Positions 1 to 44,260 of a DNA stretch of 44,260 bases are shown here, one piece after another. A model generated the notes under the pieces. The model worked only from the letters and a program-made list of their open reading frames with translations. It was not told the origin of the DNA and did not search any database. The position numbers were made by a program, and so were the translations under genes. The stretch is taken from NCBI GenBank assembly GCA_022574495.1, contig JACZRW010000003.1:1-44260 (forward strand), given 5' to 3'. The DNA comes from Patescibacteria group bacterium (lineage in GTDB: Bacteria; Patescibacteriota; Microgenomatia; Woykebacterales; RBG-16-39-9b). How positions within the stretch are numbered: the stretch's first letter is position 1; every line of letters begins with the position of its first letter.

Positions 1-503
1 AGCAGGTAACAGACCACTTCATATGGTCCGAGGCCAAACTCGTTGTGGATGAAGCACTCTCGTGCCCTACGAACGCTTCTACCACGGTGCCGCATTCCCA
101 TCTGGACGGGAATAACCAGGTAGTCTCCTGCCGTTTTCCTCTCCAGCTTGGCGATTGCTTCGGCAGTCTTTTCCGAAAGCTCCATAAACGGAGAGTTCAG
201 CCAACCCTCCCTCTGGTTTTTTAAGTTGCGGGTTTTACCCAGCAACTCTAGAACGTTGACGAGTGCCTCGTGGTAGTTACCCGCTATCAAAGAGGGCTTG
301 GGACAGACCAGAAGCTCCTCAGTTCCCAATGGCGTCTGGCGGGAAAGTTCCGTGGACAGTATATCCACTTTACTTCCGTCCAGGTCTGGGAAGGGAAGAC
401 TCAAGGCTAGCAGCTTCCCAAACGCTGGCTTGAACGGATAATCCTCGGGGTACACGTATGACGATTCGGTTGCTTCATTCCTATATAAGTCTGGCGAAAC
501 CAC
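1..503 (-). CDS. Hypothetical protein, 3'-truncated by the window edge (not in the ORF track)
   Basis: GTG at 503 with SD GGAAGGAG at 513-520. Open frame MVSPDLYRNE...QMGMRHRGRSVRRARECFIHNEFGLGPYEVV runs off position 1. TAGACT/TATAAT promoter-like pair on the minus strand at about 576-603. Confidence 0.75.
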   Translation of the reverse strand, partial: MVSPDLYRNEATESSYVYPEDYPFKPAFGKLLALSLPFPDLDGSKVDILSTELSRQTPLGTEELLVCPKPSLIAGNYHEALVNVLELLGKTRNLKNQREGWLNSPFMELSEKTAEAIAKLERKTAGDYLVIPVQMGMRHRGRSVRRARECFIHNEFGLGPYEVVCYL

Positions 504-631
504 CGATATCTTCTCCTTCCTTGAACTACTTATGCATCCCTGCAGATTCTTGACACTATACTCTGTTGGTAAGTTATTATATCAAAATATTTTAAAAAGT
601 CTAACTATGGGTTTTATAATAAGGAATCCAA

Positions 632-738
632 AGGTTTAATGTGAGATCAAACGGTAATATTACATTTATCAAAAGTCCAATATAATTTGTTCAGATATTC
701 GAATAAAGTGTTCGAGTTTACTCCCAGGCCGCTCACCA
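632..738. repeat. 107-bp imperfect direct repeat, copy 1 (att-like, ends GTTCGAG...GCTCACCA)
   Basis: Gapless match to 1703-1809, 80/107 identical by manual count. Confidence 0.85.
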
Positions 739-758
739 AATCCTGTATTTCTTGATAC

Positions 759-787
759 AAAAAGAAAAACGACCCATTGCTAGGTCG
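759..787 (-). terminator. Rho-independent terminator candidate for the 914..1567 gene
   Basis: CGACC-cattgcta-GGTCG stem with an adjacent A-tract (U-tract on the minus strand). Confidence 0.5.
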
Positions 788-913
788 CATTTCCTCCTAA
801 GAAAACCTCTTCGAGATTTGCTAAGGAACTGGAGCAGAGCCGAAAGCTTTGAGGCTATCTCAGCAATCAGATGCTCCAAGGTTCTTGCTCTGAGCTATAG
901 AACCAATGGGCCT

Positions 914-1567
914 TTAGGAGATTGGTGTCTCTTTGACAAGCTTAGTCACCCGTTCGAGGACTAGTGAAACGATAGCCAACTCGAAGATGTCTGAATCCTG
1001 GTCGCCGGACATCAACCCCAAAGACTCTGGCGAAACCGTTTCTATCTCTCCTCTGACGATCTGCCATAGTTCGGAGCTTGGGTCTTCCCGAACCTCTCTG
1101 ATGAAGCTTGGGTTGATACCCTCGTGATTTTCCAGCACCCTACGTGCGAGTTTGTCCAGCGTGTTGTACTCTTTTATATCTTTTTCGAAGTCGAGCTCTG
1201 GTGAAAGTTCACCAGTACGAACCAGCCGATAGATCTCGATCAGATCCGTAACTGTTGGTGCTCGAACATCAACTTCTTGCCACGTTGTGTCGCCTCTGTC
1301 TTCGGTCGTTAGCAGGAGCCGTGCTTCACCTTTCACATAAAGAGCATCACGGCGTAAACCACGATAAATCCTACCCTTGTAGGTACCGTGGGTGACGAGA
1401 TCGTCCGGGAGCTCTGGGATTTCGGCCGTTGGGTCGAATGGGTCTCCGTAGAACTCAAAATAAGCTTTACCCGTCCGCTTGTCTGGCCATAATTCCTTGA
1501 CCCCAGCTTCCCGAACCCTCTCCTTAAACTTCGGATCCTCAGAATTTCCATCTAGCCAAATACGCAC
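914..1567 (-). CDS. Hypothetical protein (217 aa, GC-rich)
   Basis: ORF with GTG start, strong SD GAAGGAGG and its own promoter. No family recognised. Confidence 0.8.
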   Translation of the reverse strand: MRIWLDGNSEDPKFKERVREAGVKELWPDKRTGKAYFEFYGDPFDPTAEIPELPDDLVTHGTYKGRIYRGLRRDALYVKGEARLLLTTEDRGDTTWQEVDVRAPTVTDLIEIYRLVRTGELSPELDFEKDIKEYNTLDKLARRVLENHEGINPSFIREVREDPSSELWQIVRGEIETVSPESLGLMSGDQDSDIFELAIVSLVLERVTKLVKETPIS

Positions 1568-1641
1568 ATCTTCCTCCTTCGGCTATTGAGTCACGTGGCT
1601 GGTTATTCTCCAACCATCAGCCCAAAATTGCCGTGTGCATA

Positions 1642-1670
1642 ACTATACAATACTATAGGTTTAAAGTCAA
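1642..1670 (-). promoter_or_regulatory. Sigma70-type promoter
   Basis: Minus strand TTGACT-17 nt-TATAGT upstream of 914..1567. Confidence 0.6.
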
Positions 1671-1702
1671 GTTTGATGGTACTATTTTTGAGGCTAAGTT
1701 AT

Positions 1703-1809
1703 AGGTTCAGGGTGAGTTCAAACGGAAATGTTGTATCTCCCAAAAGTAAAATAAAGTTTATTGAAATATTCAAATAAAGTGTTCGAGTTTTGGGACAGCG
1801 GGCTCACCA
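1703..1809. repeat. 107-bp imperfect direct repeat, copy 2
   Basis: See 632-738. Confidence 0.85.
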
Positions 1810-1976
1810 TACGTCTTCTTTAGATAATAAGCTAGTTGTAAGGTTAGCTTTTTGTTTATAATAGTAACAATTAACAGTACTAAGTACGTGAAGTAGTGGA
1901 AGACCTGTTTTTTATTAGACTCAGCTTGACTTTTCAAAGGTAAAGAAGGTAACTATTAGTTTGAGAAAATTAATGT

Positions 1977-2939
1977 ATGCTAGAAGGTAAAAAATGGTTG
2001 TCAGAAATTAGGAAATTAAGATTGGTTCCATTTATGATGATTTTAATAATAGCATTTGGTTTTTTGTTGGCAGTTTTGGTTTTAATACTGTTATTCGCGT
2101 TTACTCCAGCCGATAGACAGGTATTATTATCCAGACCGAAAAACCTGACTTTTGATGGGTTAGAGAGAACTTACCGAATACATGATCCTAAAACTAGTGG
2201 AAAGAAATCATTAATTATTGGGCTTCATGCTCTAGGAGGAAGTGGTAGACGTTTTTCCTACTTCACTGGACTTCATAATGTCGTGGGCGAAAATACAATC
2301 GTAGTCTATCCTGACGCCGTTTTATCAAATAAGAAGGGTTTAAAAGCAGGTTGGAACTCAACATATTGCTGCGGAACTGGACTTGAGAATAATATTGATG
2401 ATGCGGGGTTCATTTTGGCTCTTATAGAGAGGATTACTCAGGATTATGATATAGACCAGTCAAAAATTTTTATCACCGGATTTTCTAATGGTGCCACAAT
2501 GTCTCAATATCTAGCGACTGAGTATCCGAAAAAATTTGCTGGAATAGCTGCTATATCTGGATCAGTAGGCGTCGAAAAAAAGGTATTAAAACCTTCGAGC
2601 GCAGTTCCAATACTGCTCGCTCACGGCATGAGAGATGAGAGTATTCCATTCAAGGGTGGCCTCTCTGGTGATGATGGCTTCTTTAATTGGTTAGATTTCA
2701 CTACCACCGTAAATACTTGGAGAGATGTAAACGGTTGTAACCAAGAAACTAAGATCATAGAAAAATCTAAAACTCGTGAGATTATCGACTACGAGGGCTG
2801 TGATTCATTAGTTCGTAGCGTTATTTATCCAAACTTAGGCCATCAATGGGACGACTGGCGCGTTGGCCAGTTTTGGCGTAGAACACCAAGAGGTTCGAAA
2901 TTAGTAGTCTCGTTTTTCGAAAACGTTTCTAATAATTAG
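1977..2939 (+). CDS. Membrane-anchored PHB-depolymerase/LpqC-like alpha/beta hydrolase (true start may be about 2034)
   Basis: N-terminal TM segment, oxyanion LHALGG, WN..YCCG, IDD.GFI, nucleophile GFSNG, HG..D..IP, GHQW. Confidence 0.85.
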   Translation: MLEGKKWLSEIRKLRLVPFMMILIIAFGFLLAVLVLILLFAFTPADRQVLLSRPKNLTFDGLERTYRIHDPKTSGKKSLIIGLHALGGSGRRFSYFTGLHNVVGENTIVVYPDAVLSNKKGLKAGWNSTYCCGTGLENNIDDAGFILALIERITQDYDIDQSKIFITGFSNGATMSQYLATEYPKKFAGIAAISGSVGVEKKVLKPSSAVPILLAHGMRDESIPFKGGLSGDDGFFNWLDFTTTVNTWRDVNGCNQETKIIEKSKTREIIDYEGCDSLVRSVIYPNLGHQWDDWRVGQFWRRTPRGSKLVVSFFENVSNN

Positions 2940-3050
2940 GTGGGTAAATTATTCCTGCTTGAGTAACTTTTACTTGTTTACAAATATCTTTGAATCGATG
3001 AACCACTACTTGGTCTTATTAGGAATTAGAAAATCTTACTTAGTTTGAAC

Positions 3051-3257
3051 TTAAGTATCTTGGCTGCGTTCTTGATCGAATAGATTATTTATTCTACGAG
3101 CGATAGATTTTTCATCCGGAAAATCTGCCGGAGTAATAATCCTCCAGGTCTCATCATTCCCAATGTCAAAATTGTATCGAAGCTCATTCTCCCTGGCCCC
3201 TTCAATATCTATCCCTATATTTGGTTTTACATACTCTCTAATTTTTTTAAAATCCAT
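3051..3257 (-). CDS. Small hypothetical protein
   Basis: ATG start with SD AAGGAG upstream, 68 aa. Confidence 0.5.
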   Translation of the reverse strand: MDFKKIREYVKPNIGIDIEGARENELRYNFDIGNDETWRIITPADFPDEKSIARRINNLFDQERSQDT

Positions 3258-3297
3258 CTTTGACTCCTTATTTATTAGTATATACTTTAATCTTAGT

Positions 3298-3480
3298 TTA
3301 GTCTCTTACATCTGTTCCCGGAGGGTAACAATGCTGAGGTCCATTTGGGAATTTAGATTTATCAAGTAATCCTTTGAATGGAAAGTGTCCATCCTCTTTG
3401 GTACTATTCCAACCATCCAATAAATGTTTTGATGAGCTATATTTATCCCACCAAGAAAGAAATTCTTTGTTTATATAATC
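3298..3480 (-). pseudogene. Possible 3' gene remnant
   Basis: About 60-codon stop-free frame DYINKEFLSWWDKY...QHCYPPGTDVRD* preceded directly by TAG, with no start codon at its 5' end. Confidence 0.3.
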
Positions 3481-3574
3481 CTAGTATTATTTAATTATAT
3501 AACTTTTTTAGGCCTGATTTAACCTAGGAAACGGAATTTTGACTTTTAAACTTAAAAAATAGATAATTATAATA

Positions 3575-4102
3575 ATGTCTGCTCAATCAAGGGTTAATCA
3601 GTATCCCCCACAACCTCAACAACAAGTAGGACAACCTCGAAATCCAGTTTCTCCACCAAGTCAAGTTACGGGAGGTAAAAAAAATGGGTCTCCTATCTTT
3701 TCAATAGTAGGTGTTGTGGTGGTGACAATTGTTTTATTTTTTGGTGGGTTATTTTATCTTCAATACTTACAAAACCAAAACATCGAGGATAGTGGGAAAA
3801 TGGAAGAGGAAAATAAGGAAAAAGAGGAACTCCAGCTTAAGCAATTAGAGGAAAATGTAAAGAATGATCAGATAAGGAAGTTGGATATAACTTCAATAAA
3901 GGGTGGGCTCTCAGAATACTTTGAGAAAAATAAATTGTACCCAGAAAAATTAGAGGTTTTAACACCGGATTATTTGACCGTAATACCCTTAGATCCAGTA
4001 TCAAAAGTGCCCTACTTTTACGAACCAAACGAAGATTTTACAAAATATGAGCTCTCCGCCAAATTAAGCGACGATGGTAATTTCACTGTACAAAGTAACT
4101 AA
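3575..4102 (+). CDS. Membrane-anchored pilin/GspG-like protein
   Basis: TM helix followed by D..RK.DI..I...L..YF.....YP..L..L...YL..IP.DP....Y.Y, typical of pseudopilin globular domains. Confidence 0.65.
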   Translation: MSAQSRVNQYPPQPQQQVGQPRNPVSPPSQVTGGKKNGSPIFSIVGVVVVTIVLFFGGLFYLQYLQNQNIEDSGKMEEENKEKEELQLKQLEENVKNDQIRKLDITSIKGGLSEYFEKNKLYPEKLEVLTPDYLTVIPLDPVSKVPYFYEPNEDFTKYELSAKLSDDGNFTVQSN

Positions 4103-4555
4103 CTACCCCCAAAGGTTGTACGGTTTATAGGCGAGGCTTACATTCCAATATTTTTTGTCAGTGGTGACTTCTTTTGAAATCCACAGTGGTCTTTGAAATT
4201 CTTCGTTCAATCTTTTTAGCTCTATTTCAGCAATTATTAAACCTTTGTTAGCCCCTTCAAAAACGTCAATTTCCCAAACATTACCGTTCACTTTTATATT
4301 GTATCTAGTTTTTTCAATTTGGTTACTACACCTATAAATCATGCTTTTCGCATCAGCAATAGGAATAGAAATATCGTACTCAATGTTTAGACCCCCTTCT
4401 CTGAATTTTATAGTTAGGTAGCCCTTTTTGTTTTTAATTCTAGCCCGAACAACAGGGTCAGTGGATAAATAGGCTTGAACTATTTTCTGTCCTCTCTTTA
4501 GTCTTGGAAGTCTATCTGGAAAGACCAGATATTTTCTCTCAATTTCCTTCTTCAT
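4103..4555 (-). CDS. CYTH-domain protein (triphosphate tunnel metalloenzyme)
   Basis: EIERKY, VRARI, LTIK, IEKTRY, WEIDVF and AEIE motifs. Confidence 0.92.
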   Translation of the reverse strand: MKKEIERKYLVFPDRLPRLKRGQKIVQAYLSTDPVVRARIKNKKGYLTIKFREGGLNIEYDISIPIADAKSMIYRCSNQIEKTRYNIKVNGNVWEIDVFEGANKGLIIAEIELKRLNEEFQRPLWISKEVTTDKKYWNVSLAYKPYNLWG

Positions 4556-4556
4556 T

Positions 4557-6845
4557 TTATTTTTTGCGGGAGACTACCACTCTTTTTTCCGCCTCGTAGA
4601 CAGTATTTCTTGTACTTTCAATCATATCTGGAGTGACTGAAATAGAATCTATACCCCATTCTATAACCTTATCAACTAATTGAGGGGACAGAACTGTATT
4701 TTGACCTACTAAAGTGGAGTACACTCTTTTCCTTCTTGCTTCTTTTATTACTCTCTCCAAAGCCCAAAGCACACTTTTATCTAAATCAGAGAAATATTTA
4801 AAAATTTTCTCATTTCCTCTATCTGCACCTAGCAAAAGGGAAGTTAAATCAGCAAGATCTATTGAGATCCCATCTATACCAATATCCAAAAATTTATCTA
4901 TTAGAAACACTGTTGAAGGTACTTCAACCGAAAGAATTAGCTTAAACGTGGACGATCGATGTAAACCAGATGCGGCTACCATTCTTTTTATATTTGCCAT
5001 TTCCTCTAGGGTTCTTACGTAAGGAATAAGAAGCCAAAGGTTCTTAAGATTTAGCTTATTTCGAACATATTTGATAGCTTCTAGCTCAAGACTAAAAATT
5101 TCTGGTTCGGATATATACCTTATAGCCCCTCTAAACCCGAGAAGTGGGTTTTCCTCTTCGATCTCATATTGACTTCCATTCTTAAAGTTTTTGTATTCAT
5201 TACTGGTATAGTCCGACACTCTATACACTACTGGTCTTGGATCAAATGAGGCACAAGATATCTTCAAACCTTCGATTATTTTTTTAATGTACAAATCCTT
5301 TTTATTCTTCTCTATTAGTTTTTTTGGGTGAATACCTATTTCCGAAATTAAAAATTCGGCTCGAAGAAGCCCAACGCCATCCACATTTTTCTGTGAAATC
5401 TCGTAGGCTAAGGTAGAATCCACCAGATTCACAAATATTTTCGTAGCGGTTTTTTTATCGGCTGGCTCTTTCTTATTTGAGGCACTTTTATCCTCAAAAC
5501 TAGCTACCAATCTACTAATTCGTTTATATGGTAATCCTCCTTTATAAACTATACCGGTAGATCCATTGACCGTAACTACGGTATCCGGCTTTATCATATT
5601 GGTTGCTATAGATGTACCGACAACACAAGGTAAACCCATTTCGCGGGCTATGATTGCGGCGTGTGAGGTCTCACCGCCTTTATCAGTTATAACTGCAGCC
5701 GCCTTTTTTAAGGCTGCGATAAAGTTGTGATTATTTACAGGAAGTACTAAAATGTCGCCCCTTTTCACTCTTGCGACTTGTTTTGAAGACTTAATAATTT
5801 TTGCCACTCCTTGAGCGATTCCAGGAGAAGTAGGGGTTCCCTTTACTAAAACAGGTAGATTAATCTCGGTTTTTTCGAATTTTTCATCTGGTTCACTTTC
5901 TGCTGAAGTAACCGGACGAGACTGTAAGATGTATAATTTATTATTCTCGATAGCCCATTCGATATCCTGTGGGAAAAGATAGGTATTTTCTATCTTCCTC
6001 CCTATTTTGGCCAGTTCAATAATTTTTTCATCTGATACCTTCTGAATATTTTGATAGGCGGCGGATACAGGTATTTCCTTATTCTGTTCCTTTGCTAATA
6101 TTAGTTGCGTAGTTTGAGTACTTATTTTTTTATTTATAATAGTAAAACTGCTTTTGGCCACTTCGTAATGATCTGGAGTAACCACGCCCTCAACAATTAA
6201 ATTACCCAGCCCCCAAACAGACTCTATTACAAGTCTGTCCTTATTATTTGTCATTGGATCTACGGTAAGCATGACTCCAGAAACTTCGGATTGAACCATC
6301 TCTTGTATTATTACGGCGACTCCAATTTTTGATTTTCCTAACCCACTTTCTTTGAGATATAAAAGTGCTCTTGGATTATAAAGCGAGGCCCAACATTTTT
6401 TTATTGATGATAGTATGTTGTCAAGATTATTTAGATTTAGGAAGGTGTCCAATTGGCCAGCAAAGGATTTTACCGATAAATCCTCGACTGTTGCAGATGA
6501 ACGAACGGCGACATATCCCTTTGAATTCGATAGTTTTTTGTATTCATTTCTTACCTCGGATATGATTTCTTCCGGTAGCGGAGAAGATTTTATTACATCT
6601 TTAATATGCTCTGAGATTTCATCAACCAGCTCTTGGTTATTATAATCAAGCTTCCCAAGTATTTCTTCTACTCTTACACCAAGTTTATTTTTCTCTAGAA
6701 ATTCAAAATATGCCTTTGAAGTTACAACAAACCCATCAGGAACTGGAGACCCAATCCTTCTTATCTCACCAAGATTTGCACCTTTACCACCCACTATATC
6801 TACATCTTCCTTATCTATTTGAGAAAACCAAACAATATATTTCAT
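4557..6845 (-). CDS. ppsA: PEP synthase (pyruvate,water dikinase)-family protein with a degenerate C-terminal site
   Basis: GGKGANLGE, AVRSSAT.ED...SFAGQ, QDIEWA, phospho-His TSHAAI, GLLRAEF, EENPLLGFRG. Confidence 0.8.
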   Translation of the reverse strand: MKYIVWFSQIDKEDVDIVGGKGANLGEIRRIGSPVPDGFVVTSKAYFEFLEKNKLGVRVEEILGKLDYNNQELVDEISEHIKDVIKSSPLPEEIISEVRNEYKKLSNSKGYVAVRSSATVEDLSVKSFAGQLDTFLNLNNLDNILSSIKKCWASLYNPRALLYLKESGLGKSKIGVAVIIQEMVQSEVSGVMLTVDPMTNNKDRLVIESVWGLGNLIVEGVVTPDHYEVAKSSFTIINKKISTQTTQLILAKEQNKEIPVSAAYQNIQKVSDEKIIELAKIGRKIENTYLFPQDIEWAIENNKLYILQSRPVTSAESEPDEKFEKTEINLPVLVKGTPTSPGIAQGVAKIIKSSKQVARVKRGDILVLPVNNHNFIAALKKAAAVITDKGGETSHAAIIAREMGLPCVVGTSIATNMIKPDTVVTVNGSTGIVYKGGLPYKRISRLVASFEDKSASNKKEPADKKTATKIFVNLVDSTLAYEISQKNVDGVGLLRAEFLISEIGIHPKKLIEKNKKDLYIKKIIEGLKISCASFDPRPVVYRVSDYTSNEYKNFKNGSQYEIEEENPLLGFRGAIRYISEPEIFSLELEAIKYVRNKLNLKNLWLLIPYVRTLEEMANIKRMVAASGLHRSSTFKLILSVEVPSTVFLIDKFLDIGIDGISIDLADLTSLLLGADRGNEKIFKYFSDLDKSVLWALERVIKEARRKRVYSTLVGQNTVLSPQLVDKVIEWGIDSISVTPDMIESTRNTVYEAEKRVVVSRKK

Positions 6846-6874
6846 GGTAGAATTTTCTACTAAAAATTCTACCA
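6845..6874. promoter_or_regulatory. 12-bp perfect inverted repeat at the ppsA start
   Basis: TGGTAGAATTTT-ctacta-AAAATTCTACCA. Confidence 0.6.
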
Positions 6875-6903
6875 GTAGGGGCAGCTAAAGACAATGAGTG
6901 GTT

Positions 6904-7590
6904 CTAGTCCTGATCTTGAATCATCTCTCGTCTCAACTTTTTTAATATCATTTCCGCCGTTTCCCTACCACCAAGACCAAAAGCAAGACCACCAGCGATT
7001 GCAAACATCGCTACTAAACCCGTAAATAGTATTCTGATCAAATCAGTGGCTACACCTAGTTGATTTAGAGCCGCGAGAATAGAAAAAATTAGTATTGCCC
7101 AACGGCCAACTTGACCTATTACCCCCGCCGCTTGAGTACCAAGACTGGCGGCAGTTACGGTTATCAAATCCCTTGCGATTTTTGCAAGAACAGCACCCAC
7201 TGCAATTATAATAACCGCCACGACAACGTTAGGGATATACAACAATATTGCCGTTAATACCTCATTTGCTGCGCCAAGACCAAGTTGATCTATCGCTGGT
7301 ATAAGAAAAATAATAATCAAAAACCAGCGTACCAATTCTCCTAATAAACTAGTTGTAGTTACACCAGTCCCCACACTTTTAAGTGCCTCTGGAATAACTG
7401 TTTTCGAAAGAAGCTTTTCTAATCTGATTGCCTCTAACACTCTAGTCAAAGCGTTCTTTACTAAAACAGCGAGGATAACCCCAATAATAAATATTAAGGT
7501 TGCAGCAATCAAATTTGGAAGAAAATTTGCTGTATTTACTAACGCGTCATTCAAAGCTTGAAGAGACGCATTTGTAACTTCTTGAATCAT
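6904..7590 (-). CDS. Conserved TM-helix repeat protein (MscS-associated/CmpX-like)
   Basis: Two FLPNLIAA/YIPNVVVA repeats, C-terminal GLAFGLGGR, SD GGAGGTG. Confidence 0.85.
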   Translation of the reverse strand: MIQEVTNASLQALNDALVNTANFLPNLIAATLIFIIGVILAVLVKNALTRVLEAIRLEKLLSKTVIPEALKSVGTGVTTTSLLGELVRWFLIIIFLIPAIDQLGLGAANEVLTAILLYIPNVVVAVIIIAVGAVLAKIARDLITVTAASLGTQAAGVIGQVGRWAILIFSILAALNQLGVATDLIRILFTGLVAMFAIAGGLAFGLGGRETAEMILKKLRREMIQDQD

Positions 7591-7703
7591 AATTTCACCT
7601 CCTTCTTAAAAATAATTAGTGAAAATAGTATACCACTAATAACTGGTCGTAAGCACTTTCATCACAAGAATAGGACAAAGAGCCCACAACAAATTAGTTC
7701 GAA

Positions 7704-8369
7704 TTATTTCGATCTTTCTATTAGTTTCCTAACTAATTCCATTGCTTGATCCTTTGCACCCAGTCCAAAAGCTAATGCTGAACTTGCAATAGTTGCTATT
7801 ATTAATATTCTTATTATCTCAACACTGACACCCAATTGAAGTAGTGCTTGAAGCGCTGCAAAAATTACAATTGCTACGTAAACAGTATTCGCAATTAGGT
7901 GAGCTGGGTTGTTCCCTACCAAAACGGCTAGCGTTTGAGTAATTCGATGAGCAAACCAAGCGAATACAAACCCAAATATTAGGAACAACGAGGCTAAAAT
8001 AACGTTGGGGACGTATCCTACAATGGTAAACAGTACATCCTCTGGACCAACTATTCCAAGAGATTGAACAGCTGGAACAATGAAAACAAATATGGCGAGC
8101 CACCTAAGTACTTCGCCCAGGAAATTTGTTAGATTCATCTCTTCATGCGATTTCAGTAATTTTTGATAAACTGACCATCTGCTAAGAGCTTTTTCTAAAT
8201 TTGTGGCCTGGGAAATTTCTACCAGGATTCTTTTGAGTAGCGCTCCAATAATCAAACCTAATGCCAAAGTGATTATCGCAGCAATTATGTTGGAAAAAAT
8301 ACTTCCAAAAGATACGAAGAATGTATTTATTGAATCCTGTGAAAGAGTAATGTAGTCCTGTAGTGTCAT
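7704..8369 (-). CDS. Paralogous TM-helix repeat protein
   Basis: LGEVLRW, YVPNVILA, ALAFGLGAK, SD GGAGGTG. Confidence 0.8.
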   Translation of the reverse strand: MTLQDYITLSQDSINTFFVSFGSIFSNIIAAIITLALGLIIGALLKRILVEISQATNLEKALSRWSVYQKLLKSHEEMNLTNFLGEVLRWLAIFVFIVPAVQSLGIVGPEDVLFTIVGYVPNVILASLFLIFGFVFAWFAHRITQTLAVLVGNNPAHLIANTVYVAIVIFAALQALLQLGVSVEIIRILIIATIASSALAFGLGAKDQAMELVRKLIERSK

Positions 8370-8572
8370 ATTTTCACCTCCCTTCGATTAGATATTTGTT
8401 ATATTTACTAATCCATTTCTTCTTTAGGTGAAAGGACATATCAATTGGGACAAAGGCAGAATTATCCTTACTATCAGTCTACTACTATATTTTATTTATT
8501 GTCAATATATAATTTTATAGGCCAGATTGCTACCCTTGTAAAAAGGCCAACAATATTGTAAATTAAATAGTT

Positions 8573-10570
8573 ATGAATATCGATAATGTTCTGTATTGGA
8601 TTATTGGGTCAGGATTAATTGCTTTGGTATACTCGGCAATCCTAACCATTACAGTCCTAAATAAGGAAAAAGGAAGTGCTAAAATGAGAGAGATTGCAAC
8701 GGCAATTCAAGAAGGTGCCTCTTCCTATCTTTCTCGACAATACTTTGTTGTTTCTATTGTAGGTATTGTAATTTTTGCTCTAATTTGGTTTGGGCTGGGC
8801 CAACCGGTAACTGCTTCGGGATTTGCGCTTGGTGCCCTAGCCTCTGGTTTAGCTGGCTATATTGGCATGAGTGTAGCCGTAAGAACCAACGTTCGCACGG
8901 CAGAAGCGGCAAAAAGTGGTTTATCTGATGCACTCAACGTTGCCTTTCGAGGTGGGGCGGTAACTGGTTTAATCGTGGTTGGACTGGCTCTAATCTCCGT
9001 TGCTGGTTTTTATTTAATTACCAATGATATAAAAGCGCTAATTGGTCTTGGATTTGGCGGTAGTCTAATCTCGGTATTTGCCAGACTTGGCGGTGGAATA
9101 TACACAAAAGGGGCGGACGTGGGTGCAGATTTAGTAGGAAAAGTTGAGATTGGGATACCGGAAGATGATCCCAGGAACCCAGCGGTTATAGCCGATAATG
9201 TGGGTGATAATGTTGGCGATGTTGCTGGAATGGCCGCCGACCTTTTTGAAACTTATGCAGTAACGGCAATAGGGGCCATGATTCTAGGCAGTTTACTCTT
9301 TCCAAATAATGAAAATGCAATAATTTTTCCCTTAGTGCTTGGTGCAATATCAATAATCGCATCAATTATTGGTACATTTTTTGTTCGTATGATCGGAAAA
9401 AGTGTAATGAGTGCTCTTTATTTAGGGTTGATTGCCTCTGGATTATTGTCGGCAATTGGTTTCTACTTTGCTACTTTAGAATTTCCGGTTATCCAAGAGG
9501 TGGGGGAAAGTCTCTCGCTATTTTATGCATCGCTTATTGGACTAGTGGTTACGCTAGGAATGGTTTTAATTACCGAGTTTTACACCTCGAAGAAATTTAA
9601 CTCAGTCAAAACTATAGCCAAAGCAAGTGAAACAGGGCACGCTACCAATATAATTTCCGGACTAGCTGTATCCATGAAATCGACCACTCTACCCATAATT
9701 TTAATTTCCGCGGCTATAATTACTGCTTTTAATCTGGCGGGCTTATATGGAATAGCAATTGCGGCAATGAGTATGCTTTCTATGACCGGTATTATTGTGG
9801 CTATAGACGCATTTGGACCTATAACCGATAATGCCGGCGGAATCGCACAGATGAGCGGACTTTCAGAAAAAGTTCGTGAAGTTACTGACGAACTAGATTC
9901 GGTTGGCAATACGACAAAGGCCGTTACCAAAGGCTACGCAATAGCGAGTGCGGGATTAGCTGCATTAGTACTTTTTGCGGTCTATTCTCAGGAATTGCAG
10001 GCTGTTGGTATAAACGCATCCTTTAGATTAGATAACCCCAACGTAATAATTGGATTGTTTATTGGAGCCGCCGTACCTTACCTATTTGCTGCACTAGCGA
10101 TGGAAGCAGTTGGAAAAGCAGCCGCCAGTGTAGTAACCGAAGTTCGCCGCCAATTTAAGGAGATAAAAGGAATCATGGACGGCAGCGCTAAACCGGATTA
10201 TGCTAGAGCTGTATCTATAGTTACCGCCTCAGCTCAAAGGGGGATGATAATTCCCGCCCTGATACCAGTAGTTTCACCTATTATAGTTGGTTTGTGGCTT
10301 GGACCAGAGGCTCTGGGAGGGTTTTTGGTGGGATCTATAGTGACAGGGTTATTTTTGGCCATATCCATGACTACCGGCGGAGCAGCGTGGGATAATGCCA
10401 AGAAATATATCGAAGAAGGGAATTTAGGCGGAAAGGGATCCGCTGCTCACAAAGCCGCCATTACTGGAGATACGGTTGGAGATCCGTATAAGGATACAGC
10501 AGGGCCTGCGATAAACCCTATGATAAAAGTGATTAATATAGTGGCACTTCTACTTGTACCCTTTTTGTGA
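8573..10570 (+). CDS. hppA: Membrane H+-translocating pyrophosphatase, K+-independent type
   Basis: [51 protein letters not shown] carries the Lys determinant of the K+-independent type. Confidence 0.95.
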
Positions 10571-10609
10571 TAAGTCTGCTGTACCCTTGCGTCCAGATAA
10601 ACTGGACTA

Positions 10610-10690
10610 AAAGACACGGCTGGTCCGGCTATCAACCCAATGATAAAAGTGATTAATATCGTTGCTCTACTTTTAGTTCCGTTTCTTTAA
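10610..10690 (+). pseudogene. Synonymously recoded duplicate of the last 26 codons of hppA
   Basis: Encodes [26 protein letters not shown], identical to the translation of 10490-10570, with 18 of 26 codons differing. Confidence 0.95.
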
Positions 10691-10695
10691 AACAA

Positions 10696-10717
10696 AACCG
10701 AGGCGTTAACCTCGGTT
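10696..10717. terminator. Hairpin between convergent genes
   Basis: AACCGAGG-cgttaa-CCTCGGTT. Confidence 0.7.
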
Positions 10718-10731
10718 GAGTTCTCTCTTTT

Positions 10732-11265
10732 CTACTGGCGTTCCTTAAGTTTAGATTCGGCCGCTTCAGCTCTATTGAGTACGGTGTTAAAGCTATCCGG
10801 TGGCCTCCATTTTCTCCTATGGATAGTCAATAATGCACCTAGTTGTCTAAGCATTCTTAAAGCTGAATTGTAGACATCCCAAGCGCGGTTTCTGCTCGTA
10901 CCGAAAATTCGGCCGACTTCTGCGTGTGATCTGCTAATCCCGTCATCCAACCCGAAGGTCAGTCTTATCGCTCTGGCACGACGAGGGCCACCTCTATTTT
11001 CTTGAATTGAGTCTAGACCCTCTTCGATACTCTCTATGAAAGCAGTAAGATCGTGAAAAACATTTGTTGGTGGTATCAGGGTGTTTACCAACCGACCGTA
11101 CGCATTTACCCTCCTTTTTAGATACTCACCTACGTCTTCAGTGCATTTTTCACAATCTATCTCCAGCTCACCGACAATTTCGTAGGCCAGGGTTACCTGT
11201 GAACCAAGTATTTGCGTATCCTGGATCATCAAATCGCCCTGGCAATTTGGACAGAGAATCGCCAT
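10732..11265 (-). CDS. Zn-ribbon plus sigma70 region-4-like HTH protein
   Basis: CPNC...CEKC and RAIRLTFGLDDGISRSHAEVGRIFGTSRNRA...ALRMLR. SD AAGGAGG. Confidence 0.7.
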   Translation of the reverse strand: MAILCPNCQGDLMIQDTQILGSQVTLAYEIVGELEIDCEKCTEDVGEYLKRRVNAYGRLVNTLIPPTNVFHDLTAFIESIEEGLDSIQENRGGPRRARAIRLTFGLDDGISRSHAEVGRIFGTSRNRAWDVYNSALRMLRQLGALLTIHRRKWRPPDSFNTVLNRAEAAESKLKERQ

Positions 11266-11342
11266 AATTATCCCTCCTTGTTTGCAGGCTACTTCCGTAG
11301 TTCAATTTTCTGACATATGAATTATACAGCTATAGGTCAATT

Positions 11343-11876
11343 TTAGAGATTTTCGAACGCCTCGATAGATTTATTTATAGTTTCCTCTACTCCGGTATGG
11401 GTAGTGTCTATTACCAAATGAAAATATTTAGGATCTTCGTAGTTATCATCTGAGTATAACTTTTTGAATTTGGCTCGTAATTCATTTCTGCGTTTAACGA
11501 TTTCTTTAGAAGTTTCCTGGTGAGTATGTTGCCTTTCTATTATTCTTTTTGCAGATACTTCTTTATCCGCAGTCAATAGTATTCGAAATACACTGTCTAA
11601 ATCTCTAGCAAACCAACCACCGTAATGACTGTCAAATACAATATGCTTACTGTTTTTCATTCTTCTGAAAAATTCTTCATCCACCCTATTATCTAGCTCC
11701 TTTGGGATTGCGGCTGTGTTCCATAAAGGAATGCGGTTATTTTTTTGATATTCCCTAAATATATCTCCAGCAGCTATATGCTCCCAACCAAGTCTCTTTG
11801 CAAGACCATTAGCTAACGTACTTGTTCCAGTACCCATATCCCCACAAACAATTATATTCTTGTATTTATTTGACAT
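11343..11876 (-). CDS. Cytidylate kinase-like (archaeal-type CMK family) P-loop kinase
   Basis: GDMGTGTST, AGDIFRE, D..VD, YHLVIDTT-like motifs. Start reassigned to ATG 11876, just after a TATAAT. Confidence 0.75.
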   Translation of the reverse strand: MSNKYKNIIVCGDMGTGTSTLANGLAKRLGWEHIAAGDIFREYQKNNRIPLWNTAAIPKELDNRVDEEFFRRMKNSKHIVFDSHYGGWFARDLDSVFRILLTADKEVSAKRIIERQHTHQETSKEIVKRRNELRAKFKKLYSDDNYEDPKYFHLVIDTTHTGVEETINKSIEAFENL

Positions 11877-12000
11877 AGAAAAATTATACCACTGTATAAT
11901 ACATATATAAAAATCTGTAAGTTTGACACAGGGGCTATGATTGAAGATAATAGACAAAGTTACAAAATCCTTTAATTTGGAAGGGGGTGCAAATAATAAT

Positions 12001-12141
12001 ATGTCAGACGCATACTGTGTAAAGTGTAAGGCTAAGAAAGAAGTTCAAAATCCAGAGCAAGTTACCATGAAAAACGGTAGAAAAGCACTAAAAGGTACTT
12101 GTCCAGATTGCGGAACTAAAATGTTTAAAATCGGAGGCTAA
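12001..12141 (+). CDS. DUF5679-type small zinc-ribbon protein
   Basis: AYCVKCK...MKNGR.A.KGTCPDCGTKMFKIG, SD GGGGGTG. Confidence 0.9.
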   Translation: MSDAYCVKCKAKKEVQNPEQVTMKNGRKALKGTCPDCGTKMFKIGG

Positions 12142-12166
12142 AAACCTTTGATTTGTTATTTGTATA

Positions 12167-12226
12167 GAAGAAAAGCGACTCAGTCCGGCATTCGTCAACT
12201 GGCGAAGCGGAGGGTCGTTTTTCTTT
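12167..12226. terminator. Long nested hairpin / bidirectional terminator candidate
   Basis: AAGAAAAGCGAC...GTCGTTTTTCTT outer stem with inner TTCGTCA/TGGCGAA. Confidence 0.55.
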
Positions 12227-12320
12227 TATAAATCTTGGTTTGAATACTTGTTTACAATCTAGTAATACGTTAAAATAAATTTTTAACCAACAAACAAAGA
12301 AAGAAGGTGATATATAAAAC

Positions 12321-12521
12321 ATGCAAAGTAAAGCTATTACAATAATATTAGGTTTATTGGGGGTCTATTTTCTAATATTTCATTCGGATCCGTTTCCATT
12401 CAATCACGACGCTATTGGTCTACCACCTATTCATGATGTACACAGAATATTTGGGGTTATCTTACTGGGTGCTGCTATATATTTGGGGTGGAAGAGTATG
12501 AAAACTAAAACTCAGAACTAA
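12321..12521 (+). CDS. Small 2-TM membrane protein
   Basis: SD GAAGGTGA, two hydrophobic helices, His-rich loop. Confidence 0.75.
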   Translation: MQSKAITIILGLLGVYFLIFHSDPFPFNHDAIGLPPIHDVHRIFGVILLGAAIYLGWKSMKTKTQN

Positions 12522-12647
12522 CTAGTTAACCTAGCGGGAGAATATCATACTTTTGGATGGGAAAAACTGAAAAAGATTGTCAGGTTTGAGTTTTTAGTTA
12601 TTATGTAACGTAGCCTGATATAAGCAGAATAGTACTACTTTTTAGTT

Positions 12648-12875
12648 TTAATCTTCTGGGAGAGCGTCAAATTTCACTTTGAAATCATTCATATATTTCT
12701 TTACCGCTTCAGGCCCAGTGTTCGTTTCTACCATTTGTTTCATTTTATTTTTGTGAGCATCATCATTGGCGCTCATTGCGTGTTCTTGGCTATTTTTCAT
12801 CATTTCTTCTGGTGTTTCTCCTTTAATTTTTACATCACAAACACCGTCTAGTTCTTTACAAGTCATAGATTTCAT
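12648..12875 (-). CDS. DUF1059-family small metal-binding protein
   Basis: MKSMTCKEL.GVCD....GET.EEMM....H pattern, SD AGGTGGTG. Confidence 0.8.
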   Translation of the reverse strand: MKSMTCKELDGVCDVKIKGETPEEMMKNSQEHAMSANDDAHKNKMKQMVETNTGPEAVKKYMNDFKVKFDALPED

Positions 12876-12965
12876 AATTATTCACCACCTTTCTCATATT
12901 GGGTATTATATCAATTGAAGGCAAGTAGGTAATAAAAAAGTAGACTTAGTCTGATATACTGTTTG

Positions 12966-13258
12966 TGAGCTGGAGGGAGTAGGTTAAGGAAACGCTCAAA
13001 GAGCGGAATCCAAGTGTCTGGGCACCCTGACGCCACCAGAGTAAGGTTGTCAGGATCCTACCTCCTCCCGCTTTCATAACGGAGAGAGAAGTTGCAGAAC
13101 GAGATACCACTCCCTTTTCTCGTTAGTCGGTATACCCGTACCGCACTGCAACCTCACTCTACGGGCTTGGTGTACACCTTGAGCGTCTGTGTACTTCAGG
13201 TTCCGTTGGGCCCAGTGTGTGAGTGAGTGGCTACAACCCCTCGCACGCACTGGGTTCT
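12966..13258 (+). ncRNA. Candidate structured ncRNA of about 290 nt, unassigned
   Basis: GC-rich with no ORF in the track. TATACT at 12955-12960. Four stem domains and two loop-loop complementarities. Confidence 0.65.
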
Positions 13259-13332
13259 AATCTCTTTCCTAAATATTTAAAATCAGCGGGCTAAGAGGTT
13301 TGATGTTGTCTTTTCTGACAATATAGCTTCAG

Positions 13333-13371
13333 TGGTGAACCAGGATGACCTCGGCCACTTCAATCGCTATA
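13333..13371. repeat. att-like motif, variant class (TGGTGAA...TTCAATCGCTATA)
   Basis: Colinear match to 41979-42017. Confidence 0.7.
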
Positions 13372-13412
13372 ACTTCCTTGACATTATTCGGATTATCGTA
13401 TATTCTGAAAAT

Positions 13413-13670
13413 ATGAAAAGTGTAGTGATTGTGCGCAATCGAGGTCAAATAACAATCCCTGATCCTATTAGAAAAACTGTTGGATGGGTTAACCCCATGT
13501 CGGCAGTTTCAATTAGCGTGGTTAAACCTGATGAAATCGTTTTGAGACCTCATCAGAATAAGTTGGATTGGGATCAGATTTGGAAAAATATTAATGCTTC
13601 CAGAGCAATATCCGGAAAGGGAGATGAAAGTGGCTATGATTTTCTAAAAAAAGATCGTAGATCTCATTAA
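13413..13670 (+). CDS. AbrB/MazE/SpoVT-family antitoxin (VapB-like)
   Basis: RNRGQITIP..IRK motif. TTGACA(13378)-17-TATTCT promoter implies a leaderless ATG at 13413. Confidence 0.85.
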   Translation: MKSVVIVRNRGQITIPDPIRKTVGWVNPMSAVSISVVKPDEIVLRPHQNKLDWDQIWKNINASRAISGKGDESGYDFLKKDRRSH

Positions 13671-13673
13671 CCA

Positions 13674-14093
13674 ATGGACACCTTAGTTGTCGATTCTTCA
13701 GTAATTACAAAGTGGCTGAACAAGAATAATGAGAAAAACATAGATAAAGCGGATTTAATTCTCGAAGATACTCATAAAGGTAAGGTAGAATTAATCGCTC
13801 CCGAATTGGCAAAGTACGAGGTTGGAAATGTACTTCTTACTGGCAAGAAATTAGTTCCTAAAGAAGCAAACATTTCTCTTGGTACCATCTATTCCCTTCC
13901 AATTACTTTTGTTGGTGAGACTGAAGATTTGGCAAAACAAACCTTTAACCTTGCCTTTAAGCACAAGGTTACCTACTATGATGCTTCTTTTATGTCTCTA
14001 GCCAAGCAATATAAGGCGACTTTGATTACAGATAATATTAAACATCAAGGTAAGTCTTTTGAAGTTAAGACCGTTTCTTTACAAAACTACTAA
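13674..14093 (+). CDS. vapC: PIN-domain VapC-family toxin
   Basis: VVDSSV..KW, YEVGN, TYYDA.F..LA, LITD motifs, directly after the AbrB gene. Confidence 0.88.
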   Translation: MDTLVVDSSVITKWLNKNNEKNIDKADLILEDTHKGKVELIAPELAKYEVGNVLLTGKKLVPKEANISLGTIYSLPITFVGETEDLAKQTFNLAFKHKVTYYDASFMSLAKQYKATLITDNIKHQGKSFEVKTVSLQNY

Positions 14094-14237
14094 TTCTTTA
14101 ATCTACTTTCAGCTTCAACAGAATATTGACCCAAAGAAAAGACCACTAAAAATAACTGACCTAACAAGAAAATATAGCTCTATTGTTGATGTAATCTGGA
14201 GATTATAAGCACTCCGATTGCATAGGGGTGCCCTAGC

Positions 14238-14266
14238 TGGTGAGCCAACGCTTACGTTATTCGAAC
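14238..14266. repeat. att-like motif TGGTGA-N16-TTCGAAC
   Basis: TGGTGAGCCA is identical to the tRNA-Lys 3' end at 17735-17744, and the register matches the other copies. Confidence 0.65.
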
Positions 14267-14337
14267 AAATTCGTATCTAATTTCTATTCTTCCGTTAGTA
14301 AAATTCAGTATCCAGAGGTAATATATAAAGAGGTGAA

Positions 14338-14937
14338 CTATTTAACTTCCTTCATAAGGTCTTGATCTACTTTATCAAATACCTCATCTGAGCTCATTTT
14401 AGATACATTTAATACAACATCAGCAAACTTTTTTGTAGGTTCAACATACTTGATGTGCATCGGAGTAAGAACTTCTTTATCGTAAACTGGGTCTACGAAC
14501 TTGTCTCGTCTCTCTTGGCTAGTTTTTTGATCTATGTCTAAGTAATATTTTCTACTGTATAAATCTCTGAGATCCTTGTGCCACAAAGACAAGTATCCCT
14601 CTATTATGAGGACTTCCTTGGGATGAATAGTGCGAGGAATCATATTTTTGTGTTCAAAGTAATCAGGATTTGAGCGATCACTCCAAGTTCTAATTGTAAC
14701 GGGTTTTCCGCTGCGTAGAATCTCAATATCTTTCAGTAGTTTCTCCCAACGGATAACATCAGGATGGTCCCAATTAATCATACCTTTTAAGGTAGGAAGC
14801 TTATTTCTACCATCATCCTCTAGTTGATAGTCATCTAAAGTAAGCATCTCCACCTTTTTTGGATATGTGTCTACCAGGCGATATGAAAGTGTAGATTTAC
14901 CAGATCCAGATCCTCCTGCAATGCTAATTATTTTCAT
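14338..14937 (-). CDS. Uridine kinase-family protein
   Basis: [33 protein letters not shown]. Confidence 0.88.
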   Translation of the reverse strand: MKIISIAGGSGSGKSTLSYRLVDTYPKKVEMLTLDDYQLEDDGRNKLPTLKGMINWDHPDVIRWEKLLKDIEILRSGKPVTIRTWSDRSNPDYFEHKNMIPRTIHPKEVLIIEGYLSLWHKDLRDLYSRKYYLDIDQKTSQERRDKFVDPVYDKEVLTPMHIKYVEPTKKFADVVLNVSKMSSDEVFDKVDQDLMKEVK

Positions 14938-14975
14938 GTTTCGTATCTTACATCAAAAATGCTAGAATGCCAGCT

Positions 14976-15626
14976 ATGATTAAAGCTGTGATTTATGATT
15001 TGGATGATCTCATGGTTAATTCATACGAAATTCACGTTCGTGCGACCAATTTATTACTAAAACAGCATGGAGTTGATGCAAGTAATATTCCTAAGGAAGT
15101 AAATAGGCGTTTCGTTGGGATGAGAATTTCAGATATCTTAAAAACTATTATATCTTATATTAATCTTAACGTTGATTTCGAGAGTTTTTATAAGGAAAGG
15201 AATAGAATCTTCCTAGACTTAGTTAAAAAAGAACTTAAACCAATGCCTGGGCTTAATGAATCATTGAGCTACTATAGACAAAGGGAGTTTAAGATTGCTT
15301 TGGCTAGTTCTGGGACAAAAAAATATATTGAAATGGTATTGGACAGGTTTAAAATAAAAGAGTATTTTGACGTTATAATTTCTGGTGATCATGTAAAGCA
15401 TGGGAAACCAAATCCTGAGATTTATAAATTAACCCTAAATAAACTGGGCGTCAAACCTAGTGAGGCAGTAGTTTTAGAAGACGCTGAAGTAGGAATAGAG
15501 TCAGCGAAGGGGGCTGGATGTTATTGCATAGCTGTAGCAAATCCCAACACACCAATACAGGATTTATCCAAAGCTGATAAAGTGATAAATTCCCTAAACG
15601 AAATAAATACCGTAAAGCTACCTTGA
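14976..15626 (+). CDS. HAD-family phosphatase (beta-PGM/CbbY-like); alternative start 14967
   Basis: YDLDDL, LASS, GKPNPEIY, LEDAEVGI. Confidence 0.88.
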   Translation: MIKAVIYDLDDLMVNSYEIHVRATNLLLKQHGVDASNIPKEVNRRFVGMRISDILKTIISYINLNVDFESFYKERNRIFLDLVKKELKPMPGLNESLSYYRQREFKIALASSGTKKYIEMVLDRFKIKEYFDVIISGDHVKHGKPNPEIYKLTLNKLGVKPSEAVVLEDAEVGIESAKGAGCYCIAVANPNTPIQDLSKADKVINSLNEINTVKLP

Positions 15627-15627
15627 T

Positions 15628-15761
15628 GTGCTACCCTAACGACTCTGACTTCAAACACCCTGATTCAGGTTCTGAACGATTGGAAAGAACAAAACTTATT
15701 AGATCCAATCAAACCTAGCAACAATCTTAGTCTTAGTTATCCAAAATTATTAGAATCTTAA
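15628..15761. repeat. 134-nt dispersed repeat unit
   Basis: Colinear with 41077-41210, sharing ACCCTAACGACTCTGACTTC exactly. Confidence 0.9.
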
Positions 15762-16567
15762 ATTGTTTTATAACGATGAATAATTTCTTGAAGCTGTTTA
15801 TGTAATTTTGGCGGAGCGGTACAGAATGGAAAGGTTTCTTTAGATCTTTTAAGATGGTTAGAGTAATCCATTTGATTACCGTTGAAGTAGGTGAATACGC
15901 CGCCTGCTTCCTCTATAATTATTTGCATTCCGACATCATCCCAAATATTTGTGTTTCGATGGATATAACCTCCTAGATTTCCTTTGGCTACCATCATTCC
16001 GTCAAAGACACAGCCACTACTTCTTAGATTTCTTATGTTTAGAACTATATCTGCAAGCAGAGAACATTCATCTCTGGTAAGCTGTGGTTTTTCTTGATGA
16101 CCATCAATACCATATCCAACAAGGGTATGCAGTAATTTAGTTTCTTTAGTTACTTGGAGTCTTTCAGAGTCAAGAAACGCTCCTTTTCCTTTTTCTGCTG
16201 TGTATATTTCGTGAAAATACGGTAGGGAAACGCCACCTGCCAAAGGTTTATCCTTATGAAGTAGGCCTACTATAATTCCAAACAAAGGTACACCGTTTGC
16301 GAAGTTACTAGTCCCATCGATCGGGTCTATTACCCAAGTGTAGTCGGAATTATTATCTATAACTCCCGCTTCTTCATCGATAATATTATGATTAGGGTAG
16401 TCCTTTTTTATTTTAGATATTAGAAGCTTACCGATTGCCAAATCTGTTTCGGTCAACACTTGATTGTTATCTTGTCCTTTAGATACACCTCTTACTCTAC
16501 CAAAACTACCCAGAGCAATCTTAGATACCTCTGTTAAAGATTTTATTAGGAAATCAGAGTATGACAT
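15758..16567 (-). CDS. Inositol monophosphatase-family protein
   Basis: IIDEE, WVIDPIDGTSNF, IWD...IIEEAGG. Confidence 0.92.
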   Translation of the reverse strand: MSYSDFLIKSLTEVSKIALGSFGRVRGVSKGQDNNQVLTETDLAIGKLLISKIKKDYPNHNIIDEEAGVIDNNSDYTWVIDPIDGTSNFANGVPLFGIIVGLLHKDKPLAGGVSLPYFHEIYTAEKGKGAFLDSERLQVTKETKLLHTLVGYGIDGHQEKPQLTRDECSLLADIVLNIRNLRSSGCVFDGMMVAKGNLGGYIHRNTNIWDDVGMQIIIEEAGGVFTYFNGNQMDYSNHLKRSKETFPFCTAPPKLHKQLQEIIHRYKTI

Positions 16568-16616
16568 CTACAGGGATCTTAACAAATGTAGTAGAAGTAA
16601 ATCTAGTCTTTGATCT

Positions 16617-16747
16617 TAGCAAACAACGTAAATTTGGCTTGGAACTCTTTACAGCAGGTTATGAAAGACTATCGTTTTGTTTCTACGCTTCCAGCTTTTG
16701 AGGCTAAACTCCAACCTAAAGCAAATTACCAAAGTTTATTGGAATAG
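16617..16747. repeat. Diverged copy (131 nt) of the 134-nt unit
   Basis: TTGGAAC at the TTCGAAC register and a 3' motif AATTACCAAAGTTTATTGGAA. Confidence 0.6.
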
Positions 16748-16753
16748 ACAGTT

Positions 16754-17671
16754 TTACGGTTTTCTTGCTTGCCAGGTATTGTACATCCCTAATTTTTTAG
16801 GGTTGTAAAAAACTACAGAAGTTATGTGTTTTTGATCAGCTCTATCTCCACCTTCGTTGTAAATTAATCCGTCGTAACCCTTTCGTAACATGAAATCCGT
16901 AAATATGGTAGAAGCATGTTCCGTTTCACTACCTTTTCCACTTTTGTTACGATCCAAAAGTTGTCTCAGTTCAAGAGCATTACCGCTAGCCAACCTACTT
17001 TTTAATAGTCTTAAGTAACTTGAAGTTATATTGTACCAATTAAGAAGCATTCCTTGTTCACTAATAGGTTTTCCCTCAAGCTCAAGTTTTCCAGTAGGAA
17101 ATTGAGATTTAAAGTAGTCTTGATAAAAAGAGAGCCATTCTTGAGCGAAATCGGTTGTCACAGGGGCGTTTATTCTAGGGTTAATCTTGGAACGCATATC
17201 TAGCATTTTCGCTTGAAATGGCAGTAATTCTTGTGTTACAGCTTCAGAATCAGTTCCCCGACTAAGCTCTGAATAAATTTCGGCATTTCTCTTTTCTGGA
17301 GTAGTATAAAAGCCGTTACCAATCGTAAGACTTCGAGTCTGGGTTTCTAAACTCTTACCTGTATAGTCCACAGAGTCGTCAAACTCAAGCTGATCCTGTT
17401 TGGCACCATGGTGTAAAAGTTCAGGAGAGCTTCTAAAATCTTCTTCAGATAAAGTCCTTGGATCTATGGTACCTAAAACAACATCTCCAAATTGTTCTCG
17501 TTCACTAAACTCTATGTCTTTTTTATCAAAAGCTGCATCTGCGGGCTGCCTAAAAAAATCTTTCTCGTTCTTAGCTTCAAGATTTGCTTTTGCTTTGGCA
17601 GCATCAAAATCTATAGCATCTTTTGATAAACCCATGTCTTCTGGCGATGGTTTTTCTGACTCTGGTATCAC
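16754..17671 (-). CDS. Hypothetical protein with ADP-ribosyltransferase-like (ART-PolyVal-like) motifs
   Basis: LHHGA, GNGFYTT...AEIYS, GYDGLIY, VVFYNP. Confidence 0.6.
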   Translation of the reverse strand: MIPESEKPSPEDMGLSKDAIDFDAAKAKANLEAKNEKDFFRQPADAAFDKKDIEFSEREQFGDVVLGTIDPRTLSEEDFRSSPELLHHGAKQDQLEFDDSVDYTGKSLETQTRSLTIGNGFYTTPEKRNAEIYSELSRGTDSEAVTQELLPFQAKMLDMRSKINPRINAPVTTDFAQEWLSFYQDYFKSQFPTGKLELEGKPISEQGMLLNWYNITSSYLRLLKSRLASGNALELRQLLDRNKSGKGSETEHASTIFTDFMLRKGYDGLIYNEGGDRADQKHITSVVFYNPKKLGMYNTWQARKP

Positions 17672-17734
17672 TATTAAATTTTACCATAGAGATGAAAATA
17701 GGATCTATTGACTGTTACAACAGCCTATACTTAT

Positions 17735-17810
17735 TGGTGAGCCAGGAAGGACTCGAACCTTCAACCTATTGCTTAAGAGGCAATTGCTCTGCCGATTGAG
17801 CTACTGGCCC
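17735..17810 (-). tRNA. tRNA-Lys(CTT)
   Basis: 76-nt cloverleaf, anticodon arm ATTGC-CT-CTT-AA-GCAAT, GTTCGAG T-loop, encoded CCA. Confidence 0.96.
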
Positions 17811-17813
17811 ACG

Positions 17814-17889
17814 TGGCGCCCCAGGAGGGATTCGAACCCCCGACCTTGACGTTAGAACCGTCCTGCTCTATCCGCTGAGCTACTGGGGC
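17814..17889 (-). tRNA. tRNA-Arg(TCT)
   Basis: 76-nt cloverleaf, anticodon loop GT-TCT-AA, GTTCGAA T-loop, encoded CCA. Confidence 0.93.
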
Positions 17890-17995
17890 ACATTGGTTAT
17901 ATTCACTGCGAGCTAAATATTTTGGTATTATATCAATTTAAAGCTACAGATTCAATTAATGTGGGAAGGGTAGGTTTTGTGGGGATACTAATTAC

Positions 17996-19603
17996 TTAAT
18001 TAAAAATATTTACCTTATTAATTTTCCATTCACTAATATTCTTAAACCTATCTGAGGTTAGGATTAAATTCCTAAGTTTTATGTTCTCAATTTTTTTATT
18101 TACAATCCAAAAATATTTTGGGTAATATAAAAATATAGCCGGTGCTTCATCTGCTAAAATCCTATTAAATTTGGCATAACTATCTTTCCTCTCTTCTCTC
18201 TTAAATATTTTTCGCCCGTCCTCTAAAATTTTGTCTATCTTATCTGATTGTAGTCCCGTTATATTTCCATCGTTTATTTGAGAGCTGTGCCAAATACTAT
18301 ACTGGTCAGGATCGACACCAAGCTGCTGAACACTCAAAAGAACCTGAAAGTCTCTCTCAGGGATAGCCTTTTCCCTTAATTCCGTGCTCTCCAATTTTAA
18401 AACTTCTACTTTTATTCCTAGTGCCGCCCAGTTATCTTTAATACGATCTAGCACCCTATCCAATTCAGGGTCTTGGGTTGTTGTGATGGTAATATTTAAT
18501 TCTTCTTCAGAGTTTTTTCTGATCTCCCCATCAAGCTTCCAACCAAGAGCATCAAGATCTTTTTTAGCCTCATCAATATCAAATTGGATTGGGTTTTTAA
18601 AACTATTATCAGCCCAACTTTTTAAAGGGAGGGAGGTTTCACTAATAATTAGGCTAAAACCAGGAAGTATCTGGGTCACCAGTTCTTTTGACGTTGCTTT
18701 AGATAGCAGCTGTCTAAATCTCCTCTCCTTTAATAGATCATCATTAAGATTCATAAAAAGTACTATTTGCCTTTGAGCCAAGTTGCTACTAAAAATTTTT
18801 AGATTTGGCCAAGCGCTTAGCTCGTTTAGCTCAAAAAAGCTAAGACCTCCAAGGCCATCTATCTCACCAAGTTTCATTGACAGAAGAGCATCTTCTTTAT
18901 TTTTATACAGTTTAAAAGCTAGATTTAGATAATCACTTTCAAGAACAATTTTATCCTCAAATATATTGGTTACTTTAAAATCTCCGCTTCCTATTGGTCG
19001 GTATTTTTCCAGTGATATATGCTCGGGAACTATTCCCAACGTTGTATTTTGGATAAAAGGGGATAGGGCTTCGTTTAGAATAAACTCCACCGTATAATTG
19101 TCGATTTTAGTTACCTTAACCCCCTTAAAATTCGAAGCGAAAGGAGAGGGCGGGTTAGGGTTTTGAGTAAGTTTAATTGTATGTACTACATCGTCGGATG
19201 TAATCTCCTGACCATCATGCCAATATAGATCTCTCTTGAGAGTGAATATATATTTTGTGGGGGATTCTCTCTCGAAGCTTTCAGCCAAATCCAAAACCAC
19301 ACTACCATCATCATCAATCCTAGTTAATCCCCTAAAAACCAGTGAGTTAATTTCCTCCTCCGCTAAGGTGGATGCGTATACCGGGTTTAGGGTAGATACG
19401 CTACCTACCACCCCTTCGTTAAAACTTGCTTTATTAATTTTTGCAGTGACTTGACTGAAAATATCGGGAAAGAAACTTATCGACAAAAATCTGACTGTTA
19501 TCAATAGAACTAAAAAAAATATAGAAAGTAGAAATATTTGGCGGTATCGCCTTGTAATTAAGTGGACTAAAAAACGATAATAAAATCTAAGACTTCTTAG
19601 CAT
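17996..19603 (-). CDS. Peptide ABC transporter substrate-binding protein (family 5)
   Basis: LNP, LA.S....Y.F.L...WHDG..ITSDDV, DPDQY..WHSSQ, PAIFLY. No permease genes adjacent. Confidence 0.9.
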   Translation of the reverse strand: MLRSLRFYYRFLVHLITRRYRQIFLLSIFFLVLLITVRFLSISFFPDIFSQVTAKINKASFNEGVVGSVSTLNPVYASTLAEEEINSLVFRGLTRIDDDGSVVLDLAESFERESPTKYIFTLKRDLYWHDGQEITSDDVVHTIKLTQNPNPPSPFASNFKGVKVTKIDNYTVEFILNEALSPFIQNTTLGIVPEHISLEKYRPIGSGDFKVTNIFEDKIVLESDYLNLAFKLYKNKEDALLSMKLGEIDGLGGLSFFELNELSAWPNLKIFSSNLAQRQIVLFMNLNDDLLKERRFRQLLSKATSKELVTQILPGFSLIISETSLPLKSWADNSFKNPIQFDIDEAKKDLDALGWKLDGEIRKNSEEELNITITTTQDPELDRVLDRIKDNWAALGIKVEVLKLESTELREKAIPERDFQVLLSVQQLGVDPDQYSIWHSSQINDGNITGLQSDKIDKILEDGRKIFKREERKDSYAKFNRILADEAPAIFLYYPKYFWIVNKKIENIKLRNLILTSDRFKNISEWKINKVNIFN

Positions 19604-19825
19604 TTACTTAATAAACAGTAGGGAAAATGAAATGGTTGCAAAGAGAAAGGCCAAAACGATTGTTAAGTAATGGAGTATCTTTTCTGCTCCTCGCTTACTT
19701 CGATATGCTTCACCACCACCACCAAAGATAGCCCCTATTCCACTACCTTTTTTTTGTATAAGAATAACAGCAAGAAGTGATATTGATATAATTATCATCG
19801 CCACCATTAAGATATCTGTTAGCAT
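19604..19825 (-). CDS. secG: Preprotein translocase subunit SecG
   Basis: ILIQKKGSGIGAIFGG...RGAEK.L..LT. Confidence 0.93.
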   Translation of the reverse strand: MLTDILMVAMIIISISLLAVILIQKKGSGIGAIFGGGGEAYRSKRGAEKILHYLTIVLAFLFATISFSLLFIK

Positions 19826-19855
19826 TTAGGAGAGGATTTTAACATATTAGTAGTA

Positions 19856-20254
19856 TCAATGGAACACCCATCTAAGAAGAGTATTTAGCCAACTTATCAA
19901 AATTGAGGCTATAAGGGCCGAGAAAATGGCGATAGCATGAAATTTAGGCACAAAAAATCCGCTAATTTCTAGTCCGGAAAAATCAAAATTTACGATAGAA
20001 AATCCCGAAACAACAATACTGATTAAATAAAGTAACAGTGCTCCACTAAAGAAACTAAATAACCCAAACGTAAATAGATTTAACGGTAAAGAAATAAATT
20101 TTAAAATTGGCTTTGCCACCATTATTAGCACTGCAAATACTATCGAAGCAACTAATAATATTTCTATTTTCTCGAATTCAATACCGGGGAAAAAATACCC
20201 AACAACAAAGAAAGAAGTGGTACTTAAGAAAAGTTGCTTAACAATATTCCTCAT
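19856..20254 (-). CDS. 4-TM phage-holin-like/YvlD-family membrane protein
   Basis: KPILK.ISLPLNLFTFGLF. Confidence 0.85.
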   Translation of the reverse strand: MRNIVKQLFLSTTSFFVVGYFFPGIEFEKIEILLVASIVFAVLIMVAKPILKFISLPLNLFTFGLFSFFSGALLLYLISIVVSGFSIVNFDFSGLEISGFFVPKFHAIAIFSALIASILISWLNTLLRWVFH

Positions 20255-21525
20255 TTTACTAGGTTATCAAAGGTATTTTGAACTGTCAAAAGTTCTCTCC
20301 CTCTTAAATTCCGATGGTAAGAAATTGCAAATCGATGGGCTTCGTCTCGCAGTCTTTGTAACAAGTGCAGCGCTTTAGAATCTCTTGGGAGCCTTAACGG
20401 TTTGTCTTTTCCAGGAATATAGATCTGCTCCAACCTCTTAGCCAATCCTAAACAAGGTATGTTTAATTGGGATTCTTTTTGAGCGGCCAAACAGCTTGAA
20501 AGTTGACCTTTCCCACCATCAACTACAATTAAATCTGGTAGCCGCCAATCGTTATTAAAGCGCCTAGATATTACTTCTTTCATCATAGCCGTGTCATTGA
20601 TCCCCCTAACTCTTTTGATTTTAAATTTTTTGTATTCGCTTTTATCGATTTCCCCGTCCGTAATCACCACCATCGATCCAGTCGCATACTCACCATGAAT
20701 ATTTGAAATATCATAGCCTTCAATTCTCCTTGGGATTTTTTTTAGATTTAGGACAGATTTTAATTCCTCAAGGTCCTCTTTGTATCGTAGCCGAATAAAT
20801 TCTGGATCCTCCATATATCTCGTTACATCACCTCTGGGTTGGGTAACATAGTTTAACCCGTTTAGCTTTTTCCTAATCTCTTCTGCCTCTTCAAATTTAA
20901 GTTTATTTGAGGCAATCTTCATCTCTCGTTCCAAATCATGAATCACTTTCTGCTTTTTTCCATTAAGGAAGAGTCGTAGATTTTTAATGCTTTTTTTGTA
21001 GTCTCTAAAACCAATTTTTCCGACACAAACACCTGGGCACAGTCCTAAATGGTAGTGCAAGCAAACCCGACTAGATGGTTTACAAGTACTATATGGAAAT
21101 ATTCTCCTTATTGTTTTCAAGGTTCTTCGAACGGTGGTGGCCGATGGGAACGGACCAAAATATTCTTTTGCATCTGCTATTTTTTTACGTCTGGCGGGAA
21201 GTACTTTAGGGAATTTATCCTTCGTAAATATTATATAGAGATAATCCTTATCATCTTTAAGTTGAACGTTAAATTCAGGTTTATACTTTTTTATCAAATT
21301 TGCTTCTAGAATCAAGGCTTCAATTTCAGAGTTAACTTCAAATGTATCTACTTCAAAAACATTCTCTATTAACCGATTTACTCTTGGGTCATCAGCGGGA
21401 CGTTGGTAGGATTTCAATCTGTTTCTGAGATTCAAAGCTTTTCCAATGTATAGAATTTTTCTATTCCTATTTTTGAGTATATATACACCCGGCTTATCGG
21501 TGATCCTTTTTGAGTCTAATTTCAT
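20251..21525 (-). CDS. uvrC: Excinuclease ABC subunit C, lacking the C-terminal HhH domain
   Basis: GIY-YIG PGVY..YIGKA.NLR, UVR helix, RIEGYDISN, VDGGKGQ, RDEAHRFAI. Confidence 0.92.
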   Translation of the reverse strand: MKLDSKRITDKPGVYILKNRNRKILYIGKALNLRNRLKSYQRPADDPRVNRLIENVFEVDTFEVNSEIEALILEANLIKKYKPEFNVQLKDDKDYLYIIFTKDKFPKVLPARRKKIADAKEYFGPFPSATTVRRTLKTIRRIFPYSTCKPSSRVCLHYHLGLCPGVCVGKIGFRDYKKSIKNLRLFLNGKKQKVIHDLEREMKIASNKLKFEEAEEIRKKLNGLNYVTQPRGDVTRYMEDPEFIRLRYKEDLEELKSVLNLKKIPRRIEGYDISNIHGEYATGSMVVITDGEIDKSEYKKFKIKRVRGINDTAMMKEVISRRFNNDWRLPDLIVVDGGKGQLSSCLAAQKESQLNIPCLGLAKRLEQIYIPGKDKPLRLPRDSKALHLLQRLRDEAHRFAISYHRNLRGRELLTVQNTFDNLVK

Positions 21526-21537
21526 TGTTATATTCTA

Positions 21538-23415
21538 CTACGAAAGTCTATTCTTGAATTTCCTAAAAAGAGGATAAAACAATCCACCGAGAGTGGCTAG
21601 TAAAAGAAATAGAAGTAATACCTGAGGTGTGTTAAAGCTGAAAAATGGGCTAATCGCTATTACCTTAGACTCTTCGAAAATTTTCTCCACTCCTTGATCA
21701 TACCCTACTAATTTTGTAGTCAGCTTTCCTTCTCCTGACTTAAATACTGATCCACTTCTAAGTTTTATATTTACCACGTACTCGCTAAAGGGGAGTATTG
21801 TCCCAATCTCCTGATTCTCTTCACCTATTAGTTGCATTGATTCCGCTGAGATATTTATTCTTGAATATCTTAATGATTTACCGGTATCATTCTTTATAAT
21901 TATCTTCCCACCTGTTGGAAATCCTGATATGGTCTTTGATATACCTAATTCAACCGTAGGATTTGCTGAAAAATTAAATTCTTCGTTTACAAATGATACA
22001 TCAGATGAATTATCAGTAGATGACCAAAACATTTCTGGGATTTTCGGCTCTTCACTGGAGGATTCCCGTATAAATAAAGCAAAGTGATTTGCGTCTGTAT
22101 AATCAAAATAATCTACTCTTCTGGTTGAAGCCCAAGTCGGATCCACCTGCACCCACCTCTTATTTTCATTATCGAAATACTCAACCCAGGTATGGAGTTT
22201 TTCACTACTTTCCTTTCCATTTACAATAGTAGGGGTGAGGGATGTCCCATCCCCAACTACAAATCCAATCACTTCTCTTGCTGGAATATTTTTTGCTCTG
22301 GATAGCGAAATAAATAAGTCTACAAATTCGCTGGATAGAGCCTCCTTGGGATTAGATAAAGCAGAACTACCACCTAATCGCTTGGTAATATTTTTTTCTA
22401 TTATTTCATTATTAAACACAAGAGTTTGAGTAACAAATTCGTATATTTCCTTCACATCTGAAAGCTCTGACGCCTTATCCAAAATATTTTTAGAGGTGGT
22501 ATCCCAGTATTTTTGATTCAAAGTGAGTTCATTGTTAGTATTCTCTTTAGTAAAAATGTCACTAATGGATTTATCAATTTTAACTACTCCTTCTATCAAA
22601 ATGTCTTTCTCTTCACCAGCATCCAACTTGTACAGTGCAAAATAGTTTCCATCATCATCCTCCTCAATTTTCTCTGGTCGAGGATTTATTTTAGTGAAAT
22701 TAACTTCCTGAAAATTTGTATCTCTAGGTAGAAGTATTCTTTCCTCCTTCGAGAAGAAATTTGGATTCTTTAATTTTTCTCTGAAAGAAAACTCGGCTAC
22801 TTGAAAATCACCAAAACTGGCAATAATTGTTTCTGAAGGCGAGTCTTTTTTGTTGAAGGTAAAAGTTCTAAAACTCTTGTTTTCAGTAGTCTTGTTTGGT
22901 TTTGGGTATATTGAGTACAACTTACCAAAGTTTTTGGGGGTCTTCAGCTTTAAAGAAAATGATCCGAGCTTTTCTGATGTGTTTATACCAGGTGTCAAGA
23001 CCTCCCACATGTTCCCATTTTTTGTGGAAATATTATTTATCGTATAATTTAAAGTAAATTTAGTTAGTTTATTTTTTCCAATTACCTTATCGTTCAACTT
23101 TGCATTTAAAATCGTGAGACCCTTATCTTTTTTACTACTCACCTTAAATGACCCCAAAGAGTCGGTACCCGATGCACTTTTTATATCAGATGCGCCGATA
23201 TTCAAACTGTATTCTGATGGGTATAAATCTGCGGTTAAATTTTGTAGAACTATTTTTTGGATAACCTTTGCCGAACCATTCTCTTGAAGAGTAAACGTCA
23301 TATCATAGGAGACTGAGAAAGAAGCCGATTCTACTTTTTGAACTTTCAGAAAAGGAAGAAATATACCGGCGGTGAAGATTAACAAAATAATTGAATTCTT
23401 TACTCTCAAAGGCAT
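21538..23415 (-). CDS. Surface transglutaminase-like domain protein
   Basis: Signal peptide, EFVDLFI..RA.NIPAR, HTWVE, VDPTW, C-terminal TM. Confidence 0.85.
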   Translation of the reverse strand: MPLRVKNSIILLIFTAGIFLPFLKVQKVESASFSVSYDMTFTLQENGSAKVIQKIVLQNLTADLYPSEYSLNIGASDIKSASGTDSLGSFKVSSKKDKGLTILNAKLNDKVIGKNKLTKFTLNYTINNISTKNGNMWEVLTPGINTSEKLGSFSLKLKTPKNFGKLYSIYPKPNKTTENKSFRTFTFNKKDSPSETIIASFGDFQVAEFSFREKLKNPNFFSKEERILLPRDTNFQEVNFTKINPRPEKIEEDDDGNYFALYKLDAGEEKDILIEGVVKIDKSISDIFTKENTNNELTLNQKYWDTTSKNILDKASELSDVKEIYEFVTQTLVFNNEIIEKNITKRLGGSSALSNPKEALSSEFVDLFISLSRAKNIPAREVIGFVVGDGTSLTPTIVNGKESSEKLHTWVEYFDNENKRWVQVDPTWASTRRVDYFDYTDANHFALFIRESSSEEPKIPEMFWSSTDNSSDVSFVNEEFNFSANPTVELGISKTISGFPTGGKIIIKNDTGKSLRYSRINISAESMQLIGEENQEIGTILPFSEYVVNIKLRSGSVFKSGEGKLTTKLVGYDQGVEKIFEESKVIAISPFFSFNTPQVLLLFLLLATLGGLFYPLFRKFKNRLS

Positions 23416-23448
23416 GGTGGTTATTATAGATAAATTTTCAATAAAACT

Positions 23449-23820
23449 CTAGGCAGAAATCCAATTTTTTACTTTTGCAGAAACTTCCTCTGGAGTAAAT
23501 CGAGTTTTTACCAAATATTCGTTGGCACCTAATGATAACCCTTTTTCAATCATTTCTTGGTCCTCAAAGTTGGAAAGTATTAATATAGGGATATATCTAG
23601 TAATTGGTGACCTTCTAAGCCTTCTTATTACTTCAAACCCATCTATTTCTGGGATTTTAATATCTAAAAAAATAATATTTGGAGATTCAGAAAATGCTTT
23701 CTCAATACCGATTTTTCCGTTTATTGCCGTAACTACCTCATAATTATCCAACAGGAATTTAAATTTTAGCATCTTTAAAAATTGAGGTTCGTCGTCTACC
23801 AATAATATTTTCATAATCAC
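23449..23820 (-). CDS. Stand-alone response regulator (REC domain)
   Basis: [23 protein letters not shown]. Overlaps the uvrA stop. Confidence 0.9.
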
Positions 23821-26654
23821 TTATTACTAGTTAAGTATTTTAACTCTCTTTTTAGATATTCGCCGGTGTACGATCTTTTCGATTTTATAATTGTTTCGGG
23901 ATCCCCTTGGGCGACTACCATCCCACCAGCATCTCCACCATCTGGACCAAGATCGATTATCCAATCGGCTGTTTTAATTACATCAAAATTATGTTCTATC
24001 ACCACTACGGTATTACCCAAATCTACCAGTCGATGAAGAACAGACAATAGGTTTTCGATATCGGCAAAATGAAGACCAGTTGTTGGCTCATCCAGTATAT
24101 AAAAAGTCTTTCCCGTACTTTTACGCGAGAGTTCTGTGGCTAATTTAACCCTCTGTGCTTCTCCACCCGACAAAGTTGTTGCTGGTTGGCCCAAACGTAT
24201 ATACGAAAGGCCAACATCTCTAAGAGTTTGAAGTTTATTTTTTATGGCTGGTACATTATTAAAAAATTCCAGCGCTTCCTCAACAGTCATTGCTAAGATT
24301 TCAGAAATATTTTTGCCTTTAAAACTTATCTCTAAGGCTTCTCTGTTATACCTTTTACCTTCACAGGTTTCACAGGTAACGTAGACGTCTGGTAGAAATT
24401 GCATCTCAATTTTAATAACGCCATCACCTTGACAAGTTTCACATCTACCTCCCTTAACGTTAAATGAAAACCTACCCGCTCTATAGCCTCTTATTTTAGC
24501 TTCGGCTGTCTGTGCGTATAATTCTCGAACATAAGAAAAGGCGCCAGTGTAAGTAGCTGGATTACTTCTTGGTGTTCTACCAATTGGTGATTGATCTATA
24601 CTTACTACTTTATCAATAAATTCAATACCCAAAATACTTTTGTGCTTTCCAACTTTCTCCTTTGAACGGTAAAGACTTGCACTCAAGGACTTTCTCAGGA
24701 TATCTTCAATTAGAGTGGATTTGCCAGAACCAGAAACACCGGTAATACAAATAAACTTCCCTAAAGGAAAATCTACATTAATATTTTTAAGATTGTGTTC
24801 TGAGGCCTCAATGATTTTTAGTGATTTGCCGTTTCCTCTTACCTTTTTTTTATAATCTTTCATTACTATTTTTTTACCCGAAAGAAATTGCCCCGTTATG
24901 GATTCCTTTGATCTAGTTATTTCTTTTGGTGTCCCGTAAGCAATTATCTCTCCCCCATGTTCCCCAGCACCAGGACCAGTATCGAGCACCCAATCTGCAC
25001 TTTCAATAGTTTCTCGATCGTGTTCGACCACGACAACCGTATTTCCTAAATCACGGAGATTTTTTAGGGTGTTAATTAATCTGGTATTATCTTTTTGGTG
25101 AAGACCTATGGACGGCTCATCTAAAACGTAAAGGACTCCAGAAAGCCCAGAGCCAATTTGTGAGGCTAAGCGGATTCTTTGAGCCTCCCCACCAGCAAGA
25201 GTAGCGCTAGTTCTCCCTAATGTAAGGTAGTTCAAACCTACATCTACTAAGAATTTTAACCTGGTCTTTATTTCTTTTAGTACTTGCTTGGCGATTATCT
25301 TTTCTCTTTCGGTCAAGTCAAGAGATGCAAACCACTCTTTGGCTTTATCTATTGAATAATCACTCACTTCGGTAATTGGTTTCTTATTGATTGTTATAAA
25401 TTGCGATTCCTTCTTTAATCTAGAACCCTTACAAGTCTCACAAATTTCTTCTCTCATATATTTCTCAATTTCCCTCTTGGTCCATTCACTATCCGTTTCT
25501 TTGTATTTACGTAAAATCTCTGGCATTACTCCTTCAAAAGTGGTGTTAAAAGTTATTAATTTTCCAAACCTATTTCTCCCTGAGACTTTAAATACTTCTT
25601 CCTCAGAACCGTAAAGAACAGTGGTTAAAGCATTTTTTGGTAAATCCTTGATTGGTGTGCTTAAAGAAACTTTCAAATGATCCACTAGAGCATCTAACCT
25701 TCTTGAAGACCAAGTATCCGATCCTAATATCCTACTCCAAGGTAATATTGCACCTTCGGAAATCGAAAGACTTTTATTTGGTATTACTAAATTCTCATCC
25801 ACACTGAGTTTTGTGCCTATCCCAGTACACTCCGGGCAAGCACCGTATGGAGAATTGAATGAAAATGTTCTAGGTTCTATTTCGGGTAGGGATACATTAT
25901 GCTCAGGGCAAGAAAATTGTTCAGAGAATAATTGATCCTTCCCATCTATTGATGCGATTACGACTCCTTCTGATAACTTCAAAGAGGTCTCTACAGATTC
26001 GGTGAGTCTTTGTTTGTCTACCGGAGTTACTAGTCTATCAATCACCACTTCAATATCGTGAATTTTATATCTAACCAGTTTTGGAGTTTCTCCTATTTCG
26101 TAGACCTTTCCATCCACTCGTACCCGTACGTACCCTTTTTTCTTTAAATCCTGAAAAACTTCATCATAAATTCCTTTTCTACCCCTCACAATCGGGGAAA
26201 GGATAAGAAGTTTTTTATTTTTTGGGAATTTTTGTATTTTATCGACTATTTCTTGAGGGGTTTGGGCTTTTATTTCTTTTCCATCTACCGGACAGTGTGG
26301 TGTTCCTACTCTTGCCCAAAGCAGTCTCATATAATCATAAATCTCAGTGATAGTGCCTACAGTAGAGCGCGGGTTTTTTGGAGCAGATTTTTGATCTATA
26401 GATATGGCTGGGGAAAGACCTTCTATCTGATCTACATCTGGTTTTTCCATCAGGCCTAGAAATTGTCTGGCGTAGGCAGAAAGGGATTCTACATAGCGCC
26501 TCTGCCCCTCAGCATAGAGTGTATCGAAGGCCAAAGAGGATTTACCCGAACCGGAAATACCAGTGATAACCACTAATTTATTTTTAGGGATTTCTACGGA
26601 AATATTTTTGAGGTTGTGCTCTCTAGCACCAACAATGGAAATCTTATCATTCAT
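23817..26654 (-). CDS. uvrA: Excinuclease ABC subunit A
   Basis: GAREHNLKN, two ABC cassettes, Zn fingers. Start reassigned to ATG 26654 after TTGAAT-17-TATAAT. Confidence 0.97.
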
Positions 26655-26716
26655 AGATCGGAAATTATACGCGATTTTGCAAATTAATTCAAGTGCTAGA
26701 GACCAATACTTTATAC

Positions 26717-26746
26717 TTGACAATGGCTATGGGGCTGAATTAAAAT
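26717..26746 (+). promoter_or_regulatory. Sigma70-type promoter divergent from uvrA
   Basis: TTGACA-18 nt-TAAAAT pointing into the 600-nt region. Confidence 0.6.
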
Positions 26747-26751
26747 ACACT

Positions 26752-27355
26752 AGTTGATTGGTGTCACCCAATTCGTGTAGTTTGGAGAGGTGTTCACGGT
26801 AGAGGGTGCCATACCAGCGATGCGTTGCGAACCTTCCAACTAGCAGTTCATGTTGTGTTGCTAGACCTGGTTTCGGGTAGCCAGTCGCTGGTAAAAACCC
26901 TCTCAAAACTGAATTCAACAGTTGTTCCTGGCCTACGGATGCGAGTAGGGCTTGGGAAACTTGTAATTGGACTGGGATCTATCTTTACTAAGAGTCCTCA
27001 AGCGCACCATTGAGGGCTCACAAACTTACCGGTCATCGCTGCCTAGCAGCGGGAAACTGGGGTGGGTGTGTCTTCAGACCCTCGGGTCAGTGGACGGAAT
27101 GGCACAACATGACCCTCTACGCCTTCCAAGGAGTACGGTCGGTTCAACCTTCCGATAAATACCCCACCTAAAAACAGATTCACACCGCCAGTCTGGATCA
27201 GGGTGTAGACCTGGACGGTTGGTGATGAAGTATGGCGGACCAACTAAGTGCTGCTTCATTATTCTGCCATAGCCTTCTAGTACGTCTTTTCGTCTAACGT
27301 CTGACGTCTCATGTCGGCCGACTAAAGCCCTGGTGAAACACCACACCAGGGCCTC
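26752..27355 (+). ncRNA. Candidate large structured ncRNA of about 600 nt, unassigned
   Basis: GC-rich, no convincing ORF, own promoter and terminator, more than 12 helices with several long-range pseudoknot pairings. Confidence 0.7.
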
Positions 27356-27363
27356 TCTTTTTT
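27327..27363 (+). terminator. Rho-independent terminator
   Basis: GCCCTGGTG-8 nt-CACCAGGGC followed by CTCTCTTTTTT. Confidence 0.75.
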
Positions 27364-29431
27364 AAGACAACTTTCCTGTTTCTCTTGCAGTAACTGTTTT
27401 GGGGATGTGCAAGTTTTTATTCTTTAATTCCAACATCTGATCACGCAGGAGAGCGGCGCTTTCAAAATCTAGATTTTCGGCTGCATGTTTCATTTCTTCT
27501 TCAAGATCTTTGGCGAGTTTTTTAATTTCTTTCTTTGGTACTTTGGTAAGATCAAGCTCCTCCACCGTACTTGCATCAGGTTGAATTTCTTCCAGCCTTT
27601 CACCAATATCATGAATCGCTTTTTTAATAGTTTCTGGAGTTATTTTGTGCTTTTTATTATAAACAAGCTGGATATTTCGACGACGGTTTGTTTCTTCTAT
27701 TGCTCCTCTCATAGAACCAGTTATCTTATCGGCATACATTATCACCTTTCCATCCACGTGACGAGCCGCTCTACCTGTAGTCTGAATAAGACTTGTTTTG
27801 GATCTTAAAAATCCTTCTTTATCAGCATCTAGTATAACCACCAGGGAAACTTCTGGCAGATCTAACCCTTCGCGCAGCAAATTTATTCCCACCAAAACAT
27901 CGAATTTTCCTTTTCGTAGATCGCGCAGAATATCTATTCTTTCCAAGGTATTTATCTCATGGTGGATATACATTACTTTTATTTCTCTTTCTGCTAGAAA
28001 TTCCGCTAAATCTTCCGCCATATTTTTTGTGAGCGTAGTGACCAATACCCGCTGTCCTTTAGAGACGCGATTTTTAATTTCTTCCATGAGGTCGGGGATT
28101 TGGCCTTTGGTTTTTCTAATTTCAACTTCGGGATCGATAATACCAGTGGGCCGGATGATTTGCTCCACTATTTGATCCGCAAGACTCAACTCATAATCCT
28201 GTGGTGTGGCGGAAGTATAGATTACTTGATTAAGTTTTCTGGAAAATTCTTCATAGTTCAACGGTCTATTATCAAGTGCACTAGGCAATCTAAATCCATT
28301 ATCAATCAATACACTTTTTCTGGCTTTTTCCCCGTGCCACATACCACGAATTTGAGGAACGGTCATGTGTGATTCATCAATAAAGAGTAAAAAGTCTCTT
28401 GGAAAATAATCCATTAGTGTAAATGGGGAATCCCCTGGAGCACGACCATCAAAATATCTTGAATAATTTTCTATTCCTTTTACAAAGCCAAATTGATCTA
28501 TCTGTTCAATATCAAAATTTGTCCTTTGCTCCAATCTTCTATACTCCACTACTTTGTCATTATTTTTGAAGTAAGCCAGTCTATCCTTTAAATCTTTTTT
28601 TATTTGGGTAAGTGGTGCTTGAAGATTTTCTTTTGGCATTACGTAATGACGAGCCGGGAAAATCATGGTTTCCTCTTGCTCTTCAATATTTTCAAAACTG
28701 GTCGGTTTTAACCTGTCTATTTTTTCAATAGAATCACCAAAAAAACTTACCCGAACAATAAATTGCTCATAAGAAGGGTAAATCTCTAAGGTATCACCCT
28801 TCACTCTAAAATTCCCCCTTTTCAGTTCAAGATCATTTCTTTCGTACTGAATATCTACTAATCCGCTTAAGACTTCTTTTAGCTGAATTTTTTGACCCTT
28901 GTACAGACTGATTACACTATTTTGATAGGAATCAGGAGATCCTATATTGTAGATACACGATACGGAAGCAACTATAAGTACATCCCTGCGTGTAAGTAAG
29001 GCTTTGGTTGCCGCTAGTCTTAATCTGTCAATTTCTTCGTTTATGGCAGCATCTTTTTCTATATAAAGATCTATCTGAGGAATGTATGATTCTGGCAGGT
29101 AATAATCGTAATAACTTACAAAATATTCCACTGCATTTTTGGGGAAGAATTCGCGAAATTCGCTGGCAAGCTGAGCCGCCAAAGTCTTATTGTGAGCGAT
29201 TACCAATGTTGGCTTTTGGGTTTGTTGAATGATGTTGGCCATAGAGAAAGTCTTACCCGTAGCAGTGGCCCCAAGTAAAACTTGGTGTTTGTAATTTTTC
29301 TTAATACCATCTACTAGTTTTTTTATTGCTTCCGGTTGATCGCCAGTCGGCTCAAATGGTTTCACCAATTCAAAGCTTTGGCCTTGCTTAGTTTTAATCC
29401 TGAACTTTGTTGAAGGATCAGATTTATCCAT
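27362..29431 (-). CDS. uvrB: Excinuclease ABC subunit B
   Basis: PTGDQP.AI, GATATGKT, YFVSYYDYY, DESH, NLLREGLD, C-terminal UVR domain. Confidence 0.97.
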   Translation of the reverse strand: MDKSDPSTKFRIKTKQGQSFELVKPFEPTGDQPEAIKKLVDGIKKNYKHQVLLGATATGKTFSMANIIQQTQKPTLVIAHNKTLAAQLASEFREFFPKNAVEYFVSYYDYYLPESYIPQIDLYIEKDAAINEEIDRLRLAATKALLTRRDVLIVASVSCIYNIGSPDSYQNSVISLYKGQKIQLKEVLSGLVDIQYERNDLELKRGNFRVKGDTLEIYPSYEQFIVRVSFFGDSIEKIDRLKPTSFENIEEQEETMIFPARHYVMPKENLQAPLTQIKKDLKDRLAYFKNNDKVVEYRRLEQRTNFDIEQIDQFGFVKGIENYSRYFDGRAPGDSPFTLMDYFPRDFLLFIDESHMTVPQIRGMWHGEKARKSVLIDNGFRLPSALDNRPLNYEEFSRKLNQVIYTSATPQDYELSLADQIVEQIIRPTGIIDPEVEIRKTKGQIPDLMEEIKNRVSKGQRVLVTTLTKNMAEDLAEFLAEREIKVMYIHHEINTLERIDILRDLRKGKFDVLVGINLLREGLDLPEVSLVVILDADKEGFLRSKTSLIQTTGRAARHVDGKVIMYADKITGSMRGAIEETNRRRNIQLVYNKKHKITPETIKKAIHDIGERLEEIQPDASTVEELDLTKVPKKEIKKLAKDLEEEMKHAAENLDFESAALLRDQMLELKNKNLHIPKTVTARETGKLS

Positions 29432-29524
29432 AATAATTAATTTTAGCGCAAAAATATTTTTATTTAAAGTGTGGGAAGTTGTGTTTTGATAACTTTTGAC
29501 CTTCTTTTACCTCTTTATACTCTG

Positions 29525-29553
29525 TTGACAGTCTCCGAAAATAGGACGACAAT
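29525..29553 (+). promoter_or_regulatory. lexA promoter candidate
   Basis: TTGACA-17 nt-GACAAT. Confidence 0.5.
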
Positions 29554-29638
29554 ATAACCAGAAATTATGCGAACTAGAACTGCTTGGACTGATCGCAGAT
29601 TCTTCTTAATTTTTAATTCCGAGCGAAAGCGAGGCTAA

Positions 29639-30256
29639 GTGGCACCGGTAATTTACAAGAGACAAAGAGACCTTCTTCAATTTGTATCGCAATTCATGCA
29701 AAAAAGAGGCTATGCCCCAACATTGGCCGAAATTTGTGATGGCCTAGGCCTTCGTTCCCCGGCAACAGTTCACGAGCACATACAAAATTTAATTATAAAA
29801 GGAGTGTTAAAAAAATCTGAAGGTGTTCGACGAGGTATAGAAGTAATAGATCAAAGAGCCATGGGTTGGATTCCCTCCGCCGTCGAGCTTCCTCTAGTAG
29901 GTAAGATTGCCGCCGGTCAACCAATAGAAGTTATTGATGATCACACAGCGTCTGTGATAGTTCCACCAGATATGATCGGTGACAAGCGTTGTTATGTTTT
30001 ACAAGTAAAAGGAAATTCGATGGTGGAGGCAGCAATTTTGGATGGAGATTTTGTAGTAATTGAGCACCGAGAGACAGCCGAGAATGGTGATATAGTCGTT
30101 GCTTTGCTTAATGATAGTTTTGTAACCCTAAAAAGATTCTACCAGGAAACAGACCACGTAAGACTGGAACCAGCTAATTCTTCCATGAACCCTATCCTTA
30201 CCAGAAATGTAAAGATCCAAGGAAAAGTCGTCGGGGTGGTTAGAAGATATCACTAA
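29639..30256 (+). CDS. lexA: SOS repressor LexA
   Basis: wHTH GYAPT..EI, cleavage site IAAG, GNSM serine, TLKR lysine. Confidence 0.96.
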   Translation: MAPVIYKRQRDLLQFVSQFMQKRGYAPTLAEICDGLGLRSPATVHEHIQNLIIKGVLKKSEGVRRGIEVIDQRAMGWIPSAVELPLVGKIAAGQPIEVIDDHTASVIVPPDMIGDKRCYVLQVKGNSMVEAAILDGDFVVIEHRETAENGDIVVALLNDSFVTLKRFYQETDHVRLEPANSSMNPILTRNVKIQGKVVGVVRRYH

Positions 30257-31481
30257 AAAACATTGATGCAAACATAAGTACAACTGAAATGGTCATTATC
30301 CCTACCGTAAACCAGGCCGTTATTTTTGTTAAGGTATTATTCACAAATTCCCCCATTATTTTTTTACTAGATGAGATTATTATAATTAAAATTAAAAGCG
30401 GTGGGGCCACTACTCCAGCCAGAATTTGGGAGTAGAAAAGGGCGGTGACTGGATTTATTTTTAATATGGCTATAGCTGTTCCAATGAAAAAAGTAGCTGT
30501 TAAAACTGCATAAAACCCTTTAGCATTATTTACTTTTCTACCTAGACCCTCGCTCCATCCAAATACTTCGGCAACTGCATAAGAAGATGAAGCCGCTAGT
30601 ACTGGAAGCGCAATCAACCCGCCACCCACAATCCCAATAGAAAATAGTAAAAAGGCTCCATTACCGGCAATAGGTATAAAGGCCTTCGAAATATCGGCTG
30701 CAGTAAGGGCGCTAAAATTTTCTATGGGGCTATCAGAAAAGAAAAGTACCGTAGCGGTACTAATAATAATAAAATAGGCAACTAGATTGGAAAATATGAA
30801 CCCGGGCGCTACCGCTAGGAATTTATTGCGCGCTTCACTTTTTGGGGTATGATCCTCTACCTCTTCAGACGTCTGCCAAAAAAATAAGTACGGTGTTATG
30901 GTGGTGCCTAAAAGAGCAGTAGCCGTGGCAAAGTATATAGGGGTAAATTCAATTCTAGGAATAAGAGTACTACTTAACACTAAACCCCAATCTGGTTTTG
31001 CCAATACCCCAGATGCAATATAAGCAAGGAACACAACAACTAGCCAAAGTAGAAGTTTAGATAACACTTTATAATTTTCAAACACTACTACATACCAAAT
31101 AATTAAGGCCAGAACAGGAATGAAAACCACTGATGGAATAAAAGTAATAAAACTATTTAAAACAGAACCCATTATAGATAAATCTGCTCCAATGGTTAGT
31201 GTATTAACAACAATAAGGGAAACCATAGAAATGACGGCTACTTTTCTACCAAAATGTTCCTCTATAATAGTGGTCAGCCCTTTTTTCTTTACGTCGCCAA
31301 TCTTTGCACTCATTCCTTGAACAACGATGAGTAGTGGTGTAGAAAGAAGAAGTAACCAAGCTAGAGCGAAACCAGTAGTTGCGCCGGTAATTGAGTATGT
31401 TGTAATACCAGATGGATCATTATCCGCACCACCAGTGATAATTCCAGATGAAGTTTTTTTAATCAAGTGAGAAGCTTTCAT
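30240..31481 (-). CDS. NRAMP-family divalent metal transporter
   Basis: GGADNDPSGITTYS, LGTTITPYLFFWQ, multiple TM segments. Confidence 0.88.
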   Translation of the reverse strand: MKASHLIKKTSSGIITGGADNDPSGITTYSITGATTGFALAWLLLLSTPLLIVVQGMSAKIGDVKKKGLTTIIEEHFGRKVAVISMVSLIVVNTLTIGADLSIMGSVLNSFITFIPSVVFIPVLALIIWYVVVFENYKVLSKLLLWLVVVFLAYIASGVLAKPDWGLVLSSTLIPRIEFTPIYFATATALLGTTITPYLFFWQTSEEVEDHTPKSEARNKFLAVAPGFIFSNLVAYFIIISTATVLFFSDSPIENFSALTAADISKAFIPIAGNGAFLLFSIGIVGGGLIALPVLAASSSYAVAEVFGWSEGLGRKVNNAKGFYAVLTATFFIGTAIAILKINPVTALFYSQILAGVVAPPLLILIIIISSSKKIMGEFVNNTLTKITAWFTVGIMTISVVLMFASMFFSDIF

Positions 31482-31589
31482 CTAGCTTTTTTAAACTCCT
31501 TATATTTATGATAATAGTAAATATCACTAATTTTTAACTCTAGCAATTTAAGTTCAATAAATCTAGCTATAACCATGTATAATCACTCC

Positions 31590-32264
31590 ATGGGAAAACT
31601 CTACCTAGTCTCAACACCGATAGGAAACTTAGAAGATCTATCTATCAGAGCAATTAATACTTTAAAAAATGTAGATTTAATATTAGCGGAGGATACAAGA
31701 AGATCGTCTATATTACTAAAGCACTACTCAGTTAATAAATTATTATCGAGTTTTCATGAGCATAACGAAGAGAAAAAGCAAAACGAAATCATAGAAAAAC
31801 TTAAACAAGGACAAAATATTGCCTTAATTTCAGATGCCGGTACTCCAACTTTATCCGACCCCGGGTATAAACTAATCCGAGAATGTGTTAAGGAAAACAT
31901 CAAAGTAATTTCAATCCCCGGCGCTTCAGCAGTTATTACGGCGTTGGCTTCATCAGGATTACCTACAGATTCATTTTCGTTTTTTGGATACGCCCCAAAG
32001 AAGGGTGGGAAAAAAAGACTTTTCTACGAAAAAATGCACAAATCATTAGATGGTATCACCAGCACAGTAATATTATTTGAATCTCCATATCGCCTTGAAA
32101 AAACACTTCAAGAGCTGGCTAGTATTTTCCCTGAAAAAAACCTCGTAATAGCAAGAGAGCTAACCAAAGCTCACGAGGAAATAATTCGAGGTAAAGTAGC
32201 ATTTGTTGCAAAAATTCTTAAAGGAAAAAAGTTGAAGGGTGAGATTACCATTCTAATAAATTAA
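31590..32264 (+). CDS. rsmI: 16S rRNA C1402 2'-O-methyltransferase
   Basis: LYLVSTPIGNLED, AEDTR, SDAGTP.LSDPG, ARELTK.HEE. Likely leaderless ATG at 31590. Confidence 0.95.
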   Translation: MGKLYLVSTPIGNLEDLSIRAINTLKNVDLILAEDTRRSSILLKHYSVNKLLSSFHEHNEEKKQNEIIEKLKQGQNIALISDAGTPTLSDPGYKLIRECVKENIKVISIPGASAVITALASSGLPTDSFSFFGYAPKKGGKKRLFYEKMHKSLDGITSTVILFESPYRLEKTLQELASIFPEKNLVIARELTKAHEEIIRGKVAFVAKILKGKKLKGEITILIN

Positions 32265-33815
32265 TAGATTCCTACCTGTCATTTCGGCTGGTTTATTATT
32301 ACCCATCAGATAAAGCAGAGTAGGGGCAACATCAGCCAAAGACCCAGACTGGAGCTGAATTTTTTTCTCCTTTAGTTTATCTGAAATTGCCAAAAAGGGT
32401 ACTGGATTTGACGTGTGCTCAGTATCGACTCCTTTTGTAATTGGATTAATCATTTGCTCTGCATTCCCATGATCTCCAACCAATACAACTGTGCCTCCCA
32501 TGGGGTAGGCTTCGTCAACAATTTTTCCTACACAATAATCTAAAATTTGTACCGCTTCGATAGTTGCCTTTAGGGAACCGGTGTGGGCAACCATATCGGC
32601 ATTAGCAAAATTTATTATATAAAATCCATAATGGGCTGTTCTTAATTTTTTTACAATAATATCGGTAATCGTGTGTGCCGACATTTCTGGCTTCAAATCA
32701 TAAGTAGCTACTCTTGGAGATGGTACATGAAGTCTATCCTCGTAAGCAAAAGGGGTTTCAATACCTCCATTAAAAAAATAGGTCACGTGAGCGTATTTTT
32801 CTGTCTCTCCTATGTGGAACTGTTGAACATTATTGGTTGACACAACCAAAGATAAAGGATTACTTATTAATGGTGCGGGAAAGGCTACATGGGCAGGTAG
32901 ATTGCGCTCATACTCTGTCATGGACACAAAGTAAAGATTTTTTATCTTTTCTCTTGAAAAACCAATAAATTCATCTAAAATAAATGCTTTCGTAAGTTGT
33001 CTAGTTCTATCAGGACGAAAATTAAAGAAAATAACACTATCATTTTCTTTTACAAATACCGGCGCTTTCTTTCCATCAGAAATTATGCAAGGCTCGATAA
33101 ATTCATCCGTTACATTACCTTTGTAAGATTGATCAATCGCCTCGAATGGGCTTCTAAATACTTTCCCACTACCTACAGTTATTGTTTTGTATGCTTTCTC
33201 TGTCTTATCCCAACGGTTATCTCTATCCATGGCATAGTATCTTCCCGAAATTGAAACCACTTGACCAATATTAATTCCCTTCAATTTTGCATCTAGCTCC
33301 CTAAAAAATTGTAGCGCAGATGAAGGTGGTGAATCTCTACCATCGGTAAATAAGTGTAGATACACATTACCTACTCCAGATTGCTTAAGAAGCCATAGCA
33401 GCGCGTATAAATGTTCTACACTGGAGTGTACTCCCCCTGAGCCCACTAACCCCAGTAAGTGAACATTAGAATTATTTTTCTTTACATTATAAATTGCTTC
33501 CTTAAAAACAAGATTTTTTAAAAAAGTTCCGTCCGCTATGGCCGTATTTATTCTAGGTAGATCTTGATAAACTATTCTCCCCGCACCAAGATTCATGTGC
33601 CCTACCTCAGAATTTCCAACCTCACCGTGGGGAAGACCTACAGACTCACCCGCTGCTTCCAAAACGGTGTGGGGAAACGATGAATAATATGAATCAAGAT
33701 TTGGTTTTTTGGCTGCTGAAATTGCGTTTACTTCCACTCCTCCTCCAGCAACTCCCCAACCATCTAGCACTATTAGTACCATTGGTTTTATGAAATTATC
33801 GGGCAAAGTTTTCAT
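32253..33815 (-). CDS. gpmI: 2,3-BPG-independent phosphoglycerate mutase
   Basis: LDGWG, GNSEVGH, GRYYAMDRD, ETEKYAHVT, DHGNAE. Confidence 0.96.
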   Translation of the reverse strand: MKTLPDNFIKPMVLIVLDGWGVAGGGVEVNAISAAKKPNLDSYYSSFPHTVLEAAGESVGLPHGEVGNSEVGHMNLGAGRIVYQDLPRINTAIADGTFLKNLVFKEAIYNVKKNNSNVHLLGLVGSGGVHSSVEHLYALLWLLKQSGVGNVYLHLFTDGRDSPPSSALQFFRELDAKLKGINIGQVVSISGRYYAMDRDNRWDKTEKAYKTITVGSGKVFRSPFEAIDQSYKGNVTDEFIEPCIISDGKKAPVFVKENDSVIFFNFRPDRTRQLTKAFILDEFIGFSREKIKNLYFVSMTEYERNLPAHVAFPAPLISNPLSLVVSTNNVQQFHIGETEKYAHVTYFFNGGIETPFAYEDRLHVPSPRVATYDLKPEMSAHTITDIIVKKLRTAHYGFYIINFANADMVAHTGSLKATIEAVQILDYCVGKIVDEAYPMGGTVVLVGDHGNAEQMINPITKGVDTEHTSNPVPFLAISDKLKEKKIQLQSGSLADVAPTLLYLMGNNKPAEMTGRNLLIY

Positions 33816-33910
33816 AAATTACTTACTTCATCATAGCTAAGAACTAGCATTAAATTCAACACCCAAAGACCCCTTGCAAGATATTTACATTTCTGGTAGT
33901 ATTCTTCGTT

Positions 33911-34276
33911 ATGCCAAATGATAATAAATGTACTACTCTTGTAATTTCCTGTATAGATTACCGATTCATAAGTTCTTGTCGAGATTACCTTTTAAAGATT
34001 GGGATAAAAGATAGGTACGATCTCCTCACTACTCCAGGCGCCTCCCTAAACGTCCAAAAGATAAAGGATGATATAAAAACTTCTCTTAAGGTACATGGCC
34101 CCAATGAGGTTTACATTTTTGATCATGATGATTGTGCAGTATACGGAAAAAATAACTCTGAAGAGAGACATATTCAAAATTTAAAAAAAGCAAAAGAGGT
34201 AATAAACAAAATTCAAAACGGTTTGAAAATCTATACTTATATAGTTAAATTTAATAAAGTGAAACAGATAAATTAA
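33911..34276 (+). CDS. Beta-carbonic anhydrase-like small protein
   Basis: C-x-D-x-R (CIDYR), PGA, H-x-x-C (HDDC). Confidence 0.8.
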   Translation: MPNDNKCTTLVISCIDYRFISSCRDYLLKIGIKDRYDLLTTPGASLNVQKIKDDIKTSLKVHGPNEVYIFDHDDCAVYGKNNSEERHIQNLKKAKEVINKIQNGLKIYTYIVKFNKVKQIN

Positions 34277-35010
34277 TGAATATTGAACTTGCTCCAGAAA
34301 CATTATTTCAGGTCGGGTTTCTTCCGATAACAAATACTCTTCTTACCACCTGGATAACTATGGTAGTGATTGTTGGAGTTGCCTATGCCGCAACCAGAAA
34401 AATCTCCTTAGTACCAGATAAACCTCAGGCAATCTTGGAAATCGTTTTAGATTGGATATTTGATCTCGGAGTTGGTTTATCGGATCATATACGAGCCAAG
34501 AAATTTTTTAGCATTGTAGCTACATTTTTCATATTCATAATCTTCGCAAATTACTTGGGACTTTTCCCTGGTGTGGGTACGATCGGCTTTTACACTTTTC
34601 ATGGTCAGGAAGAGGTTTGGGTTCCTCTGATACGTCCTATGAATACCGATTTAAACGCCACTTTAGCCTTGGCTCTCATTTCAGTAGCAATGACTCACTA
34701 CTACGCAATTAGTATTTTGGGATTTGGTGCATACTTGGGTAAATTTTTTAGTCTGAATCCTGTATTTTTATTTGTCGGATTTTTGGAAATTATTGCTGAA
34801 TTTACTAAACTAGTATCGCTATCTTTCCGACTTTTTGGTAATATTTTTGCCGGAGAGGCACTTTTGGTGACCATTTCATCATTGTTTGCGTTTATATTAC
34901 CACTACCGTTTATCGCCCTTGAACTTCTAGTAGGTTTTGTTCAAGCAATGATATTTATGATGCTTACCTTAGTGTTTATGATTATCCTAAGCGAGAAGGC
35001 AACCCATTAA
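34276..35010 (+). CDS. atpB: ATP synthase F0 subunit a
   Basis: SLSFRLFGNIFAGE, GFVQA.IF..LT. Confidence 0.96.
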   Translation: MNIELAPETLFQVGFLPITNTLLTTWITMVVIVGVAYAATRKISLVPDKPQAILEIVLDWIFDLGVGLSDHIRAKKFFSIVATFFIFIIFANYLGLFPGVGTIGFYTFHGQEEVWVPLIRPMNTDLNATLALALISVAMTHYYAISILGFGAYLGKFFSLNPVFLFVGFLEIIAEFTKLVSLSFRLFGNIFAGEALLVTISSLFAFILPLPFIALELLVGFVQAMIFMMLTLVFMIILSEKATH

Positions 35011-35049
35011 TGAATAGAATGGTGTTAAATTTTGAAGGGAGGTGTTTTT

Positions 35050-35256
35050 GTGGAATTTTCAATTAGTGGAGGATTAGTGGTAGCTTTAGGTGGTGCTCTT
35101 CCGGCACTTGCTATTGGACTTATTGGTATGAAGGCCATGGAAGCAATAGGAAGAAATCCTGATGCTCAGAGTAAAATTATGCCGGCTATGCTTTTAGGCA
35201 TGGCATTCGCCGAAGCAATTGCTATTTACGCTCTAGTTTTGGCATTCATTGGATAA
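35050..35256 (+). CDS. atpE: ATP synthase F0 subunit c
   Basis: GRNPDA, FAEAIAIY. GTG start after SD GGAGGT. Confidence 0.95.
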   Translation: MEFSISGGLVVALGGALPALAIGLIGMKAMEAIGRNPDAQSKIMPAMLLGMAFAEAIAIYALVLAFIG

Positions 35257-35259
35257 AAA

Positions 35260-35332
35260 AAGGTTATTAGGTCGCTAGGATTTTGGGTTGCTAGGTGACA
35301 TACTCCTAAAAACCTAAGTACCCAATAACCTT
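35260..35332. repeat. Octamer-periodic inverted repeat between atpE and atpF
   Basis: AGGTTATT AGGTCGCT AGGATTTT GGGTTGCT ... CCTAAAAA CCTAAGTA CCCAATAA CCTT. Confidence 0.7.
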
Positions 35333-35348
35333 ATAGCCAATTTAGTTT

Positions 35349-35840
35349 ATGGAAGTTTTAGAAAATTTTGGAGTACAACCAGTTTTATTACTAGCTCAGA
35401 TAGTAAATTTTATTATTTTACTATTTCTGCTTAAAAAATTCGCTTATAAACCAATTATGAAAGTGCTGGAAGAGCGCAGAATTAAAATCGAAACTGGTGT
35501 GAGACAAGCCGAAGAGGCAGAGAAAAAACTAATGGAAACCGAAGTAAGGCAAAAGGAGATTATTTCTGGAGCCGAGCAAGAATCATCTAGAATTATTCAA
35601 GAGACAAAACACGCCGTTAAAAAATTACAGGACGAAACCTTAGTTGAAACAAATAAAAAAGCCGAGGAAATGATGGATAGAAATAAAGAAGTTTTGCAAT
35701 TAGAGAAAGAAAAAATGATAAGTGAGGTGAAGATAGGAATGGCCGAATTGGTTGCCGAAACAACCAAAAAAGTAGTTGGTAAAACTCTTTCTCAGCAAGA
35801 AAATGAGCGTCTCGTAAGAGAATCACTTAAGAATATATAA
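35349..35840 (+). CDS. atpF: ATP synthase F0 subunit b
   Basis: QIVNF.IL..LL.KFAYKPI..VLEER plus coiled coil. Confidence 0.95.
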   Translation: MEVLENFGVQPVLLLAQIVNFIILLFLLKKFAYKPIMKVLEERRIKIETGVRQAEEAEKKLMETEVRQKEIISGAEQESSRIIQETKHAVKKLQDETLVETNKKAEEMMDRNKEVLQLEKEKMISEVKIGMAELVAETTKKVVGKTLSQQENERLVRESLKNI

Positions 35841-35842
35841 TC

Positions 35843-36241
35843 ATGGGTTATTCAAAGCAAGATATTAAAATCGCCAAGAAAATTTTTGAAGGTAGTATTA
35901 AAGAAGGAAATATTGAAACATCAAGGTTATTTTCAATTATTTCTACCGTAAAAAAAATGAAACCGAATAAAGCACTGAATATTCTTCAGGCTCTGTTAAA
36001 AGAGGTAGTCAGTTTTTATAAAAAACAAACTTTATTAGTAGAAAGCTCATTACCACTTGAGCAAAGTTATTTAAGTGAGATAAAAAGAATTTTTGAAAGA
36101 AAAATTGGAAGACCTTTAACTATTGTTTTCAAGGAAAACAAAACCCTGATTGGTGGTATAAAAATAAAACTAGATGATAATGTGTGGGATTACTCGGTTA
36201 ATCAATCTCTAGAGGTATTTAAGGAGCGTGCAAATGGTTGA
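35843..36241 (+). CDS. atpH: ATP synthase F1 subunit delta (short)
   Basis: Operon position and LIGGIKIK...VWDYSV. Confidence 0.85.
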
Positions 36242-37727
36242 TATTATAGGAGAATTAAAAAAAGAAATAGAAAAACTGGAAATAAGTAAAGAAGCTAAAA
36301 ATACTGGCATCATTACTGAAATTGGTGATGGTGTTGCCAAAGTCGATGGTCTATCCGACGTAGTCTTTAATGAATTGATAGATCTACCTAATAATTTGAA
36401 GGGTTTAGCACTAAACCTAGAAGAAAACAGTGTCGGAATTATTATTTTTGGAGATTATACTCAACTTAAGGAAGGTGACGAAGTAAGGTCAACTGGCAAG
36501 ATCCTTGAAGTTCCTGTCGGCGATTCTTTAGTAGGAAGAGTAGTAAATGCAGTTGGTGAACCAATTGATGGAAAAGGCCCCATAAAATCAACCAAAGCAT
36601 ACCCGGTAGAAAAAATTGCTCCTGGAGTTATCTCGCGAGAGTCTGTAAAAACCCCTCTACAAACAGGAATTAAAGCGATAGATAGTATGATTCCGATTGG
36701 TAGAGGTCAAAGGGAGCTAATTATTGGCGATAGAGGTTTGGGAAAGACGGCGATTACCATCGATACGATAATAAATCAAAAGGATTCGGGAGTAATCTGC
36801 ATTTATGTAGCCATCGGACAAAAAACTTCTAAAATAGCCCAGCTGATCAACACGTTGGAAAAAGCCGATGCTATGAAGCATTCGATAATCGTATCTGCAT
36901 CGGCAACAGATTCGGCCACCATGCAGTTTATTGCGCCATACGCTGGTTGTGCCTTGGGGGAATATTTTATGGATCAAGGAAAGGATGCTCTAATAATTTA
37001 TGACGATCTTTCAAAACACGCTTGGTCTTACCGACAACTTTCACTTCTATTACGAAGACCCTCCGGTCGTGAGGCATACCCTGGCGATGTATTTTATTTA
37101 CACTCTAGATTACTAGAAAGATCTGCAAAGCTAAATGAAGAAAACGGATCTGGTTCCCTAACCGCATTGCCGATAATAGAAACTCAAGAAGGGGATGTAT
37201 CGGCTTATATACCTACAAACGTTATTTCTATTACCGACGGGCAGATATTCCTTGAAGGAGACATGTTTTACGCCGGCACCAGACCGGCTATAAATGTAGG
37301 TCTCTCTGTTTCTAGAGTTGGTGGCGCTGCTCAAACAAAAGCAATGAAGCAAGTCTCCGGATCTCTGAGATTAGATCTTGCTCAATATCGCGAGTTAGCG
37401 GCATTCGCCCAATTTGGTAGTGATTTGGATGAAACAACCCAGAAAAGGCTCGAAAGAGGAAAAAGATTGGTCGAAATATTAAAACAATCTCAATTTGCTC
37501 CTATGAGCGTAGAAAAACAAGTTGTAATCCTTTTTGCAGCTACAAAGGGCTTTCTAGATGACATTCCCGTGGATAAACTAGACGAGTTTGAGCAGAAATT
37601 TTCTGATTTTATGAGTACAAGGAAAAAGAACGTGCTAGACACAATAATCAAGGAAGAATCTTTATCTAAAAAGACAGAGCAAGAATTAGAAAAATCAATT
37701 GAGGAATTCAAAAAGGGGTTTAAGTAA
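36234..37727 (+). CDS. atpA: ATP synthase F1 subunit alpha
   Basis: [30 protein letters not shown] 36234 fits SD AAGGAG. Confidence 0.97.
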
Positions 37728-37760
37728 TTAGGTTACAATAATGTATAGCCAAACAAACAT

Positions 37761-39991
<2,231 letters not shown>

Positions 39992-39999
39992 TTAGGATG

Positions 40000-40114
40000 A
40001 ATATCAAATTTCAAAGTTCAAATACTAAAAGAAATCCAAAACCCAAATGCTTAATTTTTTGACATTTAGTCATTTGAGATTGATTTATCATTTTGATTTT
40101 GGAATTAGGATTTT
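40000..40114. repeat. Heptamer-periodic inverted repeat between atpD and atpC
   Basis: AATATCA AATTTCA AAGTTCA AATACTA... followed by the complementary TTTGA/TTTAG series. Confidence 0.65.
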
Positions 40115-40121
40115 ATAAAGT

Positions 40122-40550
40122 ATGGATGGGACATCAAAATTTTTATTGCAATTAGTAACTCCCGAGAAAAAATCGTTCGATGACGTGGTTGATCAGGTCA
40201 CTATTCCTACTATCGAAGGAAATATCACCGTTTTACCAAACCATATGTCTCTGGTTACTTCTATCAAACCAGGCGAGTTAATTGTCAAACAAGGATCCAA
40301 AGAAACCAATATTGCTTCTGGTTTTGGATTCGCCCAAATCACCGGTCAACAAGTTAGTATCCTCACTGACCTCGCCGAAGAAGCTGAAAATATATCAGAA
40401 AAAGAAGCCGAAGAAGCTAGAAGGAGAGCTGAGGACACTCTTAAAGAAAAAGAAAGACTTTCCAGCGAAGAGTATGCTGCTGTTGCCGCCGCTTTGGAAA
40501 AATCCCTCGTTCGACTACGTGTAAAGAGACGTCACCGCCTAAAAGTTTAA
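40122..40550 (+). CDS. atpC: ATP synthase F1 subunit epsilon
   Basis: LVTPEK, G.I.VLPNH, C-terminal helices. Confidence 0.95.
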   Translation: MDGTSKFLLQLVTPEKKSFDDVVDQVTIPTIEGNITVLPNHMSLVTSIKPGELIVKQGSKETNIASGFGFAQITGQQVSILTDLAEEAENISEKEAEEARRRAEDTLKEKERLSSEEYAAVAAALEKSLVRLRVKRRHRLKV

Positions 40551-40564
40551 CTAATCAATATCGA

Positions 40565-40698
40565 TGGTGACCCACGAAGCTTCTTGTTCAGATTCAAAGA
40601 GTTTGTAACTCAGTTTAAGTTATCAGGTCAGTATGAGATTCAGCCCTTGTTAGAAAAATATTCTTACCTATAATTACCTAAGTTTATTAGAAAATTAA
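40565..40698. repeat. 134-nt dispersed repeat unit with degenerate interior
   Basis: Starts TGGTGACCC and ends AATTACCTAAGTTTATTAGAAAATTAA. Same length as the 15628 and 41077 copies. Confidence 0.65.
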
Positions 40699-41036
40699 GT
40701 TGGTTTAACTAAGGTTGAAGGGATGTACAATAAGGCTCCAATTAAGGTGATCATAAATGCTCTTGAATCTCCAGGGTCTGGCGATAGACCAGAGCCAAAT
40801 GACATCAATCCAACTAGTAATAAATAAACAATTGAAAGTACAAGAAGTAGGAATTTTAGCTTTGGCTGGTTTTTTTCTAAAAAGGTCAGGAGAAGGAAGA
40901 TTGCTAAAAATACTGGAAAAAAGACCAATAACATGTTCTTGTCAGCTGCATCGCTTGACAAAAGTCTTAGGTAAACAGGAAATCCAAGTAATCCAATTGT
41001 AAATATTAACCAGCCTATTTTGATGTAGAAACGCAT
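40695..41036 (-). CDS. 4-TM hypothetical membrane protein
   Basis: Four hydrophobic segments, TATAAT just upstream (leaderless). Confidence 0.7.
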   Translation of the reverse strand: MRFYIKIGWLIFTIGLLGFPVYLRLLSSDAADKNMLLVFFPVFLAIFLLLTFLEKNQPKLKFLLLVLSIVYLLLVGLMSFGSGLSPDPGDSRAFMITLIGALLYIPSTLVKPT

Positions 41037-41076
41037 CTGTACAGATTATAATTGTTCTAAATAGAATTAAGCAAGC

Positions 41077-41210
41077 TGGTGACCCTAACGACTCTGACTT
41101 CGAACACCTTGATCCAGCTTCTTAATGATTGGCAGACTCAAAATCTTCTAGAACCAATTGAACCTAAGAATACATTTGGGACTAACTACCTAAGGGGATT
41201 AGAAGATTAA
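41077..41210. repeat. 134-nt dispersed repeat unit
   Basis: See 15628-15761. Confidence 0.9.
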
Positions 41211-41241
41211 TAATGTAAGAAGATTATTTGAAGAAGAAAAC

Positions 41242-41931
41242 CTATTTAAGGTAAGTTAGTGTGGAGAGAATAAGATTCATTATATCTCTATATTCCTTAA
41301 TATTTTCTTTGTCGTAAATAAAGAGAGTGATTCGTTGAGTTCCAGAGGTTAATCTGGGTCCTCCATCTTGCTCGGAAAAATTAGTTATTTGTTTGACTCC
41401 TCCTATATGAGTATCTATATCATAACTTTCCTCAGAATTAATTTCTTGATAGATTCCCTTGTGACCATCCACAACTATTTCCTTTTTATTCAAAATCTGT
41501 CTTGACCCTGCTGCTTTTTTTGCCAAATTTTCTGGAGTATCTTGAGGATTTATGTATGTATGTTCATTGACTGAAATTAGTATCTTATTTTCACTATCTG
41601 CGAAATTAGCAAATCCACCTGTTGATGCTGGAGCACTACTCCATTCAGACGGATATTTAAAAGAAAAATCTTCAGTTGAGTGACTTTTCCAATCAGCTGT
41701 TTCATCTTTTTCTGCTGAAGTAGTAGTGGAAGGTGTTGAGGTAGGTACTTGAGATTTTGGTACTTCTTTTAGGTCTGAATTAAATGATCCTCTCTCGAAA
41801 ATAAAAAACCAGTATACACTTGCAATAATACTAGTTACCACCAGAATAATTAGTATTGTGAGTCCAATTTTTTTCCAGTTGGTTTTCTGTGGAGTTACTT
41901 GAGGTTGTGGTTGAACAGGTACTTCTTCCAT
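41242..41931 (-). CDS. Membrane-anchored PsbP-like surface protein
   Basis: TM segment, S/T linker, TADWK....FSFKYP.EW, VDG..G, ILSTL. Confidence 0.75.
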   Translation of the reverse strand: MEEVPVQPQPQVTPQKTNWKKIGLTILIILVVTSIIASVYWFFIFERGSFNSDLKEVPKSQVPTSTPSTTTSAEKDETADWKSHSTEDFSFKYPSEWSSAPASTGGFANFADSENKILISVNEHTYINPQDTPENLAKKAAGSRQILNKKEIVVDGHKGIYQEINSEESYDIDTHIGGVKQITNFSEQDGGPRLTSGTQRITLFIYDKENIKEYRDIMNLILSTLTYLK

Positions 41932-41978
41932 TTGCTTAATTATCTAACCTAAAGTTTCTTAAGTCAAATGAGACTAGC

Positions 41979-42017
41979 TGGTGAAGCAGTGTGGTCGCGG
42001 TCAGTTCAATCGCTATA
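41979..42017. repeat. att-like motif, variant class
   Basis: Matches 13333-13371. Confidence 0.7.
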
Positions 42018-42086
42018 GTCGTGTCTCATCCTGAGGCTAAATGAGACAAATGAGACAGTATAAAAGGAATGTCTCAAAAAACCCTC

Positions 42087-42132
42087 TTGACAAGAATTTC
42101 CAAAAGGTGTTAGTATGTGTAATAATTACACT
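42087..42132 (+). promoter_or_regulatory. nrtR promoter plus NrtR-type operator
   Basis: TTGACA...TGnTAGTAT followed by the palindrome TGTGTA-ATAAT-TACACT (42116-42132). Confidence 0.75.
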
Positions 42133-42139
42133 AACTAAT

Positions 42140-42814
42140 ATGGAAACTGTAAAGAAGAAATATGAATTTGCAGTAATTGCAACCGACGTGGTTATATTTA
42201 CTGTGCAGAACTACCAATTAAAAGTTTTGCTTATTAATATGAAGAAGCCACCCTTTACTGGGTTTTGGGCTTGTCCAGGTGGCTTGGTAAAACCTACTGA
42301 ATCGGTAGAAGAGTCCGCTAAGCGCCATCTTCTCGAGAAGACTGGTGTTAAGGATGTATATTTGGAGCAGCTGCATACTTTTGGACAAGTGGATAGAGAT
42401 CCCTTCGGACGGGTAGTTTCCGTCGCTTATTTTGCACTCATTCCCAGCGACAATCTTAATCTGCATACTACAAAGGAATATAAAGGTGTTGAGTGGTTTC
42501 CAGTGAACAAATTACCAAAACCAGCCTACGACCATTCTGAAATCATCAGCTTGGCTTTAGATAGACTAAAACACAAAATAACTCAAACAAACATCGCTTA
42601 TAGTCTCCTGCCTAAACAGTTTACACTTGGTGAGCTTCAAGATATGTATGAGTTGATTTTAGATAAAGAGGTAGATAAAAGAAACTTTAGAAAGAAAATA
42701 TTATCACTAAACCTAATTAGAGACATAAGTAAAAAGAGGCTAGGAGCAGCAAATCGGCCCGCAAAATTGTATAAATTTGAGAGTTTTGAGCATAAGGAAA
42801 TAGACGTAATGTAA
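42140..42814 (+). CDS. nrtR: NrtR-family Nudix-wHTH transcriptional regulator
   Basis: WACPGG, YLEQL.TFG..DRDP.GRVVSVAY, FTL.ELQ..YE, DKRNFRKK, RPAKLY. Start reassigned to 42140. Confidence 0.92.
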   Translation: METVKKKYEFAVIATDVVIFTVQNYQLKVLLINMKKPPFTGFWACPGGLVKPTESVEESAKRHLLEKTGVKDVYLEQLHTFGQVDRDPFGRVVSVAYFALIPSDNLNLHTTKEYKGVEWFPVNKLPKPAYDHSEIISLALDRLKHKITQTNIAYSLLPKQFTLGELQDMYELILDKEVDKRNFRKKILSLNLIRDISKKRLGAANRPAKLYKFESFEHKEIDVM

Positions 42815-42838
42815 ATTAAAAATTTTTACGCTTTTGTA

Positions 42839-42937
42839 AGTGTATATACTACACTATGTAAACGCATTATAGGGTTATGGGTTAGTGTAATACTTACGCT
42901 CAATTTATTTGACAAACATTAATATTTATGCTACTAT
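42839..42937 (+). promoter_or_regulatory. Two NrtR-type boxes plus a sigma70 promoter
   Basis: AGTGTA-TATAC-TACACT (42839), AGTGTA-ATACT-TACGCT (42884), TTGACA(42909)-17-TACTAT with extended TG. Confidence 0.75.
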
Positions 42938-43014
42938 AGGGTGCTTTTACGCACGTATGCGTTAGAGCTTAATTCGCACATTAACTATACAGATAAAGAA
43001 AGGAAGGTGAAGTC

Positions 43015-43863
43015 TTGGACTTCGAAATCGCTGCAGGAGGTATCACAGGAACCATGCATTCAGATCCGTTGGTATCTAAAGCCAACCAAGATGCCTTTGC
43101 TATTCGGAGAACCAACACAGCAATCACTGCCCTTATCTGTGATGGTTGCAGCAAAGGCCCATACAGCGAGGTAGGTGCCCACATTGGCGCCCGCTTATTC
43201 GTGGAGGCAATCGAATCGCAAGTAGCACACATCCCTGTTCCGTCACTGACGGATGAACTGTTCCCCGTAATCTTGGAAAGGGTGCGGCTAGATGTCTTGG
43301 CCCAGATACGAGGGTTGGCCAACTTGATGGGTGGTAGTTTCTCCGAAACAATCAGCGACTACTTCCTATTCACAGTGGTCGGAATGGTGATGACACCGTT
43401 GCGGACGTGGACTTTTTCGATCGGGGATGGTGTGTTCATCGTCAACGGCGAGATAACTCGCCTAGGCCCATTTCCAGAAAACGAACCGCCGTACCCCGCT
43501 CTTGGTTTGGTTCGATCAAAGATAGCCCCGGAGCTATTGGTGTTTGGGGTGAACAAATCTTGCTGGACCAACCAAGTTGACTCGATCCTCATCGGCAGTG
43601 ATGGTGTGGTCGATCTTGTTAGGGCCGGCGAAAAAGAACTTAACTTACCTGGCACGAAAGAGCCAATAGGCCCAATAAGCCAGTTCTGGGAGGTGGACCG
43701 CTATTTTGCAGGCCCACACTGGATTCGCCGACGATTAGTCTTGGCAAACCAATTCGGCGTTCGGCTTGACCGGACAGGATCGGACATTATCAGAGAATAC
43801 GGTCTGCTGCCCGATGACACTACCATTGTTGTGGTACGTCGGACACCAAACCGAGAGGAGTAA
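43015..43863 (+). CDS. PP2C-like protein phosphatase
   Basis: G..H......NQDA, ICDGCS, SIGDG, GSDG, DDTT. TTG start with SD. Confidence 0.88.
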   Translation: MDFEIAAGGITGTMHSDPLVSKANQDAFAIRRTNTAITALICDGCSKGPYSEVGAHIGARLFVEAIESQVAHIPVPSLTDELFPVILERVRLDVLAQIRGLANLMGGSFSETISDYFLFTVVGMVMTPLRTWTFSIGDGVFIVNGEITRLGPFPENEPPYPALGLVRSKIAPELLVFGVNKSCWTNQVDSILIGSDGVVDLVRAGEKELNLPGTKEPIGPISQFWEVDRYFAGPHWIRRRLVLANQFGVRLDRTGSDIIREYGLLPDDTTIVVVRRTPNREE

Positions 43864-43867
43864 GCGA

Positions 43868-44260
43868 ATGCCAACGGTAATTGTTCGGGGACAGCAAATC
43901 AGTGTCACCCCAAGTCAATCAGTCGGCAAGGGTGGTGAGGCTGACGCTTTCCTCTATGAGCCAGGCCTAGTTCTCAAGTTGTTCAAAGGAGCCAGACACC
44001 CAGATCTAGTCGGTAAACCTGACGACCAAAGGATTGCCAGAGAACGCCTTGCCGAACACCAGCAAAAACTCCCTGCCTTCCCAAAGGGACTACCAAATCG
44101 TGTAGTTACCCCTATTGACTTGGCCATGGACAGACGTGGCCAGATCGTAGGCTACACCATGCGATACATCGACGGTGCGGAAGCGTTTCTGCGCTACGGT
44201 GAGCGTAGATTCCGTGAGGAAGGCGATATTTCCAACGACACGATGGTGCAGGTCCTTCTG
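43868..44260 (+). CDS. Ser/Thr protein kinase-like protein, truncated by the window end (not in the ORF track)
   Basis: ATG 43868 with SD GAGGAG. Gly-rich loop VGKGGEADAF, VLKLF, VVTP.DL, VGYTM. Confidence 0.8.
   Translation, partial: MPTVIVRGQQISVTPSQSVGKGGEADAFLYEPGLVLKLFKGARHPDLVGKPDDQRIARERLAEHQQKLPAFPKGLPNRVVTPIDLAMDRRGQIVGYTMRYIDGAEAFLRYGERRFREEGDISNDTMVQVLL

Follow-up and report, generated by a model that had tools for sequence, protein, structure and literature searches.

In the accretion-mobilisation of streptococcal ICEs, CIMEs are att-flanked units without recombination genes that can be moved by the integrase of an incoming element, and in the integration-dependent immunity of mycobacteriophages attP lies within a gene whose C-terminus is altered upon integration into a tRNA gene. 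Both systems use tyrosine integrases, and the phage gene that is cut encodes a repressor, not the integrase. Among the tRNA-associated elements of Prochlorococcus, as summarized in the tycheposon study (10.1101/2020.12.28.424599), 910 of 937 carry tyrosine recombinases and the others a large serine recombinase (LSR), and the integrase belongs to the Prochlorococcus tRNA-associated tyrosine recombinase clade in 474 of the 501 described tycheposons. For the sites of serine integrases, the account given in PMC3783163 places the zinc-ribbon-domain motif 5 bp nearer to the centre in attB than in attP. Here we compare with these systems a family of dispersed repeats in 44,260 nucleotides of a Patescibacteria contig (JACZRW010000003.1, positions 1 to 44,260; the entire stretch is referred to as the window). 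Based on sequence comparisons, we consider it quite probable that these repeats represent the P' arms of att sites used by LSRs and record serial integration events at tRNA-Lys and tRNA-Glu genes.

The motif first noted in this DNA, TGGTGA-N16-YTCGAAC, is present four times in the window (710-738 and 1781-1809 on the minus strand, 14238-14266 and 41077-41105 on the plus strand) vs. zero times in each of 100 dinucleotide-preserving shuffles, and the count for the whole 935,484-base genome is the same four. A genome-wide scan of spacings from 4 to 30 yielded matches solely at n = 11 (three, all true tRNAs: Lys-ttt, Lys-ctt and Glu-ctc) and at n = 16 (the four window copies). The preliminary description of a fixed-register motif whose length exceeds that of a real tRNA end by 5 nt is thus exact. 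This register, the same in all copies, is at odds with tRNA 3' fragments of the ordinary kind that tyrosine integrases leave behind or with decayed tRNA pseudogenes, an explanation that we regard as very improbable even though tyrosine integrases commonly target tRNA genes, leaving partial tRNA repeats, and three tyrosine recombinase genes (Phage_integrase matches) do exist in the genome, all on contigs other than that of the window. The sequence past the heptamer bears no tRNA likeness, an Rfam search at E up to 1 returned no tRNA or other family in any copy, and the recombinases at tRNA junctions in related genomes are serine, not tyrosine, enzymes. Only 3 of 37 tRNAs begin with TGGTGA in antisense; the heads of the repeats have prefixes of 9-12 nt in common with these, identity to tRNAs overall extends over 9-17 nt, and the sixth base of the head tracks the target tRNA (A for Lys and Glu, G for Leu). 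The heptamer in the copies from relatives is mostly TTAAAC-like, not TTCGAAC.

The complete repeat unit is approximately 135 nt, longer than the motif first noted; on the 5' side it starts abruptly at TGGTGA, and on the 3' side it ends near TTAGAA-TCTTAA. The degenerate copies proposed earlier are real homologues, scored by a DNA profile built from the copies at 15627-15761 (E=1.6e-22), 16616-16756 (E=2.3e-17) and 40564-40698 (E=5.7e-10), where the E-values measure likeness and not discovery, as these copies belong to the training set of the profile. The proposed variant pair at 13333 and 41979 stands in part, its members being alike at 30 of 39 positions but missed by the DNA profile. Boundaries and orientation are as described: all nine copies lie between ORFs or on ORF edges, the core operons (uvrABC, lexA, atp) are free of copies, and the two left-end copies are on the minus strand, with the remaining ones on the plus strand. 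Several repeat families co-occur in these genomes. The location of the unit at gene 3' ends and its rough size, equal to that of integron attC sites, might suggest an RNA structure or a DNA hairpin, for instance a terminator, a small RNA or a site that folds like attC, but six single-strand folds (three copies, both strands) were no stabler than shuffles (z from -0.04 to +1.63), the Rfam search was empty, and the substitutions are of the coding-frame type, which makes this the least credible of the explanations considered.

At the left end of the window, the head of a putative P' arm, or tail unit (608..739, minus strand, E=5e-12), reproduces 16 of the first 17 nt of the antisense 3' end of tRNA-Lys(ttt), with the T-loop-like heptamer 5 nt further out; a sister unit lies at 1675..1810 (minus strand, profile E=1.5e-9), and the cargo of this tract (3..1567, minus strand) consists of one ORF at 3-503 and another at 914-1567, neither of which matches a Pfam family. 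The second tract (13333-17734) is anchored at tRNA-Lys(ctt) (17735..17810, minus strand), an attB-type half that reads TGGTGA-N11-CTCGAAC on the plus strand. Its outermost unit, a variant head and tail (13333..13410, plus strand), continues into the extended 5' part of the antitoxin ORF in a MazE/AbrB-like antitoxin and PIN toxin pair (13413..14093, plus strand). This is followed by a left arm (14204..14243, plus strand), which is a partial copy of the hairpin-bearing flank after tRNA-Glu(ctc) on contig C54, and by a tail unit (14237..14368, plus strand, profile E=0.0011) whose head matches the antisense 3' end of tRNA-Lys(ctt) over its first 10 nt. The next cargo, a uridine-kinase-like gene (minus strand) and a HAD hydrolase (plus strand) at 14338..15626, adjoins a tail unit with a decayed head (15627..15761, plus strand), the peptide of which is 64-66% identical to that of the 41076 copy, many differences being synonymous. 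An inositol monophosphatase family gene (15758..16567, minus strand), whose stop codon overlaps the TTAA ending this tail, separates it from another unit with a decayed head (16610..16747, plus strand), of a subtype shared with the intact tail of the LSR element in genome G009. Last before the tRNA comes a 305-aa ORF of no known family (16754..17671, minus strand), and this whole cassette recurs in the metagenomic relative L018 between two other heads. Directly after atpC there is a tail unit of a second subfamily (40564..40698, plus strand; further copies on contigs C54, C51 and C34 and four more in L018), followed by a gene for a 113-aa membrane protein (40695..41036, minus strand). The best-kept tail unit (41076..41210, plus strand, E=7e-30) has a TGGTGA head, 9 nt in common with tRNA-Glu-ctc and then a 44-codon open frame; it is followed by a PsbP-like protein gene (41242..41931, minus strand) and a variant tail (41978..42067, plus strand, 87% identical to L018:9091-9180), and the cassette 41077-41978 is also present in L018, where TGGTGA marks both breakpoints. 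Domain search and tblastn revealed no recombinase gene in the window, in line with the preliminary description.

The start-less frame noticed earlier, read from NTG-GTG, stays open over 30-45 codons in the majority of copies, and the ~135-nt unit carries a 43-codon frame under coding constraint. Across the 11 long copies, variability is lowest at codon position 2 (entropy 0.55 vs. 0.80 and 0.86), synonymous changes account for 421 of 1589 differing codon pairs in the tail frame (vs. 102 of 1526 in one and 283 of 1574 in the second of the remaining frames), and stops number 5 in 484 codons (vs. 43 and 68 in 473); in-frame stops are present in 5 of these 11 copies. A constraint confined to the tail frame would also be expected of an independent small gene, such as a directionality factor or regulator, that starts at NTG-GTG on the crossover and is expressed only from the excised circle, without being a recombinase C-terminus. 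Gene callers do list 44-aa stand-alone proteins (P0006, P0008, P0011), and several LSR subfamilies (e.g., L055, L062 and a G009 remnant, frame GGT-GAC) cross the head in another frame, so the conserved 43-codon frame is not their C-terminus. Nevertheless, we find such a gene unlikely: the LSR frame continues into the tail frame in two cases described below (P0001 and the G009 element), neither ribosome-binding site nor promoter is conserved inside the unit, which begins at the first codon, and the frame matched no family in Pfam or PHROGs.

Genomes of the same bacterial family provide the enzymes, with LSR genes at 17 loci across 11 of 17 genomes, and at 11 of these loci the LSR ORF terminates within a tRNA gene that lies antisense to it. 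Resolvase, Recombinase and zinc-ribbon domains are all present in L048:7698-9245, L047:3240-4934, L047:10624-12153, L050:8332-9984 and L071:2995-4509. The suggestion that the tail is the C-terminus of a recombinase whose att site lies inside its own gene, and that copies should be sought at recombinase 3' ends, is supported, as head and tail were found together at the 3' end of LSR ORFs. The intact 550-aa enzyme of L050, with its three LSR domains, has TGGTGA-N16-TTTGAAC and a 29-aa tail inside the ORF, and orphan copies of this tail lie at L018:1439 and 3441. For the tail family of the window itself, residues 2-62 of the metagenomic protein P0001 align without gaps to LSR residues 461-521 (E=2e-12), ending at the head, past which P0001 continues in frame as this family. 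One end of the 3.6-kb element of G009 (L047:1219-4797) is an open 45-codon tail with TGGTGG-N16-TTGGAAC, and at the other end the LSR reads in the same frame into tRNA-Leu, bearing TGGTGG-N11-CTCGAAC; in G009, too, a 53-aa LSR C-terminal remnant adjoins a tail. The element of G008, located between tRNA-Glu and a tRNA-like head and encoding an LSR, a helicase and a Replic_Relax gene, combines a P arm (GTTGAAA-N16-TGGTGA) and a P' arm (TGGTGA-N16-TTCGAAC) with TGGTGA-N11-TTCGAAC in the tRNA, and its reconstructed attP is ~52 bp with dyad-placed heptamers. The +5 spacing shift holds in three independent element/tRNA pairs, and an att site inside the recombinase ORF, with the gene split on tRNA integration, is a feature of these relatives' elements. 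A profile search of 1.84 billion representative proteins for a full-length LSR with the window's own tail family gave 16 matches, with no recombinase bearing the tail among them, and when longer proteins were searched by words of P0001, no match came up. The genome under study has a single LSR fragment (C54:12283-13245), at a contig end and adjoining neither a tRNA nor a tail.

Units and tRNA genes are linked over kilobase distances: 9 of 11 Glu-type units in relatives mark the far end of an island whose near end is a tRNA-Glu in matching orientation, 1-11.5 kb away, and the copies without a linked tRNA-Glu are one in L050 and one, at the edge of its contig, in L053. Two cassettes common to the window and L018 have TGGTGA at both of their limits and lie among different neighbours, in agreement with the cargo breakpoints anticipated in the preliminary description. 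Their homology breaks within a few nt of TGGTGA and not inside the 135-nt repeat, which is difficult to reconcile with miniature repeats or portable homology blocks that would spread by transposition or by homologous recombination (in the style of "minimal mobile element" hotspots) and not site-specifically. The co-occurring repeat families mentioned above lend this explanation some plausibility, but the strict orientation rule relative to tRNA genes and the match of the head's sixth base to the target tRNA also speak against it, and neither terminal inverted repeats nor target duplications were seen around the units; we rate it as quite improbable.

The cassettes are att-flanked and lack recombination genes, a structure as in CIMEs, and might represent only relics, i.e., eroded autonomous LSR elements that have lost the recombinase and backbone, in which case there would be no movement in trans and the tracts would be graveyards. 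This serious, albeit less probable, alternative is favored by the autonomous elements with LSR, helicase and replication-relaxation genes in relatives, by the decayed heads at 15628 and 16617 and the in-frame stops, and by the tycheposon model, which, as outlined in 10.1101/2020.12.28.424599, has degenerated elements piling up beside the tRNA. On the other hand, tblastn with the 17 LSRs found no recombinase or backbone fragment in the ~20 cassettes of the window and L018, and independent erosion to the same limits is unlikely, given the two cassettes with identical head-to-head limits and different neighbours on both sides in two genomes.

Under the LSR reading that we prefer, the recombinases would insert small mobile elements at the extreme 3' end of tRNA genes with the antisense start TGGTGA (Lys-ctt, Lys-ttt and Glu). 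The unit would be the element-side right half of the site, starting at the crossover (which we infer to be within TGGTGA, probably near its middle) and copying 9-17 nt of the tRNA acceptor strand, with the T-loop-like heptamer, a presumptive zinc-ribbon-domain motif, placed 5 bp further out than in the tRNA, a geometry that may let a serine integrase tell attP from attB. It would then continue as the last ~43 codons of a recombinase ORF that spans attP, and integration would consequently sever the tail and leave it at the far edge of the island, the recombinase thereafter reading into the tRNA antisense strand. Newcomers would enter beside the tRNA and displace older units outward, thus generating tracts in which cassettes of one or two genes share an orientation. 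Weighing against this reading are the TTAAAC-like heptamers of the relatives, the LSR subfamilies that cross the head in another frame, the absence from the protein searches of a full-length LSR with the window's own tail family, the single, unlinked LSR fragment in the genome under study and the lack of LSR remnants in the cassettes. In addition, a site once converted to attL should be closed to a canonical serine integrase, so that serial entry would require a relaxed left half-site. The simple LSR model does not predict the left arms resembling the tRNA's own downstream flank that are duplicated beside heads. As for the cassettes without a recombinase, we lean slightly toward movement in trans by an LSR encoded elsewhere as opposed to pure relics.

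The serial site-specific integration of small cassettes envisaged in the preliminary description is supported by the continuity of LSR and tail and by the breakpoints at TGGTGA. Its comparison with an integron holds for the outcome but not for the machinery, as there is neither IntI nor a folded attC, and the components are a serine recombinase and a tRNA anchor. A more far-reaching version, which we offer tentatively and would not bet on, is an LSR-based integron analogue in a CPR bacterium, in which the CCA end of tRNA-Lys and tRNA-Glu genes would serially take up, in trans, recombinase-less minicassettes made of a tail, a single gene and a left arm, and the recombinase gene would be rewired by its own reaction, the 43-aa C-terminal tail existing only in the excised form and being swapped for tRNA-antisense residues as a switch of activity, stability or direction. 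Such a tail swap, if it regulates the enzyme, would be a new mode of recombinase self-control; our search of literature listings brought up no account of an LSR with an ORF extending across an attP that mimics a tRNA. More generally, the LSR model offers a testable mechanism for accessory gene gain and shuffling in ultra-small genomes with few classical mobile elements, in which serine integrases would be natural tRNA-targeting, island-building enzymes. The heptamer at N11 in the tRNA vs. N16 in its mimic would be a natural illustration of the 5-bp attP/attB rule, and the pairings of LSRs with tRNA-Leu, Glu, Lys, Gln, Pro and Asn supply candidates for new orthogonal integrase/att systems.

Compared side by side with the known systems, this locus is tycheposon-like and, in its outcome, integron-like. 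In common with integrons, there are same-orientation arrays of one-gene cassettes without their own recombinase and a recombination element of ~60-140 nt at the gene 3' end, often abutted by the cargo stop codon; however, neither an IntI tyrosine recombinase nor attI is present here, the anchor is a tRNA gene, and, unlike the imperfectly palindromic, folding and sequence-variable attC, the element is sequence-conserved, coding-like and non-folding. Compared with CIMEs and mycobacteriophage immunity, the enzyme here is a serine recombinase and the gene that is cut is that of the recombinase itself. The integrase LI of Listeria phage A118 type, as presented by Rutherford et al. (2013, PMC3783163), shares with the relatives' elements a Resolvase/Recombinase/zinc-ribbon enzyme at the junction and a motif whose distance from the centre is 5 bp greater in attP than in attB, but its target is a protein-coding gene and not a tRNA gene 3' end, and the features of a P' arm mimicking the tRNA acceptor strand and T-loop and of a recombinase ORF crossing attP distinguish the present system. 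Tycheposons, according to the description in 10.1101/2020.12.28.424599, are likewise small cargo-carrying integrative elements of a streamlined genome that insert into tRNAs with partial tRNA repeats, and their islands also expand on the side next to the tRNA, the older and degenerate units lying more distally; the G008 element has the features by which they are recognized (tRNA integration, full and partial tRNA flanks, cargo and a replication module). In contrast to tycheposons, all junction recombinases seen here are LSRs, the att site is inside the recombinase ORF, and dense tracts of 0.5-1.5-kb cassettes without a recombinase occur in a different phylum, Patescibacteria. Finally, the SSV-type "suicidal" integrases of archaea, as portrayed by Badel et al. 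(2020, PMC7253208), share the att site inside the integrase ORF and the splitting of the gene on tRNA integration, with a fragment at each island end, but these are tyrosine recombinases cut into two inactive pseudogenes, whereas the serine recombinase here loses just its last 29-45 codons, keeps all catalytic and DNA-binding domains and reads into the tRNA antisense strand.

The motif TGGTGA-N16-YTCGAAC, the head of what we call the tail unit (a frame of about 43 codons runs on from the head), occurs in the window at 710-738 and 1781-1809 on the minus strand and at 14238-14266 and 41077-41105 on the plus strand. These four matches compare with 0 across 100 shuffles and are the only copies genome-wide (935 kb, 67 contigs), confirming the motif family noticed in the preliminary description. 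A scan of spacings from 4 to 30 across the genome revealed the hexamer and heptamer halves paired at N11 and N16 only, the N11 pairs being the tRNAs Lys-ttt, Lys-ctt, and Glu-ctc (the only 3 of 37 genome tRNAs with an antisense start TGGTGA) and the N16 pairs the four window copies. Since these are the sole spacings in the genome, the earlier remark that the motif is 5 nt longer than a real tRNA end proves exact and not a product of chance. The assembly (67 contigs, 94% complete) contains 37 tRNA genes by ARAGORN, with the CCA end encoded in nearly all of them; the same program detected no tmRNA, tRNA-Glu(ttc), or tRNA-Leu(taa).

Within the window, which is contig C58 of the assembly, the copies fall into three tracts of uniform orientation: 608-1810 where the contig begins on the left (minus strand), 13333-17734, ending at tRNA-Lys(ctt) (17735-17810, minus strand), and 40564-42067, after atpC; tRNA-Lys(ctt) is accompanied by tRNA-Arg(tct) (17814-17889, minus strand), both being called by ARAGORN and Rfam. 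Cassette units of 0.5-1.4 kb hold one or two genes each, with a cargo comprising a toxin-antitoxin pair, a uridine-kinase-like gene with a HAD gene, an inositol monophosphatase, a PsbP-like protein, a membrane protein, and unknowns. No recombinase or fragment of a large serine recombinase (LSR; Resolvase, Recombinase, and zinc-ribbon domains) is present in any window cassette, in keeping with the original statement that the window lacks an integrase. Just outside the outermost head, the segment 12946-13330 contains only short overlapping ORFs and a G+C-richer patch, and has no Rfam match.

A search of metagenome contigs with P0001, a tail-bearing metagenomic protein, yielded the related locus L018 (10.3 kb), with 11 heads, all on one strand, and likewise without a recombinase; three other matches were spurious, lying in high-GC sequence antisense to elongation factor G genes. 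Two cassettes are common to this locus and the window. In the first (window 41077-41978, L018:6627-7579), homology extends from the first T of TGGTGA to just past the next TGGTGA; in the second (window 16614-17734, L018:2325-3440), the next feature is the real tRNA-Lys in the window and another tail in L018. The neighbors of both differ in every case. The cargo breakpoints predicted at TGGTG are found in 2/2 shared cassettes, and the proposed serial integration of cassettes is supported. This comparison of sequences suggests that the small cassette itself is the mobile unit, because erosion twice to identical limits is unlikely. The latter consideration speaks against the cassettes being pure relics of integration, an alternative to which, within the main reading, we assign a little less than an even chance; mobilization in trans appears slightly favored by our estimate. 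Parts of the tract are represented in 20 runs of public reads, and the four runs examined yielded short contigs only; these had loose ends where repeats start or stop, and neither an empty site nor a circle joint was cleanly seen.

Aligned with the copies of relatives, those of the window delimit a tail unit of ~135 nt that is sharply bounded on its 5′ side at NTG-GTG-A and conserved toward its 3′ end. A DNA profile search of the genome returned 9 copies (7 in the window, one on contig C1, and one on contig C14), all of which belonged to the training set of the profile; BLAST added further tail subfamilies, of which the type named after the window copy at 40565 is also present on contigs C54, C51, and C34. 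In most copies, the frame from NTG-GTG stays open over 30-45 codons. Among 11 long copies, codon position 2 varies least in this frame, synonymous differences account for 421/1589 differing codon pairs (vs. 102/1526 and 283/1574 in the other two frames), and stops for 5/484 codons (vs. 43 and 68 in 473), while the opposite strand has conserved stops. On account of this coding signal and the opposite-strand stops, a tmRNA or tRNA-like RNA gene was rejected as the identity of the tail. Rfam contained no family for any tail copy or any of 8 loci (its window matches being the two tRNAs only), and six single-strand folds were no better than shuffles. The tail unit is coding-like, and neither a structured RNA nor a hairpin. 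Several unrelated convergent cargo genes have a stop codon that overlaps, or lies right next to, the terminal TTAA of the tail frame (window 15756-15760 and 40695-40698; L002:1629-1634, L018:6758-6764, and L038:3770-3777 elsewhere).

A tail peptide query found copies in 9/16 other same-family genomes vs. 0/24 genomes outside the family, and a tail profile matched in 11/16 of the former. In big protein sets, the tail is confined almost solely to 44-131-aa proteins. A HMMER search of 1.84 billion representative proteins gave 16 matches, none of them a recombinase with the tail, and tblastn of the own genome returned no full-length protein or long ORF carrying it. A word search produced 5 longer proteins (90-255 aa) matching the tail profile, and 0 when P0001 was used for this purpose. 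P0002, another tail-bearing protein, found no related loci among genome contigs, and its position-consistent match to an LSR was not significant (E=0.78). Neither the tail-bearing proteins nor the unknown cargo ORFs belong to a Pfam or PHROGs family.

Relatives provide the link to tRNA genes and recombinases. Of the copies with a Glu-type head, 9/11 have a tRNA-Glu gene at a distance of 1-11.5 kb, encoded on the other strand; each such copy is thus the far boundary of an island, with the tRNA 3′ end as the near one. The two exceptions are locus L050, where 17 kb contain no tRNA, and locus L053, which lies 630 nt from a contig start. At the end of the island beside tRNA-Glu(ttc) in genome G008 lies the gene of a 515-aa LSR (L048:7698-9245) with all three domains, and its ORF extends 58 nt into the antisense strand of the tRNA; this island further encodes a helicase and a replication-relaxation gene. 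A family-wide search identified 17 LSR loci in 11/17 genomes, and 11/17 ORFs have their end within a tRNA gene read in antisense (Leu, Glu, Gln, Pro, Asn, Lys, and others), the other 6 being two cut by contig ends, one with Ns, one fragment, L050, and the only LSR fragment of the own genome (C54:12283-13245, at the contig end, unlinked to any tail). When exact seeds were used to look for a distal tRNA-like repeat in seven further LSR islands, a single 8-nt seed was the only match. In relatives, tRNA-Glu is located within 1-8 kb after the atp operon, and in genome G011 the variable region downstream of this operon contains a heliorhodopsin gene (L040:5175-5951). Within one genus, the segment comprising tRNA-Glu(ttc) and tails is wholly inverted against the shared flank between L048 (G008) and L052 (G016). 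At L048:2685-2700, 134 nt ahead of the point where the LSR element has its P′ head, stands an exact 16-nt copy of the tRNA-Glu antisense 3′ end, which lacks a tail and may have been left over from an older event.

Several cases directly join a recombinase to a tail. The 550-aa, three-domain LSR at L050:8332-9984, with no adjoining tRNA, contains TGGTGA-N16-TTTGAAC inside its ORF, followed by 29 more codons, and L018 carries this very head and tail as orphan copies at 1439 and 3441. Residues 2-62 of P0001 align without gaps to residues 461-521 of the LSR of genome G009 (36% identity, E=2e-12); the alignment stops at the Met-Val of the head, from which P0001 continues as the tail family of the window. 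In G009, the LSR at L047:3240-4934 enters tRNA-Leu(taa), which bears TGGTGG-N11-CTCGAAC, in the same frame (ATG-GTG), and 3.6 kb away lies an intact 45-codon tail (L047:1219-1353) of the subtype named after the window copy at 16617, with TGGTGG-N16-TTGGAAC. This genome also retains a 53-codon remnant of the C-terminal end of an LSR, 66% identical to another LSR, which adjoins a tail. These cases of continuity imply that the recombinase ORF spans attP, and that on integration the last codons of this ORF stay behind at the opposite end of the island; the proposal that the start-less frame is the C-terminal tail of a recombinase with the att site in its own gene is supported by the L050 LSR, P0001, and the G009 element and remnant. 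We retain as a less likely rival an independent small ORF, consistent with the several LSR subfamilies that cross the head in a different frame; from the viewpoint of a recombinase tail, the same difference means that the conserved 43-codon frame belongs to only some of these subfamilies.

The 5-nt shift has a published counterpart. In a Listeria phage integrase, a 9-bp zinc-ribbon-domain motif is described at attP half-site positions 16-24 and, displaced 5 bp centerward, in attB, and the minimal attB is ~10 bp shorter than attP for several LSRs (Rutherford et al., 2013, PMC3783163). The T-loop heptamer of the present system stands at N11 in the tRNA (attB half) and at N16 in the tail (P′ half), both in the window and for three independent pairs of element and tRNA. 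The left arm of the G008 element, GTTGAAA-N16 before TGGTGA, creates a ~52-bp dyad centered in TGGTGA; such symmetry is clear for this element alone, the C54 left arm being off by one and locus L069 having none. We infer that the heptamer corresponds to the zinc-ribbon-domain motif, with crossover at the center of TGGTGA, a strict reading that is weakened by the often TTAAAC-like heptamers in copies from relatives.

Canonical serine integrases are not known to act between attP and a site that is occupied already (attL-type), and the repeated entry beside a tRNA implied by the tracts does not yet fit this behavior. Left arms resembling the hairpin-bearing downstream flank of the tRNA are duplicated beside heads at C54:7791-7950 and 9639-9751, twice in L018 (8945-9091 and 9921-10077), and partly at window 14204-14243; in G008, a tail head is preceded on its left by 19 nt identical to the tRNA-Glu flank of G016, of the same genus. 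Hypothetically, a flank-like left arm on an incoming cassette would rebuild an attB-like site at the tRNA and so permit serial capture. The flank module, which is ~160 nt long and follows tRNA-Glu(ctc), has a terminator-like hairpin just past the tRNA end and an outer end resembling a sense-strand tRNA T-arm, and is repeated directly before tail heads. A second repeat of ~95 nt, possibly a left arm of att sites, with internal palindromes, one frame (VVLRLK..DC..YFSPIG), and no Rfam match, is located at L016:100-223 (C14), L017:1747-1822 (C1), C54:8773-8846, C21:27062-27146, and L018:4148-4220; it adjoins a tail head directly on C14 and in the metagenomic proteins P0003, P0012, and P0017, and its 5′ piece precedes three L018 heads.

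Overall, the N16/N11 geometry, the tRNA linkage, and the LSR-tail continuity support the original identification of the motif copies as att sites. The kind of system is already known, CIMEs being among its relatives. Integrons also form cassette arrays, yet IntI and folded attC are their own. Tycheposons of Prochlorococcus accrete cargo elements tRNA-proximally, using tyrosine recombinases in 910/937 cases and LSRs in the remainder (preprint 10.1101/2020.12.28.424599), suicidal integrases of the SSV type have the att site within a tyrosine integrase ORF (Badel et al., 2020, PMC7253208), and the tRNA-overlapping attB sites listed for mycobacterial prophages are those of tyrosine integrases. A literature search on LSRs that target tRNA genes or occur in Patescibacteria did not find this arrangement described, which is weak evidence of its absence from print. 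What appears to be new here is the combination of a serine recombinase, a tRNA-mimicking attP inside the recombinase ORF, and dense recombinase-less cassette tracts.

Follow-up and report, generated by a model that had tools for sequence, protein, structure and literature searches.

Whether the G+C-rich DNA between two gene cassettes of this Patescibacteria genome encodes a structured noncoding RNA (ncRNA), and whether such an RNA would belong to a known class, is the question raised by this locus. The window, that is, the whole 44,260-nt stretch of DNA analyzed here, comes from a genome of 0.935 Mb (67 contigs, 38.7% G+C, 94% complete). It carries genes for UvrABC, ATP synthase, H+-pyrophosphatase, and similar products and is otherwise ordinary chromosomal DNA of an ultra-small bacterium; no reverse transcriptase, Cas, or TnpB/IscB genes were found in it. 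A sequence-only reading had proposed that the locus holds a multi-domain ncRNA on the plus strand, with kissing-loop contacts and a possible switch. Herein, we examined its fold, its likeness to known RNAs, its relatives, and its neighbors.

The intergenic island folds better than shuffled sequences on the plus strand

The candidate RNA sits in a 537-nt intergenic gap bordered by a DUF1059-like gene and by an AbrB/VapC pair, and it lies upstream of the latter on the same strand (Table 1). The G+C fraction was 0.507–0.560 over 12950–13249, compared with 0.307 just upstream and 0.400 just downstream. When the plus strand of 12955–13258 was folded, the energy was −128.9 kcal/mol versus −99.0 ± 5.8 kcal/mol for dinucleotide shuffles (z −5.18), and none of the 100 shuffles folded as well. 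The minus strand gave a z-score of only −2.98, with 1 of 100 shuffles as good. Each domain folded alone was also better on the plus than on the minus strand, with z-scores of −4.08 versus −3.00 for domain I, −4.59 versus −2.99 for D2, −2.28 versus −0.68 for D3, and −4.36 versus −2.27 for D4. The energies of the separately folded domains were −47.9 kcal/mol for domain I (z −4.08) and −81.2 kcal/mol for domain II (z −5.08), and in neither case was any of 200 shuffles as good. Among the 60 G+C-richest genome gaps free of ORFs of at least 90 aa, the z-score of this fold ranked second.

Table 1. Positions of the candidate RNA, its predicted parts, and the neighboring genes in the window
Feature	Position	Strand	Remarks
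DUF1059-like gene	12648–12875	−	One border of the gap
Extended −10-like element TGATATACT (TG, one base, TATACT)	12952–12960	+	Without a good −35; read from the sequence
Domain I: composite closing stem (12961–12983/13057–13080), four-way junction, three hairpins	12961–13080	+	Pair probabilities 0.74–0.99
Hairpin H1: GGA/UCC, CGCUC/GAGCG, loop AAA, internal loop AA/GAA	12988–13011	+	Probability 0.98–0.99
Hairpin H2: GUGU/GCAC, loop CUGG	13014–13025	+	Probability 0.95
Hairpin H3: CCUGACG/UGUCAGG and a weak ACC/GGU extension	13026–13054	+	Probability 0.94, extension 0.41
5′ strand GGAGAGAGA of the domain II closing helix	13081–13089	+	Pairs with 13261–13269, probability 0.97
Arm D2: GUUGCAG/CUGCAAC stem, hairpins AACGAGA/UCUCGUU and CGGUAU/GUACCG	13091–13152	+	z −4.59, 0/200 shuffles as good
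Unpaired C-rich segment CUCACUCU	13153–13160	+	In domain II
Arm D3: hairpin with 11-nt loop CUUGAGCGUCU	13161–13206	+	z −2.28, 4/200 shuffles as good
Arm D4: 20-pair hairpin	13208–13257	+	z −4.36, 0/200 shuffles as good
Pyrimidine-rich tail	13258–13272	+	UCUCUUUCC (13261–13269) is the 3′ strand of the domain II closing helix, or a terminator tail
AbrB promoter TTGACA-17-TATTCT	13378–13406	+	Near-consensus, 10/12 matches (consensus scan)
AbrB/MazE-type antitoxin and PIN (VapC-type) toxin	ATG 13413 to 14093	+	Other border of the gap

The minimum-free-energy fold contained all the helices named in the sequence-only reading, their mean pair probabilities being 0.85–1.00. Their motifs were located at 12972 and 13057 (GGAGGGAGTAGG/CCTACCTCCTCC), 13091 and 13146 (GTTGCAG/CTGCAAC), 13098 and 13118 (AACGAGA/TCTCGTT), 13128 and 13139 (CGGTA/TACCG), 13172 and 13189 (GTACAC/GTGTAC), and 13211 and 13240 (CCCAGTGTGTGAG/CTCGCACGCACTGGG), and TATACT was present at 12955. 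The preference for the plus strand, which had been argued from G-U pairs, was borne out by 13 such pairs among the 108 of the predicted fold and by the z-scores of the two strands. When the fold was extended to 13275, an extra 9-bp helix was formed between 13081–13089 and 13261–13269 (probability 0.97), which enclosed D2, D3, and D4. The extended fold consisted of two multi-branched domains, 12961–13080 and 13081–13269. The closing helix of domain II is of low-complexity purine/pyrimidine sequence, and this counts against reading the island as an RNA gene. From the promoter-like element at one end to the terminator-like element at the other, the whole island is filled with predicted hairpins. 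The promoter-like element was read by eye from the letters and is missing from the promoter consensus scan, which demands a −35; the terminator-like element, D4, is probably an intrinsic terminator, as predicted from its hairpin and tail.

The tertiary contacts fared differently. It had been suggested that the loops CCACTC and GAGTGG kiss, and that ACGCTCAA pairs with the loop sequence TTGAGCGT in competition with a local hairpin. In shuffles of the seven hairpin loops, however, a perfect loop-loop match of at least 6 nt arose in 444 of 5000 cases, and some bases of GAGTGG are already paired within the hairpin to which it belongs. Between a loop and any other part, complementarity of at least 8 nt turned up in 203 of 2000 loop shuffles. 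Such chance matches are easy to find because the sequence is rich in GAG/CUC-type runs. Forcing the switch helix (12992–12999/13179–13186) raised the energy from −131.0 to −106.6 kcal/mol. At this cost of 24.4 kcal/mol, a terminator/anti-terminator switch between states of similar energy was rejected. Neither the kissing-loop contacts nor the switch exceeds what chance would give, and both are energetically disfavored.

The candidate matches no known RNA class and is noncoding

A search of the whole window with Rfam 15 (4227 covariance models) returned only two tRNAs at 17738–17889. With the threshold relaxed to E ≤ 10, the region 12850–13400 gave one chance match, to snoR1 (E 9.7), outside the folded core. 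No match in the region reached the gathering score, and the absence of a known family, for which this search had been proposed as a check, was confirmed. ARAGORN found nothing in 12800–13400. The opinion that the element is not tmRNA, RNase P RNA, SRP RNA, or 6S RNA also proved correct. The actual RNase P RNA (C47:2892–3272, 101 bits) and tmRNA (C19:13357–13718, 112.7 bits) are encoded on other contigs, and the models of SRP RNA (RF00169, RF01854) and 6S RNA (RF00013) had no match in the region or the genome. Like 6S RNA, the candidate is stand-alone, highly structured, and a few hundred nucleotides long, and the genome has no recognizable 6S RNA. However, 6S RNA is a rod with a central bubble, whereas the candidate is predicted to form two multi-branched domains; a 6S RNA was rejected on this ground and for want of a model match.

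For SRP RNA, the protein side of the pathway was also searched. The SRP54 GTPase domain (PF00448) and M domain (PF02978) were not found in the genome, and no SRP-GTPase motifs occurred in its six frames, while SecY, used as the control, was found. PF02978 was present in 0 of 31 genomes (30 relatives and this one). SRP RNA was found in none of 31 and none of 101 genomes of the phylum, with this genome being part of each set. The loss of ffh and ffs is described for Parcubacteria in a published account (PMC4508563). A scan for helix-8-like motifs gave unconvincing matches, and a diverged SRP RNA was dropped, Ffh and FtsY being absent. As the whole SRP pathway is missing, the SRP reading was rejected.

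Riboswitch families had no match in the region at E ≤ 10, nor did the self-cleaving ribozymes (hammerhead, twister, pistol, hatchet, HDV-like, hairpin, and glmS). Judged from the sequence, nothing speaks for self-cleavage. In 14 further gaps of the genome that are G+C-rich or structured, Rfam gave no match, and no paralogue emerged. The structural signal is well above chance, and it matches no known RNA.

The coding potential of the region was also assessed. The two longest ORFs, 12946–13110 and 13074–13250, both on the minus strand, had no protein relatives among 5.8 billion clusters, and none of four ORFs had a Pfam match at E ≤ 1. On the plus strand, the only ORF of at least 30 aa starts with TTG and spans 13092–13226, behind the purine run GGAGAGAGA that is paired to the 3′ tail. 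This arrangement recalls a type I toxin mRNA. The hallmark of such mRNAs (hok/AapA-like) is a small, conserved ORF whose ribosome-binding site is sequestered. In a relative from sequencing run X3, the frame of this ORF has a stop as its second codon, right after 13094, and a type I toxin mRNA was therefore dropped. Indels of 1, 2, and 4 nt in D4 of related contigs likewise speak against a reading frame. On these grounds, the region is noncoding.

Domain I is nearly invariant in a relative whose middle is replaced

Parts of the stretch were present in nine marine-sediment sequencing runs from six studies, and contigs of four runs (X1 to X4) were compared. These relatives are short contigs compared through listed differences only; the substitutions and indels given below are the best supported, and 47 further substitution and 14 further indel entries exist. 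Run X1 contained pieces identical to the window, plus variants. In a 439-nt contig of X2, 150 of the 151 bases of 12944–13094 were kept, the one change being G13029A. The next 109 bases (13095–13203), covering D2 and most of D3, were replaced by 113 unlike letters. Over 13204–13382, the contig had 17 changes and 6 gaps, a difference of ~12%, which leaves the 3′ hairpin region ~88% alike. Two X3 contigs had the same pattern. The replaced middle has sharp edges at 13094/13095 and 13203/13204, and the likeness of the related contigs begins at 12933–12944. Other contigs were alike over shorter stretches: an X1 variant only over 13046–13103 with 10 changes, and an X4 contig over 12998–13133 with 6 changes and 14 gaps. 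One X1 contig joins 12967 to 13189.

The substitutions were then placed on the predicted fold. Among those listed, five fell at paired positions, of which four turned a G-C into a G-U pair (C13246T, C13264T, C13268T, and C13269T) and one broke its pair. The latter is G13029A in H3, which turns the G-C pair 13029–13051 into A.C. As the single change in domain I, it counts against the RNA reading, in that it breaks rather than preserves a G-C pair. The other listed substitutions inside the RNA lie in the D4 apical loop and a 3-nt linker. The D4 hairpin is kept in the relatives despite indels of 1, 2, and 4 nt, and C13246T is the G-U change within it. The three tail changes of the X2 contig (C13264T, C13268T, and C13269T) make the tail U-richer, as it is in the X2/X3 relative, with all three pairs kept as G-U. 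On the opposite strand, the four G-U-retaining substitutions would be A.C mismatches. The C-to-T changes of the tail also fit a simple drift toward a U-rich terminator tail, and recent recombination, rather than selection, could account for the near-identity of domain I.

Beyond these contigs, no homologue was detected. BLAST searches with the region found none in 60 related genomes, and a single-sequence covariance model of domain I found none in these 60 relatives or in 150 further genomes of the class. An exact 26-mer had no match in JGI metagenome contigs, a 20-mer none in GTDB genome contigs, and a 17-mer none in IMG/VR; blastn against phage records was likewise negative. A degenerate 21-mer had one match in GTDB contigs, which fell within coding sequence of an unrelated Spirochaetales MAG and was ascribed to chance. 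Even the closest member of the family is far removed, with 41% identity between the uridine kinases, and sequence-level searches are therefore expected to fail beyond the genus. The uridine-kinase neighborhood of that member contained tRNAs only and no match to the domain I model. Because no homologue was found in the 60 relatives and the 150 further genomes of the class, an essential housekeeping role of the candidate RNA seems unlikely. Among the runs recorded as RNA, none contains the stretch; run X2 is labeled metatranscriptomic WGA and is probably DNA. Keyword searches of the literature on structured RNA and SRP in CPR, as opposed to sequence searches, did not find this RNA.

The locus is independent of both neighboring cassettes

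To one side of the gap, the DUF1059-like protein had 14 close relatives. Relatives of 66–77% identity occurred in metagenome contigs both of 36–37% and of 61–62% G+C. Domain I was absent from the relatives of this gene in four metagenome contigs, and it was also not found in 15 metagenome loci with the gene. The best domain I covariance-model match in these 15 loci had an E value of 0.098 and fell in an unrelated stretch of 60% G+C, and the best blastn match had an E value of 0.23. To the other side, other metagenome contigs share the AbrB/VapC cassette from 13333 or 13378 onwards only, with different sequence upstream, and their depth is 5–10 times that of the RNA region. Because of this boundary and this depth, the RNA and the AbrB/VapC pair are not one unit. 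The RNA locus is thus flanked by two cassettes that are each mobile on their own, with the DUF1059-like gene to one side and the AbrB/VapC pair to the other, and it is independent of both. A riboswitch or attenuator leader was rejected, as the downstream operon has its own promoter and is not conserved together with the RNA.

No partner protein gene linked to the candidate RNA was found. Imperfect inverted repeats flank the locus, pairing 12906–12920 with 13358–13372 (13/15) and 12881–12888 with 13332–13339 (8/8); a rough estimate puts the number of equally good repeats expected by chance at about one. Only one copy of the element occurs in the genome. A MITE or other small mobile element was rejected on the basis of this single copy and of the short and imperfect flanking repeats.

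C-rich loops resemble the 16S 3′ end without enriched pairing to start regions

Among the 57 unpaired bases of domain II, C is frequent and G scarce (U 20, C 19, A 14, and G 4). In D2, the hairpin AACGAGA/UCUCGUU has a 13-nt C-rich loop, UACCACUCCCUUU, at 13105–13117. A likeness to the 3′ end of the organism's 16S rRNA, GGAUCACCUCCUUUCU, is seen both in this loop and in the domain I stem, on its 3′ strand (GGAUCCUACCUCCUCC...). The predicted pairing of the loops with 1383 translation-start regions was no stronger than that of shuffled loops; for the D2 loop, the mean energy was −5.57 versus −5.59 kcal/mol for its shuffles. In X3, the replacement is otherwise unlike but retains a UCCC run within its first 30 letters.

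Staphylococcus aureus RNAIII and Rsa-type sRNAs carry C-rich (UCCC) loops. The candidate is like them in its multiple hairpins, in having an own promoter and terminator (both predicted for the candidate), and in its C-rich, anti-Shine-Dalgarno-like loops, of which the 19 C against 4 G among the unpaired bases of domain II are a measure. However, there is no sequence or model similarity to these RNAs and no enrichment of pairing with ribosome-binding sites, and the C-rich loops of the candidate lie in its fast-evolving part.

Alternative explanations

By weight, the rivals of an RNA gene run from a hotspot remnant through an RNAIII/Rsa-like regulator and a toxin-antitoxin leader to a diverged housekeeping RNA. 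The heaviest of them is still unlikely. In this reading, the island is no dedicated RNA gene but nonfunctional, G+C-rich foreign DNA, a remnant or junction left between the two mobile cassettes at a hotspot of gene swapping, and it is hairpin-rich by accident or through DNA-level recombination signals. The behavior of both neighbors as separately mobile cassettes fits this, as do the wholesale replacement of the middle in a sister strain with its sharp edges (13094/13095 and 13203/13204), the imperfect inverted repeats around the locus, and the failure to find homologues beyond close strains. However, DNA palindromes would give neither a z-score of −5.2 with strand bias nor 13 G-U pairs, and the hairpins tile the island between promoter-like and terminator-like elements. 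The keeping of 150 of 151 bases over 12944–13094, against a difference of ~12% downstream in the same contig, also argues otherwise, as do the single copy of the element and the roughly one flanking repeat expected by chance. A protein gene in decay left no trace in the region.

A base-pairing regulator of the RNAIII/Rsa type, whose C-rich loops resemble an anti-Shine-Dalgarno sequence and would pair with the ribosome-binding sites of target mRNAs and block translation, is a distinctly improbable reading. It draws on the C-rich, G-poor unpaired bases of domain II, the likeness of the D2 loop and the domain I stem to the 16S 3′ end, the UCCC run kept in the X3 replacement, and the stand-alone gene layout. 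But the loops were predicted to pair with start regions no better than shuffles, and the likeness was spotted post hoc in a purine/pyrimidine-rich sequence. The seeds of sRNAs are usually their best conserved part, whereas here the supposed seed falls where the RNA is least conserved. A structured 5′ leader of the AbrB/VapC operon, with D4 as a regulated terminator and the ACGCUCAA/UUGAGCGU pairing as the switch, has very little probability. The RNA does lie upstream of AbrB/VapC on the same strand, D4 is terminator-like, and the 8-nt complementarity is present. Yet AbrB has its own near-consensus promoter (13378–13406, 10/12), the cassette is shared elsewhere only from 13333 or 13378 at 5–10 times the depth, no riboswitch family matched at E ≤ 10, and the switch helix, besides its cost of 24.4 kcal/mol, does not exceed chance. 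Least credible of all is a known housekeeping RNA, such as 6S or SRP RNA, that has diverged beyond recognition by Rfam. That 6S and small and large SRP RNA were undetected anywhere in the genome would leave room for it. Against it stand the multi-branched fold in place of a 6S-like rod with a central bubble, the lack of a GNRA-capped helix, and the absence of the SRP protein machinery itself from a genome in which SecY is present. The relatives, moreover, should carry such an RNA, but domain I was not found in them.

Proposed organization of a lineage-restricted RNA gene

The locus is best explained as an independently transcribed, structured ncRNA gene of ~300 nt on the plus strand, confined to a narrow marine-sediment lineage of Patescibacteria (CPR); we put the probability of this reading at roughly 0.55. 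The multi-domain, plus-strand ncRNA proposed earlier is supported by the fold statistics, the composition, the strand-specific G-U pairs, the lack of a conserved ORF, and the uneven conservation. The candidate is probably a lineage-restricted, stand-alone structured ncRNA gene whose transcription we infer. We likewise infer the ends of the RNA, its action in trans, and its binding role. Transcription would start at about 12961–12968, at the extended −10 promoter TGATATACT, and end at about 13258–13272, at the D4 hairpin and the pyrimidine tail. The RNA would then fold into its two multi-branched domains. Domain I, a 120-nt four-way junction, may be the functional core and act in trans, most likely as a platform to which a protein or another RNA binds. 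We take it as the core because it is kept nearly letter for letter while the contig diverges by ~12% downstream and unrecognizably in the middle of the element. The fast-evolving domain II, comprising D2, D3, and D4, might be a stabilizing, terminating, or specificity module.

Orphan structured bacterial ncRNAs include the raiA motif RNA, OLE, ROOL, and GOLLD. Like them, the candidate is a stand-alone G+C-rich island in an A+T-rich genome, and it shares their length of several hundred nucleotides, elaborate multi-helix fold well above that of shuffles, and orphan function. However, their covariance models did not match it even at E ≤ 10; it is shorter than OLE, ROOL, and GOLLD and very narrowly distributed, and those four families are defined by covariation, whereas its structure comes from a single-sequence fold.

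Ultra-small CPR bacteria have very few recognizable regulators and RNAs; therefore, an elaborately folded RNA gene of 300 nt that is kept in a 0.94 Mb genome likely matters to the cell. The candidate would join a growing number of lineage-specific structured RNAs of the phylum. Its practical value is limited for now, as it is known from one genome of an uncultured organism and a few sediment metagenomes. The near-invariant 5′ domain beside a replaced middle, if real, would suggest that the RNA is modular, with one part serving as a constant binding platform and the other being variable.

A bolder version of the preferred reading, to which we give a small chance, is that the candidate represents a new two-domain “double cloverleaf” class of CPR RNA, in which an invariant 5′ four-way-junction scaffold is joined to an exchangeable module of ~110 nt that serves as a strain-specific specificity cassette. 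The swap of D2-D3 between sister strains for an unlike sequence of nearly equal length would be an exchange of this cassette, by a logic comparable to that of guide RNAs or decoys. The 5′ domain, mimicking the 16S 3′ end, might in such a class titrate a ribosome- or rRNA-directed factor, for example, a PIN-type toxin.

Genomic neighborhood of the RNA locus

The candidate structured RNA gene lies between a small DUF1059-like gene and an AbrB/MazE-type antitoxin gene paired with a PIN (VapC-type) toxin gene. The antitoxin/toxin pair was common to other contigs of the marine-sediment sequencing runs only from position 13333 or 13378 on, and the contigs carrying it had 5-10 times higher depth. Together with its own promoter, this late onset of likeness at higher depth argues that the pair is a mobile toxin-antitoxin cassette. 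On the other side, the DUF1059-like gene shared 66-77% identity with relatives on metagenome contigs of ~36% and ~61% G+C alike, and therefore seems, from these sequence comparisons, to move between very different organisms.

Two short, imperfect inverted repeats were found on either side of the RNA locus: one at 12906-12920 and 13358-13372 (13/15 complementary), and one at 12881-12888 and 13332-13339 (8/8 complementary). Their right arms coincide with the points where likeness to other contigs ends. By a rough estimate, about one inverted-repeat pair of such quality is expected by chance.

Features of the window and of the genome (contigs labelled C)
Feature	Location	Strand	Remarks
DUF1059-like gene	window 12648-12875	-	relatives at metagenome loci L019-L022
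AbrB/MazE-type antitoxin and PIN (VapC-type) toxin pair	window 13333-14093	+	own promoter 13378-13406
Adjoining tRNA genes, Lys and Arg	window 17735-17889	-	ARAGORN, genome-wide scan
ORF-free gaps with strong folds	C66:9273-9614	-	fold z of the six gaps -3.9 to -7.1
	C11:3996-4300
	C1:3336-3588
	C12:4950-5263
	C24:22500-22756
	C42:369-616

Likeness of the RNA to the 16S rRNA 3′ end

Two stretches of the RNA, 13050-13076 and 13105-13119, resembled the 16S rRNA 3′ end of the same organism, GGAUCACCUCCUUUCU (1247-1262 of locus L049). In the predicted fold, one of them pairs with a strand containing GGAGG and the other is exposed in the 13-nt loop of domain II. A target scan with the loops of the RNA revealed no enrichment.

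SRP pathway and other structured regions of the genome

As judged from homology searches, this genome and its relatives seem to lack the SRP pathway. Covariance models RF00169 and RF01854 detected no SRP RNA in the genome, and SRP RNA was found in none of the 31 genomes comprising it and 30 relatives, nor in any member of a set of 101 genomes from the phylum that likewise counts this genome. Neither the GTPase domain nor the M domain of SRP54 was found in the genome, and the M domain was likewise detected in none of the 31 (0/31); SecY was found. Loss of the SRP pathway has already been published for Parcubacteria (PMC4508563).

The tRNA pair accounted for the sole Rfam matches of the window. 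Elsewhere in the genome, the six strongly folded gaps had zero Rfam matches at E<=0.01, and most look like long terminator-type hairpins. The gap on C11 contained two copies of a direct repeat of ~55 nt. At C66:9533-11453, a 1.9-kb contig end had 61% G+C, compared with 38.7% for the genome, and gave no rRNA or other Rfam match; it could be of foreign origin or a contaminant introduced at binning.

Follow-up and report, generated by a model that had tools for sequence, protein, structure and literature searches.

A predicted structured non-coding RNA gene in the variable region between uvrB and uvrA of a Patescibacteria group bacterium

The window, that is, the whole stretch of DNA that was analysed (44,260 nucleotides), is contig C58 of a 67-contig assembly of a Patescibacteria group bacterium with 935,484 bases (0.94 Mb), 38.7% GC and an estimated completeness of 94%. 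The uvrB and uvrA genes of this contig are separated by a gap of about 710 bases (26655-27364) without a credible reading frame. The GC content of the gap is about 50% vs about 37% in the flanks, and in 200-nt windows it ranged from 0.465 to 0.55 in the gap and from about 0.33 to 0.45 in the flanking genes. The features of the locus are listed in Table 1. Elsewhere in the window, two tRNA genes are located side by side on the minus strand (17738-17889).

Table 1. Genes, predicted signals and predicted RNA elements at the uvrB-uvrA locus, and the MarR-like gene of related loci
Feature	Position	Strand	Details
uvrA	start 26654	-	968 aa as listed
uvrA promoter-like site	26664-26692	-	TTGAAT-17-TATAAT, 10/12 to consensus
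RNA-gene promoter-like site	26717-26746	+	TTGACA-18-TAAAAT, 11/12 to consensus; sigma-70-like
Inferred transcription start	~26752-26754	+	from promoter-like site
Predicted non-coding RNA	26752-27362	+	~610 nt; no ORF/Pfam match, GC ~0.5, fold z, helix excess
5' strand of candidate long-range helix	26799-26807	+	pairs with 27112-27120; perfect inverted repeat
Conserved hairpin module	26812-26893	+	common to host RNA and L033; ~85 nt
Module P1	26812-26821 with 26884-26893	+	paired
Module P2	26824-26827 with 26878-26881	+	paired
Module invariant strands	26819-26834 (16 nt), 26878-26888 (11 nt)	+	host vs L033
Module apical hairpin	26840-26864	+	variable
Domain closed by GGGGUGGG/CCCCACC	27059-27169	+	includes hairpin loop UUCAACCUU; MFE and centroid folds, one sequence
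18-nt strand	27103-27120	+	complementary to 26848-26857 (module apical loop) and 26799-26807
Candidate pseudoknot region	27225-27271	+	27225-27232 with 27252-27259; 27231-27239 with 27263-27271; complementary strings
Intrinsic terminator	27327-27362	+	9-bp stem 27327-27352 (7 G-C pairs), 8-nt loop, then CTCTCTTTTTT T run
uvrB	stop codon 27362-27364	-	689 aa
MarR-like gene (relatives)	L007:578-862; matching stretch of L010; L144:1173-1550	+ (L007); - (L144)	3-base rhythm, Pfam

The longest start-to-stop ORFs in the gap encode 62-63 aa on the plus strand and 90 aa on the minus strand (table 11), and with the alternative code of table 25 no frame exceeded 111 aa from stop to stop and none was convincing. 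Both the ORF lists and the Pfam search, as well as a comparison of ORFs with those in the uvrB-uvrA interval of other genomes (hereafter the slot), indicated that 26752-27362 is non-coding, which agrees with the first-pass annotation, where a GC-rich region without a credible ORF had been described with the same coordinates and sequence. Small proteins or peptides, encoded for instance by a 15-codon ATG frame at 27226-27273 or by the 90-aa frame on the minus strand, are a highly unlikely explanation of the region. Short frames exist, and a GC-rich small protein gene is present in the slots of three relatives (L007, L010 and L018), but none of six gap ORFs matched Pfam at E ≤ 1, no gap ORF of at least 50 aa recurred in another slot locus, no suitably spaced ribosome-binding site was evident in the sequence, and the sole conserved block, described below, carries a 22-nt indel and paired changes.

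A promoter-like site and a terminator-like hairpin on the plus strand, both proposed in the first-pass annotation, were recovered at the two ends of the region by consensus match. The promoter-like sites of the RNA gene and of uvrA stand back to back, as expected from the proposed divergent promoter region, and the terminator adjoins the uvrB stop codon. If these signals are used as predicted, transcription would start from a sigma-70-type promoter at about 26752 and proceed away from uvrA, and the terminator would halt it head-on against the end of uvrB. Promoter sites of at least 11/12 numbered 107 genome-wide vs 46-61 in five block shuffles (about 51), so that such a match by itself has about an even chance of being real. 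Four related loci (L006, L009, L016 and L033) have a site of at least 10/12 in the corresponding position, 63-97 nt into the gap, which raises the odds of a real promoter.

Between the two hexamers of the uvrA promoter-like site lies an 8-bp palindrome, TTTGCAAA (26676-26683), which may be an operator. The word GCAAATT, related to this palindrome, is present at the uvrA side in seven of 13 slot loci.

Folding analysis of the predicted RNA gave -223.1 kcal/mol for the plus strand, with a modest z of -2.84 from 20 shuffles, none of which folded as well, and -200.1 kcal/mol (z -1.80) for the minus strand. In 150-nt sliding windows (60 shuffles per window), the mean z on the plus strand was -1.73 inside the RNA (seven windows) vs +0.22 in the coding flanks (27 windows), and on the minus strand -0.90 vs -0.14. 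Four perfect inverted repeats of 9-10 nt (26812/26885, 26799/27112, 26848/27103 and the terminator) were found, whereas 500 dinucleotide shuffles contained a mean of 0.59 repeats of at least 9 nt and only one of them reached four.

The predicted fold is multi-domain and branched, with a length of 611 nt. The local helices listed in the first-pass annotation (CTAGCA/TGCTAG, GAGTCCTCAA/TTGAGGGCTC, CGCTGC/GCAGCG and the GGGGTGGG/CCCCACC closure) exist in the sequence and are also formed in the MFE fold, and the single strand said to be complementary to two distant segments is real, with a length of 18 nt. One of these segments, GUAGAGGGU at 26799-26807, also has a local partner, ACCCUCU at about 26894-26900, just 3' of the conserved module, which is preferred by the MFE fold; either the local or the long-range pairing may form. 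L033, the one relative with the module, does not have the loop needed for the 26848/27103 pairing, and the 27103-27120 strand is not conserved there. The stems of the candidate pseudoknot compete with a nested 13-bp alternative, which the MFE fold picks, and a proposed pairing of a 5' AGTTG with CAACT had to be dropped, since at 5 bp it is too short for any meaning. Just 3' of the module, 18 nt at 26899-26916 perfectly complement the sense strand in the middle of a 467-aa ORF located on a different contig (C37:10004-10021), a match of borderline chance significance (blastn E 0.04).

Rfam 15, which covers OLE, ROOL, GOLLD, HEARO, group I and II introns and riboswitches, was searched with the gathering score as the criterion of membership, and nothing in the whole window reached that score except two tRNAs. 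At E ≤ 10 the single match in 26600-27450 was to a snoRNA model, with 14.9 bits vs a cut-off of 45 and E 9.2, which is meaningless. This search, which the first-pass annotation had suggested, places the RNA in no known family, and the suggestion that the region is not a group I or II intron, tmRNA or RNase P RNA was borne out by the same result and by the detection of RNase P RNA and tmRNA on other contigs. RNase P RNA (RF00010), of which a genome has one copy, was rejected as a candidate because the genome's copy sits at C47:2892-3272 (101 bits), and tmRNA (RF00023) because its copy sits at C19:13357-13718 (112.7 bits) and ARAGORN found none at the uvrA-uvrB locus. SRP RNA (RF00169, RF01854) and 6S RNA (RF00013) were also rejected; neither had a match in the genome, and a genome scan for SRP-like motifs with a consensus found nothing plausible.

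The host and 16 other genomes of the family appear to lack the signal recognition particle pathway. SRP RNA (RF00169) was found in none of 17 family genomes including the host (control: 12 of 14 genomes), and the SRP54 M domain (PF02978) likewise in none of the 17 (control: 14 of 14). The SRP54/FtsY GTPase domain (PF00448) was missing in all four family genomes searched, three of them rated 100% complete and one a single contig, and present in all 14 control genomes. A literature listing contained nothing on loss of the SRP pathway in this family.

A known housekeeping RNA (RNase P, tmRNA, SRP RNA, 6S or intron) that has become too divergent for its model is largely refuted as an explanation and scarcely credible. 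It would fit the lack of a detected SRP RNA or 6S RNA in the genome, but RNase P RNA and tmRNA score above their cut-offs elsewhere, and an SRP RNA is not to be expected in a genome that also lacks the SRP proteins. Furthermore, the multi-domain fold is not a 6S-like rod, no sub-threshold Rfam match was obtained, and the slot loci have no conserved motif in common. 6S RNA is about 180-200 nt long, poorly conserved in primary sequence, and rod-like with a central bubble. Like 6S RNA, the predicted RNA has the type of gene that goes with an abundant RNA, with a strong putative promoter, but it is about three times too long and its predicted fold is branched instead of rod-like.

Sequence searches with the RNA as query found no relative: blastn matched none of 40 related genomes, including none of the 16 family genomes. 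The same search with RNase P RNA matched all 16 family genomes at 70-87% identity, and the RNA is thus not under comparable constraint. The C-terminal part of UvrB of the host is 77-78% identical to that of L004 and L005, which lies within the range (75-79%) where L007, L010 and L018 still have an alignable gene in common; the missing similarity of the RNA therefore exceeds ordinary divergence. The stretch is single-copy in the genome, no terminal repeats were seen and phages, plasmids and viral contigs contained no match; a repeat or mobile element was rejected as an explanation.

Unlike the sequence, the locus is widely shared. In loci anchored on UvrB, the order uvrB-gap-uvrA was found in 11 of 16 family genomes, with gaps of 383 to about 2030 nt that are mostly non-coding. 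The gap was richer in GC than its own locus in 10 of these 11 genomes (in L014, in the core only). The other five family genomes comprise one with an 84-nt gap (L015), three with other genes after uvrB and one whose contig ends too soon. In several slot gaps, promoter-like and terminator-like sites follow one another two or three times. Of the two strands, the one directed away from uvrA gave the more stable fold in all 13 loci compared (the host's own, the 11 relatives and L033). Per 100 nt, it was favoured by 2.5-9.7 kcal in eight loci and by a small margin of about 1-2 kcal in L005, L007, L009, L010 and L018.

None of 12 related slot loci matched Rfam at E ≤ 10, no 6S-like rods were seen among the shorter slot RNAs, and in a search for a motif common to all slot loci only promoter, uvrA-side and terminator words recurred. 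In the second, GC-rich slot unit of L008, just before the terminator, the hexamer GCGTCT is repeated in tandem in about five copies. ARAGORN called a tRNA-Pro(tgg) at L009:2778-2853 on the minus strand, within the second GC-rich unit of that slot; the call had no Rfam tRNA match even at E ≤ 10, and its anticodon loop looks unusual.

About 330 nt common to L007, L010 and L018, three of the five loci with a small strand margin, were considered as a conserved RNA, which was ruled out by a 3-base rhythm of conservation and a Pfam match to MarR/winged-helix proteins. The slot beside uvrA in these three relatives thus holds a GC-rich gene for a MarR/winged-helix protein of 95-125 aa, and "GC-rich and ORF-poor" overstates these three gaps. 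The gene would be driven from the promoter position that serves the RNA in the host. In tblastn searches, the three MarR-like proteins had no match in the host gap at E ≤ 10 and none genome-wide at E ≤ 0.01.

A metagenome scan with the UvrB C-terminus returned 80 loci, of which the sole close one was L033 (1338 nt, 70% identity over 110 aa); the others had different synteny or came from unrelated bacteria. L033 is laid out as the host locus, with the start of uvrA, a TTGACA-17-TAAAAT site and about 430 GC-rich bases. Its RNA and the host RNA do not align except in the hairpin module of about 85 nt, which has a fold z of -3.1 in the host and -4.3 in L033. All 14 pairs of the module are kept in both sequences (28 of 28 cells paired, none broken), and two of them carry compensatory changes at both positions, from U-A to G-C and from A-U to G-C. 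In slid controls only 11-54% of cells paired; the comparison covers two sequences and 14 pairs, and a shuffle control (133 of 500) was uninformative. The two modules differ by a 22-nt indel in the apical part, and therefore have no reading frame in common. A reading frame conserved among homologues, which the first-pass annotation had named as evidence against an RNA, was thus not seen in the one homologous block.

The module was not found further afield. A covariance model of it recovered only the genome's own copy among 60 relatives, and an 18-mer of the module with up to two mismatches gave two matches in 400 genomes of the class vs five for the reversed control, that is, chance. The module pattern matched genome contigs three times, about the chance expectation, in each case in apparent coding DNA of unrelated bacteria. 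A 13-base match to a module strand at C42:29260, in a plausible 112-aa coding frame, was also taken as chance.

The stretch was present in 15 public sequencing runs from seven studies of marine sediment. None of these runs is on record as RNA, and two METATRANSCRIPTOMIC WGA libraries among them are probably DNA. The allele was recovered as near-identical contig pieces in all four runs examined (three studies), which consist of assembled contigs, so that stretches without contig cover carry no weight. One contig of 2692 nt from run X2 matched the uvrA side (26514-26710) at 91-96% and the uvrB side (27390-28100) at 97.9%, and in it 810 different letters replace the 679 between 26710 and 27390. 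This single contig is a hint of allelic replacement.

Contigs of runs X1 and X4 join 26843 to 27046, skipping 202 nt between two copies of CTAGCAG. The shorter side of this joint has only 25 letters, and the joint may represent either a deletion variant or an artefact.

The stretch might also be DNA with no function or a selfish one, either GC-rich DNA taken up recently from a foreign source or the remains of it, in an intergenic spot prone to recombination, with promoter- and terminator-like strings that are fortuitous or left over. This explanation is unlikely, but it carries some weight, as the GC content lies about 12 points above that of the host, family-wide conservation is missing while RNase P RNA is conserved, the stretch is exchanged in a near-identical contig, a GC-rich MarR-like gene is found in the slot of three relatives, which would suit an acquired island, and about half of the 11/12 promoter matches are due to chance. 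However, reduced genomes of 0.94 Mb seldom retain a useless 0.4-2 kb at one place in 11 of 16 relatives. The enrichment of helices, the preference for the plus strand in all 13 loci, the compensatory changes in the module (two sequences) and the promoter at a matching position in several loci also argue against foreign or selfish DNA, as do the single copy without terminal repeats, the lack of phage, plasmid or viral-contig matches and the lack of any remnant of a MarR-like gene.

An action in cis, for which the sequence need not be conserved, would explain the hypervariability. Strong convergent transcription and a folded, GC-rich spacer could insulate uvrA from read-through of uvrB, or the RNA could be antisense to a uvrB-uvrA read-through transcript; consistent with this, the minus strand provides no T-run terminator for uvrB, the hairpin abuts the uvrB stop codon, and uvrA has its own promoter beside that of the RNA. 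We regard such an action as improbable, because L015 manages with an 84-nt gap, insulation requires neither 600 nt, high GC nor enriched helices, and the sequence of the module is conserved between two loci.

The best explanation in our assessment, at about even odds as judged from sequence features, is that the element is a stand-alone gene for a GC-rich, heavily base-paired predicted non-coding RNA of about 610 nt that is transcribed on its own. The undescribed RNA gene proposed in the first-pass annotation held up in part: the region is non-coding, GC-rich and base-paired, has its own putative signals and belongs to no Rfam family, but the idea of an ornate conserved class like OLE, ROOL or GOLLD did not survive the searches of relatives with blastn and with the module, nor the Rfam search. 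OLE, ROOL and GOLLD are large bacterial non-coding RNAs in the class of about 600 nt, represented in Rfam, whose functions are unknown or have lately been emerging. The predicted RNA resembles them in its size of about 600 nt, its stand-alone gene, a GC content above that of the host, its many helices and its lack of coding capacity. In contrast, these RNAs are conserved over many genera with cores supported by covariation, and in the predicted RNA only one 85-nt module recurs.

The most economical reading of the element is that it is one of a set of fast-turnover RNA genes at a fixed locus. In most genomes of the family, the slot contains one to three GC-rich, mostly non-coding stretches with almost wholly lineage-specific sequences, which in several loci are bounded by a promoter-like and a terminator-like site. 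The host RNA would be a stable, trans-acting molecule that makes specific contacts via a few small conserved elements, chiefly the 85-nt module with its invariant internal-loop strands, and the module may be the contact site for a partner, either a protein or another RNA. The scaffold that carries these elements would change fast or be exchanged by recombination. The molecule may be closed by pairing of a 5' GGAGAGG with a 3' CCUCUCU that follows the terminator stem. The position beside uvrA weakly suggests a link of the RNA to DNA damage.

A bolder version, which we consider rather doubtful, is that the uvrB-uvrA gap of this family is a dedicated cassette slot for strain-specific structured RNAs, where each lineage has its own promoter-to-terminator RNA of 0.25-1 kb, modules such as the 85-nt hairpin pass from one lineage to another, and entire alleles are swapped by recombination between near-identical strains. 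Cassette-like turnover of this kind is familiar from protein loci under selection for conflict or specificity. If true, a cassette slot would point to an RNA-based system for identity, defence or host interaction in episymbiotic bacteria.

Bacteria with genomes below 1 Mb shed most non-essential DNA, and this family still keeps 0.4-2 kb of GC-rich and largely non-coding DNA, apparently RNA genes, in a slot whose place is fixed while its sequence is almost wholly different from one genus to the next and perhaps from strain to strain. Should the RNAs be expressed, they represent a class that is missed by design in discovery pipelines based on covariation, since conservation lies in the locus and not in the sequence; the fast turnover would then suggest a role in conflict or in partner specificity, not in housekeeping. 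Without expression, the locus serves as a warning that GC-rich, helix-rich, promoter-flanked DNA is insufficient to call an RNA gene.

Searches of AT-rich bacterial genomes for long intergenic regions of high GC are reported to yield orphan RNA candidates (PMC6429828, PMC8632094, PMC11109978). The predicted RNA is like such candidates in that it occupies a long ORF-free interval of high GC in a genome rich in AT, but differs in that the locus, not the sequence, is conserved across the family and that a near-identical contig carries a different insert. The literature listings and abstract openings contained nothing on an RNA at uvrA-uvrB or on large non-coding RNAs of Patescibacteria.

Three further GC-rich, ORF-free stretches without an Rfam match were observed in the same genome, at C29 ~2440-3035 (L126), C10:885-1118 (L127) and C30 ~3988-4420 (L125). 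The stretch on C30 has a perfect TTGACA-17-TATAAT promoter, with a strong terminator about 390 nt downstream.
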